DNA of 64,000 nt, from IMG/VR virus record IMGVR_UViG_3300025150_000002, positions 128,001 through 192,000 of that record; one strand, given 5' to 3'. This document shows positions 1 through 64,000 of this stretch, piece after piece. The notes beneath the pieces were generated by a model that worked only from the letters and a program-made list of their open reading frames with translations, did no database searches and was not told the DNA's origin. How positions within the stretch are numbered: the stretch's first letter is position 1; every line of letters begins with the position of its first letter. This DNA comes from a virus. Its lineage: Duplodnaviria; Caudoviricetes. The position numbers were made by a program, and so were the translations under genes.

Positions 1-1
1 C

Positions 2-181
2 CACGGTAAGGCTCGTCCAGGGTGTGGCGTCTACTGTGAGGTGATAACCCCAGTCCTGGAGGACGATGATCGGTCTGATCATCCTTACGCCCCGAACTCG
101 GAGTTGAGTGGGGCCAAGCTAGTCCAGCCCAAAAAGCAGAGGCCTGGTCACACGGGGCCGCTACCTCCGCCGCAGATCTAG
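2..181 (+). CDS. 3' end of a hypothetical protein (truncated by window start)
   Basis: Open frame HGKARPGCGVYCEV...PPPQI ending at TAG 179-181. Confidence 0.5.
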   Translation, partial: HGKARPGCGVYCEVITPVLEDDDRSDHPYAPNSELSGAKLVQPKKQRPGHTGPLPPPQI

Positions 182-183
182 CG

Positions 184-216
184 ATGGAGCTCATGCGTGT
201 ATGGTGCGGCCCATGA
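184..216 (+). pseudogene. Displaced original 5' end of thymidine kinase (MELMRVWCGP*)
   Basis: Matches TK N-terminus MQMLKVFCGPM at 1054; its TGA overlaps the endonuclease ATG at 213. Confidence 0.7.
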
Positions 217-1067
217 GCCACAGTCCAAGGCCGATCATCTATCCTGAGATGGGTCGAGAGCTCGCCTACTTCCTCGGCCTCTTCCTCGCAGACGGCTGTT
301 TCGAGCGCCGAGGCCGGGACTACGATTACAGCACTGTTGCCATCTCTCTGCGCGAGTCGGATGGTTACATCCTTGATGAACTAGGTGAGTGGTTGAGCGG
401 ATACAAGCTGCGTCCTCGGCTGGGACAAATGAAGAGGGGTCCATCGGCATCAGCCGCAGCCGAGGATCGCAAAAGGTTGCGGTTACACTCAAAACTCTTT
501 GTCGAGTACCTGACTTCAGAGCTCGGAATCCCAGTGCAGAACAAGGGCAAGCTTATGGGAATGCCGTCTCAGATCAACAATGAGATGGCTTCAGACTTCA
601 TTCGTGGGGTGTTCGACGGCGATGGTCACATCGCCTATCTTCCAAGTGGAAAGTTCTACGTATGTACTATGGGAGCGCTACTGCTACTGGAGGACATAGC
701 GCGCAAGCTGGCCGAATTGACCAGTGTTAGGCTATTAAGGCCGACAAAGCACAATTCTGGGGATGTTCACATCCTGCACTATTACAGTCGCGCCGAAGCC
801 CACGCCGTGTGCGAATTTCTCTACCAGGACCACCCGAGGTTCTTCATGGATCGAAAGCGCAATACCTGGCTGAGCTTTGTCGAGGAGAGATCATTGCCCA
901 TCAAGCGACCCGTTCGGTGGGATGACGATGAGACGGAAAGACTTATGGCGCTCAAGCAAGATCGCACGAGCCATGGGGTGATAGCCGAGGTCCTGGGTAG
1001 ATCAACCGCGTCTGTGACACAGCGCCTCCACGCCCTGAGAAAGTCGGGAACCTATGCAGATGCTTAA
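213..1067 (+). mobile_element. Free-standing LAGLIDADG homing endonuclease with C-terminal HTH
   Basis: Two LAGLIDADG motifs (YFLGLFLADG, FIRGVFDGDG); ATG 213 preferred over 201. Confidence 0.85.
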
Positions 1068-1659
1068 AGTCTTCTGCGGTCCGATGTGCGCCGCCAAAAC
1101 CACCGGGGCACTACACGCGGCACGGCGCTATGCCCGTCATGGGAAGCGCGTGGTCTTGATAAGACCGGCCGGTAGTCGCCGTGCTCACGAGGGCGATCCT
1201 GAGGCTCTGTCGACCAAGAATGGTGAGTCGTTTCCTAGCTTCGACGTAGAGCGGGTCGAGGACATCTTCGAGCGCTCACGGGGTGCAGACGTAGTCTGGC
1301 TCGACGAGCCGAACCACTTCAGGCACGAGTCTAGGTTATTGCACATCATCCCTGAGATAAGAAGGTCGTCCATTATCCTTGTCTCCGGTCTAGGGGCCAC
1401 ATCAGAGCTAGAGCCCTTTGGAAGCTCAATGCCGTTCTTTCTTGCTACGGCCGATGATGTGCAATGGAGGTCGGCAGACTGCGACCTCTGCCAAACCCAC
1501 GGTACAGCGACAAGGAGCCTCTACATCGGAGAGGCTCCTAAGTCAGGTCAGTTGAAGGCCGGTGGAGCGGAGAGCTATAGACCCGTGTGTCCGAAGTGCT
1601 GGACGTCCGCAACGGCGCTCAGCCCATCAGAGCGATGGGCCGTGTTCGCCGCGTCCTAG
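1054..1659 (+). CDS. tdk: Thymidine kinase
   Basis: CGPMCAAKT P-loop, LDEPNHF Walker B, GLGAT, Zn-binding CxxC pairs, GGAESYRPVCPKC. Confidence 0.88.
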   Translation: MQMLKVFCGPMCAAKTTGALHAARRYARHGKRVVLIRPAGSRRAHEGDPEALSTKNGESFPSFDVERVEDIFERSRGADVVWLDEPNHFRHESRLLHIIPEIRRSSIILVSGLGATSELEPFGSSMPFFLATADDVQWRSADCDLCQTHGTATRSLYIGEAPKSGQLKAGGAESYRPVCPKCWTSATALSPSERWAVFAAS

Positions 1660-2328
1660 TCCTCATCCTCGTCGTGGATCAGGCGATAGCCGATAGCCTT
1701 ATCACCGACGCTCTCATCGGCGAGCCTGGCCTGACGGGCGCTCTGAATCGGAACTCCCTTGTTCCTCAAAGAGTTCACCTTCGTCGACACGTGGTCGGCT
1801 GCGGGTAGGGCACCCATTCGGACCAGCAGCTTCGGCGTAGTGAACATCGGCCACCGCTGGATGAGGATGTCCACGAACTGCTGCTCCTTCTCGGAGAGAT
1901 CTCGTGTGGGCGTGAACGACCCGGGGTAGCCCTTCGCCTTGGCGGGGCCGGAGGCGTTGGTCCGCTGTGCGACCTTCTGCTTCTTGGCCGGAGGCTTCTT
2001 GGCCGGAGGCTTCTTGGTCGACTTCTTGGCGGCCACCGCCTCCTTCGGCTTCGCAACGGCGAACTGGTCCGCCTGCTTGTCCACCTGCTTGTCACGAGAC
2101 ACCACGACCAGTCGCTCCAGGTCGGCGCTGAACCCGTGGATCTCCGACTGCTGGTCGATGTAGTCCTCTAGTGTGCATAGGACGTCGAGCATCCTCGCCG
2201 CTCGGGCCGCCGCAGCGTCTGAGAGCTGCGCCGTCAGCTCGGCGATGACGGCCGCGCTCTCCTCATCCTCCGAGACGAACTGGCGAAGAGCCAGCAGGGT
2301 GTCACGAGTGCTCATGTACTTGTTCACG
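1656..2328 (-). CDS. Basic DNA-binding protein (coiled coil, KKPPA repeats, C-terminal HTH-like region)
   Basis: GGAGG RBS before GTG 2328; Lys/Pro/Ala repeats; the ORF-track start at 2465 overlaps the methyltransferase and is unlikely. Confidence 0.6.
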
Positions 2329-2329
2329 A

Positions 2330-3184
2330 TTATTCCTCCGTGGGGGTTGGGGTGCCTGACAGGTCGTTTATACCCAAGGCCCAACACCTCCGAAGTGCGG
2401 CAATGACGCCTTCGCTCAAATCGTAACCGAGCGACCTCATTCCGCGACTGGAAGCCGCGTAGCACGTCGTTCCTCCGCCTACGAACGGGTCGAATACCGT
2501 TGATCCGGTCGGAATCCCGCTAACAGTTATGAGCTTTACGGCGAGCTCAAGAGGAAATTCGTGCCTGTGCATCTTCTTGGTCGTCGACCCAGTCGTCTCA
2601 TACGGCAAGTACCAGATATCGCCAGGACAATGAACAGCATCAGATGCGCTTTTCCACCGCTTGATGTTCGTCTTGTCGGCGTAGGCGACGCCCACACCCT
2701 TGGCTTTTCTGTTGAGCGGAACGGCGCTCTTCTCGGGTTGCTTGATGAAGCAGATCACGTACTCCCAGCAGTAGTTGAGTAGGTGGTCTGAGTTGATCGG
2801 CTGGAAATGTCCCCGCGATACCACCTCAGTTCGCGCCTTGTTCCCACAGGACTCGCATTTCTCGACCCATCCGCCCACAGCGATGGACTTGACCCAGATG
2901 ATCGTCTGGCCGGGCGCCAGTTGACCGCCTCCTCCAGCAAGGATCTCTCGTTGAACATCGAACGGTCTATCGAGCTTCTCCTTGATCTGCCCGAAGATCA
3001 CGTAGGCGCGGCCGCCCGGCTTCAGGGTCCGGGCGAACACACCACCCAACTTACGCATAAGCTCATCGGTGTAGCCGTTCCTCTTGAAGTAGGGTGGACT
3101 GGTGATGATCAAGTCACAGCTGAGATCCTGAACCTCAGGACAGCCGTCTGCCACATCACCCACGTAGAATGAACCTTTAGCCAC
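2330..3184 (-). CDS. N4/N6 DNA methyltransferase, beta class
   Basis: ITSPPY (motif IV) N-terminal, HRHEFP, FDPFVGGGTT (motif I) C-terminal; CxxC insertion. Confidence 0.88.
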   Translation of the reverse strand: MAKGSFYVGDVADGCPEVQDLSCDLIITSPPYFKRNGYTDELMRKLGGVFARTLKPGGRAYVIFGQIKEKLDRPFDVQREILAGGGGQLAPGQTIIWVKSIAVGGWVEKCESCGNKARTEVVSRGHFQPINSDHLLNYCWEYVICFIKQPEKSAVPLNRKAKGVGVAYADKTNIKRWKSASDAVHCPGDIWYLPYETTGSTTKKMHRHEFPLELAVKLITVSGIPTGSTVFDPFVGGGTTCYAASSRGMRSLGYDLSEGVIAALRRCWALGINDLSGTPTPTEE

Positions 3185-3277
3185 GGGAGCACCTCCGAGT
3201 TCTCATACTACAGGCCTACTCGCCGGAGTACAAGTCCGCACCCGACGATTCGTGTAGGATCCAGACAGGAGTAAGAG

Positions 3278-3607
3278 ATGGGCAAAATTAGGAGCGGACT
3301 AGAGGCCGGACGTTACGCTTACAGCGCACACTCACTCCTACTATCGGGCGACATCGTAGAGGTGTTTATCGGCAGGTGGGAGACCACGTCCGAGACCTCT
3401 CGCGTCTTGAAGAAATACCCGATAGAGGAGACAGTTGATGAGGGTGAGGTGCTTTGCACGATCAAGCTCCGACGCCCCATCTCACTAGACGAGTATCGAG
3501 AGGTTCACCGACCAGAGATCAGACCGATGGTCCGCAGCGTCGGTGCGGACGTCTCGATGGTCATGCTTCCGGCCAATATGGTCTGCACCATCCCAGATTC
3601 CATGTAG
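3278..3607 (+). CDS. Hypothetical protein
   Basis: AGGAG RBS, first gene of a + operon. Confidence 0.6.
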   Translation: MGKIRSGLEAGRYAYSAHSLLLSGDIVEVFIGRWETTSETSRVLKKYPIEETVDEGEVLCTIKLRRPISLDEYREVHRPEIRPMVRSVGADVSMVMLPANMVCTIPDSM

Positions 3608-3616
3608 GAGTTACGT

Positions 3617-3862
3617 ATGAGCGATATGCCCGAGCCAACCCGCATCAAGGTGTCTTTCGGCGTCGACGTCGACATCAAGTTACTGAACGAAATCAAGGCG
3701 CGGCTTGAGAACCTACGTCCTGGGTCGGTGGACTACTGCGTGGAGTGGGACAGGCTCAAGGCCCACTACACCCTTTTCCAGTCACGGCTCGATGGGGAGT
3801 GCTCGGCCTACATGAACATCGCCAAGGAGCAAGCTCGTCAGCTATTCGGCCTCTCCGGGTAG
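3617..3862 (+). CDS. Hypothetical protein
   Basis: AGGAG RBS, operon context. Confidence 0.6.
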   Translation: MSDMPEPTRIKVSFGVDVDIKLLNEIKARLENLRPGSVDYCVEWDRLKAHYTLFQSRLDGECSAYMNIAKEQARQLFGLSG

Positions 3863-3900
3863 AAGTAGAGGACTAAGGACGCACCCCTAGAAGGACGAAC

Positions 3901-4410
3901 ATGAGCGGTAACATCGGAGTGGAGATGACGGTCCTCCGTCCAGAGGGGCGAGATGACTTGATGAAAGGCATGGTTCTCAGGCGAATTCGAGATGGTGCAC
4001 CCCTAACCCGTAGCCAGCTCGACGTCGCTATCGAGCAAGACATCATCGAGATCCAGCGCCAATGGCGTCAGTTCGACTTCGAGGCCTACACTGGTGTGGA
4101 CCTGGATACCTTCTACAAGGCCATGATGGTCGGGATGCTCCTGAACGAGCGACAGGTCGACGAGAGCACCTCGGTTTACGAGCGCGGTCAGCTTGCAGGT
4201 GAGTTCGAGGCTGGTCTCTCTGACGATATGGAGTGGTTGATCGATTCGCTCCCAATGTCGACGCGTGGGTTCTTCGACAAGCTGAAGCAGAACCCGGAGC
4301 GCGAGATTTCTGCCCAGGAGTTCCTGGACAGTCTCGACAAGACGGTGGTCGAGGATCACCGCAACAAGCTCAAGGGCCCCGACATCTCCGACCACCAGCT
4401 TCGCGCCTAG
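3901..4410 (+). CDS. Hypothetical protein
   Basis: 169 aa ORF with RBS. Confidence 0.6.
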   Translation: MSGNIGVEMTVLRPEGRDDLMKGMVLRRIRDGAPLTRSQLDVAIEQDIIEIQRQWRQFDFEAYTGVDLDTFYKAMMVGMLLNERQVDESTSVYERGQLAGEFEAGLSDDMEWLIDSLPMSTRGFFDKLKQNPEREISAQEFLDSLDKTVVEDHRNKLKGPDISDHQLRA

Positions 4411-4416
4411 GAGCTC

Positions 4417-4650
4417 TTGGTGTTCCAGGTAAACGACCGAGTCAGAAAGCGATTCTGCTTCGGAGGGACCTCGAAGCGCTTCAACCCTGAGGGTACCGTT
4501 GTCGGCATCAACGGTAGGTGGATCCACGTCTTGCACGACAAACCAGTGTACCCTCAGGGTATGGTAGCTGCTCAGCCAGATAGGTTCGACTATCTGGCTG
4601 AGGAGCTAGAGCACATCAATCCGCTGTTACGGATTGCCTTCGAGAACTAG
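4417..4650 (+). CDS. Small SH3-like hypothetical protein
   Basis: AGGAG RBS then TTG; FQVNDRVR...GTVVGI pattern; ends NPLLRIAFEN. Confidence 0.55.
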   Translation: MVFQVNDRVRKRFCFGGTSKRFNPEGTVVGINGRWIHVLHDKPVYPQGMVAAQPDRFDYLAEELEHINPLLRIAFEN

Positions 4651-6035
4651 TTGGCAAGAATCTTCATGAGGGCTCCCCACACACGCTCCTGCGCGTCCAG
4701 GTCCTCAAGGAAAATCGCCTCCATTTCCTTCTGTGTCTTGGCCTCCACGCCCATCAGCTCGTAGCCGGTGCCGGTCTCCTTCTTCTTGAGGAGCTCGTAG
4801 CGCTTCGCGTACTCCCACAACCAGATGGTGTTATCGGTGTCTCCGACGCGCCGACCGTGCCCAGCCCGCATCCAGTAGTGGAAGGTCCCGTAACGGCCTG
4901 GCGGACAGATGCCAGAATCGGTGACCTTGCACTCGATCTCGATGAAGTCGGAGGTGTCGTCCTCGCCGGGCTTCCACTTGCCTCCGAACTTCGTGACGTG
5001 GTCCTTGTAGCCACCCTTTCCGTCCGACAGAAGGTAGTGCTTCTGTCGCTTCTGGAACTTGATGTCACAGGCGCTGGTGTAGCCCTGACCGAGTCCACCC
5101 GGCATGACATCCGGGTTGCCGAACGCCGATGTCTTGTTGCGAATCTGGTTGATGCAGATGACGGTCGGCTTTCGGGTGCTGAGGATGTCTTTGCTCACCA
5201 GCGAGCAGACCCACTTGCGCATGGCTGAGTTGACCAGCATGGCGTTCCGCCCGATGGTCTTACCCTTCTCGGCGGCCTTCTGAAGCTCGTCGGCGCTGGT
5301 GATCTGTGCGATCGAGTCGATGATCACCAGCCCGATTCCGGCGTCGGACCGCAAAGCAGCGTCGGCGATGTCGACGACCTGCTCACCGCCTTTGGGTGAG
5401 ACCATAGCAAGTCGCTCTGGGGCGATACCGTGGGCCTCAGCCCACGGCCGGTTATCCGAGATACGACCCTCGACATCCACGTAGAGACACTTGGCGTAGA
5501 TGAACGGGCCCACGCACTTACACAGCAGACGGTGCTCGAAGCAGCGTCCGCAGTGGTTGGAGGTGAAGGCCTCGGCACAGTTCAGCGCCGACCCGGTTTT
5601 GGCACTCTTGGGCACTCCCCAGAACCGATAAAGGCGGCCTCTGCGGAGGCCTCCGTAGCACAGACGGTCGAGGACGAAGTTACCGGTCGACATGACCGGC
5701 GTGCCATCTACTGGTAGATCAGACGCCCTTTCGATGGAGCCAGGCCACCGCTCTTGGGCCGCAGTCATCCAGGCGTCGAACGGATCGGGTTCAACCTCGT
5801 CCTTCTTCTTGCGGCCCGCCTTCTTCTTGGTCTTCTTGACCTTTGCGGCCGGTTCGGTCTCACCATCCTCGTCAGCGTCGGGTTCGTCCGACTGATCAGA
5901 CGAGTCATCTGCTGGCTCGTCTGCTGGTTCTTCGAAGGCCTCATCAGCTTCAACCGTGTCTATGGCGGCAGGAGCATCAGTGATCTTCTTGGAGGTTGAT
6001 CGCTTCTTGGTTGTCTTCTTCTTCTTTTTAGCCAT
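4647..6035 (-). CDS. recA: RecA-like recombinase with Lys-rich/acidic N-terminal extension
   Basis: STGNFVLD, GVPKSAKT Walker A, VIIDSIAQ Walker B, INQIR, MPGGLGQGY. Confidence 0.82.
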   Translation of the reverse strand: MAKKKKKTTKKRSTSKKITDAPAAIDTVEADEAFEEPADEPADDSSDQSDEPDADEDGETEPAAKVKKTKKKAGRKKKDEVEPDPFDAWMTAAQERWPGSIERASDLPVDGTPVMSTGNFVLDRLCYGGLRRGRLYRFWGVPKSAKTGSALNCAEAFTSNHCGRCFEHRLLCKCVGPFIYAKCLYVDVEGRISDNRPWAEAHGIAPERLAMVSPKGGEQVVDIADAALRSDAGIGLVIIDSIAQITSADELQKAAEKGKTIGRNAMLVNSAMRKWVCSLVSKDILSTRKPTVICINQIRNKTSAFGNPDVMPGGLGQGYTSACDIKFQKRQKHYLLSDGKGGYKDHVTKFGGKWKPGEDDTSDFIEIECKVTDSGICPPGRYGTFHYWMRAGHGRRVGDTDNTIWLWEYAKRYELLKKKETGTGYELMGVEAKTQKEMEAIFLEDLDAQERVWGALMKILAN

Positions 6036-6062
6036 GGGTTCCTATCAGCGATTCGTAAGGGG

Positions 6063-6476
6063 TTAGATCGCGATGTCGTCCAGGGCCTTCTTGATGATCG
6101 GGATCTCGCGCATGACGCGCTCCTTCGCCATTCGATAGGCGAGCTCGATCGCGTCTGGGAGCTCCTCCTTGTAGCAAGGGAGGTAAACGCCTACCTCTAC
6201 GCCCACAGACTGAAAGCTGCGAGATAGCTTGACAGGCACGCTGACGTGGGCGACGGCGGGTGTGGTGGCGAAGATCTGCACCTCAATGACTTGCTCAGTA
6301 GAGGCCGAGTCTTGGTCGACGCCATCAAGCTTCACGGTGCGCTGAACGACGACCTTGGTCTCGGCGGTTACAGGGACCATCGCAGCCTCAAGAGCTGCAG
6401 GATCCTTCGTAACCTCAGGTTCGTCAATTACTTCGGTAGTCGGTTCATCAAACATTGAGGTCCTCGGTGTAGTCAC
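6063..6476 (-). CDS. Hypothetical protein
   Basis: Operon context; ends KALDDIAI. Confidence 0.6.
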   Translation of the reverse strand: MTTPRTSMFDEPTTEVIDEPEVTKDPAALEAAMVPVTAETKVVVQRTVKLDGVDQDSASTEQVIEVQIFATTPAVAHVSVPVKLSRSFQSVGVEVGVYLPCYKEELPDAIELAYRMAKERVMREIPIIKKALDDIAI

Positions 6477-6972
6477 TGACGATCGGAATGGGCCGGTCGC
6501 TTAGTTGAGTTGTCTGCCAAGACTCTTTTACCCGGAGTGACCACTCATCGAGCCGACCACTTTTTGACACGACTTGGGCAATCAAGAAAACCACGAACTC
6601 AGCAGGATACCAACGTCGCCCGAGAGAGTCCTTTGCGTAGTTGAGCGGAATGTAGCCTTTCTTTTCCCAATTCACAATCGTACGAGCAGAAACCCCCAAC
6701 AAACTGGCTACCTTGCCACTGCTCAGCAGCGTGACGCTGATCCCGTTCATCACGATGAGCTTGTCACGGTTGAACGATCTCCTCCGATCGCTTCCGCTCT
6801 TCTTTTTTCTCTGCCTACGCACGGATGCCTTGATGCTCTCCTGGTAGGAAGGGTCGTTGGCGTAACGCTCGCGGCGCCGCTTAAGGATCCTCTCTGCTTT
6901 CCTGCGGTCCTCCCGCCACCGCCTGCGCGACTCGTCCCGGCGAATAAGACTGATGATTGGGTCGTTGGTCAC
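6448..6972 (-). CDS. MerR-like HTH DNA-binding protein
   Basis: SGKVASLLGVSARTIVNWEKKGYIP...GRRWY. Confidence 0.7.
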   Translation of the reverse strand: MTNDPIISLIRRDESRRRWREDRRKAERILKRRRERYANDPSYQESIKASVRRQRKKKSGSDRRRSFNRDKLIVMNGISVTLLSSGKVASLLGVSARTIVNWEKKGYIPLNYAKDSLGRRWYPAEFVVFLIAQVVSKSGRLDEWSLRVKESWQTTQLSDRPIPIVSDYTEDLNV

Positions 6973-6974
6973 GA

Positions 6975-9734
6975 CTAGCTGGGGTTCCTGGTGATTCTGG
7001 TCACCTTGATTCCGAGCTGAGCATAGGTGTCGTAACGTCGATCAGCCTTTCGGATGGCGTAGTCTACGTTTTCGTAAGGATCGATGGCCAACAACGGGCG
7101 CCGGTCGGCCGGACCCTTATCGCGGAGACGTCCAATAGGCTGGAGTGGCTTTCCTGGAGGAGTCGCAAAGAGAAGCGTATCGATGTGAGGGATGTTCATG
7201 GCGTCGCGGCCGAACGCGTACGTGCAGAAGATCACATCACCGCTCATCGCGTCGTCGAGCTTGGAGCCCTTCAGGCCGCCAACAAGCAAGGTGACATTTG
7301 TGTCCTCATCGAGGAGCAGGAGCTCGTCAGACGCGTCGGGGGAGGATGCATCGGGGGAGGATGCGTATACCAGTGCGTCTAGGACGTTTAGCCTGGCCGA
7401 GAAATTCTCCTTCAGAGCCTTAAGGTGATCCTTCAACCGGGCGAAAACCAAAACCCGTCGCCCTTTACCCCGCATCTTGACCAGCTCATTTACGAGGAAT
7501 TCGTTGCGCCGTGTGTCCTCGGCCAACATCTTGTCGTACTTGAGAGGGTCCGGCATTGGTTCGCCGCTAGGGGTCCTCTTCCACGAGTTGGTGTATTCCC
7601 GCACCTCGTAGCGCTTTTTGTAGAGGACCTGGACGACATCCGGCTTCGGCGTCGCCATGACGACCTTATGGATGATTGGACCGAAGTGCCACGTTACGAG
7701 TTTGTCCAGGCCGTCATCCCTAGTAGGGTCGGCCGACATTCCTACCCTGTAACGTGTAGGAAAGAGCTTCATGACCTCGTTCCACTGCGGTGCACCGAAT
7801 CGGTTGCAGTTGTGGACCAACAGCCCATTGGCAACAAACGAGTGGTGCTCATCAACTTCCAGGTCAAACACGGGGTCATATACTGAAGCGTCTTCTACGA
7901 TCCTCGTAATCGTCGGGAAATTTGTAACGCATGGAAGGCGCAGCGTAATCTCTGACAATCCGTAGCCACTTGATGGCTTCTCTGACTTTGAGTTTGATGA
8001 TCCAGTACTTCCCTTTTGATGGGTACACTGAGCCATCGACCTTGAATCGGTCGTAGATGTAGTCCCGGAGCAGGCACACTTCGTCTTTGGAGAAGCCCTC
8101 AGTGTGAAATCTGATACCACCTCTTTGGCAGTTCCCATCGTCCATGTACCACCACGCCCATCCCTCATCAGAGATCGCAGATAACCACGCCGGGTTGACC
8201 TGTCTGCCGGGCCCGACACGGTCTCGCACTGAGAGCAGTGATGGGTGGGTGCAACTTGTTCCTCTGTAGAGGACATCTCCGTAACCGTGGTTCTCTTTTT
8301 CTCTGACCTGGACGTGCAGTCCGACAAGTCGTTGGGCTTTGTAATACGCCCAGTCTTTTTGTCGTGGACCATGGTTGAACACGATCCCTGGATAGACGAT
8401 TCCCCGCCCTCGGCCCCCTCCTGATCTTCCTCCGGTCCTGGAGGTGTTTGAGTAAAGAGCGCTGTCTCCGAGCAGTGTTCCGTAGACAAGTCCAAGGCAG
8501 TCGTCTGAGAGTGGGCGCCTGACGCCTTTGCAGCCGTTGTGCCCCAACACAACGCGCGGCCATTTGTAGTTCTTGATTCGAGCTCTTTCGAGGTCTGCTC
8601 GGACGCGCAGCTGTTCCCCACAGCCACAGGCACAGAATGGCGCTGATTCGTTGAGAATCCGGATTCGCTCTTCCCAGTCAATTGATCTGCGACGATTGTG
8701 GTGCCCCCGTACGAACCGTCGTCTTCGACCCCGTTTGTCACGTCTTGGGACAGACTCTCCGCAACCGCACTCACAGGCGATAGTAGCCGCATCCCCTCCT
8801 TTAGATTTTGAGCCTGAATCCAGCCTCGATCTGTCCGAATCAGGTGTTCTGGAGTGCATCGAAGAGTGACCCCTTCCGATGTTTCGATCGCCAGAGTCCT
8901 CTTCACACCCTTTGGAACCCATCTAATGATCCTCCGATAAGTCCATCGCTCATGATACTCATCGTAACATAGCACTGAACTGGCACCGGAACCAGGAATA
9001 TCTTTGATGGGCACTTTACCCACATCCGTGTCGATGAGGGAGTCACCAGCGATGCACTCGTCAGCCACGATCACGCCAAACTGGGCGTAGAGCTCGGGCG
9101 GGTATTCCTTCTCGCTGAGCAGGCTCTGCACCATCATGATAGTGACGGGGCGTCCTAGATCGCAGCGATCACGCTGAACAATCCCTATCTCCTCATCATT
9201 GAGTCCGAACAGCCATTTGGCTGTTTCGACCCAGTTCTTGACCATGTGCTCGTTATAGACCAACACACCAATGGTGGTGTTCAGCCGGTGGCCGATCGCA
9301 TATCCGAGGATTGTCTTACCGCACCCGGTGGGGGCGCACAAAATACCGCCGGAATGTTCCTTCAGATGCTTGACAACCATCTCTACGGCGAGCGGCTGGC
9401 CTCGTTTCGAATCGAGGACTGCGTTGAACGGTAGGTTCGTTGGTCGACCGTCGACCCACTCGAATTTGATGTCGTGGTTTCCGAGCTTTCGCTTACTGAT
9501 GGATTCAGCGAAGAAGAACCTGGGGATCCAGAAGTAGCCATCCTTCTTGTAAAAGGCTTCCACATCGATAGCAGGCGCGTCGTTCCACGACTTCATCTGT
9601 AGCGTTAGCCGCTCTTGCATGTCTAACTGTACGTCTACCTTGAGCTTCTTGGCCAGGATGCCAAGATAGCCTTGTAGCCGATACACATCAGGCTCAGAGG
9701 TCGTAGACATAACAGTCGGGCCTCGCACTCCCAT
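6975..9734 (-). CDS. SF2 DExH helicase (UvsW/XPB-like) with intein
   Basis: APTGCGKT, VADE[intein]CNRFG, GMSADPTR, QPIGRLR. Confidence 0.88.
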   Translation of the reverse strand: MGVRGPTVMSTTSEPDVYRLQGYLGILAKKLKVDVQLDMQERLTLQMKSWNDAPAIDVEAFYKKDGYFWIPRFFFAESISKRKLGNHDIKFEWVDGRPTNLPFNAVLDSKRGQPLAVEMVVKHLKEHSGGILCAPTGCGKTILGYAIGHRLNTTIGVLVYNEHMVKNWVETAKWLFGLNDEEIGIVQRDRCDLGRPVTIMMVQSLLSEKEYPPELYAQFGVIVADECIAGDSLIDTDVGKVPIKDIPGSGASSVLCYDEYHERWTYRRIIRWVPKGVKRTLAIETSEGVTLRCTPEHLIRTDRGWIQAQNLKEGMRLLSPVSAVAESLSQDVTNGVEDDGSYGGTTIVADQLTGKSESGFSTNQRHSVPVAVGNSCASEQTSKELESRTTNGRALCWGTTAAKASGAHSQTTALDLSTEHCSETALFTQTPPGPEEDQEGAEGGESSIQGSCSTMVHDKKTGRITKPNDLSDCTSRSEKKRTTVTEMSSTEEQVAPTHHCSQCETVSGPADRSTRRGYLRSLMRDGRGGTWTMGTAKEVVSDFTLRASPKTKCACSGTTSTTDSRSMAQCTHQKGSTGSSNSKSEKPSSGYGLSEITLRLPCVTNFPTITRIVEDASVYDPVFDLEVDEHHSFVANGLLVHNCNRFGAPQWNEVMKLFPTRYRVGMSADPTRDDGLDKLVTWHFGPIIHKVVMATPKPDVVQVLYKKRYEVREYTNSWKRTPSGEPMPDPLKYDKMLAEDTRRNEFLVNELVKMRGKGRRVLVFARLKDHLKALKENFSARLNVLDALVYASSPDASSPDASDELLLLDEDTNVTLLVGGLKGSKLDDAMSGDVIFCTYAFGRDAMNIPHIDTLLFATPPGKPLQPIGRLRDKGPADRRPLLAIDPYENVDYAIRKADRRYDTYAQLGIKVTRITRNPS
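7809..9056 (-). mobile_element. Intein (416 aa) in helicase motif II; endonuclease not in frame
   Basis: CIAGD...TPEH block B...FDLEVDEHHSFVANGLLVHN|C; Ser/Thr-rich interior. Confidence 0.9.
7876..8922 (-). CDS. LAGLIDADG homing endonuclease overlapping the intein in the -1 frame
   Basis: GGAGG 8 nt before ATG 8922; CxCGCG x2, VYGTLLGDS, AWWYMDDG, FHTEGFS. Confidence 0.85.
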   Translation of the reverse strand: MGSKGCEEDSGDRNIGRGHSSMHSRTPDSDRSRLDSGSKSKGGDAATIACECGCGESVPRRDKRGRRRRFVRGHHNRRRSIDWEERIRILNESAPFCACGCGEQLRVRADLERARIKNYKWPRVVLGHNGCKGVRRPLSDDCLGLVYGTLLGDSALYSNTSRTGGRSGGGRGRGIVYPGIVFNHGPRQKDWAYYKAQRLVGLHVQVREKENHGYGDVLYRGTSCTHPSLLSVRDRVGPGRQVNPAWLSAISDEGWAWWYMDDGNCQRGGIRFHTEGFSKDEVCLLRDYIYDRFKVDGSVYPSKGKYWIIKLKVREAIKWLRIVRDYAAPSMRYKFPDDYEDRRRRFSI

Positions 9735-18750: not shown

Positions 18751-20424
18751 TTACCCGAAAAGGGAGAAGAAACCTCGCTTTGCTCCGGTGATGACGACTG
18801 TGAAGCTGGCGCTGTTGTTCAGGGTGCGTCCGTCGACCACCAGCCGCACCAGCCCCTTGACCTTGTTGCGGCCCAGATCACTGGTCGTCCAGGTCAGCCG
18901 GTGGCGAAGACCGTCCGGGGATGTCGCGTAGCGCTGGGCCACACCCCTCAGGGCGCAAACCTTCCACGACCTACCACCATCGAGCGAGTAGTCGATTGAG
19001 ACCGTAACGGGCCGCGAATCGCTGTTACGCAGCACAAAGGTGAGCTCCAGGTCGCCCTTTCCGGCGAACGACCCCTCCTTGAACCAGGCGTAGGTCAGGC
19101 CGGTGCTCGCGATGTCGTGGGTCTGACCGCCGACCGACCCGCTGAGCTTGAGGAGCTCGTCGCTGTTGAGCGGGCCGCGAAGGTAGCTGTAGGCCCACCG
19201 AATCTTGGTCACGGCATGATCGCCGGCTCGCTTGAGCACCAGGAAGTGACGCTGGGGGATCGCCGACAGCGTAGCCTGATCGACGTTCCGGTTCTCCAGC
19301 TCCTTCTTGAGGTCGCGGGCGCAGTCCCGAGGACGAAGGTTCCCGAGGAACCAGGTACCGACGTTGGTCAGCGCCTTGTAGTCCATGTCGTTCGGGTTCT
19401 GAGTCCCGATCAACATGCCGATACCCTGAGCACGGCCCTGCGCCAGGAGGGTGCAGATCGGCTTCTTGGTCGGGGGATTCTTCGGGTAGGGCGGCAGGTA
19501 ACCGCGCGCCTCATCGATTACGACGAGCAGCTTCAGCTTGTTGCTCGCCGGCATGCGGAACATGTAGTCGACAATCGATGACAGCAGCATCGCTGCGAAG
19601 AACTGCCGCTCGTTCTCGTCCAGGTGGCGCAGGGTGAACACCGACACCTTGGGCTTGTCGGATCCTACATACCTGTCGACCGACAGGGGACCACCGTCTA
19701 GCCACTTGGCCGCCTGACGGCGGAAGCCGACAATGGACCGCGCGATCTGCATCCGGCGCTTCTTCGGGAAGAAGTCGTCCAGCTTAAGACCATCGATGGT
19801 CTGGAACTTCGCGGGCGGGTTGTTGAGCACGGCGGCCCAGGTCTCCAGTCCGGCGGGGGTTTGCGTCTGCCAGGCGTCGACCACGACATCGGTCAAGAGC
19901 ACGTTTGCCGGGTCCGTCATGGGGTCGGCCGTGTGCCCGATCGCGCTAAGGATCGATGCGACAAGCGATGCGGCCCGATCACGCAGCGCCTGCTCGCTGT
20001 GATCCCCAACCGGACGGTCAAAGGAGGCCAACACGTTGACGGCCTGTCCGCCACCCTGGGTCTTACCCGGCGCGTAGATGGTGACCTCGGCTGAGTCTTT
20101 CCACCTCTTGACGTTAGGTGCCAGGTGACCAAGCTCATCACGGGCGCGCTCCGCCGCCTCTACTGGATCCTTGCCGTCCTCCATCCAGGGGGTGAACTCC
20201 TCGCTGGTCAGGTTGGGGAATGCGAGCGCCAGGTTGGTGAGGTCGCCCTTAGGATCGATCACGATCGCAGAGGCACCGCTGAGGACAGCCTCCTCAATGA
20301 TGGCGACCGTGGCTCCGGTCTTACCCGAGCCCGTCTTCCCCAGAACCACACCGTGGGTCGTAAGGTCAGCCGGGTCAATGGTCAGCTGCGATCCATCGTT
20401 CGTGTATCCGATCAGCATGGTCAT
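18751..20424 (-). CDS. HerA/FtsK-superfamily ATPase with beta-rich C-terminal domain
   Basis: LGKTGSGKT, IDPKGD, VIDEARGYLP, GRAQGIG...TQNP. Confidence 0.8.
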   Translation of the reverse strand: MTMLIGYTNDGSQLTIDPADLTTHGVVLGKTGSGKTGATVAIIEEAVLSGASAIVIDPKGDLTNLALAFPNLTSEEFTPWMEDGKDPVEAAERARDELGHLAPNVKRWKDSAEVTIYAPGKTQGGGQAVNVLASFDRPVGDHSEQALRDRAASLVASILSAIGHTADPMTDPANVLLTDVVVDAWQTQTPAGLETWAAVLNNPPAKFQTIDGLKLDDFFPKKRRMQIARSIVGFRRQAAKWLDGGPLSVDRYVGSDKPKVSVFTLRHLDENERQFFAAMLLSSIVDYMFRMPASNKLKLLVVIDEARGYLPPYPKNPPTKKPICTLLAQGRAQGIGMLIGTQNPNDMDYKALTNVGTWFLGNLRPRDCARDLKKELENRNVDQATLSAIPQRHFLVLKRAGDHAVTKIRWAYSYLRGPLNSDELLKLSGSVGGQTHDIASTGLTYAWFKEGSFAGKGDLELTFVLRNSDSRPVTVSIDYSLDGGRSWKVCALRGVAQRYATSPDGLRHRLTWTTSDLGRNKVKGLVRLVVDGRTLNNSASFTVVITGAKRGFFSLFG

Positions 20425-20512
20425 AGTCTGTTCTGCCTTTTAGGTGATCTCGGGTATCACCTGATAGGCGAACTGGTGCGGATGCATCGAGTTATCCGAA
20501 GGGGATCAAGCC

Positions 20513-21040
20513 GTGGCCATGAACATCAAGGAATTTTTCAAGGCGAGGGACGACTCTGATCGAAGAAGTCGGTTCAACCCTAACCGTAACCTTCGGCTGT
20601 CCTATGTTCGTACGGAGCCAAAGGGATGGCCGCTGACACGGCCTGCCACCAGTATCGAGTGGGCGCATGTGCTCAAGGTTATGATCATGCGCCGCGTCCC
20701 GAAGTCGGGACCGATACATCAGATCAAACTGATCCGGTACGTATCAGAGGACTTGTTGGCCGCCAGCGCGGCGGGCAAGATCTACGTAGACAATGACTTC
20801 GTCGAGATGCGAAGGGTCATGGGAGTCTTCGAGAACATGTGCGGACGAGATAGGACGCTGCGCACAGCCCCTTTCATGGAGGATCCGGATATGGCCTATG
20901 AAGCACCAGCTGTTTACAGAACGGACGCGGCAGATCGCTGGCTGGAGAGGGTCCCGGTCGTCGTTATGGCGGTTGTGAACCAACTCCCAACTACGAGTGT
21001 ACTCGACATGATGGTCCAGGCATTGTTGGATGATGAGTAG
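20513..21040 (+). CDS. Hypothetical protein
   Basis: RBS GAAGGGG; ends SVLDMMVQALLDDE. Confidence 0.55.
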   Translation: MAMNIKEFFKARDDSDRRSRFNPNRNLRLSYVRTEPKGWPLTRPATSIEWAHVLKVMIMRRVPKSGPIHQIKLIRYVSEDLLAASAAGKIYVDNDFVEMRRVMGVFENMCGRDRTLRTAPFMEDPDMAYEAPAVYRTDAADRWLERVPVVVMAVVNQLPTTSVLDMMVQALLDDE

Positions 21041-21239
21041 GGAACCCATCCCCCGAGTGGACCACCGTTTTTGTGGTTTTGATGATCTTCCAGCTCCCTG
21101 AGCTGGGTAGCCCTAGCACGGCCGACGCGACGGCCTTTAGCGCGGCGTCCTCGCTGGTGAACGCCCCAGCATTGCAGAGCAGGACCCCACGTCGACTAAA
21201 CAGGAGCAGGGTGTAGTTGACATCGTTGGGTTGATCCAC
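20991..21239 (-). CDS. Hypothetical protein
   Basis: AGGA RBS, follows the 21252 gene. Confidence 0.45.
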   Translation of the reverse strand: MDQPNDVNYTLLLFSRRGVLLCNAGAFTSEDAALKAVASAVLGLPSSGSWKIIKTTKTVVHSGDGFPTHHPTMPGPSCRVHS

Positions 21240-21251
21240 ATCAGGTCCTTG

Positions 21252-21680
21252 TCATATCTCAGCCAGCTTGTCCAGGATGTTGATTTGTTTGGCCGTTGGG
21301 CGTGGTACGGAATCCGACACGAACATCGGCGTGTTGAAGTCTACTGTGATGCCACCCTCTGGGTGGCGCGCGTAGGCCTCGCAGTGACGGATGGCTTGTA
21401 GCACGTCCCAGGCAATCTTGCCCCTCTCCGAAGGGCAAGAGGATATTCCGTAGGAGTGACTTGGTCCGCCGGTTAGGTCTGGGAAGATGCTCACTTTCAC
21501 CTCCTCCATGAGGGCCTCGATCTTGCCTACGTCGATGTCTTGGCAGAAGAACTGCTCCCTGATGGTGTGAAATTGTCCGATGTGGATCCGGGCGAGCACG
21601 TCAAGCGCGGTTACGACCACTCGTGCCTGCTCAGGGGTGAGGGTCACTCGGATAAAGTAGTTCTCGTCCCGTTGGGTCAT
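21252..21680 (-). CDS. Hypothetical protein (likely leaderless)
   Basis: GGTATAAA 6 nt before ATG 21680; ends NILDKLAEI. Confidence 0.65.
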   Translation of the reverse strand: MTQRDENYFIRVTLTPEQARVVVTALDVLARIHIGQFHTIREQFFCQDIDVGKIEALMEEVKVSIFPDLTGGPSHSYGISSCPSERGKIAWDVLQAIRHCEAYARHPEGGITVDFNTPMFVSDSVPRPTAKQINILDKLAEI

Positions 21681-21737
21681 GGACGATTTATACCGCGTAC
21701 GGTTGTCGGAGGCGCCAGGTAGAAGAACAGTGAAGGG

Positions 21738-22214
21738 GTGCGGGAAATGAGCCAACCGACTAGAGACCCTAAGGTGGTGGCGAAAGCGGCTGCTAAGGCT
21801 CTATCGCGCGAGTATGAGGCCTCGCTGACCGACGAGCAGAGGCAAGACCTCGCCAAATGGTGGATGCTTAGCATGGCTCGAAGAGAGCCAATCCGCACAA
21901 CATCAACTGATACTTCGGAGTCGGGGTTGACCGAGAGCTACGAGCCCGCGAAGGCGTTCGCCGAGCTACCTTCTGCGGTGCAGAAGCAGGTCAAGAAGCT
22001 CCTGTCGCAGTACAGCACCGATAAGATCTATGACATTTGCCTGGGCCTAGCGCCTCGTATTCGTAGTTTCGTCAAGCGTATCTGGAAGCGAGAGGACAAG
22101 AACGGCGAGGACTGGCCCACTATTGCGAGTGAGATGGCTGAGACAGCTCACAAGATCCTGATGCATCGGATTGACATCGTCCTTTTCTTCGGTGTGTGTG
22201 GAGCGAGACGGTGA
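21738..22214 (+). CDS. Hypothetical protein
   Basis: Divergent gene with promoter-like GGTAGAAG upstream. Confidence 0.6.
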   Translation: MREMSQPTRDPKVVAKAAAKALSREYEASLTDEQRQDLAKWWMLSMARREPIRTTSTDTSESGLTESYEPAKAFAELPSAVQKQVKKLLSQYSTDKIYDICLGLAPRIRSFVKRIWKREDKNGEDWPTIASEMAETAHKILMHRIDIVLFFGVCGARR

Positions 22215-22233
22215 GGTGCCATCCGAGGATCGG

Positions 22234-22497
22234 ATGTGTCGGATGACTCAGGCCAGACGCGAGTGCGATGCGCTTCTGACCGTCTTCGCGCATTATTTCA
22301 CCATCGGATCTAGCACGAAGCTTGCGGCTAACTGCACTACTTACGCGATGGCAGATAACAAGGCACAGCTCCTGGGCGGGCTGATCGATGTTGTCGACTC
22401 CGGGCGAATCGATCCACAGCGAAGAAGATCTCGGGTCAACGCCGCCATGAACCTAATCAAGACCAACGGCTGGAAAATGCCTGAGAGAGATAAGTGA
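22234..22497 (+). CDS. Hypothetical protein
   Basis: GAGG RBS before ATG 22234. Confidence 0.45.
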   Translation: MCRMTQARRECDALLTVFAHYFTIGSSTKLAANCTTYAMADNKAQLLGGLIDVVDSGRIDPQRRRSRVNAAMNLIKTNGWKMPERDK

Positions 22498-22501
22498 TCT
22501 A

Positions 22502-22966
22502 GTGGCTAAGCGGAAAAAGAAGAAGAGCGCCGTTGCCGGACTGATGGATCTCATGGATGATGAGGTCGTAGAGCCGGTTTCTGATCAAGCTTCTGAGCCG
22601 GCGCACGCCGCTCCGAAGAAGGAGGCCGCTGTAAGCGCTCCAGGAACCTGCGGAGTGTGCAGCCAGATCAGGACCATCGCCTACTACGATGCCGACGAGA
22701 ACTTGGAGCTACCTGGTCACCCAGATCGAATCGATCGACCGATCTGCGTTGACTGCGCCGCCGACTACGAGCTTCGAGATAAATGCGCTTACGCTGTTTT
22801 TGCGGCTATGCGCGTCGCGCTAGAGAAGCAGGGGCTGGGGGCTTACGAGGTGGATCAAGCGATTCAAGTCGCCTGGAGGTCCTTCATGGTCGCCAGTGAT
22901 AGCGCCGCCCTCATCAAAACCGCCAAGCAGCTCAAGGTCAATCACCCCTGGCTGAACAAGAAGTGA
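22502..22966 (+). CDS. Hypothetical protein with CxxC pairs
   Basis: CGVC...CVDC. Confidence 0.6.
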   Translation: MAKRKKKKSAVAGLMDLMDDEVVEPVSDQASEPAHAAPKKEAAVSAPGTCGVCSQIRTIAYYDADENLELPGHPDRIDRPICVDCAADYELRDKCAYAVFAAMRVALEKQGLGAYEVDQAIQVAWRSFMVASDSAALIKTAKQLKVNHPWLNKK

Positions 22967-23018
22967 TCCCTCCCTTAGTCTAAGGGGAGAAGGTAGTCTC
23001 CATTTAGGAGGCTACCAA

Positions 23019-23795
<777 letters not shown>

Positions 23796-23796
23796 T

Positions 23797-24307
23797 GAAA
23801 AGAGCGCCGGGAGTCGAACCCGGGAGACCACCCATGGTGTCCTGTCTAAGTCGGACATGGGTGTGTAGTCGACAACCCTGAAACCAGTTAGCCAGGCAGT
23901 CTCGCATACGAGGTGCTAACGAGCAGGCGGCCCATTTGCACGACCCAACTCTCCCTCGACGTCGCTTTCATTATGAGCCCAACCAGTAACAGGTATCACC
24001 ACGCCGCCACCTTACGGCGTCTCCGCTCTTGTTGATGCCAGGAACTCTCATCCTGGGGAGGCTTGACGATTTTCTAAAATCGCCACTTACCCGGACTTAC
24101 ACCGGTCCACCGGCCCTAGCACTAGTGTTGCTCAAGAAACCTTCTCCCTCGTCCCCATTATCGCCCCTGACGGGGTCTATTAGTTCGAGGCATCCAGTCC
24201 CTGCACCGGTCGCTAGGGGATCGGCACGCGGCCGTCATTCCGCGCTTACACCAACAGAGGTAGCGTAGCTCGGAAACATCCACTTCCAGTGGATTACCGC
24301 CCCACCT
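23797..24307 (-). ncRNA. Candidate structured ncRNA with 3' tRNA-like domain
   Basis: GGGGTAAAAT -10 at 24316-24321; acceptor AAGAGCG/CGCTCTT; T-arm CCGGG-TTCGACT-CCCGG; no convincing ORF. Confidence 0.6.
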
Positions 24308-24574
24308 CTACCTCCATTTTACCCCGAACCGACGAGGGCGTCGTGTCGTACGAGGGTCGATCAACTCATCCAGGACTGTTCTCTCTTCGAGGATCAGACC
24401 AGCGGAAAAGCCGAGAGCTTGAGCGACCAAGGCGACATCGCGCAACCGCACGTCTTGATGTCCGCGTAAGACGTCCCTGACCGTTCGACAGCTAATACCA
24501 AGGATCCGAGCGAGTTCCCGGGGCTTCAGGCCTCGATCTTCGAGCTCGGCGCGGAGCAGGGCGGGTCCAGGCAT
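24308..24574 (-). CDS. XRE-family HTH protein
   Basis: ELARILGISCRTVRDVLRGHQDVRLRDVALVAQALG. Confidence 0.7.
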   Translation of the reverse strand: MPGPALLRAELEDRGLKPRELARILGISCRTVRDVLRGHQDVRLRDVALVAQALGFSAGLILEERTVLDELIDPRTTRRPRRFGVKWR

Positions 24575-24924
24575 CGGTGTCCCTCCGCAGCCATCCTATC
24601 CAACACTCCGGGCATCAGTGCGAGCTTGGCCGCCTTTATGGAGAGATAGTGTCTAACCGGCACGCCGTCGATGAAGATCCCCCATACCTTCTTGCTCTTA
24701 CGGTATCGGATCTCACCGTTGGTGACCTCAAGCGACTTGAAGGGGGTGACCACGCACACCACGTATCGCGTCCGAAAGCGTCTCTTGCTGCGTCGGCGCA
24801 GCACAAATGAGCCTACTGGGTGTGCATTCCGATCGATGTAACGATCGTTGCTGCGGAAGAAGTCTACCCAGTGAAGAGTCGGGTGCTGCTTGATGTCCTC
24901 GTGCCAGTCCGTGAGGTTGTTCAT
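24526..24924 (-). CDS. Hypothetical protein
   Basis: ORF with GVLDRMAAE motif. Confidence 0.55.
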   Translation of the reverse strand: MNNLTDWHEDIKQHPTLHWVDFFRSNDRYIDRNAHPVGSFVLRRRSKRRFRTRYVVCVVTPFKSLEVTNGEIRYRKSKKVWGIFIDGVPVRHYLSIKAAKLALMPGVLDRMAAEGHRCLDPPCSAPSSKIEA

Positions 24925-24981
24925 CGGCTCGTCCTGTCCCAAGTCAACGCCCGGTATAATCTGATCAGCACCGGAGTTGCC

Positions 24982-25170
24982 ATGTCTTCTACCCTAGATC
25001 AGCGTATCCGAAGCGTCGAAGCTATCCTGGGCTTCGAACTTCGCAGCTACCAAGACCAGGCCCTTCGGGCTTTAGGTGCCGGGAAGAACGTCATCCTTCA
25101 CGTTCCAACTGGTGGCGGGAAGGAAGGCTACTTTGTGCTAGACTCTCTTTCAGAGGAGGTCGGTGTATGA
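24982..25170 (+). CDS. Truncated duplicate of the RecQ-like helicase N-terminus (62 aa)
   Basis: GGTATAAT promoter and GGAG RBS; RSYQDQAL...VILHVPTGGGK; ATGA overlap with the helicase. Confidence 0.7.
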   Translation: MSSTLDQRIRSVEAILGFELRSYQDQALRALGAGKNVILHVPTGGGKEGYFVLDSLSEEVGV

Positions 25171-28100
25171 GCCCGATAGAGGGTCGCATTGAGTCGGTGG
25201 AAAGGCTTCTGGGATTCCAGGTCAGGTCATACCAAAGGCAAGCCCTCACAGCCCTGGGTCAGGGCAAGAGTGTGATTCTTCACGCTCCTACAGGCTGCCA
25301 CGCGCCTGGTCAGCTGATTCTGATGCACGATGGCTCGACCAAGAAGGTCGAGGACATCAAGAAGGGCGACCTTCTTATGGGGCCCGATAGCAAGCCCCGT
25401 CGCGTTACTAGGCTGATTCGCGGTCGCGGTCGAATGGTCAAGGTCCACCCGAAGAAGGGCGAGCCGTTTGTGGTCAACGAGGATCACATCTTGACGCTCG
25501 TCCGGACCGGCGTGGTCAGGACTCCGTCTGATGGTTCCAGGAAGCGTCGAGACTTGGGAGGTGAGCTCATCGACGTCAAGGTCAAGGACTGGGAGACCTG
25601 GTCATTGACCCAAAAGCACATCCACAAGCTCAAGCGTACAGGCGTCACTTTCCGTAGTCGAGCGCCACTCCCATTGGACCCATATACGCTCGGCATCATC
25701 ATCGGAGATGGGTCTATCAAGGACGGTACTCCTGGGGTCACCACCGCTGATTCTGAGATCGAAGAGGTTCTTGTGGCCTGCGCTGAGCGTCGGGGCCTTT
25801 ACATCAGAGAGGAGGTTAAAGCGGGAAATGCGGCTACGACCTATCGCTTGTCTTCTGGGCACCGGAAGCAAAGGGGCCGTGCCGGCGGAACGAACTCACT
25901 GACTAACGATCTTCGCCAACTCGGTCTCTGGGGCAAGGGTAGTTCGGACAAGTTCATTCCGGGGACCTACAAGGTTGCTTCCAGAAAGAGCAGACTCGAT
26001 CTCCTCGCAGGGCTCATCGACGCGGATGGCTATCTACATCACAACAACCACGTCCTAACTACTGCTAGCGAACAACTCGCAGCAGACGTTGCTTTTGTCG
26101 CCCGGAGTCTTGGGTTCGCAGCCTATATCTACACCACCTCGAAGAGGTGCCAGACTGGCTACGAGGGCGACTACTTCAGGGTCTCTATTACTGGCGACAA
26201 CTCCATCATCCCTTGCAGGCTTGAGAGGAAGACAGCCTCTCCGAGAGGCCAGGAGAAAGACCCTACGAGGACGGGCTTCACGCTTGAGGATGTTGGAGAG
26301 GGAGAGTTCTACGGGTTCTCCCTTACCGGTGATGGTCGATTCCTGCTCGGTGATTTCACCATCACCCACAACAGTGGTAAAACCGTGGCCTTCCAAGGTG
26401 CGCCATACGTGTCTCCGCACCCGGGGATAACGGTAATCCTCTACCCTCTTCGCGCCCTGGTGAAAGACCAGTCGCGACGGTTCAGCGAGCTTGGGCTCCC
26501 CAGCGTGACGCTCTACGGTGAGACTCCGACCACCGAGCGGGCCGCAATCTACGACAAGATCCTCTCAGGCTCTACCAAGATTCTGCTCACGACGCCTGAG
26601 TCCTTCGACATGAACAGGAAGTTGCAGGACGTCCTCAGGCAGCGCGGCGTGTCTGTTTTGACCGTCGATGAGGCTCATGCCTATGAGGAGTGGGCTGATG
26701 GATTTCGGCCCACCTACCGTCGGGCCGGAGCCGTCGCGAGGAGTGTCGGCGTCAAGCAGTTCCTGCTGTGCTCCGCCACTCTTACCGGTAAGGGCTTCCG
26801 AACCGCCTGCGACACCATCGGAGTGTCCAACTGGACCATCGTTCAGATCCCTCCACTGCGCTCGAACTTGATCTACAGGGACCTGAGCCAGCCTGAGAGC
26901 GAGATCCTCTGTCGGGCCGTAAGGGGCGATGGGCTGGAGGCCCCCGGGATCGTATTCTTCACGACCGTCAAGCGTCTGGAGGAGACGGCGTCCTTCGTTG
27001 AGACAAAGACTCGCCGGAAGGTGCTTCGTTATCACGGCGGCATGGCCGGCAAGGCGCGTCGAGAGGCACAAGAAGAGTTCATGACCACCGATACCTGGAT
27101 CTTTGCGACCAAGGCATTCGGTATGGGAATCGACAAGGACAACATCCGGAACATCATCCACTGTCAGTTGCCGAGCTCGGTTCTGAGCTACGCGCAGGAG
27201 TGCGTTCACGGCGACACGCCGGTGATGACGTTGAACGGAAACCGCCCAGCGCGAGACATCAAGGCGGGCGACCAACTGGCCGGCTACGACCCGGTTACTG
27301 GTGAGGTGGTTCCGGCAGTCGTTAAGGAACTCTACCAGGGCAAGACGGGTGACTGGCTCGCCGTTCGGACCTCGGCTGGTGATGAGATTGTGGTGACGAA
27401 GAATCATCCGTTCATAGTGAACGGTGGTGAGGTCCGTGCGGACCAACTCAAGGTCGGTGAACGCTTGGCGACGCTCAGCAGTTCCGCTCAGGTTGACCGT
27501 CCAATGCTTACGGCCGACTGTCTGATTGCCGATCAGACGTTCGCTCAGGTCGAACCTGGTCTTATCGATGCTCTTCGAGACAAGCTGTCTCCGACCGAGC
27601 TCGGTCAGATGTTCGGACTCTCTCGCCACCACGATTACTCCAGCTATCGTCGTGGTAAGGCGATCAAGCTCTCTGGACTGCAGGCCGCCGGCGACGCTGC
27701 TGGTATGCCTCGGCAGCAGATCTATAGTCGCGTTCTTGCGCTGAAGTCCCGGAGTGGGAAGCCTGTTCGACTGCCTCTCACGCTCGATGACGCCGAACTG
27801 GGGTGGTTCGCCGGTATCGTGGCGACTGACGGCTACATCTACCGGTCGGACAAGTCAGGGTTCGGTAGTTGGAAGATCAAGCTCACGAATACGAATCACG
27901 CGATCGTTGACAAGTTCGCCGGAATCGTGAAGCGGTTTGGACTTCACTGCCACTCTTACATCAGGACTCATCGATCTGACGCGTTGTCGAAGCGCCCGGC
28001 TCACTGCGCCGAAGTTTCGAGCCCTGTGCTCTGCGACCTACTCAACCATCTCGGTATCCACGATGGTCGCAAGAGCACGACCGTGTCTTGTTCTGAAACC

Positions 28101-29435
28101 GCGCTGAGTGCTGGAAAGCTGTTCAAGGCCGGCTTTGCGGCGGGTGTCATCGATGGCGACGGGAACCTGAGTCCTCCGAGGAGCAGCAAGCCACAGGGTA
28201 AGGTGCGGTTTCACACCGCGTCCTGGCGCTTTGCATCGTGCTTCGCCAAGCTCCTCCATAGTCTTGGTATCCACGTTCGGTTGTCGACCGAGGACTACTT
28301 AGACAACGCGCACATCATGAAGTGCTCAGTCGATTCCGGCTACAATGGCGAGATCGGGCGTTTTGAGTCGCTGCGGCGGTTCGCGGACTCCGTTGCCCCG
28401 CATCTGGTCAAGCGGATGTTTCCGGTCAAGCTGATGAGCACGGATGCACGCGAGAGCATTGGACCGATCATCGTTTCCAGGGTCATCGAGATCCGCGAGC
28501 TCAGCACGGATCTGCCGGAGTCGACGTTCAACTGGCGTGTGGAGCCGCACCATCTTCTCTGGACCGCGAACACGCTGACTCACAACTGCGGAAGAGCTGG
28601 TCGTGACGGTTACGAGTCCAACTGCTTCTTGACACAGGAGGAGCACGGCCAGTCGGCCCACTTCCTCATTGATATGAGCGTGCCGTCTATCGGGCATGTT
28701 AGGAAGGTGTGGAACGTTCTGCAGGTCATCGCGCTCGACTGGCCCGGTTGGTTCGAGGTTGATTGGCCGGATGTGGCGGCCCGAACCGGTCTGAGCCTTC
28801 CGGCTGTTCAGGCCTGCGTCAGCTGGCTTTTCACCGGGAAAATGATCGAGAAGAAGCAGAAGCGGTTGGCGTGGAAGTTCACCATTCATGACGAGTCCGA
28901 CGCCAAGGCGATCAAGTACAAGCGGAAGACCCCAGAGCTCCTCGATGCGCTTCGTGGAGAGGCGATGGTCGATCAGGGGCCCGCTGTGTTCGAGCTCAAG
29001 CCAGACGTCTTGTCCGAGGTAGTTGGACAGCACTTCTCCAACTGGCAGGCCAAGCTTAGGAAGATGAACGAACTTGACATCATCCGGATCGAGGAGCCCC
29101 CGAAGGGGAGATCCAGTTACCGGTTCCTGCACGGCTCGTTCCACTTCGCCCAGGGGCAGAAGCAGTTGGAGAAGGCCCGGTCCAGTGCCTTCGAGCGGCT
29201 GGCAGCCATGCGAGACCTTCAGTCGTGTGCGGCCCACAAGCGTCGAGACTTGATCGAGGACGCGATCTCTTTGAAGCTCCCTCCCATGGAGGGCCTGGAG
29301 ATCCTAGACACCGATCACACCGAGCCGGACCACACCGCCGAGCAGAAGGTCACCAAGCGACCTGTCATCAAGGCGGCGAAGCTAGCAGATGATGATCCGT
29401 TTGCCGAGGACGACGAGTTCATCGTCCCCTTCTAG
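25167..29435 (+). CDS. RecQ-like DNA helicase with two inteins
   Basis: HAPTG[intein]SGKT, YPLRAL, TTPES, VDEAH, FRPTY, ATKAFGMGIDK, YAQE[intein]CGRAGRDG. Confidence 0.9.
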   Translation: MSPIEGRIESVERLLGFQVRSYQRQALTALGQGKSVILHAPTGCHAPGQLILMHDGSTKKVEDIKKGDLLMGPDSKPRRVTRLIRGRGRMVKVHPKKGEPFVVNEDHILTLVRTGVVRTPSDGSRKRRDLGGELIDVKVKDWETWSLTQKHIHKLKRTGVTFRSRAPLPLDPYTLGIIIGDGSIKDGTPGVTTADSEIEEVLVACAERRGLYIREEVKAGNAATTYRLSSGHRKQRGRAGGTNSLTNDLRQLGLWGKGSSDKFIPGTYKVASRKSRLDLLAGLIDADGYLHHNNHVLTTASEQLAADVAFVARSLGFAAYIYTTSKRCQTGYEGDYFRVSITGDNSIIPCRLERKTASPRGQEKDPTRTGFTLEDVGEGEFYGFSLTGDGRFLLGDFTITHNSGKTVAFQGAPYVSPHPGITVILYPLRALVKDQSRRFSELGLPSVTLYGETPTTERAAIYDKILSGSTKILLTTPESFDMNRKLQDVLRQRGVSVLTVDEAHAYEEWADGFRPTYRRAGAVARSVGVKQFLLCSATLTGKGFRTACDTIGVSNWTIVQIPPLRSNLIYRDLSQPESEILCRAVRGDGLEAPGIVFFTTVKRLEETASFVETKTRRKVLRYHGGMAGKARREAQEEFMTTDTWIFATKAFGMGIDKDNIRNIIHCQLPSSVLSYAQECVHGDTPVMTLNGNRPARDIKAGDQLAGYDPVTGEVVPAVVKELYQGKTGDWLAVRTSAGDEIVVTKNHPFIVNGGEVRADQLKVGERLATLSSSAQVDRPMLTADCLIADQTFAQVEPGLIDALRDKLSPTELGQMFGLSRHHDYSSYRRGKAIKLSGLQAAGDAAGMPRQQIYSRVLALKSRSGKPVRLPLTLDDAELGWFAGIVATDGYIYRSDKSGFGSWKIKLTNTNHAIVDKFAGIVKRFGLHCHSYIRTHRSDALSKRPAHCAEVSSPVLCDLLNHLGIHDGRKSTTVSCSETALSAGKLFKAGFAAGVIDGDGNLSPPRSSKPQGKVRFHTASWRFASCFAKLLHSLGIHVRLSTEDYLDNAHIMKCSVDSGYNGEIGRFESLRRFADSVAPHLVKRMFPVKLMSTDARESIGPIIVSRVIEIRELSTDLPESTFNWRVEPHHLLWTANTLTHNCGRAGRDGYESNCFLTQEEHGQSAHFLIDMSVPSIGHVRKVWNVLQVIALDWPGWFEVDWPDVAARTGLSLPAVQACVSWLFTGKMIEKKQKRLAWKFTIHDESDAKAIKYKRKTPELLDALRGEAMVDQGPAVFELKPDVLSEVVGQHFSNWQAKLRKMNELDIIRIEEPPKGRSSYRFLHGSFHFAQGQKQLEKARSSAFERLAAMRDLQSCAAHKRRDLIEDAISLKLPPMEGLEILDTDHTEPDHTAEQKVTKRPVIKAAKLADDDPFAEDDEFIVPF
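25296..26372 (+). mobile_element. Intein (359 aa) with LAGLIDADG endonuclease, in Walker A
   Basis: CHAPG...NEDHIL...LGIIIGDG...LAGLIDADG...FTITHN|S. Confidence 0.92.
27201..28586 (+). mobile_element. Intein (462 aa) with LAGLIDADG endonuclease, in helicase motif VI
   Basis: CVHGD...TKNHP...FAGIVATDG...AAGVIDGDG...TLTHN|C. Confidence 0.92.
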
Positions 29436-29440
29436 TACAG

Positions 29441-29475
29441 AGAGACAGCCACGACCTGTGGTCGTGGCTGTCTCT
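29441..29475. terminator. Hairpin between convergent genes
   Basis: AGAGACAGCCACGACC-TGT-GGTCGTGGCTGTCTCT, perfect 16-bp stem. Confidence 0.75.
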
Positions 29476-29494
29476 TCCACGTTAGCGGTGTTGG

Positions 29495-30034
29495 CTAGTT
29501 AGCCGACACGTCGGCCGAGTTGTCGGCCGACACGCTCGACGCGGTAGCCTCGGCGAAGTAGTGCAGGCCACGACGCTTTCCCTCGGTCCGGATCTCACCA
29601 GCCTCGCGGGCCGAGTTGAGGATGCGACGGATCACAGCCTGGGGCAGGCTTACCGCCCCCTCGATGTCCGTCATGTTGCAGCCGGCGTTGCTGCGGACGA
29701 AAGAGAGCACCACGTCCGGCCTGACTGGCTTCCGCTTGGTCTCCTTGACCAAGGCGATCTTGGGGGAGTCCCCCTTCTTGGCCACCTTCTTGGCAACCTT
29801 CTTGGTCACCTTCTTGGCAACCTTCTTGGCCACCTTGGCCTTCTTCTCGACCTTCTTCTTGGTCGACGGCTTGGTGCGAGGCGCGTTCTTGGTGGTAGTA
29901 ACCGACCCGCCGCCTACGGCGATGGCAGTGGCCCGTTGGGCCACGTAGGTTGCACCTGCCTTGAACACCTTGGGCATCTGCTTCGCCATCTCTGGCGTCG
30001 CCGTGAAGACAACGTATCCGTTCGAACTACTCAC
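29495..30034 (-). CDS. Histone H1-like Lys-rich protein with C-terminal wHTH
   Basis: AAAGGAGG RBS then GTG 30034; KKVAKKVTKKVAKK repeats; MTDIEGAVSLPQAVIRRILN...GEIRTEG. Confidence 0.7.
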   Translation of the reverse strand: MSSSNGYVVFTATPEMAKQMPKVFKAGATYVAQRATAIAVGGGSVTTTKNAPRTKPSTKKKVEKKAKVAKKVAKKVTKKVAKKVAKKGDSPKIALVKETKRKPVRPDVVLSFVRSNAGCNMTDIEGAVSLPQAVIRRILNSAREAGEIRTEGKRRGLHYFAEATASSVSADNSADVSAN

Positions 30035-30263
30035 TGAGAATCTCCTCCTTTGAGGGACTTGATTACGGGTGCTGGAAATCAACACCCAAGATCGCCGACC
30101 ATTCGGCGGTTATTGGAGACGGGAGCCCGTAGCCCTCGTCATGCCTGATGGTTTACGCATCCCACTCACTAGGACTCTACATCTACTAATCGATCGTCAC
30201 CAGTAATACCGGGACTTTTTACGACAAATCAGATGCGGTCCATCAGTTAATCTTGCAGAACAC

Positions 30264-30788
30264 CTACCTGGTTGACCTCTTCGAGGTTCTTGAGGGTCGC
30301 GACGACCTCTTGGTTGACCGCTTGGGCCGCACCTGCATCTGCTTCGTGCGGGCGTAGCTGATACGCTTCTTGTCCTCCCGAAGGGATCGAATCTCGTTGA
30401 GTTGACCCTCGATGAAGGTGGCCCACTTGTCACCACGGTCGCCCCGGTCTCTGGCGATCAGGAACTCGGTCCACAGGACGCGGGCCACATCCGAGAGCGG
30501 TTGGCCGCGCTCCACGGCGTAGGCCCTCAACTTATCGGCGATCACCTCGGGCACGGCTGCGCCGAGATGCGCCAGCGGTCTCGGGAAGAGGCGCCCCAAG
30601 GGGGCTGTCGCTATCTGCTTGTCACTGGCCTCGTGGATCTCAAGCCGCACAAGCACCGTTACGGTCCTACCACGGGCCTCCTCAGACCGCCTGGCGCGGT
30701 TAATCGCAGCTCCGTAGTGGTCGAGCTCGGATTGGGTAACCTCGATTGAGGTGGACTCCAGTGAGTAGTTGAGGTGCATCTCGTTCAT
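30264..30788 (-). CDS. Hypothetical protein (possible ribbon-helix-helix region)
   Basis: GGTATAAA promoter, AAAGGA RBS; ADKLRAYAVERGQPLSDVAR. Confidence 0.55.
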   Translation of the reverse strand: MNEMHLNYSLESTSIEVTQSELDHYGAAINRARRSEEARGRTVTVLVRLEIHEASDKQIATAPLGRLFPRPLAHLGAAVPEVIADKLRAYAVERGQPLSDVARVLWTEFLIARDRGDRGDKWATFIEGQLNEIRSLREDKKRISYARTKQMQVRPKRSTKRSSRPSRTSKRSTR

Positions 30789-30974
30789 CGTTCCTTTGTT
30801 GATTTCGGGCTAATCTGACGGTTTTATACCGCCGATGGTGTTGGGATCGCCTAATGACCGGGTGGATTATCTGGTTTTTCGGCTGGACTTTAGGCACCAA
30901 CTCCTTTCAGCACAAGAACTTGAGAAATCTCCGGAAAGGCTTGTTATCCAATCCGAGATCGCTATAACAGGGGC

Positions 30975-31310
30975 ACTCAGCAGTTGCTGGGGGTCGTTTC
31001 GCCTCTTACGAGTGGTGTGCGGTCGTGACTGGGACGGACTTCAGCTTCGGCTAAAGTAGACAACGGTTGAGGGTGACGCCCAGGAGTCCGAGGTAATGCT
31101 CACTCCGAGGAAACGAGCTCGCTGAGGGTAAGGCCCTCAGAGGCGACACCAAGGCGGGGATGCGGCGCAGGGACCGGGTAATGCCGACCAGGTGGTAAGC
31201 GACTAGCGCTACGAATTACACTCTCAAAGTGTGGAGCGTAGAGCCGAAGGCAACTGATGGGATACGGAGAGAGGCGGATCAGGGAAACCTGATCCGCCTC
31301 GCTTCATTTT
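30975..31310 (+). ncRNA. Candidate structured ncRNA
   Basis: TTGTTA-16-TATAAC promoter, many hairpins (AGC-TTCG-GCT, CTGAGGG-TAAG-CCCTCAG), ends at a terminator. Confidence 0.5.
31271..31310 (+). terminator. Rho-independent terminator
   Basis: GAGGCGGATCAGG-GAAA-CCTGATCCGCCTC followed by a T-rich tail. Confidence 0.75.
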
Positions 31311-31379
31311 GCTCAAACGGTGGGAGTCTGGTAGCATCACTTAGCAGAGCGATGTGGTTGTAAGACCCGTAGGAGCAAA

Positions 31380-31964
31380 GTGATGTCTGGATTTGCAGTC
31401 AGCGGCGAAGAGTCCGACCAGGTATTGGTTCCGTCCAGCCACTCGACTATCAACCACACAGGAATCCCCGGCGTACCAGCTGCCGAGACCTTCACCAGCG
31501 GTGTTCACGCCTCTACTGACCACACGGGCATAACCGGCGTCAACAACTTCGACTCGACACTACACGCATTGACGGACCATTCTGTTATTCCTGGTGCAAA
31601 CGGTGGCCTGGCCGTGGGTACGTCCACGACGGTGCCCGCCAACACCCTCACCGCCGACGGCCACATGCTGATGATCTCCTTGCGCGGTACGGGCACTTTA
31701 GGGATGTCCAACGTCACGCTCAACGGGCAGGTCATCGCGCAGTCCGTGGCCTCTCTAGGCGGGGACCCTTGGGGTGGCACCCTCCTCGTCACCCGCACCG
31801 GTGGCTCGTCAGGCTCGGCGACAGGCGCAGTAAGCGACGCCAACAACGGGCGAAGCTGCGTGGGCGTTGGCGGCGTGGGGAGCCTGAACTGGGGCGGCGC
31901 GCAAGTCATCGCCGTCAACGGCGGTGCGACCATCAGCGCCGTCGCCCTGGTCGCGTTCCGCTAG
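31380..31964 (+). CDS. Gly/Ser/Thr-rich protein with H-x-T-x-H-T-G-I repeats (virion fibre-like)
   Basis: HSTINHTGIPGV / HASTDHTGITGV / HALTDHSVIPGA. Confidence 0.55.
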   Translation: MMSGFAVSGEESDQVLVPSSHSTINHTGIPGVPAAETFTSGVHASTDHTGITGVNNFDSTLHALTDHSVIPGANGGLAVGTSTTVPANTLTADGHMLMISLRGTGTLGMSNVTLNGQVIAQSVASLGGDPWGGTLLVTRTGGSSGSATGAVSDANNGRSCVGVGGVGSLNWGGAQVIAVNGGATISAVALVAFR

Positions 31965-31995
31965 CGTCGTGGCGGATGTGTCTGTAGAAGACCGC

Positions 31996-32445
31996 CTAGT
32001 AGTCCTCGAACTCCGCGTGTCCTTCTTCGATGAGGGTATCGCCTAGGCTTTTCCAGCCACCTCCGGCCTTGTACAAAACCACACAGAGCCACCGGCCGTA
32101 CTTGCCCTTGCTCCCGTTCTTGAAGGACCAGATTCGGAGTTTCTGACCGACGCCGAGGAGTTCCTCAGCGCGGGCCCTGGCTAGGGCTCCTAGCTCCCTT
32201 TCCGGACCGCGCGTCTCCCACGCGTCCACACAGTCATCACTCTTGTCGTCTGGCGTCAGCACCGCGCCCTCGGCTAGAAGCCGACAGTAGGCTCGCACAT
32301 CAATCTCGAAGCCGACGTCTATGCGAAGTCGGAAACTGTCTCCGTCTATGACGCCCTTGAGTTTGCCCATGTCTGGCACCACCTCGGCCTCACGCCAAGG
32401 TGTCGCGAAAGGGGTTGTCTCTTCGTCTGTCCATAGCTTACCCAT
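31996..32445 (-). CDS. Thermonuclease (SNase)-like protein
   Basis: VIDGDSF...DVGF, DAWETRG, GKYGRWL, LIEEGHA. Confidence 0.8.
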   Translation of the reverse strand: MGKLWTDEETTPFATPWREAEVVPDMGKLKGVIDGDSFRLRIDVGFEIDVRAYCRLLAEGAVLTPDDKSDDCVDAWETRGPERELGALARARAEELLGVGQKLRIWSFKNGSKGKYGRWLCVVLYKAGGGWKSLGDTLIEEGHAEFEDY

Positions 32446-32501
32446 GACTGGCCTCCAGCTAGGTGCAGGCTACATCAGTTTTAGGGCGGTAGAACAGACA
32501 C

Positions 32502-32864
32502 ATGGACCTCAAGACGCGAAAGTCGGTTATTCGTAAGCTGAGGGGCATGCTGGTGCGCTGGCCTCCGGCTTCAGTTGATGAGGCCTATGACGTAGGTCGC
32601 CTCGCCGCCTGCCTACTCCCAGACTGGCTGGAGTCTGAGCACAGGACGTTTGATGAGTTCCTGTACGAGCATGGATGGAGGTCGAACGTCGCTGAGCGCG
32701 CAGCCTGGCTCGCGCACAACTACTACGAGGTGCCGTCACGGGGTATCTGGCGCCAATTGGACTTCTACCAGATAACCCGTGCGGCTCAACTCACTCAGGT
32801 TGATTGTCGCGAGCGGTTGCTCGCGTGCGGTATCAACGTGCTTGATTTGATGGCGATGATCTAG
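32502..32864 (+). CDS. Hypothetical protein (likely leaderless)
   Basis: GGTAGAAC 6 nt before ATG; ends NVLDLMAMI. Confidence 0.6.
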   Translation: MDLKTRKSVIRKLRGMLVRWPPASVDEAYDVGRLAACLLPDWLESEHRTFDEFLYEHGWRSNVAERAAWLAHNYYEVPSRGIWRQLDFYQITRAAQLTQVDCRERLLACGINVLDLMAMI

Positions 32865-33946
32865 ACGGCGGCCGCGACACCGATGCAGACTGTCTGGAGG
32901 ATCCGAGCGCATACGCGATACGGATCACAGTTGGCTCCGGGCCGCCGATCTTCGATGTATCCGTAGCCATGCTGGGCTACTTGGGCTGGAATGCGAATTG
33001 AGCAGCCACGATCGCTGTCCCCGACCTTGAACGTGTTGATGTCGCACGTCTCGTGCTTGCCGGTCAGGCGCTGCTCCAGGCCGAAGCCGTAGTCCTTGAT
33101 GTGCTCATCGTGAACCTCCGACATCGCCTTGATCGCCGAGGCGATGGCTGACTTGCCAGTGCCGGGATCGCGCATCTCCTTCGTGGAGAAGTTAGTGTGC
33201 GCGCCCGCGCCGTTCCAATCGCCCTGCTCAGGCTTGCAGCTGAGCGTGGCTGAGATGCCGTAGTCCTCACCTAGACGGAACAGAAGCCAGCGCGCGAAGA
33301 TCAGGTGGTCCGAGACAGTGAGAGGGTCAGCCGACTCATTCGTGAAGCCGGGGCGATGGCCTATCTGAAACTCCCACTGACCGAGCATTACCTCGGCGTT
33401 TATCCCGTAGATCATCAGGCCGGCTCTCATGCAGGCGCTGAGGTGGTCCTCGACCATCCTACGGCCTGCGACCTCGTCAGCTCCGACGCCGCAGTAGTAG
33501 GGGCCCTGGGCGCGGTGGGGGATCCCCCTCTCCGGCCAGCCGAGAGGGCGGCCCGAGTCGATGTTGTAGAGCGTGTATTCCTGCTCGAAGCCGAACCAAG
33601 GCTCATGAACCTCGGCGACCATCATGATGTCCCGCAAACGACTACGAGTATTGGTCTCGTGCGGCAAGTCCTCTGGAGTGGTGACCTCACACAGGACGAG
33701 GAAGTTGGCACCACCTCGGATAGGGTCGTTCACCACTCGCACAGGTGTAAGGACCTGGTCCGAGTTGGATGTCGTTGCCTGATTTGTGGACGAACCATCG
33801 AATCCCCAGACCGGAAAGGACTCGTGGTTGATTGGGCTGGTCTGAGCGTCAGGCAGGTTGACCACTCGGGTCTTTGAACGTAGGTTCTGGACAGGGATGT
33901 TCACGGAGCCACCGTCCATCCAGATGTATTCAGCTCGCACGTGCAT
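32861..33946 (-). CDS. glnII: Glutamine synthetase type II
   Basis: AEYIWMDG, WGFDGSSTNQA, GFEQEY, QGPYYCGVG, INAEVMLGQWEFQ, DWNGAGAHTNFST, LTGKHET, EDRRPGANCDPY. Confidence 0.93.
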   Translation of the reverse strand: MHVRAEYIWMDGGSVNIPVQNLRSKTRVVNLPDAQTSPINHESFPVWGFDGSSTNQATTSNSDQVLTPVRVVNDPIRGGANFLVLCEVTTPEDLPHETNTRSRLRDIMMVAEVHEPWFGFEQEYTLYNIDSGRPLGWPERGIPHRAQGPYYCGVGADEVAGRRMVEDHLSACMRAGLMIYGINAEVMLGQWEFQIGHRPGFTNESADPLTVSDHLIFARWLLFRLGEDYGISATLSCKPEQGDWNGAGAHTNFSTKEMRDPGTGKSAIASAIKAMSEVHDEHIKDYGFGLEQRLTGKHETCDINTFKVGDSDRGCSIRIPAQVAQHGYGYIEDRRPGANCDPYRVCARILQTVCIGVAAAV

Positions 33947-33987
33947 ATGATCTCTTCCTTTGATGATTAGAGGCAGGAAGAGGCCTT

Positions 33988-34206
33988 TTATAGCGTACCC
34001 GGCGCCTCGTCGTCGAGCTGGTTCATCGAATCATCATCGATTATCTCTGGGTGGTTCCAACCACCCCAGCAATGACCACAGTTGGCACAGAACATGCCGT
34101 TTGCGGACCCACCGCCGATCTTGTTCGAGTCACACCTCGGACAGTGGCCGACACAGTGCTCGTCGCCGCACTCCGGACACACCCAGGGGGTTTGGTTATG
34201 GCTCAC
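33988..34206 (-). CDS. Small Cys-rich Zn-finger protein
   Basis: CPEC, CPRC, CANC. Confidence 0.55.
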   Translation of the reverse strand: MSHNQTPWVCPECGDEHCVGHCPRCDSNKIGGGSANGMFCANCGHCWGGWNHPEIIDDDSMNQLDDEAPGTL

Positions 34207-34289
34207 GCCAGGCCCCGGACGATCATAGACCTGACGTCCATCAGAATGCGGCCCAGGTGGTTCTCACCCTCTCCCTCGCAGACCCCCCA
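34203..34289 (-). pseudogene. C-terminal remnant of a NADAR (YbiA-like) gene
   Basis: WGVCEGEGENHLGRILMDVR; GTGA-coupled to the next gene. Confidence 0.65.
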
Positions 34290-34290
34290 A

Positions 34291-34647
34291 CTAATCGGGT
34301 GCATGCCTGCCACTCCAGCCCTTGTGCGCACGACGTCTTCCATTTACTACTTCGCTCATCTTGAACGGACTCAGGTTGTGGTTGCGGCAATGTGCTCTCA
34401 TGTTTGTTACCTGGCTTTCCTCTCCATCAGGGCCGATGAGCAAGTAAGTTTTGGCGGTCGCCCTCAAAGCGTTAGCGTAGGCGAGCGGGGGTAGCTTCCT
34501 GCCCTTATAGAGATCGGACAACTTGCGATTCGTAGACTCGGGTCTGGGCTTTCCCTTATGAGCCTCAGATAGTTGACGCCTGTGAGAGTCAGACAGTTTT
34601 CTGCCGGTTAGGGCGGCAGAGATCTTTTGCTTTGTCTCCTCAGACAT
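34291..34647 (-). CDS. NUMOD3-repeat protein (homing endonuclease remnant without a nuclease domain)
   Basis: SEETKQKISAALTGRKLSDSHRRQLSEAHKGK; ends RAHKGW. Confidence 0.7.
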   Translation of the reverse strand: MSEETKQKISAALTGRKLSDSHRRQLSEAHKGKPRPESTNRKLSDLYKGRKLPPLAYANALRATAKTYLLIGPDGEESQVTNMRAHCRNHNLSPFKMSEVVNGRRRAHKGWSGRHAPD

Positions 34648-35119
34648 TCGTCCCCTTCCTTGGAGTTGGGTCGATCAATCGGCGGGCCTCAGCCAGTCCA
34701 TCCTCGATGTCAGACGGGTCGCGGTCCACCTGAATGGTTGTGACGTGCACAGGTTTGAAGCCTTTCCAGCGGCTCATCTCATCATCACTTGGCTGGCGCC
34801 ACTCGCCGGTCCAGATCATGTCGCTGTCGTAGTCGGGAGGATCTAGTGGGTGTCCGCACCGACTCCAGACAAACTTGAGGTTTCCCTCGAAGACCCATAT
34901 GCCCTTTCCGGGAGGCGCGTCGAGGCCGTAGTCCTCGATGTTGCTGGAGTTTAACAGCTCCATCGTAGAGTCGAGGATGTTGTTCCCCTCCTCGGTCCAG
35001 CCGAGAAAGATGCCCTCTCCCTGAAGCGGCACGGCCACGAAGACCGTGATGACGCTCTCCCTGGCTCCTCCGGCACTGAGCCCAGGGATGTGGATCTGAG
35101 GGGTGTTGTTACTGTCCAT
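34640..35119 (-). CDS. Hypothetical protein
   Basis: GAGGGG RBS before ATG 35119. Confidence 0.55.
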   Translation of the reverse strand: MDSNNTPQIHIPGLSAGGARESVITVFVAVPLQGEGIFLGWTEEGNNILDSTMELLNSSNIEDYGLDAPPGKGIWVFEGNLKFVWSRCGHPLDPPDYDSDMIWTGEWRQPSDDEMSRWKGFKPVHVTTIQVDRDPSDIEDGLAEARRLIDPTPRKGTNV

Positions 35120-35756
35120 CGAGACGTAGCCCCTCTGCCTTAGCTTGGACCTCGGCGTCAGTGACCTCAATGTCGCCGTAGTGGCTGATCGCGGTGGCCA
35201 GGAGGAAGATCTTCATGTCTTTGCGCTCCTCCTCGCTCGGATCAGGCCGCTCTCGCGGCTGTTGATGGAGATCGTGGGGGACCGTAATCCCCTGCTCCGT
35301 TAACCAGGCGATGAGCTCGGAGTATCGAATGAGCTCGGCTGCGGTCTTCCTCTCTGCCTCCATGACCTTGAACGGGGCGCTCATTGCCTCGAAGTTGCGC
35401 TCCAATGCCGCGAGCTCCTGCTGCTCGCGGAGCTTATCCGCGCGTAAGCGCTCCGCCTTCTCGTCCTCATCAGGCTCGCGGTTTACGCCGAAGTTGCGGC
35501 CCGCAGGCTCCACATCATCGGGGTAGACCCGGTAGCCGACACGCGGACGCTCAAACGGGTCACACGGGTTGTAGAAGAGGTCAACCCGGTCGCCCCACTT
35601 GGGTCCGTTCTCGCCCAATAGAGGGGAGTTGGAGAAGCGACAGGTGCCGTCTCCGAGATCTACCACCCACCCGATGTAGCCATCCGCGAAAGTGGCCCTC
35701 ACGAGCTTGGACTCGTCGTACCAGTCGGGGGTCTTGGGGGTCTCGTTGTTCTTCAT
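35109..35756 (-). CDS. Hypothetical protein (likely leaderless)
   Basis: GGGTAGAAC 6 nt before ATG. Confidence 0.65.
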   Translation of the reverse strand: MKNNETPKTPDWYDESKLVRATFADGYIGWVVDLGDGTCRFSNSPLLGENGPKWGDRVDLFYNPCDPFERPRVGYRVYPDDVEPAGRNFGVNREPDEDEKAERLRADKLREQQELAALERNFEAMSAPFKVMEAERKTAAELIRYSELIAWLTEQGITVPHDLHQQPRERPDPSEEERKDMKIFLLATAISHYGDIEVTDAEVQAKAEGLRLDGQ

Positions 35757-35804
35757 GGTGTTGTTCTACCCGACACGAGGTCCGGGTATGAGAGTAGTAA
35801 GAAC

Positions 35805-36656
35805 ATGCTGCGCTTCTTCGACAAGCAGGGCCGACCTATCTCCTCCGAGCAATGGAGCGACTATCTCTGCGATCCTGATTACCAGATCATCAATCAGACC
35901 TGTGGTTGCGGGAAAATGGTCTCCACCGTCTGGCTCGGGCTGGATCACAGCCACGGCACTGGTAAGCCGGTAATCTTCGAGACGATGGTGTTTGGCTCCA
36001 ACGGCCCTGGAGACGAGCTCGACTGCGTGCGGTACTCATCCTTGGAGGAGGCGGTGGCCGGCCACGAGCGTCTAGCTAAGGAGCACGCGCTCGTTCTCGA
36101 TCAGATCGTGTCAGCCATCGAGCGGGTCGACAACACCATCACCGTCTGGTCGATCCAGAGACTGTCCGCCTTCGAGAGGCTTCAGGAGTCCGGCGCGATC
36201 CATGGTGACTGGCGTCGCGTCGATAAATACTTCAAGAACCCCTATCGGTGGCTCTGTGATCAGATGGAGTCAAACGGAATTAGACTCCACGGTCGATGTC
36301 CTATGTGGGCCTGGGCTCACAAGCCGGATTTGAGGTCCGTTGGGCACGCTGCCCGAGGCGAGGCTGCCGTACGGCTTGAGTTGGAGGTCCCGGTTGTGGA
36401 CTGCCTGGTCTCGAACTTCTCTGCCTGGCATTGCGTGTTGAACGACCATTTCATGGTGATCAACGATGCCGAGATGGCGAAGGAGTTTGACGGGAAGGTC
36501 AGCGGCTACACCCGCGCCGAAATCAGCCAAAGCTGGCTGCGGATCTTCGATCTAGCGCTCTGCGCAGACAGCGGCTACGGCGACTTGTGCCAGGTCACCT
36601 TTCCGGGCATCGAGCTTAGCCAGGTTCGCAAGGTCACGAGGTTCAAGGGAAGGTAG
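35805..36656 (+). CDS. Fusion of a conserved phage domain and a DUF3841-like domain
   Basis: VSTVWLGLDH...FETMVFG...AGHE then PYRWLCDQM...PMWAW...KPDLR...WHCVLND. Confidence 0.65.
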   Translation: MLRFFDKQGRPISSEQWSDYLCDPDYQIINQTCGCGKMVSTVWLGLDHSHGTGKPVIFETMVFGSNGPGDELDCVRYSSLEEAVAGHERLAKEHALVLDQIVSAIERVDNTITVWSIQRLSAFERLQESGAIHGDWRRVDKYFKNPYRWLCDQMESNGIRLHGRCPMWAWAHKPDLRSVGHAARGEAAVRLELEVPVVDCLVSNFSAWHCVLNDHFMVINDAEMAKEFDGKVSGYTRAEISQSWLRIFDLALCADSGYGDLCQVTFPGIELSQVRKVTRFKGR

Positions 36657-36665
36657 AACGGAGAT

Positions 36666-36932
36666 ATGACCGATAAGCCCAACCCGTTCGTAATCAAGGT
36701 TCAACCGGGCACGACCGAGGTTGACCTTGGTCCCATTCTGCGGCCCATTATTTTCTGGGTGCAGAGGAAATCCGGTAACCAAGCAGATCCTGACAGGGTC
36801 GACAACCTTATGGCCGATCTGGTAGATGAGCTTGATTACCAGCGACGGCTCCAAATGACGAGCACGACGCTCCTGTTGTCGCCGCCGCTCGATTGTCCAG
36901 GCGTTGAGGAGCTCTGGTCCATAAACAACTGA
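36666..36932 (+). CDS. Hypothetical protein
   Basis: GGTAGAAC 6 nt before ATG. Confidence 0.55.
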   Translation: MTDKPNPFVIKVQPGTTEVDLGPILRPIIFWVQRKSGNQADPDRVDNLMADLVDELDYQRRLQMTSTTLLLSPPLDCPGVEELWSINN

Positions 36933-36997
36933 GACGAGTAGGAGAAAGACCCCCATCGTCCACAGTAGGAGGTCACCTACATCAATAAGTGCCAGGG

Positions 36998-37684
36998 TCA
37001 CTCGTTGGCCTCTACTCGAAGCGGTGCGATTGTTCGCACCTCGCCAAACCCGGTGAGGTTGACATCCACACGATCACCGGGGTTCCAGGCGGCCCACTCG
37101 TTGAAGTCGAGTGTTGTCCAAGTGCGGCCCTTGCCGTCCTGACACTCGACGAGCACGGTATAAGGCCTTCTGATTTCACCTACTTGGCACTGATGCTGAG
37201 TTCGCGCGTCCGTGGTTGGGCGCTCCAGGACGAAGTCGGTTGGTGGGTGTGGCGAGCGGTCAGTGCCGGTGACCGAGAACGTGCGGTGAGGAACCCACTC
37301 GTCGTGATCGTATGCGTGGTAGGTATCTACGTGTACATGGATAGAGGTATTACCCTTGCTATCGGTTGAGGTTGTAGTGCGGGCCTCCGTCCATGACCGA
37401 AAGTTGTAGACGCCACCGCAGAATGACTCGTCAGGGCATGATGATGGGTGGCGGTAACTGACACGCTCGTAGTGTCGCTTGTCCCATTTCTGCACGTCGA
37501 TGTGCCATGCCCATCGACATACCACCACCTTACCCGTCTGGTGCTCGACGCCGAAGAGCCCCCACCCCAACCAGGCGAACAACGACACGGCGAACGCCAT
37601 CACGGCGAGCGCAACAATTCGCTGTGGGTGCGACAACTCACTCCACCTGGGCACTGACCGTCTGCGGTATCCATAGCTGCCCAT
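36998..37684 (-). CDS. Membrane-anchored hypothetical protein
   Basis: GAGGAGG RBS; N-terminal TM helix. Confidence 0.65.
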   Translation of the reverse strand: MGSYGYRRRSVPRWSELSHPQRIVALAVMAFAVSLFAWLGWGLFGVEHQTGKVVVCRWAWHIDVQKWDKRHYERVSYRHPSSCPDESFCGGVYNFRSWTEARTTTSTDSKGNTSIHVHVDTYHAYDHDEWVPHRTFSVTGTDRSPHPPTDFVLERPTTDARTQHQCQVGEIRRPYTVLVECQDGKGRTWTTLDFNEWAAWNPGDRVDVNLTGFGEVRTIAPLRVEANE

Positions 37685-37800
37685 CTATACCTCCTCTCGC
37701 TCCTTGACTGCCTACGTCATACCGGACCCGACGTCCTGCTCTCCATTCAAATCGATAAAAGAAAGTGGAATCGGACCTATTCCAAGCATTGGAGGTGAAC

Positions 37801-38157
37801 ATGGCGGTTCCGAACCTGAGTAAAATCCAGCGTCTAGAGGCCGAGCTCGCGGCGGAGCGTAAGAAGCTCGACGAGTGGGATAAGAGGCCCGACGATGCGC
37901 AGAAGCTCGCAGAGCTACTCCACGAGCGATTCTGTAGATACAACCACACCGACGGGTGCAGCTGGGGCTACGAGTGCGGATCCAGCCATCCGGCACGTCA
38001 CGATCCGTGGGAGTTCGGATTTGCGCACAAGGAGTGGCTCGGCAAGGCTCGCCTTTTTTTGGACACGGCTGGCAAGATCCAGAAGACAGTTAAGGGAAAG
38101 AGTGGTTATCAGCTCGCTGAGGCGCTGCTGATGGAGTGGCCGTCGTTCCTTCGCTAG
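37801..38157 (+). CDS. Hypothetical protein
   Basis: GGAGGTG RBS; LHERFCRYNHTDGCSWGYE. Confidence 0.65.
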   Translation: MAVPNLSKIQRLEAELAAERKKLDEWDKRPDDAQKLAELLHERFCRYNHTDGCSWGYECGSSHPARHDPWEFGFAHKEWLGKARLFLDTAGKIQKTVKGKSGYQLAEALLMEWPSFLR

Positions 38158-38492
38158 ATGTCAGCGAGGTCATCGAGGATCATCGCCTCTCGTAGACGAG
38201 GCAAGACAACGGTTGTGACAAGTTGCCTGTCGATGAAGCCGTCACTCAGCTCGTAGGCCTGCGTGTAGGCTCTGAGACGTCCATACCCATGGGGGCCGGT
38301 AAGGACGTCTATGATGATGCCCGGCCGCCACATTATCTTGAGTCCAGCTACACGAAGGCCTGTCGAGTTAACACGGGGCAGGGCGGTCAGGATAGGGCCG
38401 AGCAGGCGCATTGCACGGGCGTCGAGCTCCTCGACGAGCTGCCTCTGAAGCTCGTAGTCCTCTGGGGTTCCATCCTGATCGTCATCCCACAT
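38154..38492 (-). CDS. Hypothetical protein
   Basis: Ends MILDDLADI. Confidence 0.55.
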   Translation of the reverse strand: MWDDDQDGTPEDYELQRQLVEELDARAMRLLGPILTALPRVNSTGLRVAGLKIMWRPGIIIDVLTGPHGYGRLRAYTQAYELSDGFIDRQLVTTVVLPRLREAMILDDLADI

Positions 38493-38526
38493 GACAGCGT
38501 TCTACCTGGATCGGGTAGAACGCTGT

Positions 38527-39078
38527 ATGCCTACGATGACGATCATGCGCGGTGGACCGGGTTCCGGAAAGAGCTACTACGTGGCCCAGCGGTGCTTCAC
38601 GACCGGTGTCATCCCGACCGTCTGTTCGGCCGATGAGTTCTTCATCAACGATAACGGCGTCTACGACTTCGACCCGAAGTGGTTGGGCCGCGCCCACGGC
38701 GCTTGTTTGAAGAAGTGCGTCGAGTCGATGATGGCTCGACTCGATGTGATCGTCGACAACACCAACTCCAAGGCGGAGGAGTTGATCCCTTACCTCGCGC
38801 TCTGCCAGGCCTTCAGCTACAGCTGCGTCGTGGTTCGGGTGCTCTGCAACCCTGAGCTCGCGTGGCAGCGTCAAACGCACGCGGTTCCCCGAGACAAGTT
38901 CGACGACATCCACACGACCGTCCGTCAGCAGCAGGTACCCAAGATGTATCGCGGCGCTCATTGGTTGATGATCAGGGACGTTGGTGAGGTTGAGCTTCCT
39001 TGCAACTGTGGGGTCTCGATGGGACTGCGGTCCGACCACGAGGGTGAGTGCCAGGCCGCCTACCGAAGGGACCGGTGA
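38527..39078 (+). CDS. P-loop kinase (AAA_33 / polynucleotide-kinase-like)
   Basis: MRGGPGSGKS, CSADEFF, IVDNTN, RQTHAVP. Confidence 0.8.
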   Translation: MPTMTIMRGGPGSGKSYYVAQRCFTTGVIPTVCSADEFFINDNGVYDFDPKWLGRAHGACLKKCVESMMARLDVIVDNTNSKAEELIPYLALCQAFSYSCVVVRVLCNPELAWQRQTHAVPRDKFDDIHTTVRQQQVPKMYRGAHWLMIRDVGEVELPCNCGVSMGLRSDHEGECQAAYRRDR

Positions 39079-39539
39079 ACAGCCGTAAGGAGAGCACGAA
39101 TCGGGTGCGGATCGACGACTGCATCGCCCGTCGGCTCTACAGGATCCGATCGCGCAGCCTCGGCCCCCTCGCCGTCTACAACGGCAATGAGGGTTTTATT
39201 GGGCTGAGGTGCAAGTTTACGAGCGTTTTCCTGTCTACCGAGTTTCACTGGGACCAGGGACCCCCGTTCGGTACGGTGTTTGGAGTCGAGGATACCGGCA
39301 TTGATCTGCCGGAAAACATCGGGCTGTGCGAGTCGCCTGGTGACATCGATGAGGCCACCGGACGGTGGGTCGAATTCGACCCACCATCGATGGATGGTGG
39401 CCGTGGTTGGTATTTCACGGATACCGGTGAGGCGTCAGCAGATATCCGACCCGTCGTCAAGCACAACGACGCCCTGTTCGGCTGGCTCTGGGATCATGGC
39501 GCTAACGAGAAGCACTGGAACAGGCCAGAGAGAGTCTGA
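39048..39539 (+). CDS. Hypothetical protein
   Basis: Operon context; GFIGLRCKF...FHWDQGPPFGTV. Confidence 0.55.
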   Translation: MPGRLPKGPVNSRKESTNRVRIDDCIARRLYRIRSRSLGPLAVYNGNEGFIGLRCKFTSVFLSTEFHWDQGPPFGTVFGVEDTGIDLPENIGLCESPGDIDEATGRWVEFDPPSMDGGRGWYFTDTGEASADIRPVVKHNDALFGWLWDHGANEKHWNRPERV

Positions 39540-39552
39540 TAGACTCTCTCTG

Positions 39553-40017
39553 ATGGACACATCAGACCCCTTGTCATGCCCTCAGTGTGGGTCCCACCGG
39601 ACTCTAGGTAAGCTACGGACCAAACACGCCGAGGTGAAAAAGCGGATAGCCGACCAAGCGAAGCCGCGCTATAGGTCGCCGCCGACCCCGCCTACCGTTG
39701 TTTACCCCTACGACATGCACACGCACACCCTTTCTAGTCATTCGCACTCGGTCACCGATATCAAGATCGACCCAGCCCAGGTTGTGTTGGGGTATGAGGA
39801 CGGTAAGGACCTGTGTATCTCCACGCCTGGCATAGATGATCAGGTAGGCACTGTGCTGATCAATGGAGCGCTGCTCGACGTGTGCGTCGATTGCGGCTCC
39901 TTCTACGCGCCCAATGCACGGGGGCTTGGTGAGCGGCTGCAGACCGAGATCTACGAGCTAGACCCTCTTGGTGCCCTTGCCGAGATTCCTAGTTCTGATG
40001 TGACCAATTCCGGGTAA
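39553..40017 (+). CDS. Zn-ribbon hypothetical protein
   Basis: CPQC...CVDC. Confidence 0.5.
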   Translation: MDTSDPLSCPQCGSHRTLGKLRTKHAEVKKRIADQAKPRYRSPPTPPTVVYPYDMHTHTLSSHSHSVTDIKIDPAQVVLGYEDGKDLCISTPGIDDQVGTVLINGALLDVCVDCGSFYAPNARGLGERLQTEIYELDPLGALAEIPSSDVTNSG

Positions 40018-40026
40018 GAGAGATGT

Positions 40027-40305
40027 ATGAGGGAGGAGAAGCCGACCTATACATACGGCGAAGAGGTTGTGCTAACGCGCGCCAAGGTCTTCTACCGAGT
40101 AGATGATCGGTCCAGGCGGACTCTCCCAAAGGGAAGCGTGGTCCAGGTCGACAGGCCTGAGGCCCTCTGCGACGATCACGGGCACTTCGGGCGGTTCTGG
40201 TATCACCTAAAGTACGAATTCTGGTGGTCGGCCATCGCCGAAGAGGGTGACATCACCAAGCCCGGTGTGTTGGATCGACTATCCATCATCAGAGGACCTG
40301 AATGA
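40027..40305 (+). CDS. Hypothetical protein
   Basis: GGGTAAGAG 6 nt before ATG; ends GVLDRLSII. Confidence 0.6.
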   Translation: MREEKPTYTYGEEVVLTRAKVFYRVDDRSRRTLPKGSVVQVDRPEALCDDHGHFGRFWYHLKYEFWWSAIAEEGDITKPGVLDRLSIIRGPE

Positions 40306-40653
40306 GCGATGTCCAACTCTTCCGATCATCCGTGGAGATCCTCGTCTGGAACGGGTCTGGTCAGCTCCTGACGGTGACCAACCGCCGATGGGGAGGCTTC
40401 AGTTGTCCCGGCGGCAAGGTCGAGCCAGGCGAGAAGTTGATTGACGCGGCCCGACGTGAACTCTTAGAAGAGACCGGCTGCCGAGCCCTGGTTCTGCATG
40501 GCCTTCAAGGCCACGGTATCGACTCCGCCCAGTCAACAAGAGGAGGGCACCGTGGTTGGCTGGCATACTCCTAGTGAGTTGGTCGAGCGATCGATCTACC
40601 CAGACTGGTACAAGTTTCTGTTTGGCTTGATGCCAGAGGTGTCGCTCAAGTGA
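40302..40653 (+). pseudogene. NUDIX hydrolase, frameshifted
   Basis: GGKVEPGEKLIDAARRELLEETG; continuation PWFCMAFKA...YPDWY in the +1 frame ends at TGA overlapping the next GTG. Confidence 0.7.
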
Positions 40654-40961
40654 AGGTCACCGTCGCTGAAGATTTCAATATCTTCGAGCTCTTCGTCCAC
40701 GACAATGAGGCGATCCAAGCTGTCTGCCCCTACGCCCTGGCAGAGGCCATCAACGAGCATCTCGTAGACTGGCAGGTGATGGCACCTGAGAGCTTGGACC
40801 GCTTTACCTTGTTCTCAACCGACGATGAGGACGAGCGCTACATAGAGCGCTACTATAGCGTGCAGCAGGTGAAGGACGCGCTTCCAGCGGAAGCTGTGGA
40901 GCAGCTTGAGGCGATCAACGACATGGAGCTCAACCTCAGCGCCGGGTCGAGCCCAACGTAG
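40650..40961 (+). CDS. Hypothetical protein
   Basis: GTGA overlap; acidic. Confidence 0.5.
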   Translation: MKVTVAEDFNIFELFVHDNEAIQAVCPYALAEAINEHLVDWQVMAPESLDRFTLFSTDDEDERYIERYYSVQQVKDALPAEAVEQLEAINDMELNLSAGSSPT

Positions 40962-40963
40962 CC

Positions 40964-41483
40964 TCAGACGATGTCTACCCCGTGCAGGAGAGCCGACTTG
41001 AGATCGTGGTAGACCGGAATGGGGTCTACGGCGTCCGGTAGACCCAGATGTCGGGCGAATGTATTGACGCCACTGGCGATCGACTCCAGGTAGCGGTTCT
41101 TCGGAGCGTTCTCGGGGAATCCGAGGACCATGCGCTCAGGATAGATGGCTGCCATGAAGCCGAACTCGACGTTGGTCGTGAAGGCTGGCATAGTCTCAAG
41201 GTTTCGAGGGACCCAGAAAAGCACGCGCTCGGCGCGTCCTAGCGCGGCCCACTCCCACTCGACCTGACGCTTGTAGTCTCCACATCAGCCCCAGTCCTCT
41301 GTCTGAGGCACGAAGGCGTGGCCGTCGTAGCCGGCGCTACGGAGGATCTCCAGGGCCTCCTCTCTCCAGCCGTTCACATCACCTGATCTGGGTGTCGGTC
41401 CAGCCAAGAAAATGCTGTTTGGCGTGACGTGCCGGGGGGTGGGAGACGGGCGGCAAGGTTTGGGGCGCGAAGACGATCCTCAC
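40964..41483 (-). pseudogene. Nucleoside 2-deoxyribosyltransferase-like gene with frameshift and nonsense codon
   Basis: SIFLAGPTPR...WREEAL...QVEWE...LFWVPR...TTNVEFG; frameshift near C-run 41434-41439, TGA at 41285-41287. Confidence 0.75.
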
Positions 41484-41692
41484 GGGTTGCTCCTGTAATG
41501 AACTCGCTCGTTGTGTTCGAGCCCTTCCCAGGCTTGAGCGCGACTGATGAGATAGAGCACGAGCTCGACTGGCACTTCGACAGAGGTTCTACCCTCCGAC
41601 GCTTCGTTCTGGATCTTGACCTTGTAGGCCTCCAACATGTTGACCGTGATACTGAAGCACGCCTTCTCCGCCGAACTATCGGCGTCCAACAC
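41480..41692 (-). CDS. Hypothetical protein
   Basis: Operon context. Confidence 0.4.
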   Translation of the reverse strand: MLDADSSAEKACFSITVNMLEAYKVKIQNEASEGRTSVEVPVELVLYLISRAQAWEGLEHNERVHYRSNP

Positions 41693-41930
41693 TGGACCGC
41701 TCCTCTTCCATACACTGGGCCTCGTAGGCGCACGTATCTAGAATCGCCAAGAACGTGTCTGATGCTGTGATTCTGTCCCTCAGCTCTTCGGGCGTCGTCG
41801 CGCCTGAACTGGCGTAGAAGAACTTTGGCAGGTGCTTCACCAGCCCGTCCAGCATTCGGCTTCTTATCTGGGCGAACCGCAGCTGGTCTGCATCACTTTT
41901 AGGGTCGGGCATATCACTTCTCATCCTCAA
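41676..41930 (-). CDS. Hypothetical protein
   Basis: Operon context. Confidence 0.5.
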   Translation of the reverse strand: MRMRSDMPDPKSDADQLRFAQIRSRMLDGLVKHLPKFFYASSGATTPEELRDRITASDTFLAILDTCAYEAQCMEEERSSVGRR

Positions 41931-42171
41931 CTATGGGCTGGACATCCCTAATGTCTCGCAGGGCGTAAGTTCTGATGGCATCCTTGTCCAGGTCCTTACC
42001 ACGAACTAGCCACTGCGGCTCTGTGTGCCACTCGTTCGAACCCCAATAAACCCCGAGCATTACGGCTCGACGGCGACCAAACTCGCCCTTGTAGTTCACG
42101 TAGGAGAACGAGACCTTTCTCACCCCAGTGATGGAGATGAGGGCGTTCTCCGGAAGATCTAGACGCGGCAT
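41914..42171 (-). CDS. Stand-alone WYL-domain protein
   Basis: VSFSYVNYKGE...RR...QWLVRGKDLDKDAIRTYALRDI. Confidence 0.75.
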   Translation of the reverse strand: MPRLDLPENALISITGVRKVSFSYVNYKGEFGRRRAVMLGVYWGSNEWHTEPQWLVRGKDLDKDAIRTYALRDIRDVQPIVEDEK

Positions 42172-42201
42172 GGATAGCTCCGATTGAGGTAGAAGAGTGG
42201 T

Positions 42202-42510
42202 ATGACGACCGAGACGATTACCGAGATCGAGACTAACACCCGTCTCATTCCACCTTGGAATGTGGTTCTACTCAACGACGACGACCATTCCTACGACTAT
42301 GTCATCGTCATGCTTTACGCCGTATTCGGCTTTCAGCCGGAGAAGGGTGTGATGCACGCTAAGGAGGTGGACTCGGTCGGTAGAACCATCCTGATCACCA
42401 CCAGTCGAGAGCATGCTGAGCTCAAACAGGAACAATGCCATAATTTCGGACCAGACCCCCTTGTTCCACGCTGCAAGGGTCCGATGACTGTGATCATTGA
42501 GCCGGCGTGA
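42202..42510 (+). CDS. clpS: ATP-dependent Clp protease adaptor ClpS
   Basis: PPWNVVLLNDDDHSYDYVIVML...EVDSVGR...HAELKQ...IEPA. Confidence 0.88.
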   Translation: MTTETITEIETNTRLIPPWNVVLLNDDDHSYDYVIVMLYAVFGFQPEKGVMHAKEVDSVGRTILITTSREHAELKQEQCHNFGPDPLVPRCKGPMTVIIEPA

Positions 42511-42517
42511 GGGTCCC

Positions 42518-43156
42518 ATGAGGTCTACCCCTGTAGCTACTGGCGACCGGTTTGGTCGGCTGGTTATTGAGTGTGAGCTCCCAAGAAACAAGCACGGTCG
42601 GCGAATGTTCAAGTGCCGTTGCGACTGCGGAGGGTATCGAACAACCCGCCAGGACAGCCTGGTGACAGGAAGGACCACGTCATGTGGTTGTAAGCATCGC
42701 GAGCGAGCAAAGACTCTTGCCAAGACTTACTTAACGGCGCACGGTCACCACGGGTCGCCAGAATACGTCTCCTGGCGGGCGATGAAAACCCGCTGCTTAA
42801 ATCCGAACCACGAGTGGTTTGATCGTTATAGCAAGCTAGGGATCTGCGAAGAGTGGATCGAAGACTTCGAGAAGTTTCTCTCCGATGTTGGTCATCGTCC
42901 ATCATCGGAGCACACGCTTGAGCGCATCGACAACAACAAGGGTTACTTCCCCGGAAATGTGAAGTGGGCTACTCGCAAGGAGCAGGCCAGGAACACACGT
43001 TCGAGTCGAATTGTGACGGTCGAAGGCGTGTCCCGAACTGTCACCGAGTGGTCCGAGATTACGGGAGTCCCTGCGACGGCGATCTTCAAGAGACTTGATG
43101 CTGGACGCGATCCAAAGGAGGCTGTCTGGAAACCTAGCCGGAGGAAGCGCAAGTGA
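42518..43156 (+). mobile_element. HNH-type homing endonuclease
   Basis: RFGRL, CRCDCG, TTSCGC, WRAMKTRC, TLERIDNNKGYFPGNVKWAT. Confidence 0.85.
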
Positions 43157-43290
43157 GCGAGAATTCCTCCGAATATCGTGAGACTCTGGCCGCCGAGGTT
43201 ATGAGAACGCGCCGGGTCCACGCGTTCGGGCCTGATCCTCTTGTACCTCGGTGTCGTGGATCGATGACCTGCATAATCGAGCCGGTATGA
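43153..43290 (+). pseudogene. Displaced duplicate of the clpS 3' end
   Basis: HAFGPDPLVPRCRGSMTCIIEPV* vs HNFGPDPLVPRCKGPMTVIIEPA*. Confidence 0.8.
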
Positions 43291-43472
43291 CCCTAGAGCA
43301 GCGCGTAATAATTGAGGAGCTTCAGGGGAAGCTCGATGCGTTGCGCCGACTGTGCCGTGATACTGTCGCCAGCTCAAGCCTGGTTGACACCCCTACTGGG
43401 CCACGAGTGCTCATCAACTACGAGCACTTCAAAGCCCTATCAGAGAGCGGTGAGGATGAGCGACCCGGTTAA
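43287..43472 (+). CDS. Hypothetical protein
   Basis: ATGA overlap with the clpS remnant. Confidence 0.5.
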   Translation: MTLEQRVIIEELQGKLDALRRLCRDTVASSSLVDTPTGPRVLINYEHFKALSESGEDERPG

Positions 43473-43749
43473 CCTGGCCAGGCTGTCCAAGCCACAGCGT
43501 GCTGCGATGCAGGGTCTCAGCCCCTACAGGATCGTGGAGACCATGGTAAGGGGCGAGAGACGCCTCGCGCTACTGCTTCCGCCTGACATGTGGAAGACGC
43601 GCAACGCCCTTCATGCGCGCGGGCTGGTTACCGGAAGATCTCACCAACACGATGGCTCTGACCTAGAGCGCGTGCTGCTCACACCACTTGGTGAGCAGGT
43701 TTATCAACGACTGACATCAGGTGTAAAGGGAGTGACCGATGGGGTTTAG
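43456..43749 (+). CDS. Hypothetical protein
   Basis: GAGG RBS before ATG 43456. Confidence 0.5.
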   Translation: MSDPVNLARLSKPQRAAMQGLSPYRIVETMVRGERRLALLLPPDMWKTRNALHARGLVTGRSHQHDGSDLERVLLTPLGEQVYQRLTSGVKGVTDGV

Positions 43750-44122
43750 TCACAGCGTCTACGTTGGTCCCTACCTTTACTGCAGCGTCCGGACCAAGCC
43801 GGTGACTAAGCGGGTCAAGGGTCGAGTTCAGTCCGAGATCAGCTCGTTTACGCTCAATGAGCTAACCAACGAGCGGCTTTCTGAGTACAACGGCAGCGAC
43901 GCTGATGACGGTGTGCACCTATTCATCCCCAACCAGGACTGGCCTCGTAGTTTCGATGTCGACCAGCAGGTAGGAGAGGTCTTGCGAGTCTCACCGTCTA
44001 CGCGAGATGATGAGCTGCGTTGGTTCGAGACCAACTTCCAGGACGCTATTGCCAAGGCCGTGGAGCTTTACGGACCTGACATGGTGGTAGTGCGGTGGGG
44101 GGTGCTAGGCCAGTACTCGTGA
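43739..44122 (+). CDS. Hypothetical protein
   Basis: Operon context. Confidence 0.6.
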   Translation: MGFSHSVYVGPYLYCSVRTKPVTKRVKGRVQSEISSFTLNELTNERLSEYNGSDADDGVHLFIPNQDWPRSFDVDQQVGEVLRVSPSTRDDELRWFETNFQDAIAKAVELYGPDMVVVRWGVLGQYS

Positions 44123-44442
44123 AAAGGACCCGCGTCGTCAACTGTAGAACGGAAGAATTCGACGTATACATCGGAAGGGCCGGCCACGGCTATGACGGCG
44201 AGTTCGGTAATCCTTTCAGGCGTCATCGTGATGATCCGCCCGGCTCGACTCTAGACAAGTTCGAGGCCTACTTTCTCAAGCGCATCGACGAGGACCCTGA
44301 GTTCAAAGAGCGAGTAATCGCTATGAAGGGTAAGCGGTTAGGTTGCTTTTGTCCCCCTAGAAAGACTTGTCACGGTTATACCTATGTTAGGTGGCTGGAC
44401 GGTGAGCCTGAGCCAAAGGCGGAACAGCTGGAGTTCTTCTAA
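44119..44442 (+). CDS. DUF4326-like protein
   Basis: VVNCRTEEFDVYIGR...FGNPF...KGKRLGCFCPP...CHG. Confidence 0.8.
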   Translation: MKRTRVVNCRTEEFDVYIGRAGHGYDGEFGNPFRRHRDDPPGSTLDKFEAYFLKRIDEDPEFKERVIAMKGKRLGCFCPPRKTCHGYTYVRWLDGEPEPKAEQLEFF

Positions 44443-44741
44443 TGAGCGGACCTACTGATCTCTCGACTGCCGAGCTGAAGCGCATCTTGGAGTGGGGCAT
44501 CGAGGACTACGCTTGCACTAAGGCGCGAGTCGAGGCCCTGATCAAAGAGGTTCTTCGCGAGCGCGAGCGCGCTGACGGCGCTGAGCAGAAGTTCTACAAA
44601 ATGATGTCCGATCTGGAGATCCGGCGTGCACAACAGGGTGGCACGCAGAACAACCCCCGGTATTCGGACGGTATTCGTTACGCCTCCGACACACCGCGAC
44701 CGCTTGGTCCTGACGGGTTTCCTCAACGAGGGATCATCTAG
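44442..44741 (+). CDS. Hypothetical protein
   Basis: TAATG overlap. Confidence 0.55.
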   Translation: MSGPTDLSTAELKRILEWGIEDYACTKARVEALIKEVLRERERADGAEQKFYKMMSDLEIRRAQQGGTQNNPRYSDGIRYASDTPRPLGPDGFPQRGII

Positions 44742-44757
44742 CCGGTAGAACAGGGGT

Positions 44758-45096
44758 ATGCGAGACATCCCCTACGACAAGATCGCGCTGATCGAGCTCA
44801 AGCCCTGCCCGTTCTGCGGCCACACACAACGAGGCGTAGAGCCGGATACTCAGGTCCGGCTTGTGTTTTCCGTCATGGCCGCCTACGTTCAATGCGGGTG
44901 TTGCAGGGCTACAGGATTTCACGTGGGCGTGCCAGGCCACATCGACGAGCTCAACGAGTTCATGGATATGGTCTCTGAGGTAGACGTCTTCGGCCTTCCG
45001 CCGAACCCTCGAAATTTCAAGGACGGTGATCTCGATCTCTGGATGGCACAACTCGCCGCCAAGTTCTGGAACAACCGGAAGCCTCCTCGTGCTTGA
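44758..45096 (+). CDS. Lar (restriction alleviation)-like Zn-ribbon protein
   Basis: ELKPCPFCG...VQCGCC...WNNR. Confidence 0.65.
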   Translation: MRDIPYDKIALIELKPCPFCGHTQRGVEPDTQVRLVFSVMAAYVQCGCCRATGFHVGVPGHIDELNEFMDMVSEVDVFGLPPNPRNFKDGDLDLWMAQLAAKFWNNRKPPRA

Positions 45097-45622
45097 GACC
45101 CTTAAGCGGTCCTGGACCTGGTTGGTCAGGCTGTTCCGGCCACGACAGCTGACGGAGTCAGAGGTCGTTACGGCCTACATCGCTGCTGGCGCCTGTTACG
45201 GTGATGCCTGCACCTATCCCGGCGGTATGGCCCCTTCTATTGGCAAGTTTTCTGCCAGGGAGGCATGGGGGGTGATGGAGAAGGAGTATGCTGCACTCGG
45301 CTACCGAACCATCCCCATCAAGGATCTGATTGACCTAGGAGGCTACGGTCAGCCGGTGACCAAGCTGGTCCGGATCAGTCGAGACATAGGCGAAGAGGCT
45401 TTGCTCTGGGAGCCGAGCATCGAAGGGCCGGTCCCGATGGGGCCCGACGTCCTCGACCAACTCGCGAGCATCGGCGACCCAAGGACGTGCCCGGAGTGCC
45501 GAACCGAACTCTTGGAGGCCGATCGAGTCCACTGCACGTGGTGCCTGAGCTCTATCCTCAGAGGATCTTTCGATAACCACTTGGCCGCCAACATTGCTGA
45601 GACCTACCTACAGACCGAATGA
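45089..45622 (+). CDS. Hypothetical protein with C-terminal Zn ribbon
   Basis: DVLDQLASI then CPEC...CTWC. Confidence 0.55.
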   Translation: MLETLKRSWTWLVRLFRPRQLTESEVVTAYIAAGACYGDACTYPGGMAPSIGKFSAREAWGVMEKEYAALGYRTIPIKDLIDLGGYGQPVTKLVRISRDIGEEALLWEPSIEGPVPMGPDVLDQLASIGDPRTCPECRTELLEADRVHCTWCLSSILRGSFDNHLAANIAETYLQTE

Positions 45623-46149
45623 CAAGGGAAAGCGACGGACGAGAAAGGTACTGGCGGCAGGTCAGACAAATCGCCGATGAGCACGATGTCTCCATTCCGG
45701 AGGCGCGGGCCATGTGGTCTCGCCTCTTCAAGCCAGGTGGGATCAAGAAGATGGTGCTGGCCCTCTCAGTTAGCTCATCACCAGCGATGTCGACAGTCTG
45801 CCCGTTCTGCCGAACTGAGCTACCAGTCTTACATCAACACGAGGGTGCGTGTGGCCGCTGTGGATCGAGTGACCACCCCGAGCCGGGCGATGTTGACTGT
45901 TCACCCGAGCCGGTGTGGAGCTGCTCGAACTGTAGGACCACCATGCACCAGGAGTGCTACGACGAGCTCGGTCGCTGCTCAACACTAGGATGTCGATCGT
46001 CTAGGATTGTGGCCCGTCTGCGGCCCGCGCCTGGTTATGAGCGAGACTACGCGGGCCTGCCCAGCCGTGGTGTCCTACTGTCCTTGGCGATGGTTGGTGT
46101 CGCGGGGCTTCTTCTCATCGTCCTCGCTGTTATTAGGCTGTTCTGGTAG
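45619..46149 (+). CDS. RING/PHD-like Zn-finger protein with C-terminal TM helix
   Basis: CPFC...CSNC...HQEC...CSTLGC. Confidence 0.6.
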   Translation: MTRESDGRERYWRQVRQIADEHDVSIPEARAMWSRLFKPGGIKKMVLALSVSSSPAMSTVCPFCRTELPVLHQHEGACGRCGSSDHPEPGDVDCSPEPVWSCSNCRTTMHQECYDELGRCSTLGCRSSRIVARLRPAPGYERDYAGLPSRGVLLSLAMVGVAGLLLIVLAVIRLFW

Positions 46150-47116
46150 TTGCCAGGTCGACCGCTTCGGGCGTCTTGATGACCCGGAAGAACTCAGGTC
46201 GCACGACCGTGATCTTGTGACGCGTTCGGATCGCGCGCCGCAGCGACATGCCGTTGGGGTCAACGAAGTTCGGCGTCACAGTCACCATCGTATAGGGGCT
46301 GTAGACGATGCCTGTATCAAGCATGCCGCCCTGGTACCAGGTCATCAGGTGGCTCTTCGGAAAGAGCGGGTCCAGGTAGACGGTCTTACTTGTAGGCCCC
46401 TCGCCTAGAGTCCCCACCTTCTGGACTTGACCGTTGCTGATCGGAACGCTGATGCCAAGTTTGACCAGCGTTTCCTCATTTCCGATGACCCTGTTGGCAG
46501 GCATTCGCTGGGTACGCTGGTGGACACGGTTCGACGTACGAGATAGCTCTTCTAGCAGATCACAGTCTTCTGATACCAGATCTGTGTTGCTCGGGAGCAG
46601 GGCTATGTTGAGCATCGTGCCCAGGATTTCGCGCGTGATCTCAGTCAGGAACTCCTCGACCGCTAGGTCGAGCACACTGATGTCGCCTATGAGAGATTTG
46701 ACTCTTCTGGTTTCGGCACAGATGTCCTGGTCGGCGATTTTCAACCTGATCTCAGGAACCGTGACCTGGGTCGGCTTACCGGTCGTCTGGTTGGTGACGG
46801 TTATCTCAACCGTCCCACCAGTCTTCGGCTGATACCACAAAATGATACCGATCGGCCCGAGCATTGGCTGCGTGCTGCAGAGGTCAGGCAGGGGGTGCGC
46901 CTGCAGCTGAGCTTTGAGGGCGTCCCCGATTTTCTCGTGCCAGGTGTCGGGAAAGACTAGACCTCTCGTCTCCTCAGCCAACTGCTTGAAGTGCTTGTCC
47001 TGGTTCTCCAGGACGGCGGCGATGAGATTCGAGCGATCGTTGTCGTTTTCAAGACCCCACTTTGCGCGCAAGCGCTCCAGGGTCGCTAGAGTTGCGGTGG
47101 GCGGGTTGGTTGCCAT
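46133..47116 (-). CDS. Shortened T4 gp23-like major-capsid-fold paralog
   Basis: KW...AAVLENQ, DLCSTQPMLGPIG, GIVYSPY, RRAIRTRH...VVRPEFF. Confidence 0.7.
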   Translation of the reverse strand: MATNPPTATLATLERLRAKWGLENDNDRSNLIAAVLENQDKHFKQLAEETRGLVFPDTWHEKIGDALKAQLQAHPLPDLCSTQPMLGPIGIILWYQPKTGGTVEITVTNQTTGKPTQVTVPEIRLKIADQDICAETRRVKSLIGDISVLDLAVEEFLTEITREILGTMLNIALLPSNTDLVSEDCDLLEELSRTSNRVHQRTQRMPANRVIGNEETLVKLGISVPISNGQVQKVGTLGEGPTSKTVYLDPLFPKSHLMTWYQGGMLDTGIVYSPYTMVTVTPNFVDPNGMSLRRAIRTRHKITVVRPEFFRVIKTPEAVDLATTRTA

Positions 47117-47161
47117 GTTACCTCCAGTGATGGATGGTACCACAGCCTCATCAGATTGGCA

Positions 47162-47425
47162 TCAGTTACCGTGGGTCGCCACAACGATTTGATCCAACAC
47201 GTCTAGCGCTACCAGCTCGTGTAGGTAGGCGCGGATGGACTGACGCGCCTGCCACGGCCAGGGTGTGCGGTCCCCCGGCCAGGGAACAAGATAGTAGGGC
47301 GGCAACAAGGAGCCGTCGATGTAGTCGACCACCCAGATCCCACTGTCAAACCGCGACCGAGCTCGCAGTGTTAGCCGAACCTTGTCGCCTATAAGCGGGT
47401 AGGTCTTACCCTTTCCCCAGCTCAC
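47162..47425 (-). CDS. Small SH3-like hypothetical protein
   Basis: LIGDKVRL; ends DVLDQIVVAT. Confidence 0.55.
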   Translation of the reverse strand: MSWGKGKTYPLIGDKVRLTLRARSRFDSGIWVVDYIDGSLLPPYYLVPWPGDRTPWPWQARQSIRAYLHELVALDVLDQIVVATHGN

Positions 47426-47691
47426 AGCTCGCCTACGATCCTATCCAGGATGTTGATGGTATCGATCTTCTCGACCCACCTGGGTGAATACCAAATGCGC
47501 GGTCCGCGTGATGTCGTAAGCGGTCCACCAGTTAGGTCCCAATGAATCTGGACCTCTCCGTCGTCACGGTCGTTCTCAGGGAGACACTCGATGACGGTGC
47601 CCTGCCACATCCAGTCGTATCCACCGTCCCTCACGAAGACGACTCGGTCACCGAGGCCAAGGAAGTGCCCTCCAGGAGTTGCCCAGGCCAT
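47422..47691 (-). CDS. Small SH3-like hypothetical protein
   Basis: LGDRVVF...GTVIE; ends NILDRIVGEL. Confidence 0.6.
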   Translation of the reverse strand: MAWATPGGHFLGLGDRVVFVRDGGYDWMWQGTVIECLPENDRDDGEVQIHWDLTGGPLTTSRGPRIWYSPRWVEKIDTINILDRIVGEL

Positions 47692-48119
47692 TAGTCCTCA
47701 GTCGTCTCAGCTGTCTCAACGGCCATTCGGATCAGTACGTTGTTGAAGTCCTCGAAGTCGGCGAGCAGTCGATCGATCAGTTGTCTATCCGTCAGCTTAG
47801 GTTGGGCGCCCTCCAACGCCATCGGGATTATGTCGTGCCAGATAGTTTTTGAGTAGGAGGTGTTCCCACCTTGGTATTTTTTGGCGAGGAACCTCTGGAA
47901 CTCTCTGTTGATGAGAGATCCGGCGTGGCTCCGCGCCTCATTGGCCACACCGGTGATGATGTCGGCATCCTCGTAGCCCATCGCTACTCCGTCGATGTAG
48001 ATCGCCGTGAGCTTGTAGCACTCCTCGCCGACAAACATCGCCGGACGAGCGCATATTGCTCGGAACCGGGTAATGAACAGATCCTTGAACCTTGATCTAC
48101 TCATCGAACGCCGACCCAC
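47691..48119 (-). CDS. Hypothetical protein
   Basis: Operon context. Confidence 0.55.
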   Translation of the reverse strand: MGRRSMSRSRFKDLFITRFRAICARPAMFVGEECYKLTAIYIDGVAMGYEDADIITGVANEARSHAGSLINREFQRFLAKKYQGGNTSYSKTIWHDIIPMALEGAQPKLTDRQLIDRLLADFEDFNNVLIRMAVETAETTED

Positions 48120-48423
48120 CGTCCTCGCCTACGATCTCGTGGGTCGAGTAGGCCGCAGCTGTCATGTCAGGGTGGACCACCCACCACACGTCGCCGCCGT
48201 GGCCACCAACATAGCCGGCGAGCCGGCCAATGGTTCCAGGGCGCCGGGCGTCGATGTATTTCTCGGCGACGATGAATCCGCCGGTTCCCATGAGAGGGTC
48301 GGTCGTCTTGATCATCTTTCCGCCGTTCACGCGCACTTGCTCACGGAGCAGCAGAAGGCCGTCGTCCTCGGATCCGGACAGCTGAAAGACGCGCTCCAAC
48401 TCGCGAAGCCTGACGTCACTCAT
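48097..48423 (-). CDS. Hypothetical protein with MSDxRLRxxER leader
   Basis: GAGGA RBS before ATG 48423. Confidence 0.6.
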   Translation of the reverse strand: MSDVRLRELERVFQLSGSEDDGLLLLREQVRVNGGKMIKTTDPLMGTGGFIVAEKYIDARRPGTIGRLAGYVGGHGGDVWWVVHPDMTAAAYSTHEIVGEDGGSAFDE

Positions 48424-48754
48424 CAGAGTCCTCGGTTGCTGCGGCCAGGAGATCAAGCACGGTAGTGTTCGGCGGGCTGTGAAGGCCCTCTAGCTCGGGC
48501 GGGCAGAACACGGTGTTACCGTTTTTCGGAGAAAACCATACGGCGACGTGGCAAGTAAGTCGTGGGCACTCCTGTGCGAGGTCAAGCTCTCCAGACGACA
48601 CGCGTGCTGTTCCGGTTGGGACCAACTCGATCCCGTGGATCGGACAACAGTCACGGCTTAGGCGTTGGATGCGGTCCGCCTTTGACTGACGGGACCGACT
48701 CACTAGAGAGCCACCTGGCGTGGCTTGAGAAAGATGTGCCCGCAGTGCTTGCAC
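48416..48754 (-). CDS. Zn-binding hypothetical protein
   Basis: CCPIHG...CPRLTC; ends TVLDLLAAAT. Confidence 0.5.
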   Translation of the reverse strand: MQALRAHLSQATPGGSLVSRSRQSKADRIQRLSRDCCPIHGIELVPTGTARVSSGELDLAQECPRLTCHVAVWFSPKNGNTVFCPPELEGLHSPPNTTVLDLLAAATEDSDE

Positions 48755-48861
48755 TGTAGCCCGTCCTTCGGGATGACACGGTGCATGATGGACTGCTCGG
48801 TGTAGCCGGTGTCCTTATGACAGGACCGGCAAACGATTGGCTTAGGCGGAGGGACGGTCAT
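48703..48861 (-). CDS. Small Zn-ribbon protein
   Basis: CRSC...CKHC. Confidence 0.5.
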   Translation of the reverse strand: MTVPPPKPIVCRSCHKDTGYTEQSIMHRVIPKDGLQCKHCGHIFLKPRQVAL

Positions 48862-49331
48862 TGCGCGGACTCCTGTGCTGGTGTGTCGTGCTCCAGTCGG
48901 ATCAGAAACGGCGGACGGTAATTCGGAAACACCGCGCGAACCCAGTGGTCCCAGTGCGTGTTTTTCCAGTCGATCGGATCGACTATCCACGGCTCGAACT
49001 GGTAGTTGATGACGCCAACTTGTAGACAGGACGGGTCGGATAGCTTCATCGTCATGCTCGTCGGACGGGTCCAGTAAGCGAACACCAGAGCGTCTGCGTA
49101 AAGGGTGCCCTGGTTCGGCCGCGTGGACATGTCGAGTCCGACGATGACCTCCTTCGCGTCGCTAAGCTTGTTCCAGTAGTGGTTGATCAGCTGAGGAACG
49201 TCGACGGCTAGAGCATGCATCTCCAGCGTATCGTCCTGCTTGAGGACCAACATCTGGTGAGGGTAAACCCCCTCCTCGTCGATCGATCGCTCGATTAGCT
49301 CGAAGAACATCTGCGGAAGCGTCTTAGTCAC
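48858..49331 (-). CDS. Hypothetical protein
   Basis: Operon context. Confidence 0.6.
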   Translation of the reverse strand: MTKTLPQMFFELIERSIDEEGVYPHQMLVLKQDDTLEMHALAVDVPQLINHYWNKLSDAKEVIVGLDMSTRPNQGTLYADALVFAYWTRPTSMTMKLSDPSCLQVGVINYQFEPWIVDPIDWKNTHWDHWVRAVFPNYRPPFLIRLEHDTPAQESAQ

Positions 49332-49576
49332 TTGCCCACCTGCTCAGCATCGTTGATCGCCTTCACGATCCGGTCCAAGACCGGCACGGTCTCGTCGACG
49401 AGCTCCCATCCGTGGATCGAGCACATCAACCGGCACACCTCGCGGTCCATGTCAAACGGTCCCTCGATCTCGTAGTCGATGCCGGGAAATCTCTTCTCCA
49501 TGAAGGTCCGAAGGTGACCATCGATCTGCTCGACCGTCATAAACCTCTTCGTTGTCATGTAACCGTGGTTGGCCAT
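49328..49576 (-). CDS. Hypothetical protein
   Basis: Ends PVLDRIVKAI. Confidence 0.55.
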   Translation of the reverse strand: MANHGYMTTKRFMTVEQIDGHLRTFMEKRFPGIDYEIEGPFDMDREVCRLMCSIHGWELVDETVPVLDRIVKAINDAEQVGK

Positions 49577-50274
49577 TACGGTAACTCTGATGCCGCCGCC
49601 TCGTCGGCGAGGCGCTCAGCCTCCTCGTCGGCGAGACGCTCAGCCTCTCGCTCGTCCAGCAGCTCCTGAAGCTCGGCGTACGACCAGCCACGCAGGTCCA
49701 TCATCATCCGCCGCCACAGTGGGTTATCCGGGTCGTTGATCCCATCAACCACGGCCAGCTGGCCGTTTGTTGCCGAGCCGTGGCCGCCACCAGCTCCACG
49801 GCAGTCCTCGTTCATCCACTGGAACTCGAACTCGCAGTCCGAGAAAAGAGAGGCCATCTTCTCGAAGACCGGAAAGGGAGGCGACCACGCCGTCTGGAAC
49901 GCCACCGACGCGACGGTGGAGTCCGTGCCTACGCGCGCCAGCTGGTCCAGGACCCCGAGGTCACTGTCGACCTCGACCTCATATGCGTCCCACTTGGTGC
50001 CCCAGTTGTCGGGGTTCCATGTGTTCCAGCAGAACGGGTTCGGATCGCCGCCCCCGAGTCGGTGGTTGTAGTGGCTGTGAGAGCAGGTGTCGTTGTTGTA
50101 GTCAGGGTGGTCGGGAGGAGGCACGAACCCTCGAAACGAGAAGGCTCGGCGCTGGTAATCCGACACCTTGCCCGTCGCCGGGTCTATCGGCTCGTAGACA
50201 CCTAGTGCCAGAAACTCTGCCACCCGTGTTCTCGGACCGCTGATCGTGATCTTGTTTGATACGTGGTTCGGCAT
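49576..50274 (-). CDS. DUF1281/YubB ferredoxin-like domain protein
   Basis: MPNHVSN, NWGTKWDA, FQTAWSPP. Confidence 0.8.
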   Translation of the reverse strand: MPNHVSNKITISGPRTRVAEFLALGVYEPIDPATGKVSDYQRRAFSFRGFVPPPDHPDYNNDTCSHSHYNHRLGGGDPNPFCWNTWNPDNWGTKWDAYEVEVDSDLGVLDQLARVGTDSTVASVAFQTAWSPPFPVFEKMASLFSDCEFEFQWMNEDCRGAGGGHGSATNGQLAVVDGINDPDNPLWRRMMMDLRGWSYAELQELLDEREAERLADEEAERLADEAAASELP

Positions 50275-50339
50275 GCTTTCCTCCTGGTTGGTGTTCTACC
50301 CGGAAGGAGGTGCGCCCCAGATGCATCGAGGTATAACCA

Positions 50340-50526
50340 ACCCATCGCCTGCCGATGACGAGAGGGGGACGCCCCTCGGGAGCCAGAAGGGGTAACGCCT
50401 GGAGGCGGGGTAGGGGATCAGGGGACGTTGCACGGTCCCGCAGCGGCAGCTCACACGGCGGACCTGAGTCAGGACGCGCAGCTGTCTACGAAGTCAGCCC
50501 TGGGCTAGCCGGGGCTGACTTCGTTT
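50340..50526 (+). ncRNA. Candidate small RNA
   Basis: GGTATAAC -10 at 50332, terminator at 50488-50526 with T-tract on + only. Confidence 0.4.
50488..50526 (+). terminator. Rho-independent terminator
   Basis: ACGAAGTCAGCCC...GGGCTGACTTCGT-TT. Confidence 0.7.
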
Positions 50527-50533
50527 ATGGACG

Positions 50534-50821
50534 CTATGGCTTGATCCGAGCGAGAGACTCCAGCACTAGGTGCGCGCGAAGCGCTCTCAGTACCTTTGCG
50601 CACTCTCGCTTTTTTACGACCTTCTTCTGGCCCGGAGAGGTCGAGAAGACGAGCTGGTTTGAACCACGAGGGTCGTGCACGATAGAAGGCCGACCGTTGA
50701 TCGATGTCATTATCAACCAATCCCCTATCCAAGCCTCTTCGTGTTCCGCCATTCGACAGGATATTACGGCGAGCGCTACGAGCTCGGCCTCCAGTTCCTT
50801 CGTCCACGGCTGGTAGGGCAT
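50534..50821 (-). CDS. Hypothetical protein
   Basis: Ends LVLESLARIKP. Confidence 0.55.
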   Translation of the reverse strand: MPYQPWTKELEAELVALAVISCRMAEHEEAWIGDWLIMTSINGRPSIVHDPRGSNQLVFSTSPGQKKVVKKRECAKVLRALRAHLVLESLARIKP

Positions 50822-50968
50822 ACCGTCGTTGTACCTACTCGGGGCTCACGGGGAGATTATGGCGGCTGCTCACGAGTTCGAGCTCTCGTAATAATTCAGC
50901 CGTAAGTTGCTCCAGCAGAAGGCGGATACCCATTATGCAACTTGCAGGCCTGCCTTCCGGTCTCATTT

Positions 50969-51448
50969 CTACGGGCCCTCCGGAGTATCCGTCGCCTCCG
51001 CCGCCTTCGAGGCTGCCGCTCGTTCGTCCATCATGTTCACCAGACGGATGATCTTGGCAATTCGCTCATCGGTTGTGAACGAATCACAGATCTTGTCGAG
51101 GACCTTCGTCCCCGCGTGCTCGATGATGGCCCGGACTTTCGGCTGCAACTGACTGATGTAGAACTCAAGGTGCTCCGGGTGAACCCTGATGTCCACGCGC
51201 TGATTGTTCAGTTGGGCGTATTCGGGGACCCGGGGGATCACCTCTTCGAGGAGCCTGACCCGGCGGCCCGCCTCCTTGTCGCCCCACTTCGCGGCGAATT
51301 GGGTGAGGATCCTGGCCTTGATCTCAGCCTCCGTTACGTCGTCGTCCATGGTCTCCCTATCCTCGTGGTTCAAGACCAACCTCCTATAACGCTCTGAGAT
51401 AGGGTTCGCGGACGCAGTACACAAGATTTTTCTTGTGTACTGCGGCAA
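50969..51448 (-). CDS. Hypothetical protein
   Basis: 159 aa ORF. Confidence 0.55.
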   Translation of the reverse strand: MPQYTRKILCTASANPISERYRRLVLNHEDRETMDDDVTEAEIKARILTQFAAKWGDKEAGRRVRLLEEVIPRVPEYAQLNNQRVDIRVHPEHLEFYISQLQPKVRAIIEHAGTKVLDKICDSFTTDERIAKIIRLVNMMDERAAASKAAEATDTPEGP

Positions 51449-51581
51449 ACACGATCCCGTGAGCGGCTCTGTTGCTACAGATTAGCGAAGTCGTGGGTAG
51501 AAACCCAATGCCGAACCTAAGAATCAGTGGATTGCATCACGGGTATAAGAACGGCAGACCCAAAGCCACGGAGTAAATCAG

Positions 51582-52130
51582 ATGGCCTCGACAACTTCCA
51601 TTCCCGCTGAAACCACCACTCGCTGTGATGCCAGGAAGATAAAGGTCGGCGACGTATTCTCGCGACACTCCTTCGGCAAGGTGACGGCAATCGACCGGCA
51701 CAACGGTCTGCTGACGATCGAGAACAGCAACGGCAACAGCTGGAACATCGGACCAGAGATCGTCGAGCTGGAGTTCAGCTTCGCCGAGCAGTTCGAGACG
51801 GAGGAGACCGTCAGCCGCACCCGGCTAATCGAGCTCATGACCGAGCTTCCTCGCACGGCGATGACCATCAACTTCAACAAGAAGCCGGACCCCAAGGCAA
51901 TCGCCAAGGCCCTGGAGGGCGGCAAGGGCAGCGAGAGCGCTAAGGCCTGGACCGCCAAGGTCGACAAGCTCATCGCCGGCGATGAGCGGACTATGGTCGG
52001 TTACCACACGCTCAGTTTCGATGAGCACCGCCGTCTCCGCTTCCAGGAGAGCGGCAGCGGGCAGCGGCTGGTAGATCCGAGAACACTCAACTGGATGATC
52101 AGTTGCAGGACGAAGTTTGTGGTCAAGTAG
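51582..52130 (+). CDS. Conserved phage hypothetical protein
   Basis: GGGTATAAG promoter, GGAG RBS. Confidence 0.7.
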   Translation: MASTTSIPAETTTRCDARKIKVGDVFSRHSFGKVTAIDRHNGLLTIENSNGNSWNIGPEIVELEFSFAEQFETEETVSRTRLIELMTELPRTAMTINFNKKPDPKAIAKALEGGKGSESAKAWTAKVDKLIAGDERTMVGYHTLSFDEHRRLRFQESGSGQRLVDPRTLNWMISCRTKFVVK

Positions 52131-52782
52131 CTCGGCGCCGGTTTTTTCTGGGGGGCTCTGTCAAGGCCCTGCAGAGTGACCAGTTTTCGAGCCGATAGTC
52201 GAGGGCGTTAGGCGCGATGCCTAAACGGCGGGCCCACTCCGCCTTCACAAGAGTTTCCCCGGTGATGGGATGAGTCAGTTCTACATTGTCGCGACGGTTT
52301 TGGGCCTGCTGTTGGGCTGTTGCCCAGCGCAGGTTTCCGGGCTCATAGCCCAGTGCGTTGTCGATGCGGTCCAGGCTCATCCCATCGGGCCGTTCCCCGA
52401 GATTGGTTTCAACCCAGTTAAAGAACTTCGTGAAGTCGTCGGCCCACTCGCCGTGAAATGTGATGCCGCGACCGCCGTAGTAATTCCACTCACGTCTCTG
52501 GGGATTAGTGCAGGCGTTCTTTCTGCTCTGCCAGAGCGAGTAGAGGTAGTGGCGTTGGCCGGCGACAGCGAAACCGTGTTTCACGTGTCCGCTTACCACC
52601 TCTGCGCGGTAACACCCACAGGATATGGATTTTCCGTGACGTAGGTTACTGAGGTACACAATCCTCTCAACGCTGCAGTCGCAGCGAGCTTCAACGCGCC
52701 GCTGGCCGGGGCCGTCAACGTCTCGTATTACGGTCCAGTGACCGAACTTTGTTCCAGGGGTTATAGACAATCGTCTAGCCAT
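52123..52782 (-). mobile_element. HNH-type homing endonuclease (paralog of 42518-43156)
   Basis: KFGHWTV, ARCDC, SISCGC, YYGGRGI, SLDRIDNALGYEPGNLRWAT; own TTGACG-17-TACCCT promoter. Confidence 0.85.
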
Positions 52783-52833
52783 TTGGCTCAGGGTATCTCG
52801 AACCAATTACATCGTCAAATCAGGGAGGGCGAC

Positions 52834-53361
52834 ATGACTACAGGACTTCGGTGCCCCAACTGCGACACCACCATCAACCGACGAGTCGTCAGCGATTGGC
52901 TCGTCAACAAGAAGGACGCTCACCTCAACTGCAGCAACATGTTCTGCAATACACGCTGGTCGCGCGCTGTCCTCGAACAGCATGCCGACAAGTTCCTCGG
53001 TGAGGTCAAGGCTCCAGAGCCCAAGAAGGCTGAGGATCCGACGCCAGTCGTCCACATCGAGGAGACGACGGTTCCGGCCCGCACAGCCCCCGCTTGTACA
53101 ACCAGCCGGGGTTGGTTGGAGCGGATTAGGAAGGCTGCGCTGCACCACACGACGGTTCACGGGGTGGTCTCCATCGACGATCTCCGCGTGTGGGCTGATG
53201 CACACGAGGATCACCCGCCGAGCCCGAGCACCTGGGGGTCCGTCTTCTACGGGGAGCAGTGGATGAAGGTGGGCGAGAAGCGCTCCTCCTACTCCAAGAG
53301 CCGCGCCCGGAAGGTCAGCGTCTGGGCGCCTACGGCAGCAGCACCACTGGTGTATGCTTGA
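52834..53361 (+). CDS. Zn-ribbon hypothetical protein
   Basis: GGGAGG RBS; CPNC...CSNMFC. Confidence 0.6.
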   Translation: MTTGLRCPNCDTTINRRVVSDWLVNKKDAHLNCSNMFCNTRWSRAVLEQHADKFLGEVKAPEPKKAEDPTPVVHIEETTVPARTAPACTTSRGWLERIRKAALHHTTVHGVVSIDDLRVWADAHEDHPPSPSTWGSVFYGEQWMKVGEKRSSYSKSRARKVSVWAPTAAAPLVYA

Positions 53362-54059
53362 TACAGGAGCCGCAGACTGACGGGGAACTCCAGGTCCCCC
53401 ATCATGTGTGGGTGCTTCCACACTTCCAGAGTTGGCTGCAGGCGCAGAAGGGGGCCGGGAACCGACTTGATGGCTTCAAGTCGGTCTTCCTGTTCCCAGA
53501 CAGCGGTAAGCCTTTTTTCTGGGCGGCCCACGTCAACGTCTTCATCGCCTCAGAGAACCGGAACAAGGTCAACGAGGTGGTGATTTCGCGGCCCGACATC
53601 ATGCACATTGTCCTGCTCCACCGTCCGCTTAGGTCGACGGACAAGATCAGGGCCGTGATGGTCCGCGAGTTTCGATCTCCAGCGTCTACGTCAAACGGGT
53701 TTATCCTGGAGACGCCTGGTGGGTCGTCGCTCAAGGGAGATGACCCCTTCGGTACCGCCGTCGCGGAGCTCGAAGAGGAGACCGGTCTGCGGATCAGCCC
53801 TGACAGGATCGTTCCTGTCGGAACACGTCAGCTGATGGGCACGATGTCGGCCCACAACGCCCACGTATACGCGGTCCAGCTCAATGACGAGGACATGGCG
53901 GCGGTCATGGACCAACTCGGCAAGCCTCACAGCAACGAGGCCGACTCAGAAAGAACGTACGTCGAGGTCCACGACGTGTCAGGTCTCTTGCGTGACCCTC
54001 TAACCGATTGGTCCACGCTGGGTATGATCGGCGCCGCCATTGAGGCTCTAGGGCTGTAA
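53259..54059 (+). CDS. NUDIX hydrolase (start uncertain, possibly TTG 53358)
   Basis: VREFRSPAS, ETPGGS...TAVAELEEETG. Confidence 0.8.
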   Translation: MDEGGREALLLLQEPRPEGQRLGAYGSSTTGVCLIQEPQTDGELQVPHHVWVLPHFQSWLQAQKGAGNRLDGFKSVFLFPDSGKPFFWAAHVNVFIASENRNKVNEVVISRPDIMHIVLLHRPLRSTDKIRAVMVREFRSPASTSNGFILETPGGSSLKGDDPFGTAVAELEEETGLRISPDRIVPVGTRQLMGTMSAHNAHVYAVQLNDEDMAAVMDQLGKPHSNEADSERTYVEVHDVSGLLRDPLTDWSTLGMIGAAIEALGL

Positions 54060-54100
54060 TTCACTCCTGTAGCCCCGAAGTGGGCTTCTGACGTCCGTGG

Positions 54101-54136
54101 GAAGAGGCCGGGGCTAATAGCCCCGGCCTCTTCTTT
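54101..54136 (+). terminator. Rho-independent terminator
   Basis: GAAGAGGCCGGGGCT-AAT-AGCCCCGGCCTCTTC-TTT. Confidence 0.8.
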
Positions 54137-54195
54137 CGTGTACAGCTCGATGCATCGGCCGTCGTCTCCGTGTGCGCCAGAGGTAGAACGACACC

Positions 54196-54387
54196 ATGAG
54201 CACCAACACCCAGAGTTCCAACGTCCCGTGCGACGGCCCCGAGTGCGTCCTTTGCCAGCTGACCGGGCCTCCCGATATGGTCCAGGTCTGGGTCAAGGAC
54301 CTAGACGACGGCGAGTGGAAGTCGCTCACCATGAAGCGGGCGCGGGCGCTAGAGCTCGGCCTTATCAAGGATGCCACTGATGCTTGA
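54196..54387 (+). CDS. Hypothetical protein (likely leaderless)
   Basis: GGTAGAAC 6 nt before ATG. Confidence 0.55.
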   Translation: MSTNTQSSNVPCDGPECVLCQLTGPPDMVQVWVKDLDDGEWKSLTMKRARALELGLIKDATDA

Positions 54388-54628
54388 GCCGAGAATCAGG
54401 GTGTTCTGGAGCGCAAAGGATTACGACCTGAAGGCTGCATGGGACGCTGGGTGCGCTTCTCAAGACGGCGGCTACCTACTGTTCTTGCTTTTCAACAAGA
54501 CGTTCCTGGAGGCGCTGGACGAGCGTGGCTACGACATCAAGACGCTCAGGTTCCAGATCAGAAAGAAGCCACCAAACGCGCTCGACCGAATCGTCAACGC
54601 AATCAACGAGGCAGAGGAGAAGGTGTAA
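54371..54628 (+). CDS. Hypothetical protein
   Basis: Ends NALDRIVNAI. Confidence 0.6.
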   Translation: MPLMLEPRIRVFWSAKDYDLKAAWDAGCASQDGGYLLFLLFNKTFLEALDERGYDIKTLRFQIRKKPPNALDRIVNAINEAEEKV

Positions 54629-55191
54629 TGGGCTACGAGACTGAGATTTACCTGGTAGACAAGGGCCATGACGACTGCCTCGTCCAGTGGCAGCCTGCCT
54701 CAGAGCACTGGTACACCGCGACCAGGAACCCGCTCGACCGGTTGGTCGAGGCCACCGGCGAGGTCAATAAGGACCCGCTTCAAGGGGTTCCGGCCGACGC
54801 CCTGTTCTCGGATGGCGGAGTGATCATCGCTTCGCTGAGGATGGGTACGATCGGGAGTGGTGGCCACGACGATGGAGAGCTCGACGACTTCTTCGCCAAG
54901 AACCGCGAGAGGCAGAAGATGGAGAAGAAGTTCCTCCTCCTTAAGTGGATGCCGAGCGACTGCCTCAACACCAGCGAGTGGCCCGATGTCACCGACCCCT
55001 ACGGCGACCCCTACGTCCTGCACGACGCCCAAGGCACCCTGGATGCCCTCAATCGAACCATCGAGCGCAAGCTGAAGGAGAACGATGGAGTGCTGTATAC
55101 GATCGATCGGCGCTATTCCATGTTGAAGGCCATCCTCGTTCCTTTCATCGCTGGATGGCCGAACCCAGCGGTGGTGACACGTGGCTACTGA
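54628..55191 (+). CDS. Hypothetical protein
   Basis: TAATG overlap; internal NPLDRLVEAT. Confidence 0.6.
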   Translation: MGYETEIYLVDKGHDDCLVQWQPASEHWYTATRNPLDRLVEATGEVNKDPLQGVPADALFSDGGVIIASLRMGTIGSGGHDDGELDDFFAKNRERQKMEKKFLLLKWMPSDCLNTSEWPDVTDPYGDPYVLHDAQGTLDALNRTIERKLKENDGVLYTIDRRYSMLKAILVPFIAGWPNPAVVTRGY

Positions 55192-55489
55192 GCGAGAGGA
55201 CAACAAGCTGCTTCAGGCGGTCCGCGAGAGTCATTGTGACCGAAAGGACCGCAAGCACGCCTGCGCCGGTGTCATCACCATCTCGCCGCAGGGCTACAAG
55301 CTAGACTGCAACTTGTGCGGAGGTCTCGACTACAAGACCGAGCCCTGGAGTAATCAGGAGAGCGACGGGCTGGAGATCGTCAAGGCAGTGCTGCGGACCA
55401 TCGGTCTCGACTGGTCAGCCCTGTCCGCAGATATCCAACTAGAGCTCATCAAGACGGTGAGCAAGATGCTCATCAAGAGGGGAGAGTGA
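55181..55489 (+). CDS. Hypothetical protein
   Basis: Operon context; Cys/His cluster. Confidence 0.55.
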   Translation: MATEREDNKLLQAVRESHCDRKDRKHACAGVITISPQGYKLDCNLCGGLDYKTEPWSNQESDGLEIVKAVLRTIGLDWSALSADIQLELIKTVSKMLIKRGE

Positions 55490-55490
55490 T

Positions 55491-55796
55491 ATGACGGACG
55501 AGCGCAACTACCACCGGGAGCGCGAGGAGCTGGTTCCTCTCACCGACTCCATCCTCGACGTCTGGACCACACATTTCGGCGCTCTGAAGAGGGCTGCCAT
55601 CGAGATCCGATTCAGCAGGTTCTGGCTGGAGCGTATGGATTCAGACCGACGGGCCGCAGAGGCTGCTCTCGCGGAGTCGCTCCGACGCGAGGCGGAGCTG
55701 TCGGCAGTCCTTAGAGACATCCGAACCACCCTCTGGTCGTCCAACGATCGCGAGACCATGGTCGAGATCGATGAGAAGATCAAAGACATCTTGTAG
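55491..55796 (+). CDS. Hypothetical coiled-coil protein
   Basis: GGGGAG RBS. Confidence 0.55.
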   Translation: MTDERNYHREREELVPLTDSILDVWTTHFGALKRAAIEIRFSRFWLERMDSDRRAAEAALAESLRREAELSAVLRDIRTTLWSSNDRETMVEIDEKIKDIL

Positions 55797-55804
55797 GGAT
55801 CCTT

Positions 55805-56329
55805 ATGCCTAAGCACGTCGAGCGCGAGCGGTTTCCTGTTCCTGGAGCGTTCGGACTAGAGCGGTCCAAGGAGCGATCCGAAGAGAACTGGCTACGCCGC
55901 ACCCAGTCTAACTGGGACTACCTCAACCGTGCCGGTTCCTACCAGGATCACCTCTACATCTACGTTGAGGAGGAGTACGGTTACCGTAGCCACGTGTGGA
56001 CCTATCCTGGAACCGCGCAGGAGCTAGTCGAGGACTGGTGCGCTGGGCTCACTCCCTGGCAAGGTAGGTTCAAGGGAGATTTCAAACAGGTTGATTTCGT
56101 CACGTCAGGTGACCATCGAGGACGTGATTACCCAAGAGCTATGAACCTTGTCCTGGTTCAGACCGGTGAGGTCTTCCCGGGCATCTACGAACTAGATGAT
56201 TTTGATGGGGAGTGTCACATCCACGAGGATGATGACGCTTATCTGAAGGTGGGTTTCTACAGAGTGCGTGGACGCGACAACCCTGAGGTCGAGTTCCGGG
56301 TGCTAGACGCTCTGGCTTCGATTAGATGA
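55805..56329 (+). CDS. Hypothetical protein
   Basis: Ends RVLDALASIR. Confidence 0.6.
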   Translation: MPKHVERERFPVPGAFGLERSKERSEENWLRRTQSNWDYLNRAGSYQDHLYIYVEEEYGYRSHVWTYPGTAQELVEDWCAGLTPWQGRFKGDFKQVDFVTSGDHRGRDYPRAMNLVLVQTGEVFPGIYELDDFDGECHIHEDDDAYLKVGFYRVRGRDNPEVEFRVLDALASIR

Positions 56330-56882
56330 AGCCCATGCTGCCCGAGTCAACACCCGCCTCGGTGTTCTTGATGCCGGCGTCGGGGGTTGAGACCAGGGGC
56401 ATGCGGTCGAGTTCGTCGAAATCGTCACCCGCAGCGCTGCCGTAGCGTTGGAGAATCAACTCCTTGGTCTCGTCGTCGATCAAGCTCTCAAGAGCTGGGA
56501 AGACCTTGACCTCTTCGTCCTCAAGGTGGCGCTCTAGCCCCTCCAGGATAACGAACACCAGCTGACGAGCTGGTTCTTCGATGTTCGTAATCCTTGCTGA
56601 AAACAGGAGTTGCGACAGCCGAGTAAGGCGGGCCATCGTCTCGTCGTGTTCTCGGAACAGCTCGGGGAGCTTCTTGTTGTCAGCCTTCAGAAACTTCATC
56701 CCGATCAGATAGAGCACCGACTCTTCCTTCAGGGTGTGCGGCCGCGCCACATCGATCATGGCCTGAGCGGTGTGCCGCATGCCAGGCAGATCGAAACGCT
56801 CAGTGAAAGCGCGAAGCTCCCCGGCCAGCGTCCGCAGCTTGGCGTGGTCCTTCAGCAAAGGCTCAATGATGCTCTTAGCCAT
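56322..56882 (-). CDS. Hemerythrin HHE cation-binding domain protein
   Basis: LLKDH, HTLKEESVLY, FREH, HLEDEEVKVFP. Confidence 0.8.
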   Translation of the reverse strand: MAKSIIEPLLKDHAKLRTLAGELRAFTERFDLPGMRHTAQAMIDVARPHTLKEESVLYLIGMKFLKADNKKLPELFREHDETMARLTRLSQLLFSARITNIEEPARQLVFVILEGLERHLEDEEVKVFPALESLIDDETKELILQRYGSAAGDDFDELDRMPLVSTPDAGIKNTEAGVDSGSMGFI

Positions 56883-56941
56883 GCGGGTCTCCCACTAGGA
56901 TCTGACACCACAGGATAGCATCACAAGGACTTGCGATCGAC

Positions 56942-57121
56942 CTAAAGCTCGGCAACTAGCCTATCGAGAACGTTGGCCTCCTCATTCACGTAGATCTGGT
57001 TGTTGGCCACGATGATGAAGCCAACGTCATCGTCGTTCTCCCCCTCCCAAGTCACCTTGCCCTTGAGTACGTAACCCCAAGGGGTTAGGAAGTTGGTGAT
57101 GAGGTACTGCAGCCACTTGAC
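56942..57121 (-). pseudogene. C-terminal remnant of a conserved phage gene, in frame after the HNH stop
   Basis: VKWLQYLITNFLTPWGYVLKGKVTWEGE...NVLDRLVAEL*. Confidence 0.65.
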
Positions 57122-57610
57122 CTACGTCCAGTTATCACCCTTGGCGATGTGTCGGATCATCGTCGGGCTCACACCGAACCGCCGTGCCAGAGCCCTCTTC
57201 GCGGTCCCCAGTTCCAGCTCATATCGAATGGCTGCTACATCGGATGATGTGAGCTTTCGGTTCCTAGCGTTATTCCCTCTGGGAACGCTCCGACGCTTGC
57301 AGTTCTCTGAGCGAGTTTCCCACATAAGGTTTTCGATGCTGTTGTTCGTCGGGTCGTCATCTAGATGACTGGCCTCCAATCCGTCCGGGCACGGACCAAC
57401 GAATGTCTCTAGCACGGCTCGATGGAGAAGTTTCATCACACGGCCGGACGCGCTCGACAGTGTGAGCTGGGTGTAGCCTCTCTTGGCCAGATAGCGTCCT
57501 TTCAAGACCCTTACACGGGGTTTTCCTCGCGGCCCGATCAGACTGCGCACTCGGCCCTCTGGGTGGACCTCGTATCGTCCTTCAAATCCAGGAAGCGGCG
57601 TCCATGTCAT
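57122..57610 (-). mobile_element. NUMOD4-HNH homing endonuclease with C-terminal HTH
   Basis: WTPLPGFEGRYEV, LHRAVLETFVGP, ASHLDDDPTNNSIENLMWET. Confidence 0.88.
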
Positions 57611-57642
57611 GGGCTAAGTGTAACACCGAACTTCTCGTCTAG

Positions 57643-58392
57643 CTAGTTATCGAAGGCGATGACGACTCGGACCCGATCCGGCGGGCCGAGCTTCACCATG
57701 TCTGAGATGGTTTCGATGAAATCGGACACGAGGTCCCGATAGGTTCGTGGCAGCTCGATCCCACAGAAGATGCCGAGCTTCTCCTGCTGCTTGGATATTC
57801 GGTTCTTCCGCCACCTGACGAACTTCTTGGTCTCCTCGGTGAGGAGCAGCAGGGTCATCTCCTCTTCGGTCACTTGTCGGTGGAACCCTTCTGGAAGACC
57901 CTTGTGCCACATCGATCGGCCGCCGGTGTATTCGGCGTGATCCAGACCCGGAGGGACCTTGCCGGTCTCCTTCCACTCCAAGTAGTCGTCCGCGAAGAGT
58001 GCCATCGTCTCGTGGCAGGCGACGGCGTCCCAGTCTGTGTCCATGAGCTCTTGGACGTTAAACCAGGTGTGACCGTGGTAGTCGGAGTAACCGCCCATCT
58101 CCTCGTGTGTGGGGATGTCCTTGAGAGTCGCCTTCGAGACGTCGTGCGGGACCCCTCTCCTGGCGAAGTGGAGAGGCTTGATGTGGAAGTTCCGGATGTC
58201 CGCCAGCACGGCGAACAGGACGTAGTTTCTGTTGCTGAGCGCGTTCATGTAAGACGGCCGCCGCGCGTCCATCTCGTCGTAGTTCCAGCCGTTCTTCTCT
58301 CGAAGCCGCCAGTAACGGGTCTTGGAGTCTCGCAGACCCCACCGACCGTTCTTGCCCTTCACCTCGATGCACGGGTGCGCGTCTGTTCCGAT
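57643..58392 (-). CDS. Conserved phage protein (start probably ATC 58392)
   Basis: GTDAHPCIEVK, RNYVLFAVLADIRN, DYHGHTW, RVVIAFDN. Confidence 0.7.
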   Translation of the reverse strand: MGTDAHPCIEVKGKNGRWGLRDSKTRYWRLREKNGWNYDEMDARRPSYMNALSNRNYVLFAVLADIRNFHIKPLHFARRGVPHDVSKATLKDIPTHEEMGGYSDYHGHTWFNVQELMDTDWDAVACHETMALFADDYLEWKETGKVPPGLDHAEYTGGRSMWHKGLPEGFHRQVTEEEMTLLLLTEETKKFVRWRKNRISKQQEKLGIFCGIELPRTYRDLVSDFIETISDMVKLGPPDRVRVVIAFDN

Positions 58393-58399
58393 GATGTCC

Positions 58400-59197
58400 C
58401 TACCTTTTGAGAAGCTCCAGGAACCGGTCGTGCTTGCGTTTGAGAAAGGGCCCCTCTGAGTACATCCAGAGACACAGCCTCTCTATCTGCCGATTCCCCT
58501 CCACGCAGAGGGAGTGAATGCTCTTCATCTTTCTGATATTGCCTCTTACTTCTACCGCCCTGGCCATCCGAGCCTGAACGCTTCTCAAGAATTCCTCACG
58601 ACCCGCCATACACCATCGCCATCGCTTGTAGTTAGGCGAGTTTCTCGGTACGACATGGTAGATCGAGCCGTCCCCATCGAAGTAACCACGGATAAAGTGA
58701 GCATCGAGTGTCTGAGGAATCTGGTTTGGATAGACCAGCTTGTGGGTTTTACTCTGCACCATGCCTTGCGCGGCGAGTGCTCGACTAAGCGCCACGCTTT
58801 TGATGCGACAAGCGTAGATCCTCTTGTGGCCTGGACGATCGCGGTTTAAGAGCTTCAACGTCTTCTTAGGGCAAAGTTCGTTACGGAACAGCACAACCAG
58901 TTCGTGATCCGTGAGGTCTAATGAGACACATGAGCCCTCAATGTTGCAGCCATCAGCCATCAGCAACCCAAACAAGTAGGCCTTTGCCGGCGTGTTGATC
59001 GTATCGAAGTAGTCTTCGATGATCTCGTGTTTGCGCTTGTGCGACCACGGGGTCCTGGGTTTGAACCCATCTAACTTGAGCAACCTATTCCGAACAGTGC
59101 CGAGATCGACGCCATAGAGCGCGCCGATAGTTTTGTAGGTCAGGCCGGCGTTGTAATGGTCGAGGAGAACAGTCGAGTCAAGGTGTTGATGTGACAT
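58400..59197 (-). mobile_element. Free-standing LAGLIDADG homing endonuclease with N-terminal HTH
   Basis: YFDTINTPAKAYLFGLLMADG, FIRGYFDGDG; TTGACA-17-TAGTGT promoter 6 nt before ATG. Confidence 0.88.
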
Positions 59198-59220
59198 TTC
59201 TCAACACTAGGATGAGCTGA

Positions 59221-59247
59221 TCAACCTGTCAAGGCGTCGGTTCCCAA
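59221..59247 (-). pseudogene. Displaced original 5' end (MGTDA) of the 57643-58392 gene
   Basis: AAGGAGGT RBS then TTG GGA ACC GAC GCC, matching ATC GGA ACA GAC GCG at 58392. Confidence 0.65.
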
Positions 59248-59300
59248 TTGCCACCTCCTTCTCTCTTTCCTTCTACCCGTGAGAGCGGAGATGCATCGAG

Positions 59301-59540
59301 TTAGTAGAGACCAGCTCCAGGACCCCCGGATGATGGTGGACGTGGTAGGCCGCGTTTCGCTCGCAGCTTCGCGTCGATTACAGCAAGCTCATCGACGCGG
59401 GCCGTCCTCGCGAACGGCCGGAGGTCCCAATTCCACTGGCCGTTCAACTGAACGTTGAACGGTCCGACCCACAGATCACGTCGACCGCAGTAGGTGAACC
59501 CGCGCTCGATTAGGGCCTGCCGGTAGTCTTCAGGCGACAT
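59301..59540 (-). CDS. Hypothetical protein (paralog of 60552-60902)
   Basis: ALIERGFT...LWVGPF...LRAKRGLPRP. Confidence 0.6.
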   Translation of the reverse strand: MSPEDYRQALIERGFTYCGRRDLWVGPFNVQLNGQWNWDLRPFARTARVDELAVIDAKLRAKRGLPRPPSSGGPGAGLY

Positions 59541-59811
59541 CGTTCGAGCGCTTCCAGTAGTACCAGATGTGGCCTAGCCACAGTGAATTAGCGACGAACA
59601 TCAGGAGCGCACCTGCGAAGCTCATCCACTGGTCGAGGCTTGGATAAAAAAAGAGGTTCCAGCAGCTCCAGGTGGTGAAAAACAGCGTGGGGTACCAGAC
59701 GACACCCTTGAGCTCCTTATCTCGACGGATGGCCCGCACGTTGGCGAGCAACAGAAGTGCACCAACTAGCTCAAGTGATCCGTTGATCGCGTCCGGCCAG
59801 GACAGGGTCAC
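59530..59811 (-). CDS. PQ-loop/SemiSWEET-like three-TM membrane protein
   Basis: Three hydrophobic helices; RAIRRDKELKGV. Confidence 0.6.
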   Translation of the reverse strand: MTLSWPDAINGSLELVGALLLLANVRAIRRDKELKGVVWYPTLFFTTWSCWNLFFYPSLDQWMSFAGALLMFVANSLWLGHIWYYWKRSNDVA

Positions 59812-60221
59812 GACGCGTCACGCTGGTGCAGGAAATGGTCTTCGGTGTTGGTCAGTGGGTTGTAGCGCAGATCCATCTGACGCCACCGGTTGTCGTTCTC
59901 CAGGATGGCCTTCTTCGGGAGGCTGATCCCCTGCTGCTCCATCCACTCCAAGAAGGCGAGTTCTTCAGATTGATCAGGATCGTCCGGCAAACCCTCGATC
60001 TTGGTTCCGTCTCTGACGGGAAAGCAGCACGGACCGTCGTCCATCGCAAGTGGGTTAAATCGCAGGTCCAGCTTGCCGCCTTTTTTGAGCTTGCCGGCTT
60101 TGAACTCGGCCCTCTTCTGCCTAAGCCACTTGTCTGTTGGACTTAGGACCTCTCTTCGTGGCCGGGGAGTTACCTTGTTCACCAGATGGGCATAGACCAC
60201 CCTAAGTATTTGTAGTATCAT
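59808..60221 (-). CDS. Hypothetical protein with duplicated DLRF/YNPL motif
   Basis: LDLRFNPL and MDLRYNPL. Confidence 0.5.
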   Translation of the reverse strand: MILQILRVVYAHLVNKVTPRPRREVLSPTDKWLRQKRAEFKAGKLKKGGKLDLRFNPLAMDDGPCCFPVRDGTKIEGLPDDPDQSEELAFLEWMEQQGISLPKKAILENDNRWRQMDLRYNPLTNTEDHFLHQRDAS

Positions 60222-60271
60222 GAGTTACCTTTGTGTACACTGTTCTTTGCACCAAATATGTTACCGAGGTC

Positions 60272-60586
60272 CTAGGTTGCCCCATTTGGTTCAGACTGAC
60301 GCGCGAACCGAACGGTCATGGTTCGCGGCCCAACCTTCACGGTCAACTCCACATCAGCCAGGTCTACGTCGCCGTACCTGGCAGCCGTCTCCTGGGACGC
60401 TGAGCCTACGGAGAGGGCGAATCGTCCGACCGGGTCTGCGAATAGCTCCCAGCCTGGCTTCGCTGGACGCTCAGGTGCCGGGTCCCCTTCGACTACGACG
60501 TTGAAGCCATTGATGACGCGGTGATAGTCATCCCAGGTGGGCATATGACTCCTAATGAACAGGTGGTGGCGAGTTTGGCGGATCAT
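60272..60586 (-). CDS. Hypothetical protein (start possibly ATG 60544)
   Basis: Operon context. Confidence 0.5.
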   Translation of the reverse strand: MIRQTRHHLFIRSHMPTWDDYHRVINGFNVVVEGDPAPERPAKPGWELFADPVGRFALSVGSASQETAARYGDVDLADVELTVKVGPRTMTVRFARQSEPNGAT

Positions 60587-60902
60587 AGGACGGCCTGTGG
60601 AGAGGACGTGGTAGCCCGCGCTTGGCGCGTAGCTGTTCGTCCACCTGCGCGAGCAGCGTCTTCCTCAGTCCAGACACACCTGGACCGATTCCTCCACCGG
60701 TGATACCTGAGTTTCCTATCCCCTGCGCGTTGTTCGTGCCCGAGGCAGTGATGAAGTTGGCCTGGCTGGATATGCCGGTCACGGTCAGCCCGAACGGTCC
60801 GACCCATAACTGTCGACTCTGGTTCCAGGTGAAGCCGCGATGGGCGAGCGCGGCTTCGAACTGTTGCTGAGTCATGGGCGGTTTGTCGAACGGACTTGAC
60901 AT
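60552..60902 (-). CDS. Hypothetical protein (paralog of 59301-59540)
   Basis: ALAHRGFT...LWVGPF...LRAKRGLPRP. Confidence 0.6.
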   Translation of the reverse strand: MSSPFDKPPMTQQQFEAALAHRGFTWNQSRQLWVGPFGLTVTGISSQANFITASGTNNAQGIGNSGITGGGIGPGVSGLRKTLLAQVDEQLRAKRGLPRPLHRPSYDPPNSPPPVH

Positions 60903-61058
60903 GGTGGTTAGTTTAGCTTAACCAGCCAGGAATCGTCTAAGGAACAGAACGGTGTGTACATTTTTCGTCAGGACCCCGTAGCTATTGATGCTCCACCATC
61001 GATCAGGAAAGAGGCCGTACCACCAGGCCCAAACTCGATGCATTAGCGCGGGTAGAAC

Positions 61059-61691
61059 GTGAAGGTCGAGACCGACCACGAGGAACACGAGGAACACGAG
61101 GAACACGAGGAACACGAGGAATCCATGAGTGTGAATGAGGACGCCAAGTCACTGTTGTCCAATCTCCGTAACCGGCGAGGTCGCTGGGTCGTGACCGGCA
61201 GCAACCCGATGTTCGGCCCGGCGATGTTCGAGGCCAGCGCGTTCGACGAGATGGTGGAGCTGTACATCGCGGCCCGCGAGTCAGCGGACACGACCGCACT
61301 GCGGAACGAGCTCGACGCCCTAAAGGAGAAGCACAAGAAGCTCTCCGAGGAGTCACACGACCTTCGCATAAAGGCGAAGAGCGCTGACAATATGAGGGAC
61401 GCCTACAACCTCCAACGAGAGAGGTGGATGGCGTTGTCCACGCACCTCCTCCGCGAGGGCGACATCCTTTGCCTGGAGAAGTACAAGCGAAAGGAGCGGC
61501 GTAAGGTCATCAGCTACGATTTCAAGACGAAGTCGTATACGTTCGTGATCTGGGACGAGCGCCGCAAGACCTGGTGCACAACGGTTCACTCCAACACCAT
61601 CGGTCTCATGCTCGACAACGCCGGAATTATCGTCCAGGTGACGCGACCCGGCGACATGGAGCAGGGTGAGAAGAGCGAGAAGCGAAAGTGA
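61059..61691 (+). CDS. Hypothetical coiled-coil protein (start 61059 or ATG 61125)
   Basis: Long ORF; GTGA coupling to the next gene. Confidence 0.6.
   Translation: MKVETDHEEHEEHEEHEEHEESMSVNEDAKSLLSNLRNRRGRWVVTGSNPMFGPAMFEASAFDEMVELYIAARESADTTALRNELDALKEKHKKLSEESHDLRIKAKSADNMRDAYNLQRERWMALSTHLLREGDILCLEKYKRKERRKVISYDFKTKSYTFVIWDERRKTWCTTVHSNTIGLMLDNAGIIVQVTRPGDMEQGEKSEKRK
61077..61121 (+). repeat. (CACGAGGAA)x5 tandem repeat
   Basis: Counted directly. Confidence 0.95.
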
Positions 61692-62107
61692 TCCAGAAGA
61701 CTGTCTACAGAATCCGTATCACTCGCGTGGTCCCCAACGAGTTCTTTTCTGATGAGCCGGTCGGTAGCTACAGCTACTTCAGCCCGTTCCCCGGTACAGG
61801 CCGCCGGTATACGTTCTTGCGGCGAGCCAACATCTGCGATGTGTGCGGTGACCACATCACGGCTATCAACTTCGCCACCATCGCCGAGGCTAACACGAGG
61901 CTCAAGACGGCCTGTGTGAAGGACATCCTTGAGTACTACGGCGATGAGGGAGTTTATCCAGGCAAACACGGTCCGCCCTATCGACTTGACATCGTTGAGG
62001 TCAAGCTAGATCGACGCGAGCGTTACGGGTGGTGCAAGACCAGCGAGCGAGTGGTTCGCCAGATTGTCCCTGAGCCCACGATCCTCGATCAGCTGTCGGT
62101 GATCTGA
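61688..62107 (+). CDS. Hypothetical protein
   Basis: Ends TILDQLSVI. Confidence 0.6.
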   Translation: MIQKTVYRIRITRVVPNEFFSDEPVGSYSYFSPFPGTGRRYTFLRRANICDVCGDHITAINFATIAEANTRLKTACVKDILEYYGDEGVYPGKHGPPYRLDIVEVKLDRRERYGWCKTSERVVRQIVPEPTILDQLSVI

Positions 62108-62355
62108 TGAGCAAGTTCAAGCCCGGTGATGTAGTAAGAGTCGCGGACTACTACGACCTACGACTCGTCGGACACGTGTTCACAGTTCTCGACTTTTCAA
62201 CCCTGTACCACTGCTGGGACCACCCAGTCATCTCTAACCCTTACTATGAGGAGGATGGTCAGTCCAACCCAGCTAGGTGGCCTTGTCTTTACATCAGATT
62301 CAGTCCCGATCAGTTGGAGCACTGGACCGTACTTGATAGGTTGGCGAAGGTTTAA
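62107..62355 (+). CDS. Small SH3-like hypothetical protein
   Basis: KFKPGDVVRV; ends TVLDRLAKV. Confidence 0.65.
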   Translation: MSKFKPGDVVRVADYYDLRLVGHVFTVLDFSTLYHCWDHPVISNPYYEEDGQSNPARWPCLYIRFSPDQLEHWTVLDRLAKV

Positions 62356-62409
62356 ACAGGCACCAGAAATTGGCCTACCTGCCATGATCCATATCAAGGG
62401 GTAATCCCA

Positions 62410-62928
62410 GTGACCGCCAGCCAACCAACCCCGTGGATGGAGAACGACGAGCTCGCAAGAACGTTGACCGAGGCCGGATGGAAGTGGCAACTATACGTAG
62501 CTCGCTTCTTCGAGGCGCACGGATTTGAGGTTGATGTTCCCGAGTACTCGTGGAGAAACTCCCGCGAAGAGATCAAGGACTACCTGCATACCTGGGATCT
62601 GAAGATCTGCGACCAGCGGATCGAGGTCAAGTCCAGAGACTTGGCATTCGACACGTACTGGCGGACCTTTCCTTGGGAGCGTGCCCTTGTCGATACGGTC
62701 CATAATTACGAGGCCCACGAGGTCAAGCCCATGGCCTACATTTACGTGAGCCAGCATACCGGGGCGATGCTCACGACCCCTGGTAGTGTTGAGGCCCGCG
62801 ACGCCTGGTGGGAGAAGAAGGATGCCTTCGACCATGTGCGGAAGATCAACGACACCTTCTACACTGTGGGCCGCGAACACCTGGACCCCATCACCAAGCT
62901 GCTCGCGCGCCTCAAGGAACTGCAATGA
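62410..62928 (+). CDS. Possible PD-(D/E)XK nuclease-fold protein
   Basis: WDLKICDQRIEVKSR. Confidence 0.5.
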   Translation: MTASQPTPWMENDELARTLTEAGWKWQLYVARFFEAHGFEVDVPEYSWRNSREEIKDYLHTWDLKICDQRIEVKSRDLAFDTYWRTFPWERALVDTVHNYEAHEVKPMAYIYVSQHTGAMLTTPGSVEARDAWWEKKDAFDHVRKINDTFYTVGREHLDPITKLLARLKELQ

Positions 62929-63338
62929 CGGATAAGCAAGGGCCAGACACCCGGATAGAGGCACGAACGGCCGTATTGATAGCCGTAACGATGGCTAACG
63001 AGCGTCGAGCTCGGGGCGATTCCGCAAGGGGACTCGACATCATTCTCGGAGTGGTCGACAACCTGATTGGTTCCACCGATGCACTTTTCTCTATGCTCGG
63101 TCACGAGGTTCCTGAGCGTGACGAGAAGGCCTTCCTCGGCGTGAGTGACGCGCTCGAAGAGATCGATCCGACGGAGCTAGAGGCCTCGCACGTCCTCGCC
63201 CTACTCTCATCAACGTCTAATCTACAGAGTCGGATTCCAAGCTACGCTGACTTCTACGGGCGCGCGCTGGCTCACTTCCGTGAGACGCGGCCCGACGAGC
63301 TCCAAGGTCTCTTAGGCGGCTTCGAGCCGGACGCGTAA
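62925..63338 (+). CDS. Hypothetical protein
   Basis: ATGA overlap. Confidence 0.55.
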   Translation: MTDKQGPDTRIEARTAVLIAVTMANERRARGDSARGLDIILGVVDNLIGSTDALFSMLGHEVPERDEKAFLGVSDALEEIDPTELEASHVLALLSSTSNLQSRIPSYADFYGRALAHFRETRPDELQGLLGGFEPDA

Positions 63339-63446
63339 CCACGCCTCAACTACATTGTCGTTGAGGTGGCACTGCGGCTATACCCGATTCGTACATGCGT
63401 CGGACGAAGCACGCATAGATACCAAAGGTGGCCACCTTCCCTCGGG

Positions 63447-63539
63447 TATAACCGCGATGGAGTAAGACACTCCCTTCGGGAAGATCCTGACGATCTTCCG
63501 CTACGGAAACGGGGCTTCGACAGTCCCTAGGAGTCTTCG
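63447..63539 (+). promoter_or_regulatory. Promoter and structured 5' leader of the CoaB-like gene
   Basis: GGGTATAAC; hairpins GGAGT/ACTCC, GGAAGATC/GATCTTCC, GGGGC-TTCGACA-GTCCC next to the AGGAG RBS. Confidence 0.5.
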
Positions 63540-64000
63540 ATGGGTCGCCATCTTCAGCGGTTCTATATCATCACCGGCGGGACCATGGTCCACGTCGCTC
63601 CTCACTTCTCCCTCTGCGCCCCCGCCTACGGAGCTGTCGGACGCCTGATCGCGTCACACCTCAAGGCGCAGCTTCTCAAGGAGGACGCGCCACCGCAGGT
63701 TCACCTGATCCGGACCCAGCTTGCCAGAGGTGAGAGCTCATTGACGTACGATGAGCGGGACGCCTTCGAGGCTGCAGGTATCAGCCGACTGGAGACCAAC
63801 GACGACCTGGCGCAGCTCGTCACCTCCCTGGTCGCGGACGATGAGACTCGGTGCATTGTTATGGCCGCCGCAGTCTGTGACTGGGAGCCGACCGACATCA
63901 CCTACATGGCCAACGCCTCCGGCAACTCGATCTGCGACTTCGGTAAGGACCAGCCGCGACTCCGCACCTCTCCGCCCTATCCCGGGGCCAGCAAGGGGCT
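63540..64000 (+). CDS. Phosphopantothenate-cysteine ligase (CoaB/DFP)-like protein, truncated by window end
   Basis: IITGGTMVHVAPHFSLCAPAYG, IVMAAAVCDWEP. Confidence 0.7.
   Translation, partial: MGRHLQRFYIITGGTMVHVAPHFSLCAPAYGAVGRLIASHLKAQLLKEDAPPQVHLIRTQLARGESSLTYDERDAFEAAGISRLETNDDLAQLVTSLVADDETRCIVMAAAVCDWEPTDITYMANASGNSICDFGKDQPRLRTSPPYPGASKG

Follow-up and report, generated by a model that had tools for sequence, protein, structure and literature searches.

A LAGLIDADG Nuclease Gene Within the P-Loop Coding Region of a Jumbo-Phage Thymidine Kinase Gene, Accompanied by a Probably Imported Gene Start

In a jumbo phage, the thymidine kinase gene (tdk) is interrupted near its 5' end by a free-standing LAGLIDADG nuclease gene, with the first 10 codons of tdk left in front of the nuclease and a complete kinase gene, beginning with a second and differently spelled version of the same 10 codons, overlapping its end. 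We consider it likely that a nuclease of a thymidine kinase (TK)-linked LAGLIDADG lineage entered tdk between codons 10 and 11 and carried with it the tdk start of its donor, with homing as the inferred mechanism. All positions given without a locus name are those of the window, i.e., the whole 64,000-nt stretch of DNA that was analysed, which comprises bases 128001-192000 of a 203.5-kb IMG/VR virus record (IMGVR_UViG_3300025150_000002).

Results

Anatomy of the Interrupted tdk Locus

The features at the left end of the window all lie on the + strand. Positions 2-181 hold the 3' end of a conserved upstream gene of about 150 aa (stop TAG 179-181; 151 aa in locus L005), which in relatives lies directly 5' of tdk; its C-terminal stretch GAKLVQPKK precedes tdk in L019, and matching DNA precedes tdk in L017. 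Beginning 2 nt after the stop of this gene, a mini-ORF of 10 codons (184-216) encodes MELMRVWCGP, and its stop TGA (214-216) overlaps the ATG (213-215) of the LAGLIDADG gene in the arrangement ATGA. The LAGLIDADG gene itself runs from 213 to 1067 (stop TAA 1065-1067) and encodes a monomeric, two-motif protein of 284 aa, or of 288 aa if the alternative in-frame ATG at 201 is used (ORF 201/213-1067). The last nuclease codons in turn overlap the start of a complete tdk (1054-1659), the first 30 nt of which (1054-1083) form the replacement 5' end, MQMLKVFCGP, or MLKVFCGP when read from ATG 1060, while the sequence from codon 11 (nt 1084) onward is of the resident lineage.

The TK ORF is 201 aa long from ATG 1054 and 199 aa long from ATG 1060, in either case ending at 1659, and it matches the Pfam TK family (6.5e-19) over profile positions 3-176 of 176. 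The true start may be the second ATG, since gene call P0001 begins there (MLKVF...) and the same geometry is seen in two low-GC phages, L020 and L107, discussed below (MLTVI...). The existing annotation places the TK start at ATG 1060 and the nuclease start at ATG 201. A sequence-only reading of this DNA had described the ORF from ATG 184 with its TGA lying over the endonuclease ATG at 213, the complete TK beginning MQMLKVFCGPM after the endonuclease, and the different codons of the two copies (GTA TGG TGC GGC CCA versus GTC TTC TGC GGT CCG), and the letters and the full-length Pfam match bear out this description throughout. The P-loop of this phage TK family reads GPMCAAKTT (1075-1104), with an alanine in place of the second glycine of the Walker A consensus GxxxxGK[ST]; most of the closer TK relatives share the alanine, and some have a G.

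The locus is not an assembly artefact, as nine loci (L001 and L005-L012), including JGI, NCBI, ENA and Logan assembly contigs from different samples, show 100% identity across the portion of positions 1-1700 that each of them covers, and the left junction is present in all six of the nine that reach it. The same region is found on L006 (NCBI GCA_902729895.1 contig, 355,736 bp) and on contigs of up to 368,865 bp. Because contigs so much longer carry the identical region, the 203.5-kb virus record probably represents only part of a genome that exceeds 350 kb.

Relatives with an Empty Site

A search with the TK sequence retrieved 77 relatives at 41-74% identity, and their alignment gave a family N-terminus of M-x-x-[M/L]-RVWCGPM, continuing CAAKTT. 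The tdk of P0026 begins MELMRVWCGPM and is thus identical to the mini-ORF at 10 of 10 residues. The gene order around tdk recurs without a nuclease in at least nine related phage lineages, in which tdk starts at the position of the mini-ORF (P0002, P0004, P0005, P0006 with three contigs, P0009, P0024, P0026 and L102, plus the more distant L103 and L104). Where the flanking sequence suffices, the shared order is, on the + strand, a methylase, a dNK gene, the gene of about 150 aa and tdk, followed on the reverse strand by a hypothetical gene and a methylase. The LAGLIDADG gene is absent from these neighbourhoods wherever the contig has enough flank, so that the nuclease occupies the tdk site in this phage only.

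In the closer relatives, tdk starts at most about 40 nt past the stop of the upstream gene, and at most 10 nt past it in all but one. Given that the upstream gene here stops at 181, that the mini-ORF begins at 184, and that the relatives start tdk at this very place, the mini-ORF is, judged by these alignments, the first 10 codons of the original tdk, severed from the rest and left as a remnant of its 5' end. The sequence-only reading had proposed aligning the locus with endonuclease-free alleles, with the thought that a MELMRVWCGP mini-ORF upstream of tdk in nuclease-free relatives would speak against an insertion; the relatives have no such separate mini-ORF, and the corresponding sequence in them is the start of tdk itself, fused to MCAAKTT. 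Its placement of the element in the CGPM motif is also upheld, with the insertion point mapping to codon 10/11 (GP/M) in the stretch coding for the P-loop.

An IMG/VR scan with the TK alignment yielded L102-L104, all of them nuclease-free, with L103 and L104 at a greater distance (45-47% identity); IMG/VR scans with single sequences returned nothing useful. In the phage collection, no nucleotide match was found, and the protein matches for TK and for the LAGLIDADG protein were distant only. These searches yielded no nearly identical allele of this phage that lacks the nuclease, the next TK being 74% identical.

TK calls that begin at M11 (P0009 and others) raised the question of whether the same insertion was hidden behind them. 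This was rejected, as L019 has an ordinary GTG start (VEILRVWCGPM). In L019 (2-766), a frame stays open from the C-terminal part of dNK through the gene of about 150 aa, as one called ORF truncated by the contig.

A Lineage of TK-Linked LAGLIDADG Nucleases

The three nearest homologues of the nuclease (P0079, P0080 and P0081; 28-33% identity) are each encoded directly upstream of a TK gene, with a stop/start overlap of 7-11 nt. For P0079, the nuclease gene lies at 363-1268 and the TK gene at 1258-1875; for P0080, in L020, the nuclease gene lies at 3001-3642 and the TK gene begins at 3636 (MLTVITGPM); and for P0081, in L107, the nuclease gene lies at 3001-3795 and the TK gene begins at 3789 (MLTVIVGPM). 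The four TK-adjacent nucleases group as one clade in a maximum-likelihood tree built from 46 hits (UFboot/SH-aLRT 99/87), and in 0 of 500 label shuffles was TK adjacency as clustered on the tree. No TK was found within 2.5 kb of any of 80 more distant phage LAGLIDADG loci, which came from an IMG/VR scan with a LAGLIDADG alignment. Searches of 5.8 and 1.8 billion proteins produced no close relative of the nuclease, the best match being 33% identical, and a word-index protein search retrieved only the nuclease itself.

These four nucleases make up a LAGLIDADG lineage, hitherto without a name, that is associated with thymidine kinase genes of phages. Its ordinary home, as far as these loci suggest, is directly before tdk, with the end of the nuclease gene and the start of tdk overlapping as a unit. 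The nuclease is intergenic in L020 and L107, and no tdk remnant is seen in either; among the sequences searched, no nuclease-free relatives close enough to the L020 phage were found. Since the lineage normally sits immediately upstream of tdk, the new N-terminus of the TK studied here would most simply be the tdk start of the donor, transferred together with the nuclease gene. In both low-GC phages (L020:1-6591 and L107:1-5908), the DNA polymerase III alpha gene is split into a PHP/alpha N-part and a finger/HHH C-part, and a dUTPase gene, two small genes, the LAGLIDADG gene and the TK gene lie between them. The C-part of the L020 polymerase also holds an intein.

The Two Copies of the tdk Start Have Different Affinities

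The two 30-nt copies of the tdk start (184-213 and 1054-1083) lie 870 nt apart in the same frame and share 17 of 30 bases. When compared with the corresponding sequences of L013, L016, L018, L019 and L102, the remnant matches at 23-27 of 30 nt and the working start at 16-18 of 30 nt. The closest of these to the remnant is the tdk start of L016 (27/30 nt and 10/10 aa), all three differences being synonymous. This match, and the position of the mini-ORF where nuclease-free relatives begin tdk, show that it is not a chance ORF. The opposite is seen with L017 (P0024, MQVLKVFCGPM), which matches the working start at 24 of 30 nt and the remnant at 16 of 30 nt, and L017 is, among the relatives compared, the least similar over the rest of tdk (61%). 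The start LKVFCGPM is common to only P0024 and P0028 among the TK relatives. From codon 11 on, the TK gene resembles the relatives that are closest overall, with codons 11-30 matching L018 at 51 of 60 nt.

The working 5' end was therefore probably imported, its best match being the relative that is least similar over the remainder of the gene, with the signal confined to 30 nt or 10 codons. Taken as a test for a gene end of different origin, the comparison gives 24/30 nt to L017 against 16-18/30 nt to the others, a result in which only 30 nt are informative. That a new N-terminus was brought in had already been suggested from the sequence alone, and the different nearest relatives of the working 5' end and the gene body point the same way. 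Nuclease-free alleles that start MQVLKVFCGPM, like the replacement start, are found in P0024 (L017:834-900) and in P0028. These two may belong to the donor lineage, or they may be resistant alleles that outlasted the loss of a nuclease.

The strongest competing explanation, to which we give a small share of the probability, is that nothing was imported at all. The insertion would have duplicated the first 30 nt of the phage's own tdk, and the working copy would have diverged later, e.g., under selection to escape cutting. The 10 codons involved make phylogenetic affinity weak evidence, the gene is of resident type from codon 11 on, and the LKVF starts of the nuclease-free P0024 and P0028 indicate that this spelling can be reached within the family. 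However, it is the unused copy that agrees with the family consensus in all 10 residues, whereas the used copy carries changes at 13 of 30 nt, some of them at otherwise conserved positions, and has the divergent residues (R to K, W to F). From local duplication and later drift one would expect the reverse, whereas a consensus-like unused copy beside a divergent used one is what import predicts. Furthermore, the overlap between the nuclease gene and the tdk start has the same geometry in the distant L020 and L107, which speaks for nuclease and tdk start travelling together. Import of the start with the nuclease thus remains the preferred reading.

The Nuclease Gene Is Predicted to Be Intact

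The nuclease was assigned to the Pfam family LAGLIDADG_3 (2.6e-9); its first half alone matched the same family at 0.0036, below the gathering score. Both LAGLIDADG motifs have an acidic residue before the final glycine. Motif 1, YFLGLFLADG (267-296), contains D27, which together with G28 is nearly invariant in the alignment of homologues, and motif 2, IRGVFDGDG (600-626), contains D137; R131, G132, D135, G136 and G138 are invariant. The AlphaFold2 model (pLDDT 89.9, pTM 0.77) has a tandem alpha-beta-beta-alpha-beta-beta-alpha arrangement. Foldseek searches with this model retrieved the bI3 maturase, I-Tsp061I, I-AniI and PI-SceI/intein endonuclease domains with a probability of 1.00 and E of about 1e-8, and a profile of the nuclease family, searched against the PDB, matched 2dch (3.3e-11) and I-DmoI (about 1e-6). 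With both motif aspartates kept and a confident fold, the nuclease gene is, on these predictions, intact.

Beyond the second motif, a C-terminal three-helix extension (924-1046; helices 238-249, 254-261 and 265-278) resembles a Myb/sigma-70-region-4-like helix-turn-helix (HTH). It gave weak HTH Pfam matches and, with the family profile, weak Myb matches, and it is also present in P0079 and P0081. On the basis of the model, the extension is probably an additional DNA-binding module.

ATG 213 lines up with the N-termini of the nuclease homologues and is therefore probably the native start of the nuclease. Accordingly aligned, it is more likely to be the nuclease's own start codon than the old M11 codon of tdk. 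One base added before 213 would put the mini-ORF in frame with the nuclease. The GC3 of the nuclease gene (63%) is close to that of the TK gene (66%), which suggests that the nuclease is not a very recent arrival.

The possibility must also be weighed that the element inserted as described and that the LAGLIDADG protein has since ceased to home, being either inactive or a DNA-binding regulator of the WhiA kind. The locus is fixed and invariant in all contigs, the nuclease has no close relatives elsewhere, its composition is near that of its neighbours, and the combination of LAGLIDADG domains with a C-terminal HTH resembles WhiA, which is one of the structural matches. WhiA-type proteins have lost the catalytic LAGLIDADG aspartates. 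In this phage, by contrast, an undamaged reading frame retains both catalytic aspartates and the model of the fold is of high confidence, and we regard loss of homing as improbable, slightly more so than a local origin of the gene start.

Lastly, restoration of TK from the old start by RNA or protein splicing, an idea that the shared frame of mini-ORF and tdk across 870 nt and the frequent presence of LAGLIDADG genes in introns and inteins might invite, can be dismissed: positions 1-2500 match no Rfam intron family even at E values up to 1, the nuclease ORF and replacement start fill the insert and leave no room for a ribozyme core, the frame from 184 meets a TGA at 214, there is no Hint domain and no room for one because motif 1 follows the ATG of the nuclease ORF almost at once (starting at residue 19), and a complete TK with its own start lies downstream. 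The earlier proposal that tdk survives without splicing therefore agrees with the lack of both an intron and an intein splicing domain.

Proposed Origin and Working of the Insertion

The import that we favour could have come about as follows. The donor would have had the order nuclease-tdk, sharing homology with the recipient phage only inside tdk. A break near the GP/M codons of the recipient tdk (RVWCGP/MCAAKTT) would have led to transfer of a unit of about 870 nt, consisting of the nuclease gene and the first ~10 tdk codons of the donor. The right junction would have formed by homology in the conserved P-loop codons, giving a resident gene body with a foreign, differently spelled 5' end. 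The left end would have been joined to the nuclease ATG without upstream homology, at a position that is ambiguous by about 1 nt, and this would have stranded the first 10 codons of the resident as the mini-ORF.

In its present form, the nuclease would be expected to cut nuclease-free alleles near the GP/M codons, and to spare its own allele on account of the altered left half-site (GTA TGG TGC GGC CCA to GTC TTC TGC GGT CCG). Near the junction, the phage's own allele and the presumed target differ at only about 4-5 positions, and these half-site differences may or may not confer immunity. Repair of a cut genome from a nuclease-bearing one would copy both the nuclease and the resistant start, with the remnant and the upstream gene as homology arm on one side and the tdk body on the other, along the lines put forward for the WHO elements of yeast.

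The remnant could accordingly serve two purposes, as a left homology arm and as a leader for translational coupling of the nuclease, the latter also envisaged in the sequence-only reading. No Shine-Dalgarno sequence precedes ATG 184 (duplex energy +0.3 kcal/mol), the ones before ATG 201 (-5.6 kcal/mol) and ATG 213 (-5.1 kcal/mol) are weak, and a promoter and terminator scan of positions 1-1800 detected no sites. Together with the ATGA overlap, these features fit translational coupling, in which the nuclease would probably be translated by termination-reinitiation from ribosomes arriving through the upstream gene and the mini-ORF.

A bolder version of this proposal, which we put forward as a doubtful though not far-fetched one, is that the cassette is an active gene drive made up of the nuclease, a resistant tdk start and the old start as arm and leader, and that nucleases of unrelated families, such as LAGLIDADG at tdk and HNH at the adjacent dNK, routinely land on the invariant P-loop codons of kinase genes. 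If true, this would provide a general intron-free route into essential phage genes by means of spare gene starts, and the LKVF-type alleles of P0024 and P0028 could then be resistant alleles left after invasions.

Discussion

The usual view is that homing endonucleases either reach essential genes inside a self-splicing intron or an intein or remain between genes. The tdk locus would represent a third route in phage, taken by a nuclease that carries a spare, differently spelled gene end. Intronless homing in T4-type phages was reportedly described by Belle et al. in 2002 (as cited in PMC8351571). The free-standing homing endonucleases of these phages, SegF, SegG and Mob, are said to be likewise located outside any intron or intein and beside a conserved gene that they presumably cut in nuclease-free genomes, with co-conversion of flanking sequence. 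The L020 and L107 homologues upstream of tdk have exactly this intergenic layout. The T4-type nucleases reportedly differ in being GIY-YIG or HNH enzymes encoded between genes and leaving no gene-end remnant, whereas the nuclease of the phage studied here is a LAGLIDADG protein whose left junction lies inside its target gene.

The arrangement is a mirror image, at the 5' end and in a phage, of two fungal systems, the mORF hybrid genes and the WHO elements. Mitochondrial mORF hybrid genes occur in Allomyces macrogynus (atp6) and in Glomus (atp6, atp9, cox2 and nad3) (PMC3630166). There, too, a free-standing LAGLIDADG (or GIY-YIG) gene lies in a conserved gene accompanied by a divergent second gene end through which the gene remains complete, and the native end is left as a duplicate across the nuclease, the native copy being like that of close relatives and the inserted copy not (PMC3630166). 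They differ in that the 3' end is replaced, that the duplicated tracts measure roughly 50-240 nt (Table 2 of PMC3630166), and that the genome is organellar; in the phage locus it is the 5' end (10 codons) that is replaced, the genome belongs to a dsDNA jumbo phage, and what remains of the old end is a translatable mini-ORF overlapping the nuclease gene.

The WHO elements at the yeast FBA1 locus (Coughlan et al. 2020, eLife, PMC7282813) likewise combine a nuclease with a replacement gene end, displace the old end as a fragment usable as a homology arm, and do so without splicing. Allele-specific cleavage of FBA1 has been reported for one WHO protein (PMC7282813), and the replacement end of the WHO unit confers resistance; in the phage locus, cleavage is predicted only and resistance is presumed. 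WHO proteins are intein-derived and have zinc fingers, and the elements are meiotic, reside in nuclear DNA and replace the 3' end (PMC7282813), whereas the phage nuclease is a plain two-motif LAGLIDADG protein with a C-terminal HTH, and the 5' end is replaced.

Another phage parallel is the nrdA gene of Aeromonas phage Aeh1, split by insertion of mobE (Friedrich et al. 2007, as cited in PMC8351571). Reportedly, a free-standing nuclease gene again lies inside a phage gene of nucleotide metabolism whose function is kept; there, however, both gene halves are needed and assemble as separate polypeptides, while at tdk nothing is missing from the downstream gene, which has no need of the 10-codon piece upstream. 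A layout in which the gene end is replaced is known for fungal mitochondria and yeast, and no description of it for a phage was found in the literature searched.

The remnant is useful in that it narrows the probable cut site down to a few bases and thereby allows a precise target prediction, namely the GP/M codons of the P-loop. Such remnants are short ORFs, which annotation pipelines pass over or call wrongly. Recognition of the pattern would improve phage annotation and would explain mosaic gene ends.

Additional Nuclease Genes in the Same Phage and Its Relatives

An HNH nuclease occupies the neighbouring dNK gene in the same layout (L005:304-1652, about 0.5-1.8 kb before the start of the window). 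A dNK P-loop remnant, ...GKFIVVEGNIG, runs into an HNH_3 nuclease ORF, and the complete dNK gene begins anew at GAFIVVEGNVGVGKS. The P-loops of two neighbouring kinase genes have thus been entered by nucleases of different families, one in each gene. The tdk/dNK neighbourhood is a nuclease hot spot across the relatives; in L018, an antisense gene with HNH_3 and HTH domains (506-1003, - strand) lies just upstream of dNK.

Elsewhere in the window, a second LAGLIDADG gene (58403-59197, - strand) encodes a protein that shares 29% identity with part of the tdk nuclease and has an N-terminal sigma-70-region-4-like HTH, and near it lies a gene for a nuclease with HNH_3 and NUMOD4 domains (57125-57610, - strand).

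Follow-up and report, generated by a model that had tools for sequence, protein, structure and literature searches.

About half of the free-standing nuclease genes of this large uncultured phage lie in a host gene that is kept whole by a spare copy of its own start or end. The layout, found in the window (the whole stretch of DNA analysed, 64,000 nucleotides) at tdk, clpS and the MGTDAH gene, consists of the stranded native gene end, the nuclease gene and a diverged replacement end continuing into the gene body, or of the mirror image of this order. As def, dNK and the tail-tube gene, located outside the window, share it, the layout concerns six of the 12 free-standing nuclease-like genes of the 203-kb record, each with a complete host ORF, a replacement end fused in frame to the gene body and two diverged copies of the gene end flanking the nuclease. 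The affected end is the 5' one at tdk, MGTDAH, dNK and the tube gene, and the 3' one at clpS and def. From sequence comparison, we consider these loci likely to be homing cassettes that replace a gene end, i.e., an endonuclease gene that travels with a diverged version of the target's adjoining end, only a few codons long. A previous sequence-only reading had pointed to five loci (tdk, NADAR, clpS, EKF/VKW and MGTDAH), all of which are present at the positions given in Table 1, with nuclease-free relatives showing the prior state. Its proposal that either end of a gene can be used holds, while the arrangement it called systematic extends to about half of the nuclease genes and not to all; likewise, the splicing-free, gene-preserving strategy applies to tdk, clpS and MGTDAH but not to NADAR and EKF/VKW, where the host gene is truncated and lacks a replacement end.

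Table 1. Nuclease genes, host genes and gene-end fragments in the window
Feature	Position	Strand	Remarks
Stranded native tdk 5' end, mini-ORF MELMRVWCGP*	184..216	+	11 codons; near-identical to L027 tdk start and P0146 N-terminus
Free-standing LAGLIDADG homing endonuclease gene	201..1067	+	two LAGLIDADG_3 matches; phrog_4645 endonuclease, E 2e-22
Thymidine kinase gene (tdk), hybrid	1054..1659	+	first ~10 codons MQMLKVFCGP = replacement 5' end
Native NADAR gene 3' remnant (WGVCEGEGENHLGRILMDVRSMIV..*), body lost	34203..34289	-	83% identical to residues 119-142 of L114 NADAR
Decayed homing endonuclease, NUMOD3 + DNA-binding part	34291..34647	-	positions 288-386 of 574 of phrog_314; no catalytic domain
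clpS, hybrid	42202..42510	+	last 23 codons + stop (42439-42510) = replacement 3' end
HNH-type homing endonuclease gene	42497..43156	+	phrog_374, E 5e-63
Stranded native clpS 3' end	43219-43290, inside 29-codon mini-ORF 43201..43290	+	second copy of last 23 codons + stop
Second phrog_374 HNH gene	52123..52806	-	plain antisense intergenic insertion; PHROG HNH family E 1e-49
3' fragment of phrog_38666-family gene, VKWLQYL..AEL*	56943..57118	-	58 codons; 794 homologues; best P0229, residues 90-146 of 146
NUMOD4-HNH_3 homing endonuclease gene	57122..57610	-	in EKF|YNY.EWLQYL motif; HNH_3 54 bits, NUMOD4 38.9 bits
Four-codon relic D E K F of phrog_38666 gene body	57628..57639	-	directly past MGTDAH gene stop; short match, read via L032
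MGTDAH gene, body + replacement 5' end	57643..58392	-	ATC at start position; junction MGTDA|HP
Free-standing LAGLIDADG homing endonuclease gene	58400..59197	-	phrog_4645, E 9e-37; LAGLIDADG_3 20.3 bits
Stranded native MGTDAH 5' end	59221..59260	-	AAGGAGG ribosome-binding site, TTG start, codons G T D A, then LTG*

At clpS the nuclease gene follows the host gene, its likely start being the ATG at 42518, 7 nt past the clpS stop, and the junction falls at QEQC|H.FGPDP. The HNH gene with a 3' duplicate that had been read from the sequence was confirmed, the repeated end giving the highest duplicate score of the genome (106), with 13 synonymous against five non-synonymous codon changes between the copies. 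The stop of the relic and the ATG of the following gene overlap (ATGA), and the same clpS stop/start overlap occurs in the nuclease-less relative L023. The site is empty in L022-L024 and occupied in L025, which has a homologous HNH gene and its own clpS relic starting from the same His codon. When the relics of the window and of L025 were compared with each other and with a working allele, 14 synonymous and 2-3 non-synonymous codon changes were counted; judged from these changes, the relics look recently functional, and since the changes are mostly synonymous, a long neutral decay from a single old insertion does not fit. The 72-nt identity matrix of clpS is not by itself decisive on which end is native.

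The tdk locus shows the 5' version. The mini-ORF MELMRVWCGP* parallels the tdk start MQMLKVFCGPM, the junction lies in the P-loop (GP|MCAAKTT) and the nuclease ORF starts inside the stranded mini-ORF, with ATG at 201 or 213. The raw duplicate score (40) is only at about the 99th percentile of random pairs; the mini-ORF is nearly base-for-base the tdk start of L027, a nuclease-less relative in which both the tdk and dNK sites are empty, thus bearing out the LAGLIDADG gene with a 5' duplicate of the earlier reading. Its further statement that surviving copies differ mainly at third codon positions, true for clpS and MGTDA, fails at tdk, with three synonymous against six non-synonymous changes. 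The replacement tdk start resembles another sublineage (P0144, P0148) and the gene body resembles MRVW-type relatives, the segments being too short for a tree.

At the MGTDAH locus, whose homologues begin MG(T/C)D(A/S)HP, the duplicate covers only four codons together with the start codon and the ribosome-binding site before them (59233-59260 vs 58378-58400). The empty allele in L029 has the ribosome-binding site, start and codons GTDA as in the stranded relic, which confirms the LAGLIDADG gene with a 5' duplicate previously suggested here. The TAG stop of the LAGLIDADG gene lies within the carried ribosome-binding region (AAGGTAGG), and L032 holds a 73%-identical LAGLIDADG homologue at the same site with the same right-end sequence, the site being empty in L029-L031. 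As the replacement end has ATC in place of a start codon, the MGTDAH gene of the window may be poorly expressed or dead.

Outside the window, the def duplicate (score 78) has different codons at eight of nine identical residues and its relic retains the native stop/start overlap with the downstream gene. At dNK (duplicate score 60) the native start runs in frame into the HNH ORF; the relic is closer to the empty allele of L027 than the working end is. The tail-tube gene has the same layout at its 5' end.

Imprecise break repair could also have duplicated a few target codons locally, with the copies diverging in place, perhaps under selection to escape cutting, and no foreign end being involved. 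The duplicates indeed lie immediately beside the nuclease genes and span only 5-24 codons, so that a foreign origin has few supporting sites, above all at tdk and MGTDAH. Moreover, nuclease and host genes are similarly diverged between the sampled relatives (72-73% vs 65-71% nucleotide identity), which means that the genomes compared give no sign of a recent transfer. We nevertheless regard such local duplication as unlikely, since nearly every synonymous site differs while the protein is kept (as the def and clpS codon counts show), the replacement tdk start corresponds to a natural variant of another sublineage while the relic belongs to the local one, and the clpS relics of the window and L025 each look recently functional.

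Flanking duplicates proved to be strongly enriched beside nuclease genes, and not equally common elsewhere: a duplicate score above the 99th percentile of random pairs was obtained for six of 12 nuclease-like ORFs against five of 205 other genes (p = 3e-6), and no real flanking duplicate was found at any of the other 205 genes of the record (Fisher p about 1e-5). That the similarity arose by chance, or that two strains were joined in a chimeric metagenome assembly, is hardly credible: although the tdk duplicate and the MGTDAH duplicate (4 residues) are not significant by score alone, the clpS, def and dNK scores exceed those of all 600 random pairs, the clpS arrangement is found in at least ten independent assemblies and L025 and L032, both diverged relatives, show the same arrangements again. 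Relatives, which the earlier reading had advised scanning, provided the occupied clpS site of L025 and the MGTDAH-site nuclease of L032; among 149 loci of homologous nucleases on other viral contigs, only three showed the layout. One of the six high-scoring nuclease-like ORFs corresponds to an internal repeat. The top-scoring duplicate of a non-nuclease gene was rejected as an out-of-frame chance match.

At the NADAR and EKF/VKW loci the nucleases are inserted into conserved motifs, the host genes are broken and no replacement end survives, so that neither locus combines a complete host gene with a stranded second end. The NADAR remnant reported after a NUMOD3 relic was verified: the last 24 NADAR codons (34218-34289) lie next to the NUMOD3 ORF, an intact NADAR gene occupies the syntenic place in L114, and no second copy of the NADAR end was found at the locus. 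For the EKF/VKW gene the NUMOD4-HNH locus was correctly called, while the motif given as 'YVKW' was a misreading of W T TAG V K W: the VKWLQYL..AEL* fragment is in frame with the NUMOD4-HNH ORF, with one TAG between them. In L032 an uninterrupted 146-aa phrog_38666 gene, containing ...AEKFYNYTEWLQYL..., lies between the MGTDAH gene and hemerythrin. All that is left of it in the window is DEKF on the upstream side of the nuclease gene and VKWLQYL...AEL* on the downstream side; about 85 5' codons are missing, and there is no duplicate gene end at this locus.

This 3' fragment has no counterpart at the L029 site, as would be expected if the nuclease genes were ordinary intergenic insertions, with a native working end and an extra copy representing a passenger scrap of the previous host; structure alone does not tell which copy is native. 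The comparison with relatives does, and makes such hitch-hiking quite improbable. Indeed, it is the stranded end that comes closest to the empty alleles and that runs on into the native flank (tdk and dNK vs L027, clpS vs L023, MGTDAH vs L029). At tdk and dNK the L027 allele is better fitted by the relic than by the working end, the relics of clpS and def retain their native overlaps with the downstream genes, that of MGTDAH adjoins the native upstream region and its ribosome-binding site and, according to L032, the phrog_38666 gene is native to its position. Among relatives, empty and occupied alleles of one site are available for clpS and MGTDAH, and empty alleles in L027 for tdk and dNK.

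Since the genome is rich in inteins, the nucleases might instead reside in introns or inteins, or be skipped by ribosomes, the stranded piece being a real first or last exon. This is very improbable, as the host ORFs are complete without splicing, and between relic and gene body there are intervening stop codons and frame shifts. Rfam returned no relevant intron match over the whole window at the gathering threshold, nor at E <= 1 in three regions covering four of the five reported loci (tdk, clpS, EKF/VKW and MGTDAH). The nuclease ORFs, which carry their own starts and stops, are free-standing beside the host gene.

The junctions fall in recognisable motifs, namely two P-loops, a D-x-H, a position just after HExxH and EKFY.Y.EWLQYL; when measured, conservation at these places exceeded the average without being top-ranked or extreme (ranks 27/95, 61/194 and 20/242).

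According to the mechanism we propose for the gene-end-replacing cassettes, the nuclease would cut an empty target allele within the conserved coding motif during co-infection, and repair would be templated by the occupied genome, one broken end pairing with the gene body and the other with the stranded native end beyond the nuclease gene, so that the nuclease gene and the replacement end would be copied in. The recipient's own gene end would be displaced to become a new relic, and the host gene would be kept intact without any intron or intein. Hybrid and empty alleles differ in sequence on one side of each junction; with the hybrid recoded on that side and the relic abutting nuclease DNA on the other, the intact target sequence would be gone. 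That the nucleases cut at the junctions, that the hybrid alleles are immune and that the cassettes spread through repair is what we infer from these arrangements. In the 5' version the cassette supplies its own ribosome-binding site and start codon, and translation of the nuclease would begin at the stranded native start or be coupled to it, whereas in the 3' version the relic retains the native stop/start overlap with the downstream gene. At NADAR and EKF/VKW the same kinds of nuclease probably inserted into the host genes and broke them, with decay now under way. Because relatives offer empty alleles, the mechanism is directly testable, with cut sites predicted within a few codons.

Comparable elements are the mobile endonuclease ORFs of fungal mitochondria, described at atp6 in Allomyces macrogynus and at atp6, atp9, cox2 and nad3 in Glomus (Beaudet et al. 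2013, PMC3630166). As here, these consist of an inserted C-terminal copy, an endonuclease ORF and the native C-terminal relic, the relic being close in sequence to the relative's gene and the inserted copy showing mostly synonymous differences (PMC3630166). They encode LAGLIDADG or GIY-YIG nucleases, are organellar and comprise 3' (C-terminal) cases only, with no 5' ends, HNH nucleases or phage operon coupling in that account (PMC3630166). The WHO elements at the yeast aldolase gene FBA1, called a third category of homing element and rare (Coughlan et al. 2020, PMC7282813; Osborne et al. 2026, bioRxiv 10.64898/2026.08.13.744650), likewise combine an endonuclease gene with a replacement end, displace the old end as a fragment and require no splicing (PMC7282813). 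There the replacement end confers resistance, the host gene is essential and the displaced fragment serves as homology arm; by analogy, the mechanism proposed here matches the one put forward for them (PMC7282813). WHO elements are nuclear, eukaryotic and meiotic, and are confined to one host gene, to the 3' end and to one family (LAGLIDADG with zinc finger), whereas the present cassettes occur in a phage, with at least three nuclease types, in at least six host genes and at both ends. WHO elements form clusters in tandem and exchange segments of hundreds of base pairs, in contrast to the 5-24 codons found here, and the supply of a ribosome-binding site and start codon by the 5' version is a further difference.

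The free-standing phage T4 nuclease genes for SegF, SegG and MobE are intergenic, and their immunity derives from polymorphisms in the neighbouring gene. We know of no duplicated or replaced gene end in these elements. In T4 mobA with genes 39/60 and in Aeromonas phage Aeh1 nrdA, a nuclease gene lies in a coding region without an intron, and the host protein either consists of two separate pieces or is made whole through trans-splicing or ribosomal bypass. As outlined in PMC2790892 and PMC2988022, SegF, SegG and MobE resemble the present proposal in that a free-standing nuclease cuts the allele lacking it, within or close to a conserved gene, and is spread by the ensuing repair, which co-converts flanking markers. 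The 'fractured genes' with split inteins, as outlined in PMC2677866, are another intron-free nuclease site within a coding region. Unlike in all these split phage genes, the replacement end described here restores a single complete ORF. End-replacing, splicing-free homing has been described in yeast and fungal mitochondria, and no description in phages was found in the literature.

The usual classification of homing elements distinguishes introns, inteins and free-standing intergenic genes. Somewhat short of even confidence, we suggest that gene-end replacement might be a general, family-independent third homing mode in large phages, beside introns and inteins. It would include a 5' form not described so far, in which the cassette provides the gene with a fresh start codon and ribosome-binding site while its nuclease takes over the stranded native start, and a 3' form in which a mini-ORF relic keeps translational coupling downstream; it might also be the main way in which free-standing nucleases of this clade occupy coding sequence, continually recoding the target motifs. 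The cassettes would offer a route for repeated recoding and inter-lineage exchange of conserved motifs of phage metabolic genes, at the cost of destroying the host gene where the replacement end is absent or lost (NADAR and phrog_38666 loci). For annotation, it helps that short 'orphan' mini-ORFs beside nuclease genes can be read as stranded gene ends.

As for the nucleases themselves, a single phage genome holds at least six end-replacing cassettes, with at least three nuclease types (LAGLIDADG, HNH-type and others) and at both gene ends. ORF 201-1067 gave two LAGLIDADG_3 matches (24.3 bits, above the cut-off, and 17.8 bits) and ORF 58400-59197 a single one, under the 22.5 cut-off; the motifs LFLADGCF / FDGDGHI and LLMADGCN / FDGDGSI are visible in these ORFs. 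No significant Pfam match was obtained for the two phrog_374 proteins (only HNH_3 at E 0.17 for 52123-52806, none for 42518-43156), and both are assigned as HNH-type nucleases by their matches to PHROG HNH families (Table 1). The earlier impression that most nucleases occupy interrupted genes is right for the window, where five of the six nuclease ORFs do so. The exception, 52123-52806, is a counter-example to the layout: no gene-end duplicate was found there, and in L029 the genes flanking this site sit 11 nt apart.

At the clpS locus, an HNH gene of family phrog_374 lies 3' of clpS, and the last 23 clpS codons are present again downstream. In the nuclease-less alleles of three fetched viral loci (L022-L024), clpS and the next gene overlap by ATGA, and it is the downstream clpS copy of the window that still overlaps the homologue of that gene in this way. 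The identity matrix of the 72-nt clpS ends alone did not separate native from foreign ends, whereas the ATGA junction did. A homologous nuclease occupies the same place in another fetched locus, L025, whose own clpS relic (the native gene end stranded beyond the nuclease gene) begins at the same His codon. Compared with each other and with a working allele, the relics of the window and of L025 show 14 synonymous and 2-3 non-synonymous codon differences, not the outcome to be expected of decay after a single old insertion. The pattern is compatible with repeated invasion, in which each relic would have served as a working gene end until recently; alternatively, selection on the relic may account for it.

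At the tdk locus, the LAGLIDADG gene runs into the start of tdk, and a mini-ORF directly upstream (MELMRVWCGP, then a stop) parallels the tdk start MQMLKVFCGPM. In the nuclease-less relative L027, the tdk start is nearly base-identical to the mini-ORF and then reads ...CGPMCAAKTT, and the working tdk start of the window is similar to that of a more distant sublineage; the junction falls inside the P-loop. Homologues of tdk called from MCAAKTT, suspected of carrying nuclease insertions at the same junction, were rejected as gene-calling artefacts, since the missing ten codons are found just upstream in loci L026 and L028.

Homologues of the MGTDAH gene begin MG(T/C)D(A/S)HP. Upstream of its LAGLIDADG gene, the window has a TTG start with a strong ribosome-binding site, then the codons for G T D A, unrelated sequence and a stop; on the downstream side, the gene body is preceded by another, diverged ribosome-binding region and by codons for G T D A H, and the start position is taken by ATC. 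Empty alleles, lacking the nuclease, were found in L029-L031, and the occupied locus L032 has the same LAGLIDADG nuclease and the same right-end sequence, ATC included. The hemerythrin of L032 is nearer to that of the empty L029 than to that of the window, and nuclease presence among the three does not track the hemerythrin similarities. Recent transfer of nucleases among the relatives was considered and rejected, the nuclease genes being no more alike than the host or flanking genes.

Outside the window, the two copies at the def locus share nine identical residues (GTLFIDRLS) with eight codons different, and at the dNK locus a native start (MIPPA...GKFIVVEGNIG), matching that of L027, is fused in frame to an HNH ORF. 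Wherever an empty reference was available (four loci), sequence comparison identifies the stranded piece as the native end and the piece fused to the body of the gene as the putative newcomer. Where it is the 3' end that is duplicated, the nuclease gene start overlaps the stop of the hybrid gene or lies within a few bases of it, and the three relics (window, def and L025) sit in mini-ORFs whose ATG precedes the homology by a few codons; the def mini-ORF has its ATG overlapping the nuclease stop. In the window and at def, the stop of the 3' relic and the start codon of the next gene share an ATGA, an arrangement that would keep translational coupling to that gene.

Coordinates of the features in the window, in the rest of the genome and in fetched loci
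Source	Positions	Feature
Window	184-216	mini-ORF at the tdk locus
Window	201-1067	LAGLIDADG gene, tdk locus
Window	1054-1659	tdk
Window	3901-4410	best non-nuclease flank match
Window	10905-13532	875-codon ORF, one LAGLIDADG_3 domain
Window	25167-29435	1422-codon ORF, three LAGLIDADG_3 domains
Window	40964-41407	split nucleoside deoxyribosyltransferase-like gene
Window	42202-42510	clpS
Window	43201-43290	3' relic in mini-ORF
Window	43219-43290	repeated last 23 clpS codons
Window	52123-52806	sixth nuclease ORF
Window	58390-58395	ATC at the MGTDAH replacement start
Window	58400-59197	LAGLIDADG gene, MGTDAH locus
Genome	25246-26106 (L005 5246-6106)	endonuclease VII/HNH-like ORF
Genome	96116-97228 (L008 16116-17228)	370-codon transposase-like ORF
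Genome	106070-106417	internal repeat, flank score 55
Genome	120668-120760	3' relic in mini-ORF
L025	5981-6070	3' relic in mini-ORF
L032	1090-1110	same sequence as at the window's ATC start
L032	1838-1850	apparent ATC start of the next gene
L109	1286-2080	5' replacement layout; host, HNH gene with RGYG motif
L055	1302-2090	5' replacement layout; 27-residue start duplicated (MHLTDRVSLG.. vs MLVADSVALA..)
L166	1352-2300	5' replacement layout; host gene with GSQAYGL motif; score 134

For each called gene, the translated sequence around the start was compared with that around the end, with 600 random pairs as control. The flank scores had a median of 27 (216 genes), and the random pairs reached 39 at the 99th percentile and 48 at most. 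Among the nucleases, clpS in the window scored 106 and the def, dNK and tail-tube loci outside it 78, 60 and 43, respectively; the raw score of the tdk duplicate was marginal (40). Scores above the random 99th percentile were found for 6 of 12 nuclease-like ORFs, one of them being an internal repeat, and for 5 of 205 other genes (p = 3e-6). The best non-nuclease match (score 56) was dismissed as a chance, out-of-frame match in GC-rich sequence without DNA repeat, and a score of 55 elsewhere in the genome came from an internal zinc-ribbon repeat, not from a flank duplicate. Flanking duplicates are thus commoner beside nuclease genes, and equal frequency beside other genes, which would have spoken against the sequence-only reading, was not observed. 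Two junctions lie in P-loops and one in D-x-H; the others are located just after HExxH (def), between QEQC and H.FGPDP and between EKF and Y.Y.EWLQYL. Conservation measured in an 8-residue window at the junction is above the protein mean, not top-ranked.

At two further loci the host gene is broken. The 58-codon frame downstream of the NUMOD4-HNH gene represents the 3' end of a gene of the phrog_38666 family that is present whole in L032, between the MGTDAH gene and hemerythrin, and contains ...AEKFYNYTEWLQYL... there. The window nuclease gene is located within the EKF motif of this family; four codons of the 5' part are left and there is no replacement end. The insertion suspected earlier at this site is borne out by the intact gene of L032; the Y then read in YVKW is actually a TAG stop. 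An intact NADAR gene stands at the syntenic place in L114, and in the window no more than the last 24-27 codons of it survive, immediately behind a nuclease remnant without catalytic domain. The sequence-only reading had taken five loci (tdk, NADAR, clpS, EKF/VKW and MGTDAH) as one splicing-free strategy working at either gene end: all five exist, with empty alleles in relatives, and the core of the interpretation holds, but it was over-inclusive in counting NADAR and EKF/VKW, which have no replacement end. No Rfam intron model matched in the whole window at the gathering threshold, nor at E <= 1 in three regions that include the tdk, clpS, EKF/VKW and MGTDAH loci. The sixth nuclease ORF of the window is a plain antisense intergenic insertion.

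The same flank test was applied to an IMG/VR sample comprising phrog_374-type HNH genes (80 loci) and related LAGLIDADG genes (80 loci). Clear duplicates were obtained at 3 of the 149 usable loci, L109 and L055 (HNH) and L166 (LAGLIDADG), on three unrelated contigs, in each case at the 5' end of a gene and within a conserved motif. Since only these were positive, the layout is sporadic in unrelated phages and the genome of the window strongly enriched.

The layout and the steps that we infer are those proposed for WHO elements, in which, at yeast FBA1, the replacement end leads to resistance and the displaced fragment is a homology arm (PMC7282813). A 2026 preprint on WHO elements (bioRxiv 10.64898/2026.08.13.744650) places such elements in a third category that is 'considerably more rare' and leaves phages unmentioned. 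In Allomyces and Glomus, mobile ORFs of the mitochondria have this layout too (PMC3630166). Features of the phage loci that are new relative to both systems are replacement at the 5' end, the variety of nucleases and the tight operon setting. No phage description of the layout was found in open-access papers and preprints, an absence that is no proof. Gene-end replacement is directly testable in this phage.

The record, from a viral metagenome, has 203,521 bp and a G+C content of 58%, and the window covers its bases 128001-192000. Close relatives of it were found neither in the phage collection nor in IMG/VR, using peptide patterns, nor in one metagenome scan. It is probably only part of a far larger phage genome, because proteins identical to the ClpS, thymidine kinase and MGTDAH protein of the window are carried by a 368,865-bp contig and a related phage by a 358,707-bp contig. 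Selfish elements are abundant, with several free-standing nuclease ORFs and many LAGLIDADG domains within very long ORFs, which are probably intein-bearing genes; besides the two in the window, at least six further long LAGLIDADG_3 ORFs occur elsewhere in the genome. No Pfam match to GIY-YIG was found in the genome, and the clpS and def nucleases, without Pfam match, were matched by PHROGs instead. A 370-codon ORF matching PHROG transposase families (phrog_506, E 2e-17) is a mobile element of another kind.

An endonuclease VII/HNH-like ORF of the genome starts MADLTPQK and the next gene downstream MSELTPQN; this pair is possibly a seventh instance of 5' replacement, too short for significance alone. 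The ATC of the MGTDAH replacement start, ATG in relatives, is preceded by AAGGTAGGGACATC, and an ATC start, following AAGGAGGGACATC, also seems to be used by the next gene of L032 (phrog_38666 family, MGYTTEFEG...); initiation at ATC may occur in this group of phages. The window and L012 have a broken nucleoside deoxyribosyltransferase-like gene, with ORFs of about 86 and 30-40 codons; a single 137-codon ORF stands in its place in L014 and L015, strain variants of the same phage.

Follow-up and report, generated by a model that had tools for sequence, protein, structure and literature searches.

The clamp-binding motifs (SCBM) of phage T4, present on gp43, gp55 and gp33, are borne on linkers, interchangeable between proteins and functional when internal (PMC2988020). 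The C-terminus of gp43 reads ASLDFLFG, that of gp55 PSLDFLYEAND. With the PIP box (PCNA) and the bacterial beta-clamp motif QL[SD]LF, one hub reads a short, often terminal, but also internal peptide of many DNA enzymes. The vWA-MoxR systems were proposed to occur together with a zincin peptidase and with small proteins that diverge fast except for a conserved peptide at the C-terminus, and their MIDAS sites were proposed to capture peptides (Kaur et al. 2020, PMC7159879); the pairing of MoxR with a peptidase-vWA protein was described for jumbo phages (Iyer et al. 2021, PMC7824862). Microcompartment encapsulation peptides, encapsulin cargo peptides and T4 capsid-targeting sequences are short, terminal, linker-borne peptides, often amphipathic helices, that send unrelated proteins to a single protein shell. 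The acidic tails of T7 gp2.5 and gp4 and the bacterial SSB tip (DDDIPF) are C-terminal peptides organising the replisome via one repeated docking principle.

The huge, uncultured phage under study (G000, a 203-kb record covering about 57 % of a 356-kb genome) carries a helical peptide of 8-9 residues of the type VLDxLAxI on about 30 otherwise unrelated small proteins. A published description of such a shared tag was not found in the literature. We read it, with a probability of about 0.8, as a portable docking tag that tethers many unrelated phage proteins to one common receptor, and we infer a single receptor for all tags. With the T4 motifs it shares the short hydrophobic-acidic character and the L-D-x-L core (S-L-D-F-L-F/Y in T4), the position behind a linker at the far C-terminal end of unrelated proteins (here 14 tags and one good structural model), clients of replication and transcription, and the presence in a phage with T4-type head genes. 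In contrast, the clients number 30-70 here and three to a few in T4, most tags have A, S or G and a further I or L where T4 has aromatic residues, and the clamp of the relative G002 is of the DnaN type, while a gp45-like clamp had no match in any record searched. The tag differs from the PIP box and QL[SD]LF as a predicted N-capped alpha-helix on clients mostly of no assigned function. In T7 and SSB one or two tails serve many pockets, whereas here many tails presumably serve one pocket.

Occurrence of the tag

Twenty-seven proteins of the 203-kb record had the motif [VIP]-L-D-x-[LIM]-[AVS] starting 6-13 residues before the stop, compared with a mean of 0.30 and a maximum of 2 in 100 shuffles and a single C-terminal match in the GC-matched relative G005. 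Per position, the motif was 36 times as frequent near the C-terminus as internally. The commonest placement was the extreme C-terminus in the form V-L-D-x-L-A-x-I-COOH; 14 of the 27 tags started exactly 8 residues before the stop. Codon use at the motif was mixed for leucine (CTT 5, CTG 8, CTC 7, CTA 5, TTG 4) as well as for valine and aspartate, thus the motif is conserved at the protein level. Once the 30 bodies were stripped of the tag, a single pair was related; BLASTP and tag-stripped phmmer together gave one or two related pairs only, and searches of the tagged proteins against Pfam and PHROGs revealed no informative family, only two sub-threshold matches; the label "unrelated" therefore holds at the level of sequence. 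The tagged genes are spread over more than 80 kb. Many of them stand behind one promoter type, suggesting one temporal class.

In the window, i.e. the whole stretch of 64,000 nucleotides that was analysed, the motif was located 17 residues or fewer from the stop in 16 ORFs and 26 residues from it in ORF 24526. Five internal copies were present, in the SF2 helicase 6975-9734 and in ORFs 35805, 45026, 49576 and 54439. The peptides are:

6063..6086, minus strand: ALDDIAI-stop, weak case; ORF 6063-6476, conserved protein adjoining a RecA-like gene
7362..7385, minus strand: NVLDALVYA, opening an acidic insertion loop; intein-bearing SF2 (ResIII) helicase 6975-9734
20999..21022, plus strand: VLDMMVQALLDDE-stop; ORF 20513-21040, 175 aa
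21255..21278, minus strand: ILDKLAEI-stop; ORF 21252-21755, 167 aa
24583..24606, minus strand: VLDRMAAE, 26 residues before the stop; ORF 24526-24942, 138 aa
25135..25158, plus strand: FVLDSLSEE, not a tag; ORF 24820-25170
32838..32861, plus strand: VLDLMAMI-stop; ORF 32502-32864, 120 aa
36093..36116, plus strand: internal VLDQIVSAI at residue 97, directly ahead of a DUF3841 domain; ORF 35805-36656, 283 aa
38157..38180, minus strand: ILDDLADI-stop; ORF 38154-38492, 112 aa
40267..40290, plus strand: VLDRLSIIRGPE-stop; ORF 40027-40305, 92 aa
45449..45472, plus strand: internal VLDQLASIG, 57 residues before the stop; ORF 45026-45622, 198 aa
47177..47200, minus strand: VLDQIVVAT, 12 residues before the stop; ORF 47162-47425, 87 aa
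47428..47451, minus strand: ILDRIVGEL-stop; ORF 47422-47691, 89 aa
48437..48460, minus strand: VLDLLAAAT, 14 residues before the stop; ORF 48416-48754, 112 aa
49358..49381, minus strand: VLDRIVKAI, 17 residues before the stop; ORF 49328-49576, 82 aa
49930..49953, minus strand: internal VLDQLARVG at residue 108, directly ahead of a DUF1281_C-like domain; ORF 49576-50274, 232 aa
50543..50566, minus strand: VLESLARIKP-stop; ORF 50534-50821, 95 aa
54578..54601, plus strand: ALDRIVNAI, 16 residues before the stop; ORF 54371-54628, 85 aa, gene call uncertain because ORF 54439-55191 overlaps it in another frame
54730..54753, plus strand: internal PLDRLVEAT; ORF 54439-55191, 250 aa
56300..56323, plus strand: VLDALASIR-stop; ORF 55805-56329, 174 aa
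56948..56971, minus strand: VLDRLVAEL-stop; short ORF ending at 56942
62081..62104, plus strand: ILDQLSVI-stop; ORF 61688-62107, 139 aa
62329..62352, plus strand: VLDRLAKV-stop, starting exactly 8 residues before the stop; ORF 62107-62355, 82 aa

The preliminary description had reported a shared tag on about 25 unrelated proteins, freely varying codons and internal copies in the SF2 helicase and four further ORFs. All its peptides were recovered, the motif exceeded the background, and nearly all bodies were unrelated; its coordinates denote ORF boundaries, not tag positions. The peptide FVLDSLSEE, counted there as a tag (24982), was rejected: ORF 24820-25170 duplicates, in recoded form, the N-extein (P-loop region) of the DEAD helicase 25167-29435, and the P-loop PTGGGKE lies just upstream of the peptide. 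KALDDIAI of ORF 6063-6476 is present, but makes a weak tag, ALDDIAI being the final part of a long helix in the fold of a conserved family. That a helicase remnant stood among the listed cases had gone unmentioned, as had the likeness to T4 SLDFLF/Y and the replication type of the recognisable clients.

Structure and lineage flavours

The tag is a short linear motif (SLiM) that is portable between proteins, a helix with an N-cap carried by a linker. Position tables revealed a hydrophobic spacing of i, i+3, i+6. The tagged bodies measure 37 to 232 aa, and among them are enzymes and a winged-helix-like fold; one tagged family ends with VLDFLSLI. In a family of 127 aa, the tag block MPMSDVGVLDFLSL[LIF]-stop was the most conserved part among 22 orthologues of 49-72 % identity. 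The AlphaFold model of this family, the one good model, has a short terminal helix behind a linker (pLDDT about 52 versus 85-97 for the domain) that is not packed on the body. The surface loop bearing the tag in the SF2 helicase is missing in the tag-less G005 and has the other flavour, TAIERLARL, in G002.

This other flavour, S-A-[IV]-[DE]-x-L-[AG]-x-[LIV], occurred at 46 C-termini and 25 internal sites, about 70 in total, in the complete 275-kb genome of the distant relative G002. There the tag starts 9-20 residues before the stop, and variable tails, mostly of 0-10 residues, follow the helix. The two flavours are mutually exclusive: that of G000 was absent in G002 and vice versa, and in clade-B relatives both were at background. 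An orthologue pair (89429-89947 in G000, 24670-25089 in G002) has VLDDIVEAV in one lineage and AIDLLGDVV in the other. The DNA polymerase of G002 has two tag copies, both within G002-specific insertions, and the polymerase of G000 has none; a G002 RNase H-like protein carries a C-terminal tag and a DnaB_C/RecA-like ATPase an internal one. The amphipathic-helix docking signal suggested in the preliminary description is well supported by the selection at the protein level, the terminal helix that sits on a linker and has a low packing confidence, the insertion into enzyme loops and the mutual exclusion of the flavours.

Three described signals were compared with the tag and did not match it. The bacterial beta-clamp motif (Q-L-[SD]-L-F or Q-L-x-L-x-h) has a preceding Gln, which the tag lacks, and another spacing. 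Encapsulin and T4 capsid-targeting signals differ in consensus and position (GSL-type and C-terminal; N-terminal with an L/I-x-E cleavage site), and the gp23-like paralogue is absent from G002. An ssrA-like C-terminal degron does not accommodate the internal and loop copies or the variable tails after the G002 helix.

Candidates for the inferred receptor

As a helix, the tag would span one to two turns and comprise an N-cap (N, G, T or S), two hydrophobic residues and the invariant Asp at the capping-box position, followed by Leu, a small residue (A, S or G) and a last hydrophobic residue. Borne by many unrelated phage proteins, either on a flexible C-terminal linker or within surface loops, it would dock into the groove of a common receptor that co-evolved with it, towards VLDxLAxI here and SA[IV]DxL[AG]x[LIV] in the lineage of G002. 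The most likely candidate is a sliding clamp or replisome, the tag working like the T4 clamp-binding motif or the PIP box, but that the receptor is the clamp is a tentative guess. This candidate is favoured because the recognisable clients are of the replication or recombination type, because the L-D-x-L core matches T4 SLDFLF and because G002 encodes a DnaN clamp and G000 a clamp-loader subunit. Five or six proteins stand behind the label "replication clients", most clients having no known function. To our knowledge, 30-70 clients are far above the number of any known phage clamp. The DnaN gene, in G002 directly upstream of loader, DnaB and primase genes, was found in G002 and G012 only, the clamp-loader subunit DNA_pol3_delta2 in G000, G001 and G007 only, and a clamp gene was not detectable in the 203 kb (about 57 % of the genome) of G000. 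G002 has a clamp without a detectable clamp-loader subunit, G000 the loader without a detectable clamp; this speaks against the clamp reading, as do the tag-free polymerase of G000, the absence of Gln and of the bacterial spacing, and the loss of the T4 aromatic residues.

A close rival, possible though doubtful, is capture of the tag by a phage-encoded MoxR AAA+ ATPase and zincin-vWA protein: the MIDAS would bind the invariant Asp/Glu, the MoxR ring would remodel or release the client, and the HExxH peptidase may clip it. The protease adaptor considered in the preliminary description is possible via this pair. The pair consists of a MoxR/AAA_5 ATPase of 398 aa and a 563-aa protein in which the HExxH (CDHELGHILH) is conserved and the MIDAS DxSxS intact. 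In this second protein the zincin part precedes the vWA domain as an N-terminal fusion; G000, G001 and G002 all keep the HExxH, and the CobT_C/vWA MIDAS reads DCSAS in G000 and DISGS in G002. Both genes belong to the replication module and adjoin the DNA polymerase gene, in the G002 lineage between primase and polymerase, and the pair was found in all tag-bearing records covering the region (G000, G001, G002, G012, L058 and L061). The vWA protein was absent from 15 of 15 tag-less records searched, clade-B or more distant, and the MoxR partner from G005, the only tag-less record checked for it. However, this co-occurrence, by which alone tag and pair are linked, is confounded by phylogeny, with one clade and one origin. 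As in the published vWA-MoxR modules with FxSxx-COOH peptides (PMC7159879), the phage has MoxR, a zincin-vWA protein with an intact MIDAS, and small proteins that diverge fast outside a conserved C-terminal peptide, here one that contains an acidic residue, but the published peptides (FxSxx, RxD or acidic) do not match the tag, and their genes lie beside the peptidase and are few per genome, whereas dozens of tagged genes are dispersed here over more than 80 kb, none adjoining the peptidase. Furthermore, the MIDAS was described as binding extended peptides, while the tag is predicted to be helical and its Asp is explainable as a helix-capping residue.

It is unlikely that the tag sorts proteins into a container, either the prohead, as T4 capsid-targeting and encapsulin cargo signals do, or a phage compartment or condensate round the replicating DNA in the manner of an NLS. 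The short amphipathic helix on a linker resembles microcompartment encapsulation peptides, the set of polymerase, helicase, RNase H-like, winged-helix and small proteins resembles the imports of nucleus-forming phages, and a short gp23-like paralogue (46133-47143) stands among the tagged genes. Yet the complete G002 with its tags has only a 146-aa fragment and no full second gp23-like gene, and the capsid or compartment destination of the preliminary description gained no specific support; the consensus differs, the clients include replication enzymes, the tagged genes are located away from the structural module, the tag has no associated prohead-protease site, and the T4 signals are N-terminal and cleaved. 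We know of no shell gene in the G000 clade. Less probable still is that a host hub (Clp, Lon or another conserved host protein) reads the tag as a degron or adaptor tail. Half of the G000 tags end at the C-terminus as L-[AS]-x-I-COOH, similar to the recognition tails ssrA LAA and SspB, and the promoter type before many tagged genes fits a common temporal class, but internal, N-terminal and loop copies exist, a free carboxylate is not required since variable tails follow the G002 helix, and degradation is improbable for a replicative helicase and polymerase. The lowest probability falls to tags without a common partner, left as the last helix by very old paralogy or kept as a generic stabilising capped C-terminal helix. 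Such an origin would suit the two clear paralogue pairs among the tagged proteins, the resemblance of several G002 bodies to small beta-barrels and the 6063 family, in which the peptide belongs to the fold; it fits poorly with the size range and diversity of the bodies, the motif inserted in helicase and polymerase loops, the genome-wide switch of flavour between lineages and the unpacked helix of the AlphaFold model.

Each receptor would give the tag a different role in these phages. Recognition by a host hub would mean a common lifetime or host target for early accessory proteins, with a flavour that tracks the host. If the MoxR and zincin-vWA pair reads the tag, it would mark proteins for chaperone-assisted assembly, activation or timed removal. 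With the favoured clamp or replisome as receptor, the clamp may act as a tool-belt by which helicase, polymerase, RNase H-like and recombinase-like enzymes, and likewise dozens of small accessory proteins, would be held on the replicating phage DNA.

A shared C-terminal peptide on unrelated proteins

Six-frame translation and gene calling with a self-trained codon model recovered all peptides of the preliminary description within translated open reading frames; the coordinates attached to them were ORF ends or starts rather than tag positions. In the whole record, the pattern [VIPAL]-L-[DE]-x-[LIM]-[AVSG] began 6 to 13 residues before the stop codon in 27 proteins, against a mean of 0.30 and a maximum of 2 in 100 composition-preserving shuffles, and its rate per position near the C-terminus was 36 times the internal rate. 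The related G005, a record of similar GC content, presented one C-terminal match. Two sub-flavours were recognized: 14 tags began exactly 8 residues before the stop and read h-L-D-x-L-[AS]-x-I-COOH, while tags with residues after them were mostly V-L-D-x-I-V-x-A-[ITV] (about 12 cases, including one in a helicase loop). Every synonymous codon was in use at the conserved leucine, valine and aspartate positions, thus it is the protein, and no DNA or RNA signal at the ends of genes, that is under constraint. A promoter, ribosome binding site or recombination site in this position was ruled out, as the synonymous sites are variable and the motif keeps to the reading frame in every case, whichever strand the gene is on. 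The proposal of a common peptide above background frequency, conserved at the protein level with freely varying codons, was borne out more strongly than it had been put forward. The motif had not been recognized as a described one, and a full-text literature search found no description of it.

The tagged proteins are otherwise unrelated, as had been suggested. After removal of the tag, phmmer (E ≤ 1) revealed one related pair among 30 bodies and BLASTP added one more, so that hidden paralogy at the sequence level was ruled out for 28 of the 30. Pfam and PHROG searches recognized nothing in the small tagged proteins except for two sub-threshold matches, and neither charge nor isoelectric point separated tagged from untagged small proteins. 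In ORFs 35805 and 49576 the motif lies at about residue 100 and is followed by a second domain, as if a tagged module had been joined to another part.

Two of the listed peptides were present in the translation, but call for correction: one is not a tag and the other is a weak case. The genes concerned and the helicase with an internal copy are:

6063-6476: conserved 130-aa protein between the RecA-like gene and a helicase, with 67 homologues
6975-9734: SF2 helicase with an acidic insertion loop
24820-25170: 116-aa ORF, ending where the following DEAD helicase gene starts
25167-29435: intein-bearing DEAD helicase

FVLDSLSEE belongs to the 116-aa ORF, which repeats the N-extein of the directly adjoining DEAD helicase (58.8 % identity over 51 aa, P-loop included); it was rejected as a tag. 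The ORF resembles a scar, or a spare N-terminus, left by the traffic of homing endonucleases or inteins. KALDDIAI is the end of a long helix of the 130-aa family, and this ending is not kept in more distant members. The model of this family has four long strands and one long helix (pLDDT 67), a fold without a match in the PDB. Since a canonical single-strand binding protein was undetectable in the clade, with models matching only in the tag-less G005, the 130-aa protein may be a candidate ssDNA-binding or mediator protein, along the idea of a PC4-like or SSB function.

A portable short linear motif

The residue preceding the motif is usually N, G, T or S, residues typical of a helix N-cap. The invariant aspartate takes the capping-box position, the hydrophobic residues share one face and a small residue follows the central leucine. 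A tagged 127-aa family, encoded immediately upstream of the window, counts 22 orthologues (49-72 % identity), and its final block, MPMSDVGVLDFLSL[LIF]-stop, is its most conserved part. AlphaFold modelled residues 1-112, the body, as a confident domain with a weak MarR or winged-helix likeness (mean pLDDT of the model 88); a linker leads from it to the tag, a short helix with a pLDDT of about 52 that is unpacked against the body. The internal copy reported for the SF2 helicase was confirmed: NVLDALVYA begins the acidic insertion loop. At the same site close relatives have NVLDRMVIA or NVLDLIVAA, the orthologue in the distant relative G002 has TAIERLARL, and the helicase of G005 lacks the whole insertion loop. 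The N-cap pattern, the terminal block of the 127-aa family, the helicase loop and the mid-protein copies show that the tag is no part of a fold but a portable short linear motif.

Flavours of the tag in related phages

G002 is a complete record of 275 kb and 351 genes, with terminal repeats and a GC content of 65 %; the capsid proteins of G002 and the phage under study share 69 % identity, and the homologues of the 130-aa protein 38 %. The flavour in G002 is [S/P]-A-[IV]-[DE]-x-L-[AG]-x-[LIV], often followed by x-R. It lies 8 to 30 residues before the stop in 46 proteins, with 0.07 in shuffles, and 25 further copies are internal or N-terminal. The two flavours are mutually absent from each other's genome. 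With few exceptions, homology between the small tagged proteins of the two phages was not detectable; VLDDIVEAV in this phage and AIDLLGDVV in G002 are the tags of an orthologous pair. Two copies lie within G002-specific insertions of the G002 polymerase, a DnaB_C/RecA-like ATPase of G002 has an internal copy, and an RNase H-like protein is tagged in G002 and without a tag in this phage.

A DNA-pattern census covered 28 related IMG/VR records. The G002 flavour was frequent in G002 (71 matches, control 6), G012 (33), G015 (17) and G016 (57 in 120 kb), and this phage alone had the VLDxLA flavour (15 matches, control 1). Background levels were seen in all records whose capsid identity is about 38 %, two complete ones included. 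The tag system therefore belongs to a single clade and has at least two genome-wide flavours, which argues for a tag co-evolving with a single receptor. The exact VLDRLAEI-stop pattern had no match in IMG/VR beyond this genome. A strict LDxL[AS]xI-stop DNA pattern gave none in five relatives, in an insensitive search that retrieved 8 of about 30 tags from the phage's own genome.

The N-capped helix on a linker, the loop insertion and the genome-wide flavours support well the earlier suggestion of a docking signal; we estimate the probability of a docking tag on unrelated proteins at about 0.8.

Candidate receptors

The tag may tether its clients to a sliding clamp or to the replisome, a reading that ranks first among the candidates but that we regard as possible but doubtful. 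All clients with a recognizable function act on DNA: helicase, polymerase, RNase H-like protein, recombinase-like ATPase, a conserved RecA-adjacent protein and a winged-helix-like protein. Clamp-binding motifs of T4 are hydrophobic-acidic, linker-borne, interchangeable between proteins and functional when internal (PMC2988020). The C-termini of T4 gp43 (ASLDFLFG) and gp55 (PSLDFLYEAND) have the L-D-x-L core of the tag and the same anatomy. A DnaN-family clamp is encoded in G002 and G012 directly upstream of the loader, DnaB and primase genes, and a DNA_pol3_delta2 clamp-loader subunit (E = 4.5e-26) in this phage and in the records G001 and G007, therefore both sublineages deal with a beta-type clamp; clamp and clamp-loader subunit occurred together in neither sublineage's record. 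Against a clamp stand the untagged polymerase of this phage, the lack of glutamine or aromatic residues in the tag and the very large number of clients. Models of gp45-like clamps matched in no record, and T4 gp55, gp45 and gp62 had no phmmer match in these genomes. For the lineage of this phage, tblastn with the G002 clamp revealed no clamp and a metagenome scan returned only G002-like contigs; a distant DnaN match was rejected as cellular chromosome. When the DnaN dimer of G002 was modelled together with the C-terminal 49 residues of a tagged protein from the same phage, in a run without controls, the score was 0.00, which speaks for binding as little as against it.

Capture of the tag by a machine of a MoxR AAA+ ATPase and a 563-aa zincin-vWA protein appears unlikely as well, if only slightly less probable than the clamp. 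This pair, the latter with a conserved HExxH and an intact MIDAS, lies beside the polymerase gene and was present in all tag-bearing records covering the region. The vWA protein was absent from 15 of 15 tag-less records searched and MoxR from G005, the record checked for it, but the co-occurrence with the tag amounts to a single phylogenetic event. Capture of substrate peptides has been proposed for vWA MIDAS sites, and described vWA-MoxR systems combine a zincin peptidase with small, fast-diverging proteins that have a conserved C-terminal peptide (PMC7159879). The same gene pair of MoxR and peptidase-vWA has been noted in jumbo phages (PMC7824862). The remaining probability is spread over sorting, host hubs and the absence of a partner. 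A capsid or compartment as destination, as had been proposed, found no specific support, and a gp23-like paralogue of this phage has no full counterpart in G002. A terminal degron does not fit, as it conflicts with the internal copies.

Genome context

The window comprises bases 128,001-192,000 of a record of 203,521 bp in IMG/VR that is 99.995 % identical over 20.4 kb to part of a 355,736-bp NCBI contig (CACVDN010000001.1, GCA_902729895.1), thus only about 57 % of a huge-phage genome is covered and about 150 kb are unsampled. The unsampled part lies mostly past the first base of the record, adjoining two more tagged genes; the CheckV completeness rating of the 203.5-kb record was 89 %. The head genes are of the T4 type, and the gp23-like capsid protein reached at best 34.5 % identity to phages of the isolate collection searched. 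The replication genes encode a family-A polymerase, a DnaB helicase, a DnaC-like loader, a primase, two SF2 helicases and a RecA-like protein, many of them with inteins. The source of the phage is groundwater, and no cultured relative is known. Further genes of interest are:

genome 54200-55219, about 73 kb before the window start: clamp-loader-like AAA+ protein (DNA_pol3_delta2), adjoining an intein-bearing class II ribonucleotide reductase
genome 118456-123105, some 5-10 kb ahead of the window: MoxR and zincin-vWA pair, accompanied by genes for a peptide deformylase and an RNase H-like protein; the G002 lineage has the pair between primase and polymerase
window 14197-15783: 528-aa protein with 40 homologues
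window 18751-20424: HerA/FtsK/TrwB-like P-loop ATPase (557 aa), among accessory genes, without a homologue in G002
window 32861-33946: glutamine-synthetase-like gene (361 aa), among accessory genes, without a homologue in G002
window 46133-47143: 336-aa gp23-like capsid paralogue, among accessory genes, which matches the last 250 aa of the major capsid protein (477 aa) at 38 % identity; the G002 record contains no more than a capsid fragment of 146 aa, adjoining a tagged gene

The 528-aa gene occupies the syntenic position of the clamp. It was rejected as a clamp by consensus and hhalign comparison (95.9 %) to the G002 gene upstream of DnaN. Its product, without a Pfam or PHROG match, begins with a winged-helix-like region, continues through a low-complexity middle and ends in a conserved helical C-domain, and is probably an origin-binding replisome organiser.

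The element GGTAGAAC-N6-ATG precedes at least 15 genes at a fixed distance of 14 nt (window 32488, 35770, 36652, 38506, 40013, 42188, 54182 and 65926); many of these genes are tagged or open a run of tagged genes. The element looks like a -10-only promoter, which would give leaderless mRNAs. Variants are GGGTAAAAC/G before replication genes and GGGTATAAG before other genes. An 8-bp palindrome, GATGCATC, is often located 5-30 nt upstream.

Significance of the tag

The tag is an unusually large-scale new variant among terminal docking peptides, and it would be new in kind if the receptor proved to be a dedicated machine for sorting or handling. Tentatively, it might be the address label of an undescribed phage-encoded protein-handling pathway, in which a sixth of the proteome, replication enzymes included, would share one dedicated receptor for sorting, assembly or clearance as a group, and receptor and tag would switch flavour together between lineages. 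Candidate receptors would then be the zincin-vWA/MoxR machine, through its MIDAS, or a replication compartment, through its gate. Such a pathway, if true, would be the phage equivalent of an NLS-importin or F-box-type system. With the clamp as hub, this would be by far the largest viral clamp tool-belt known; with the MoxR-vWA-peptidase pair, the tagged proteins would be the first substrates for a widespread, unexplained phage module.

Most genes of huge phages are small ORFans without known function. A label common to 12-20 % of the small ORFans and to a helicase, a polymerase and an RNase H-like enzyme turns them into one functional group with a direct handle. The lineages differ cleanly in flavour, which amounts to a natural experiment in co-evolution for locating the receptor, and naming the receptor could place dozens of uncharacterised proteins at once.
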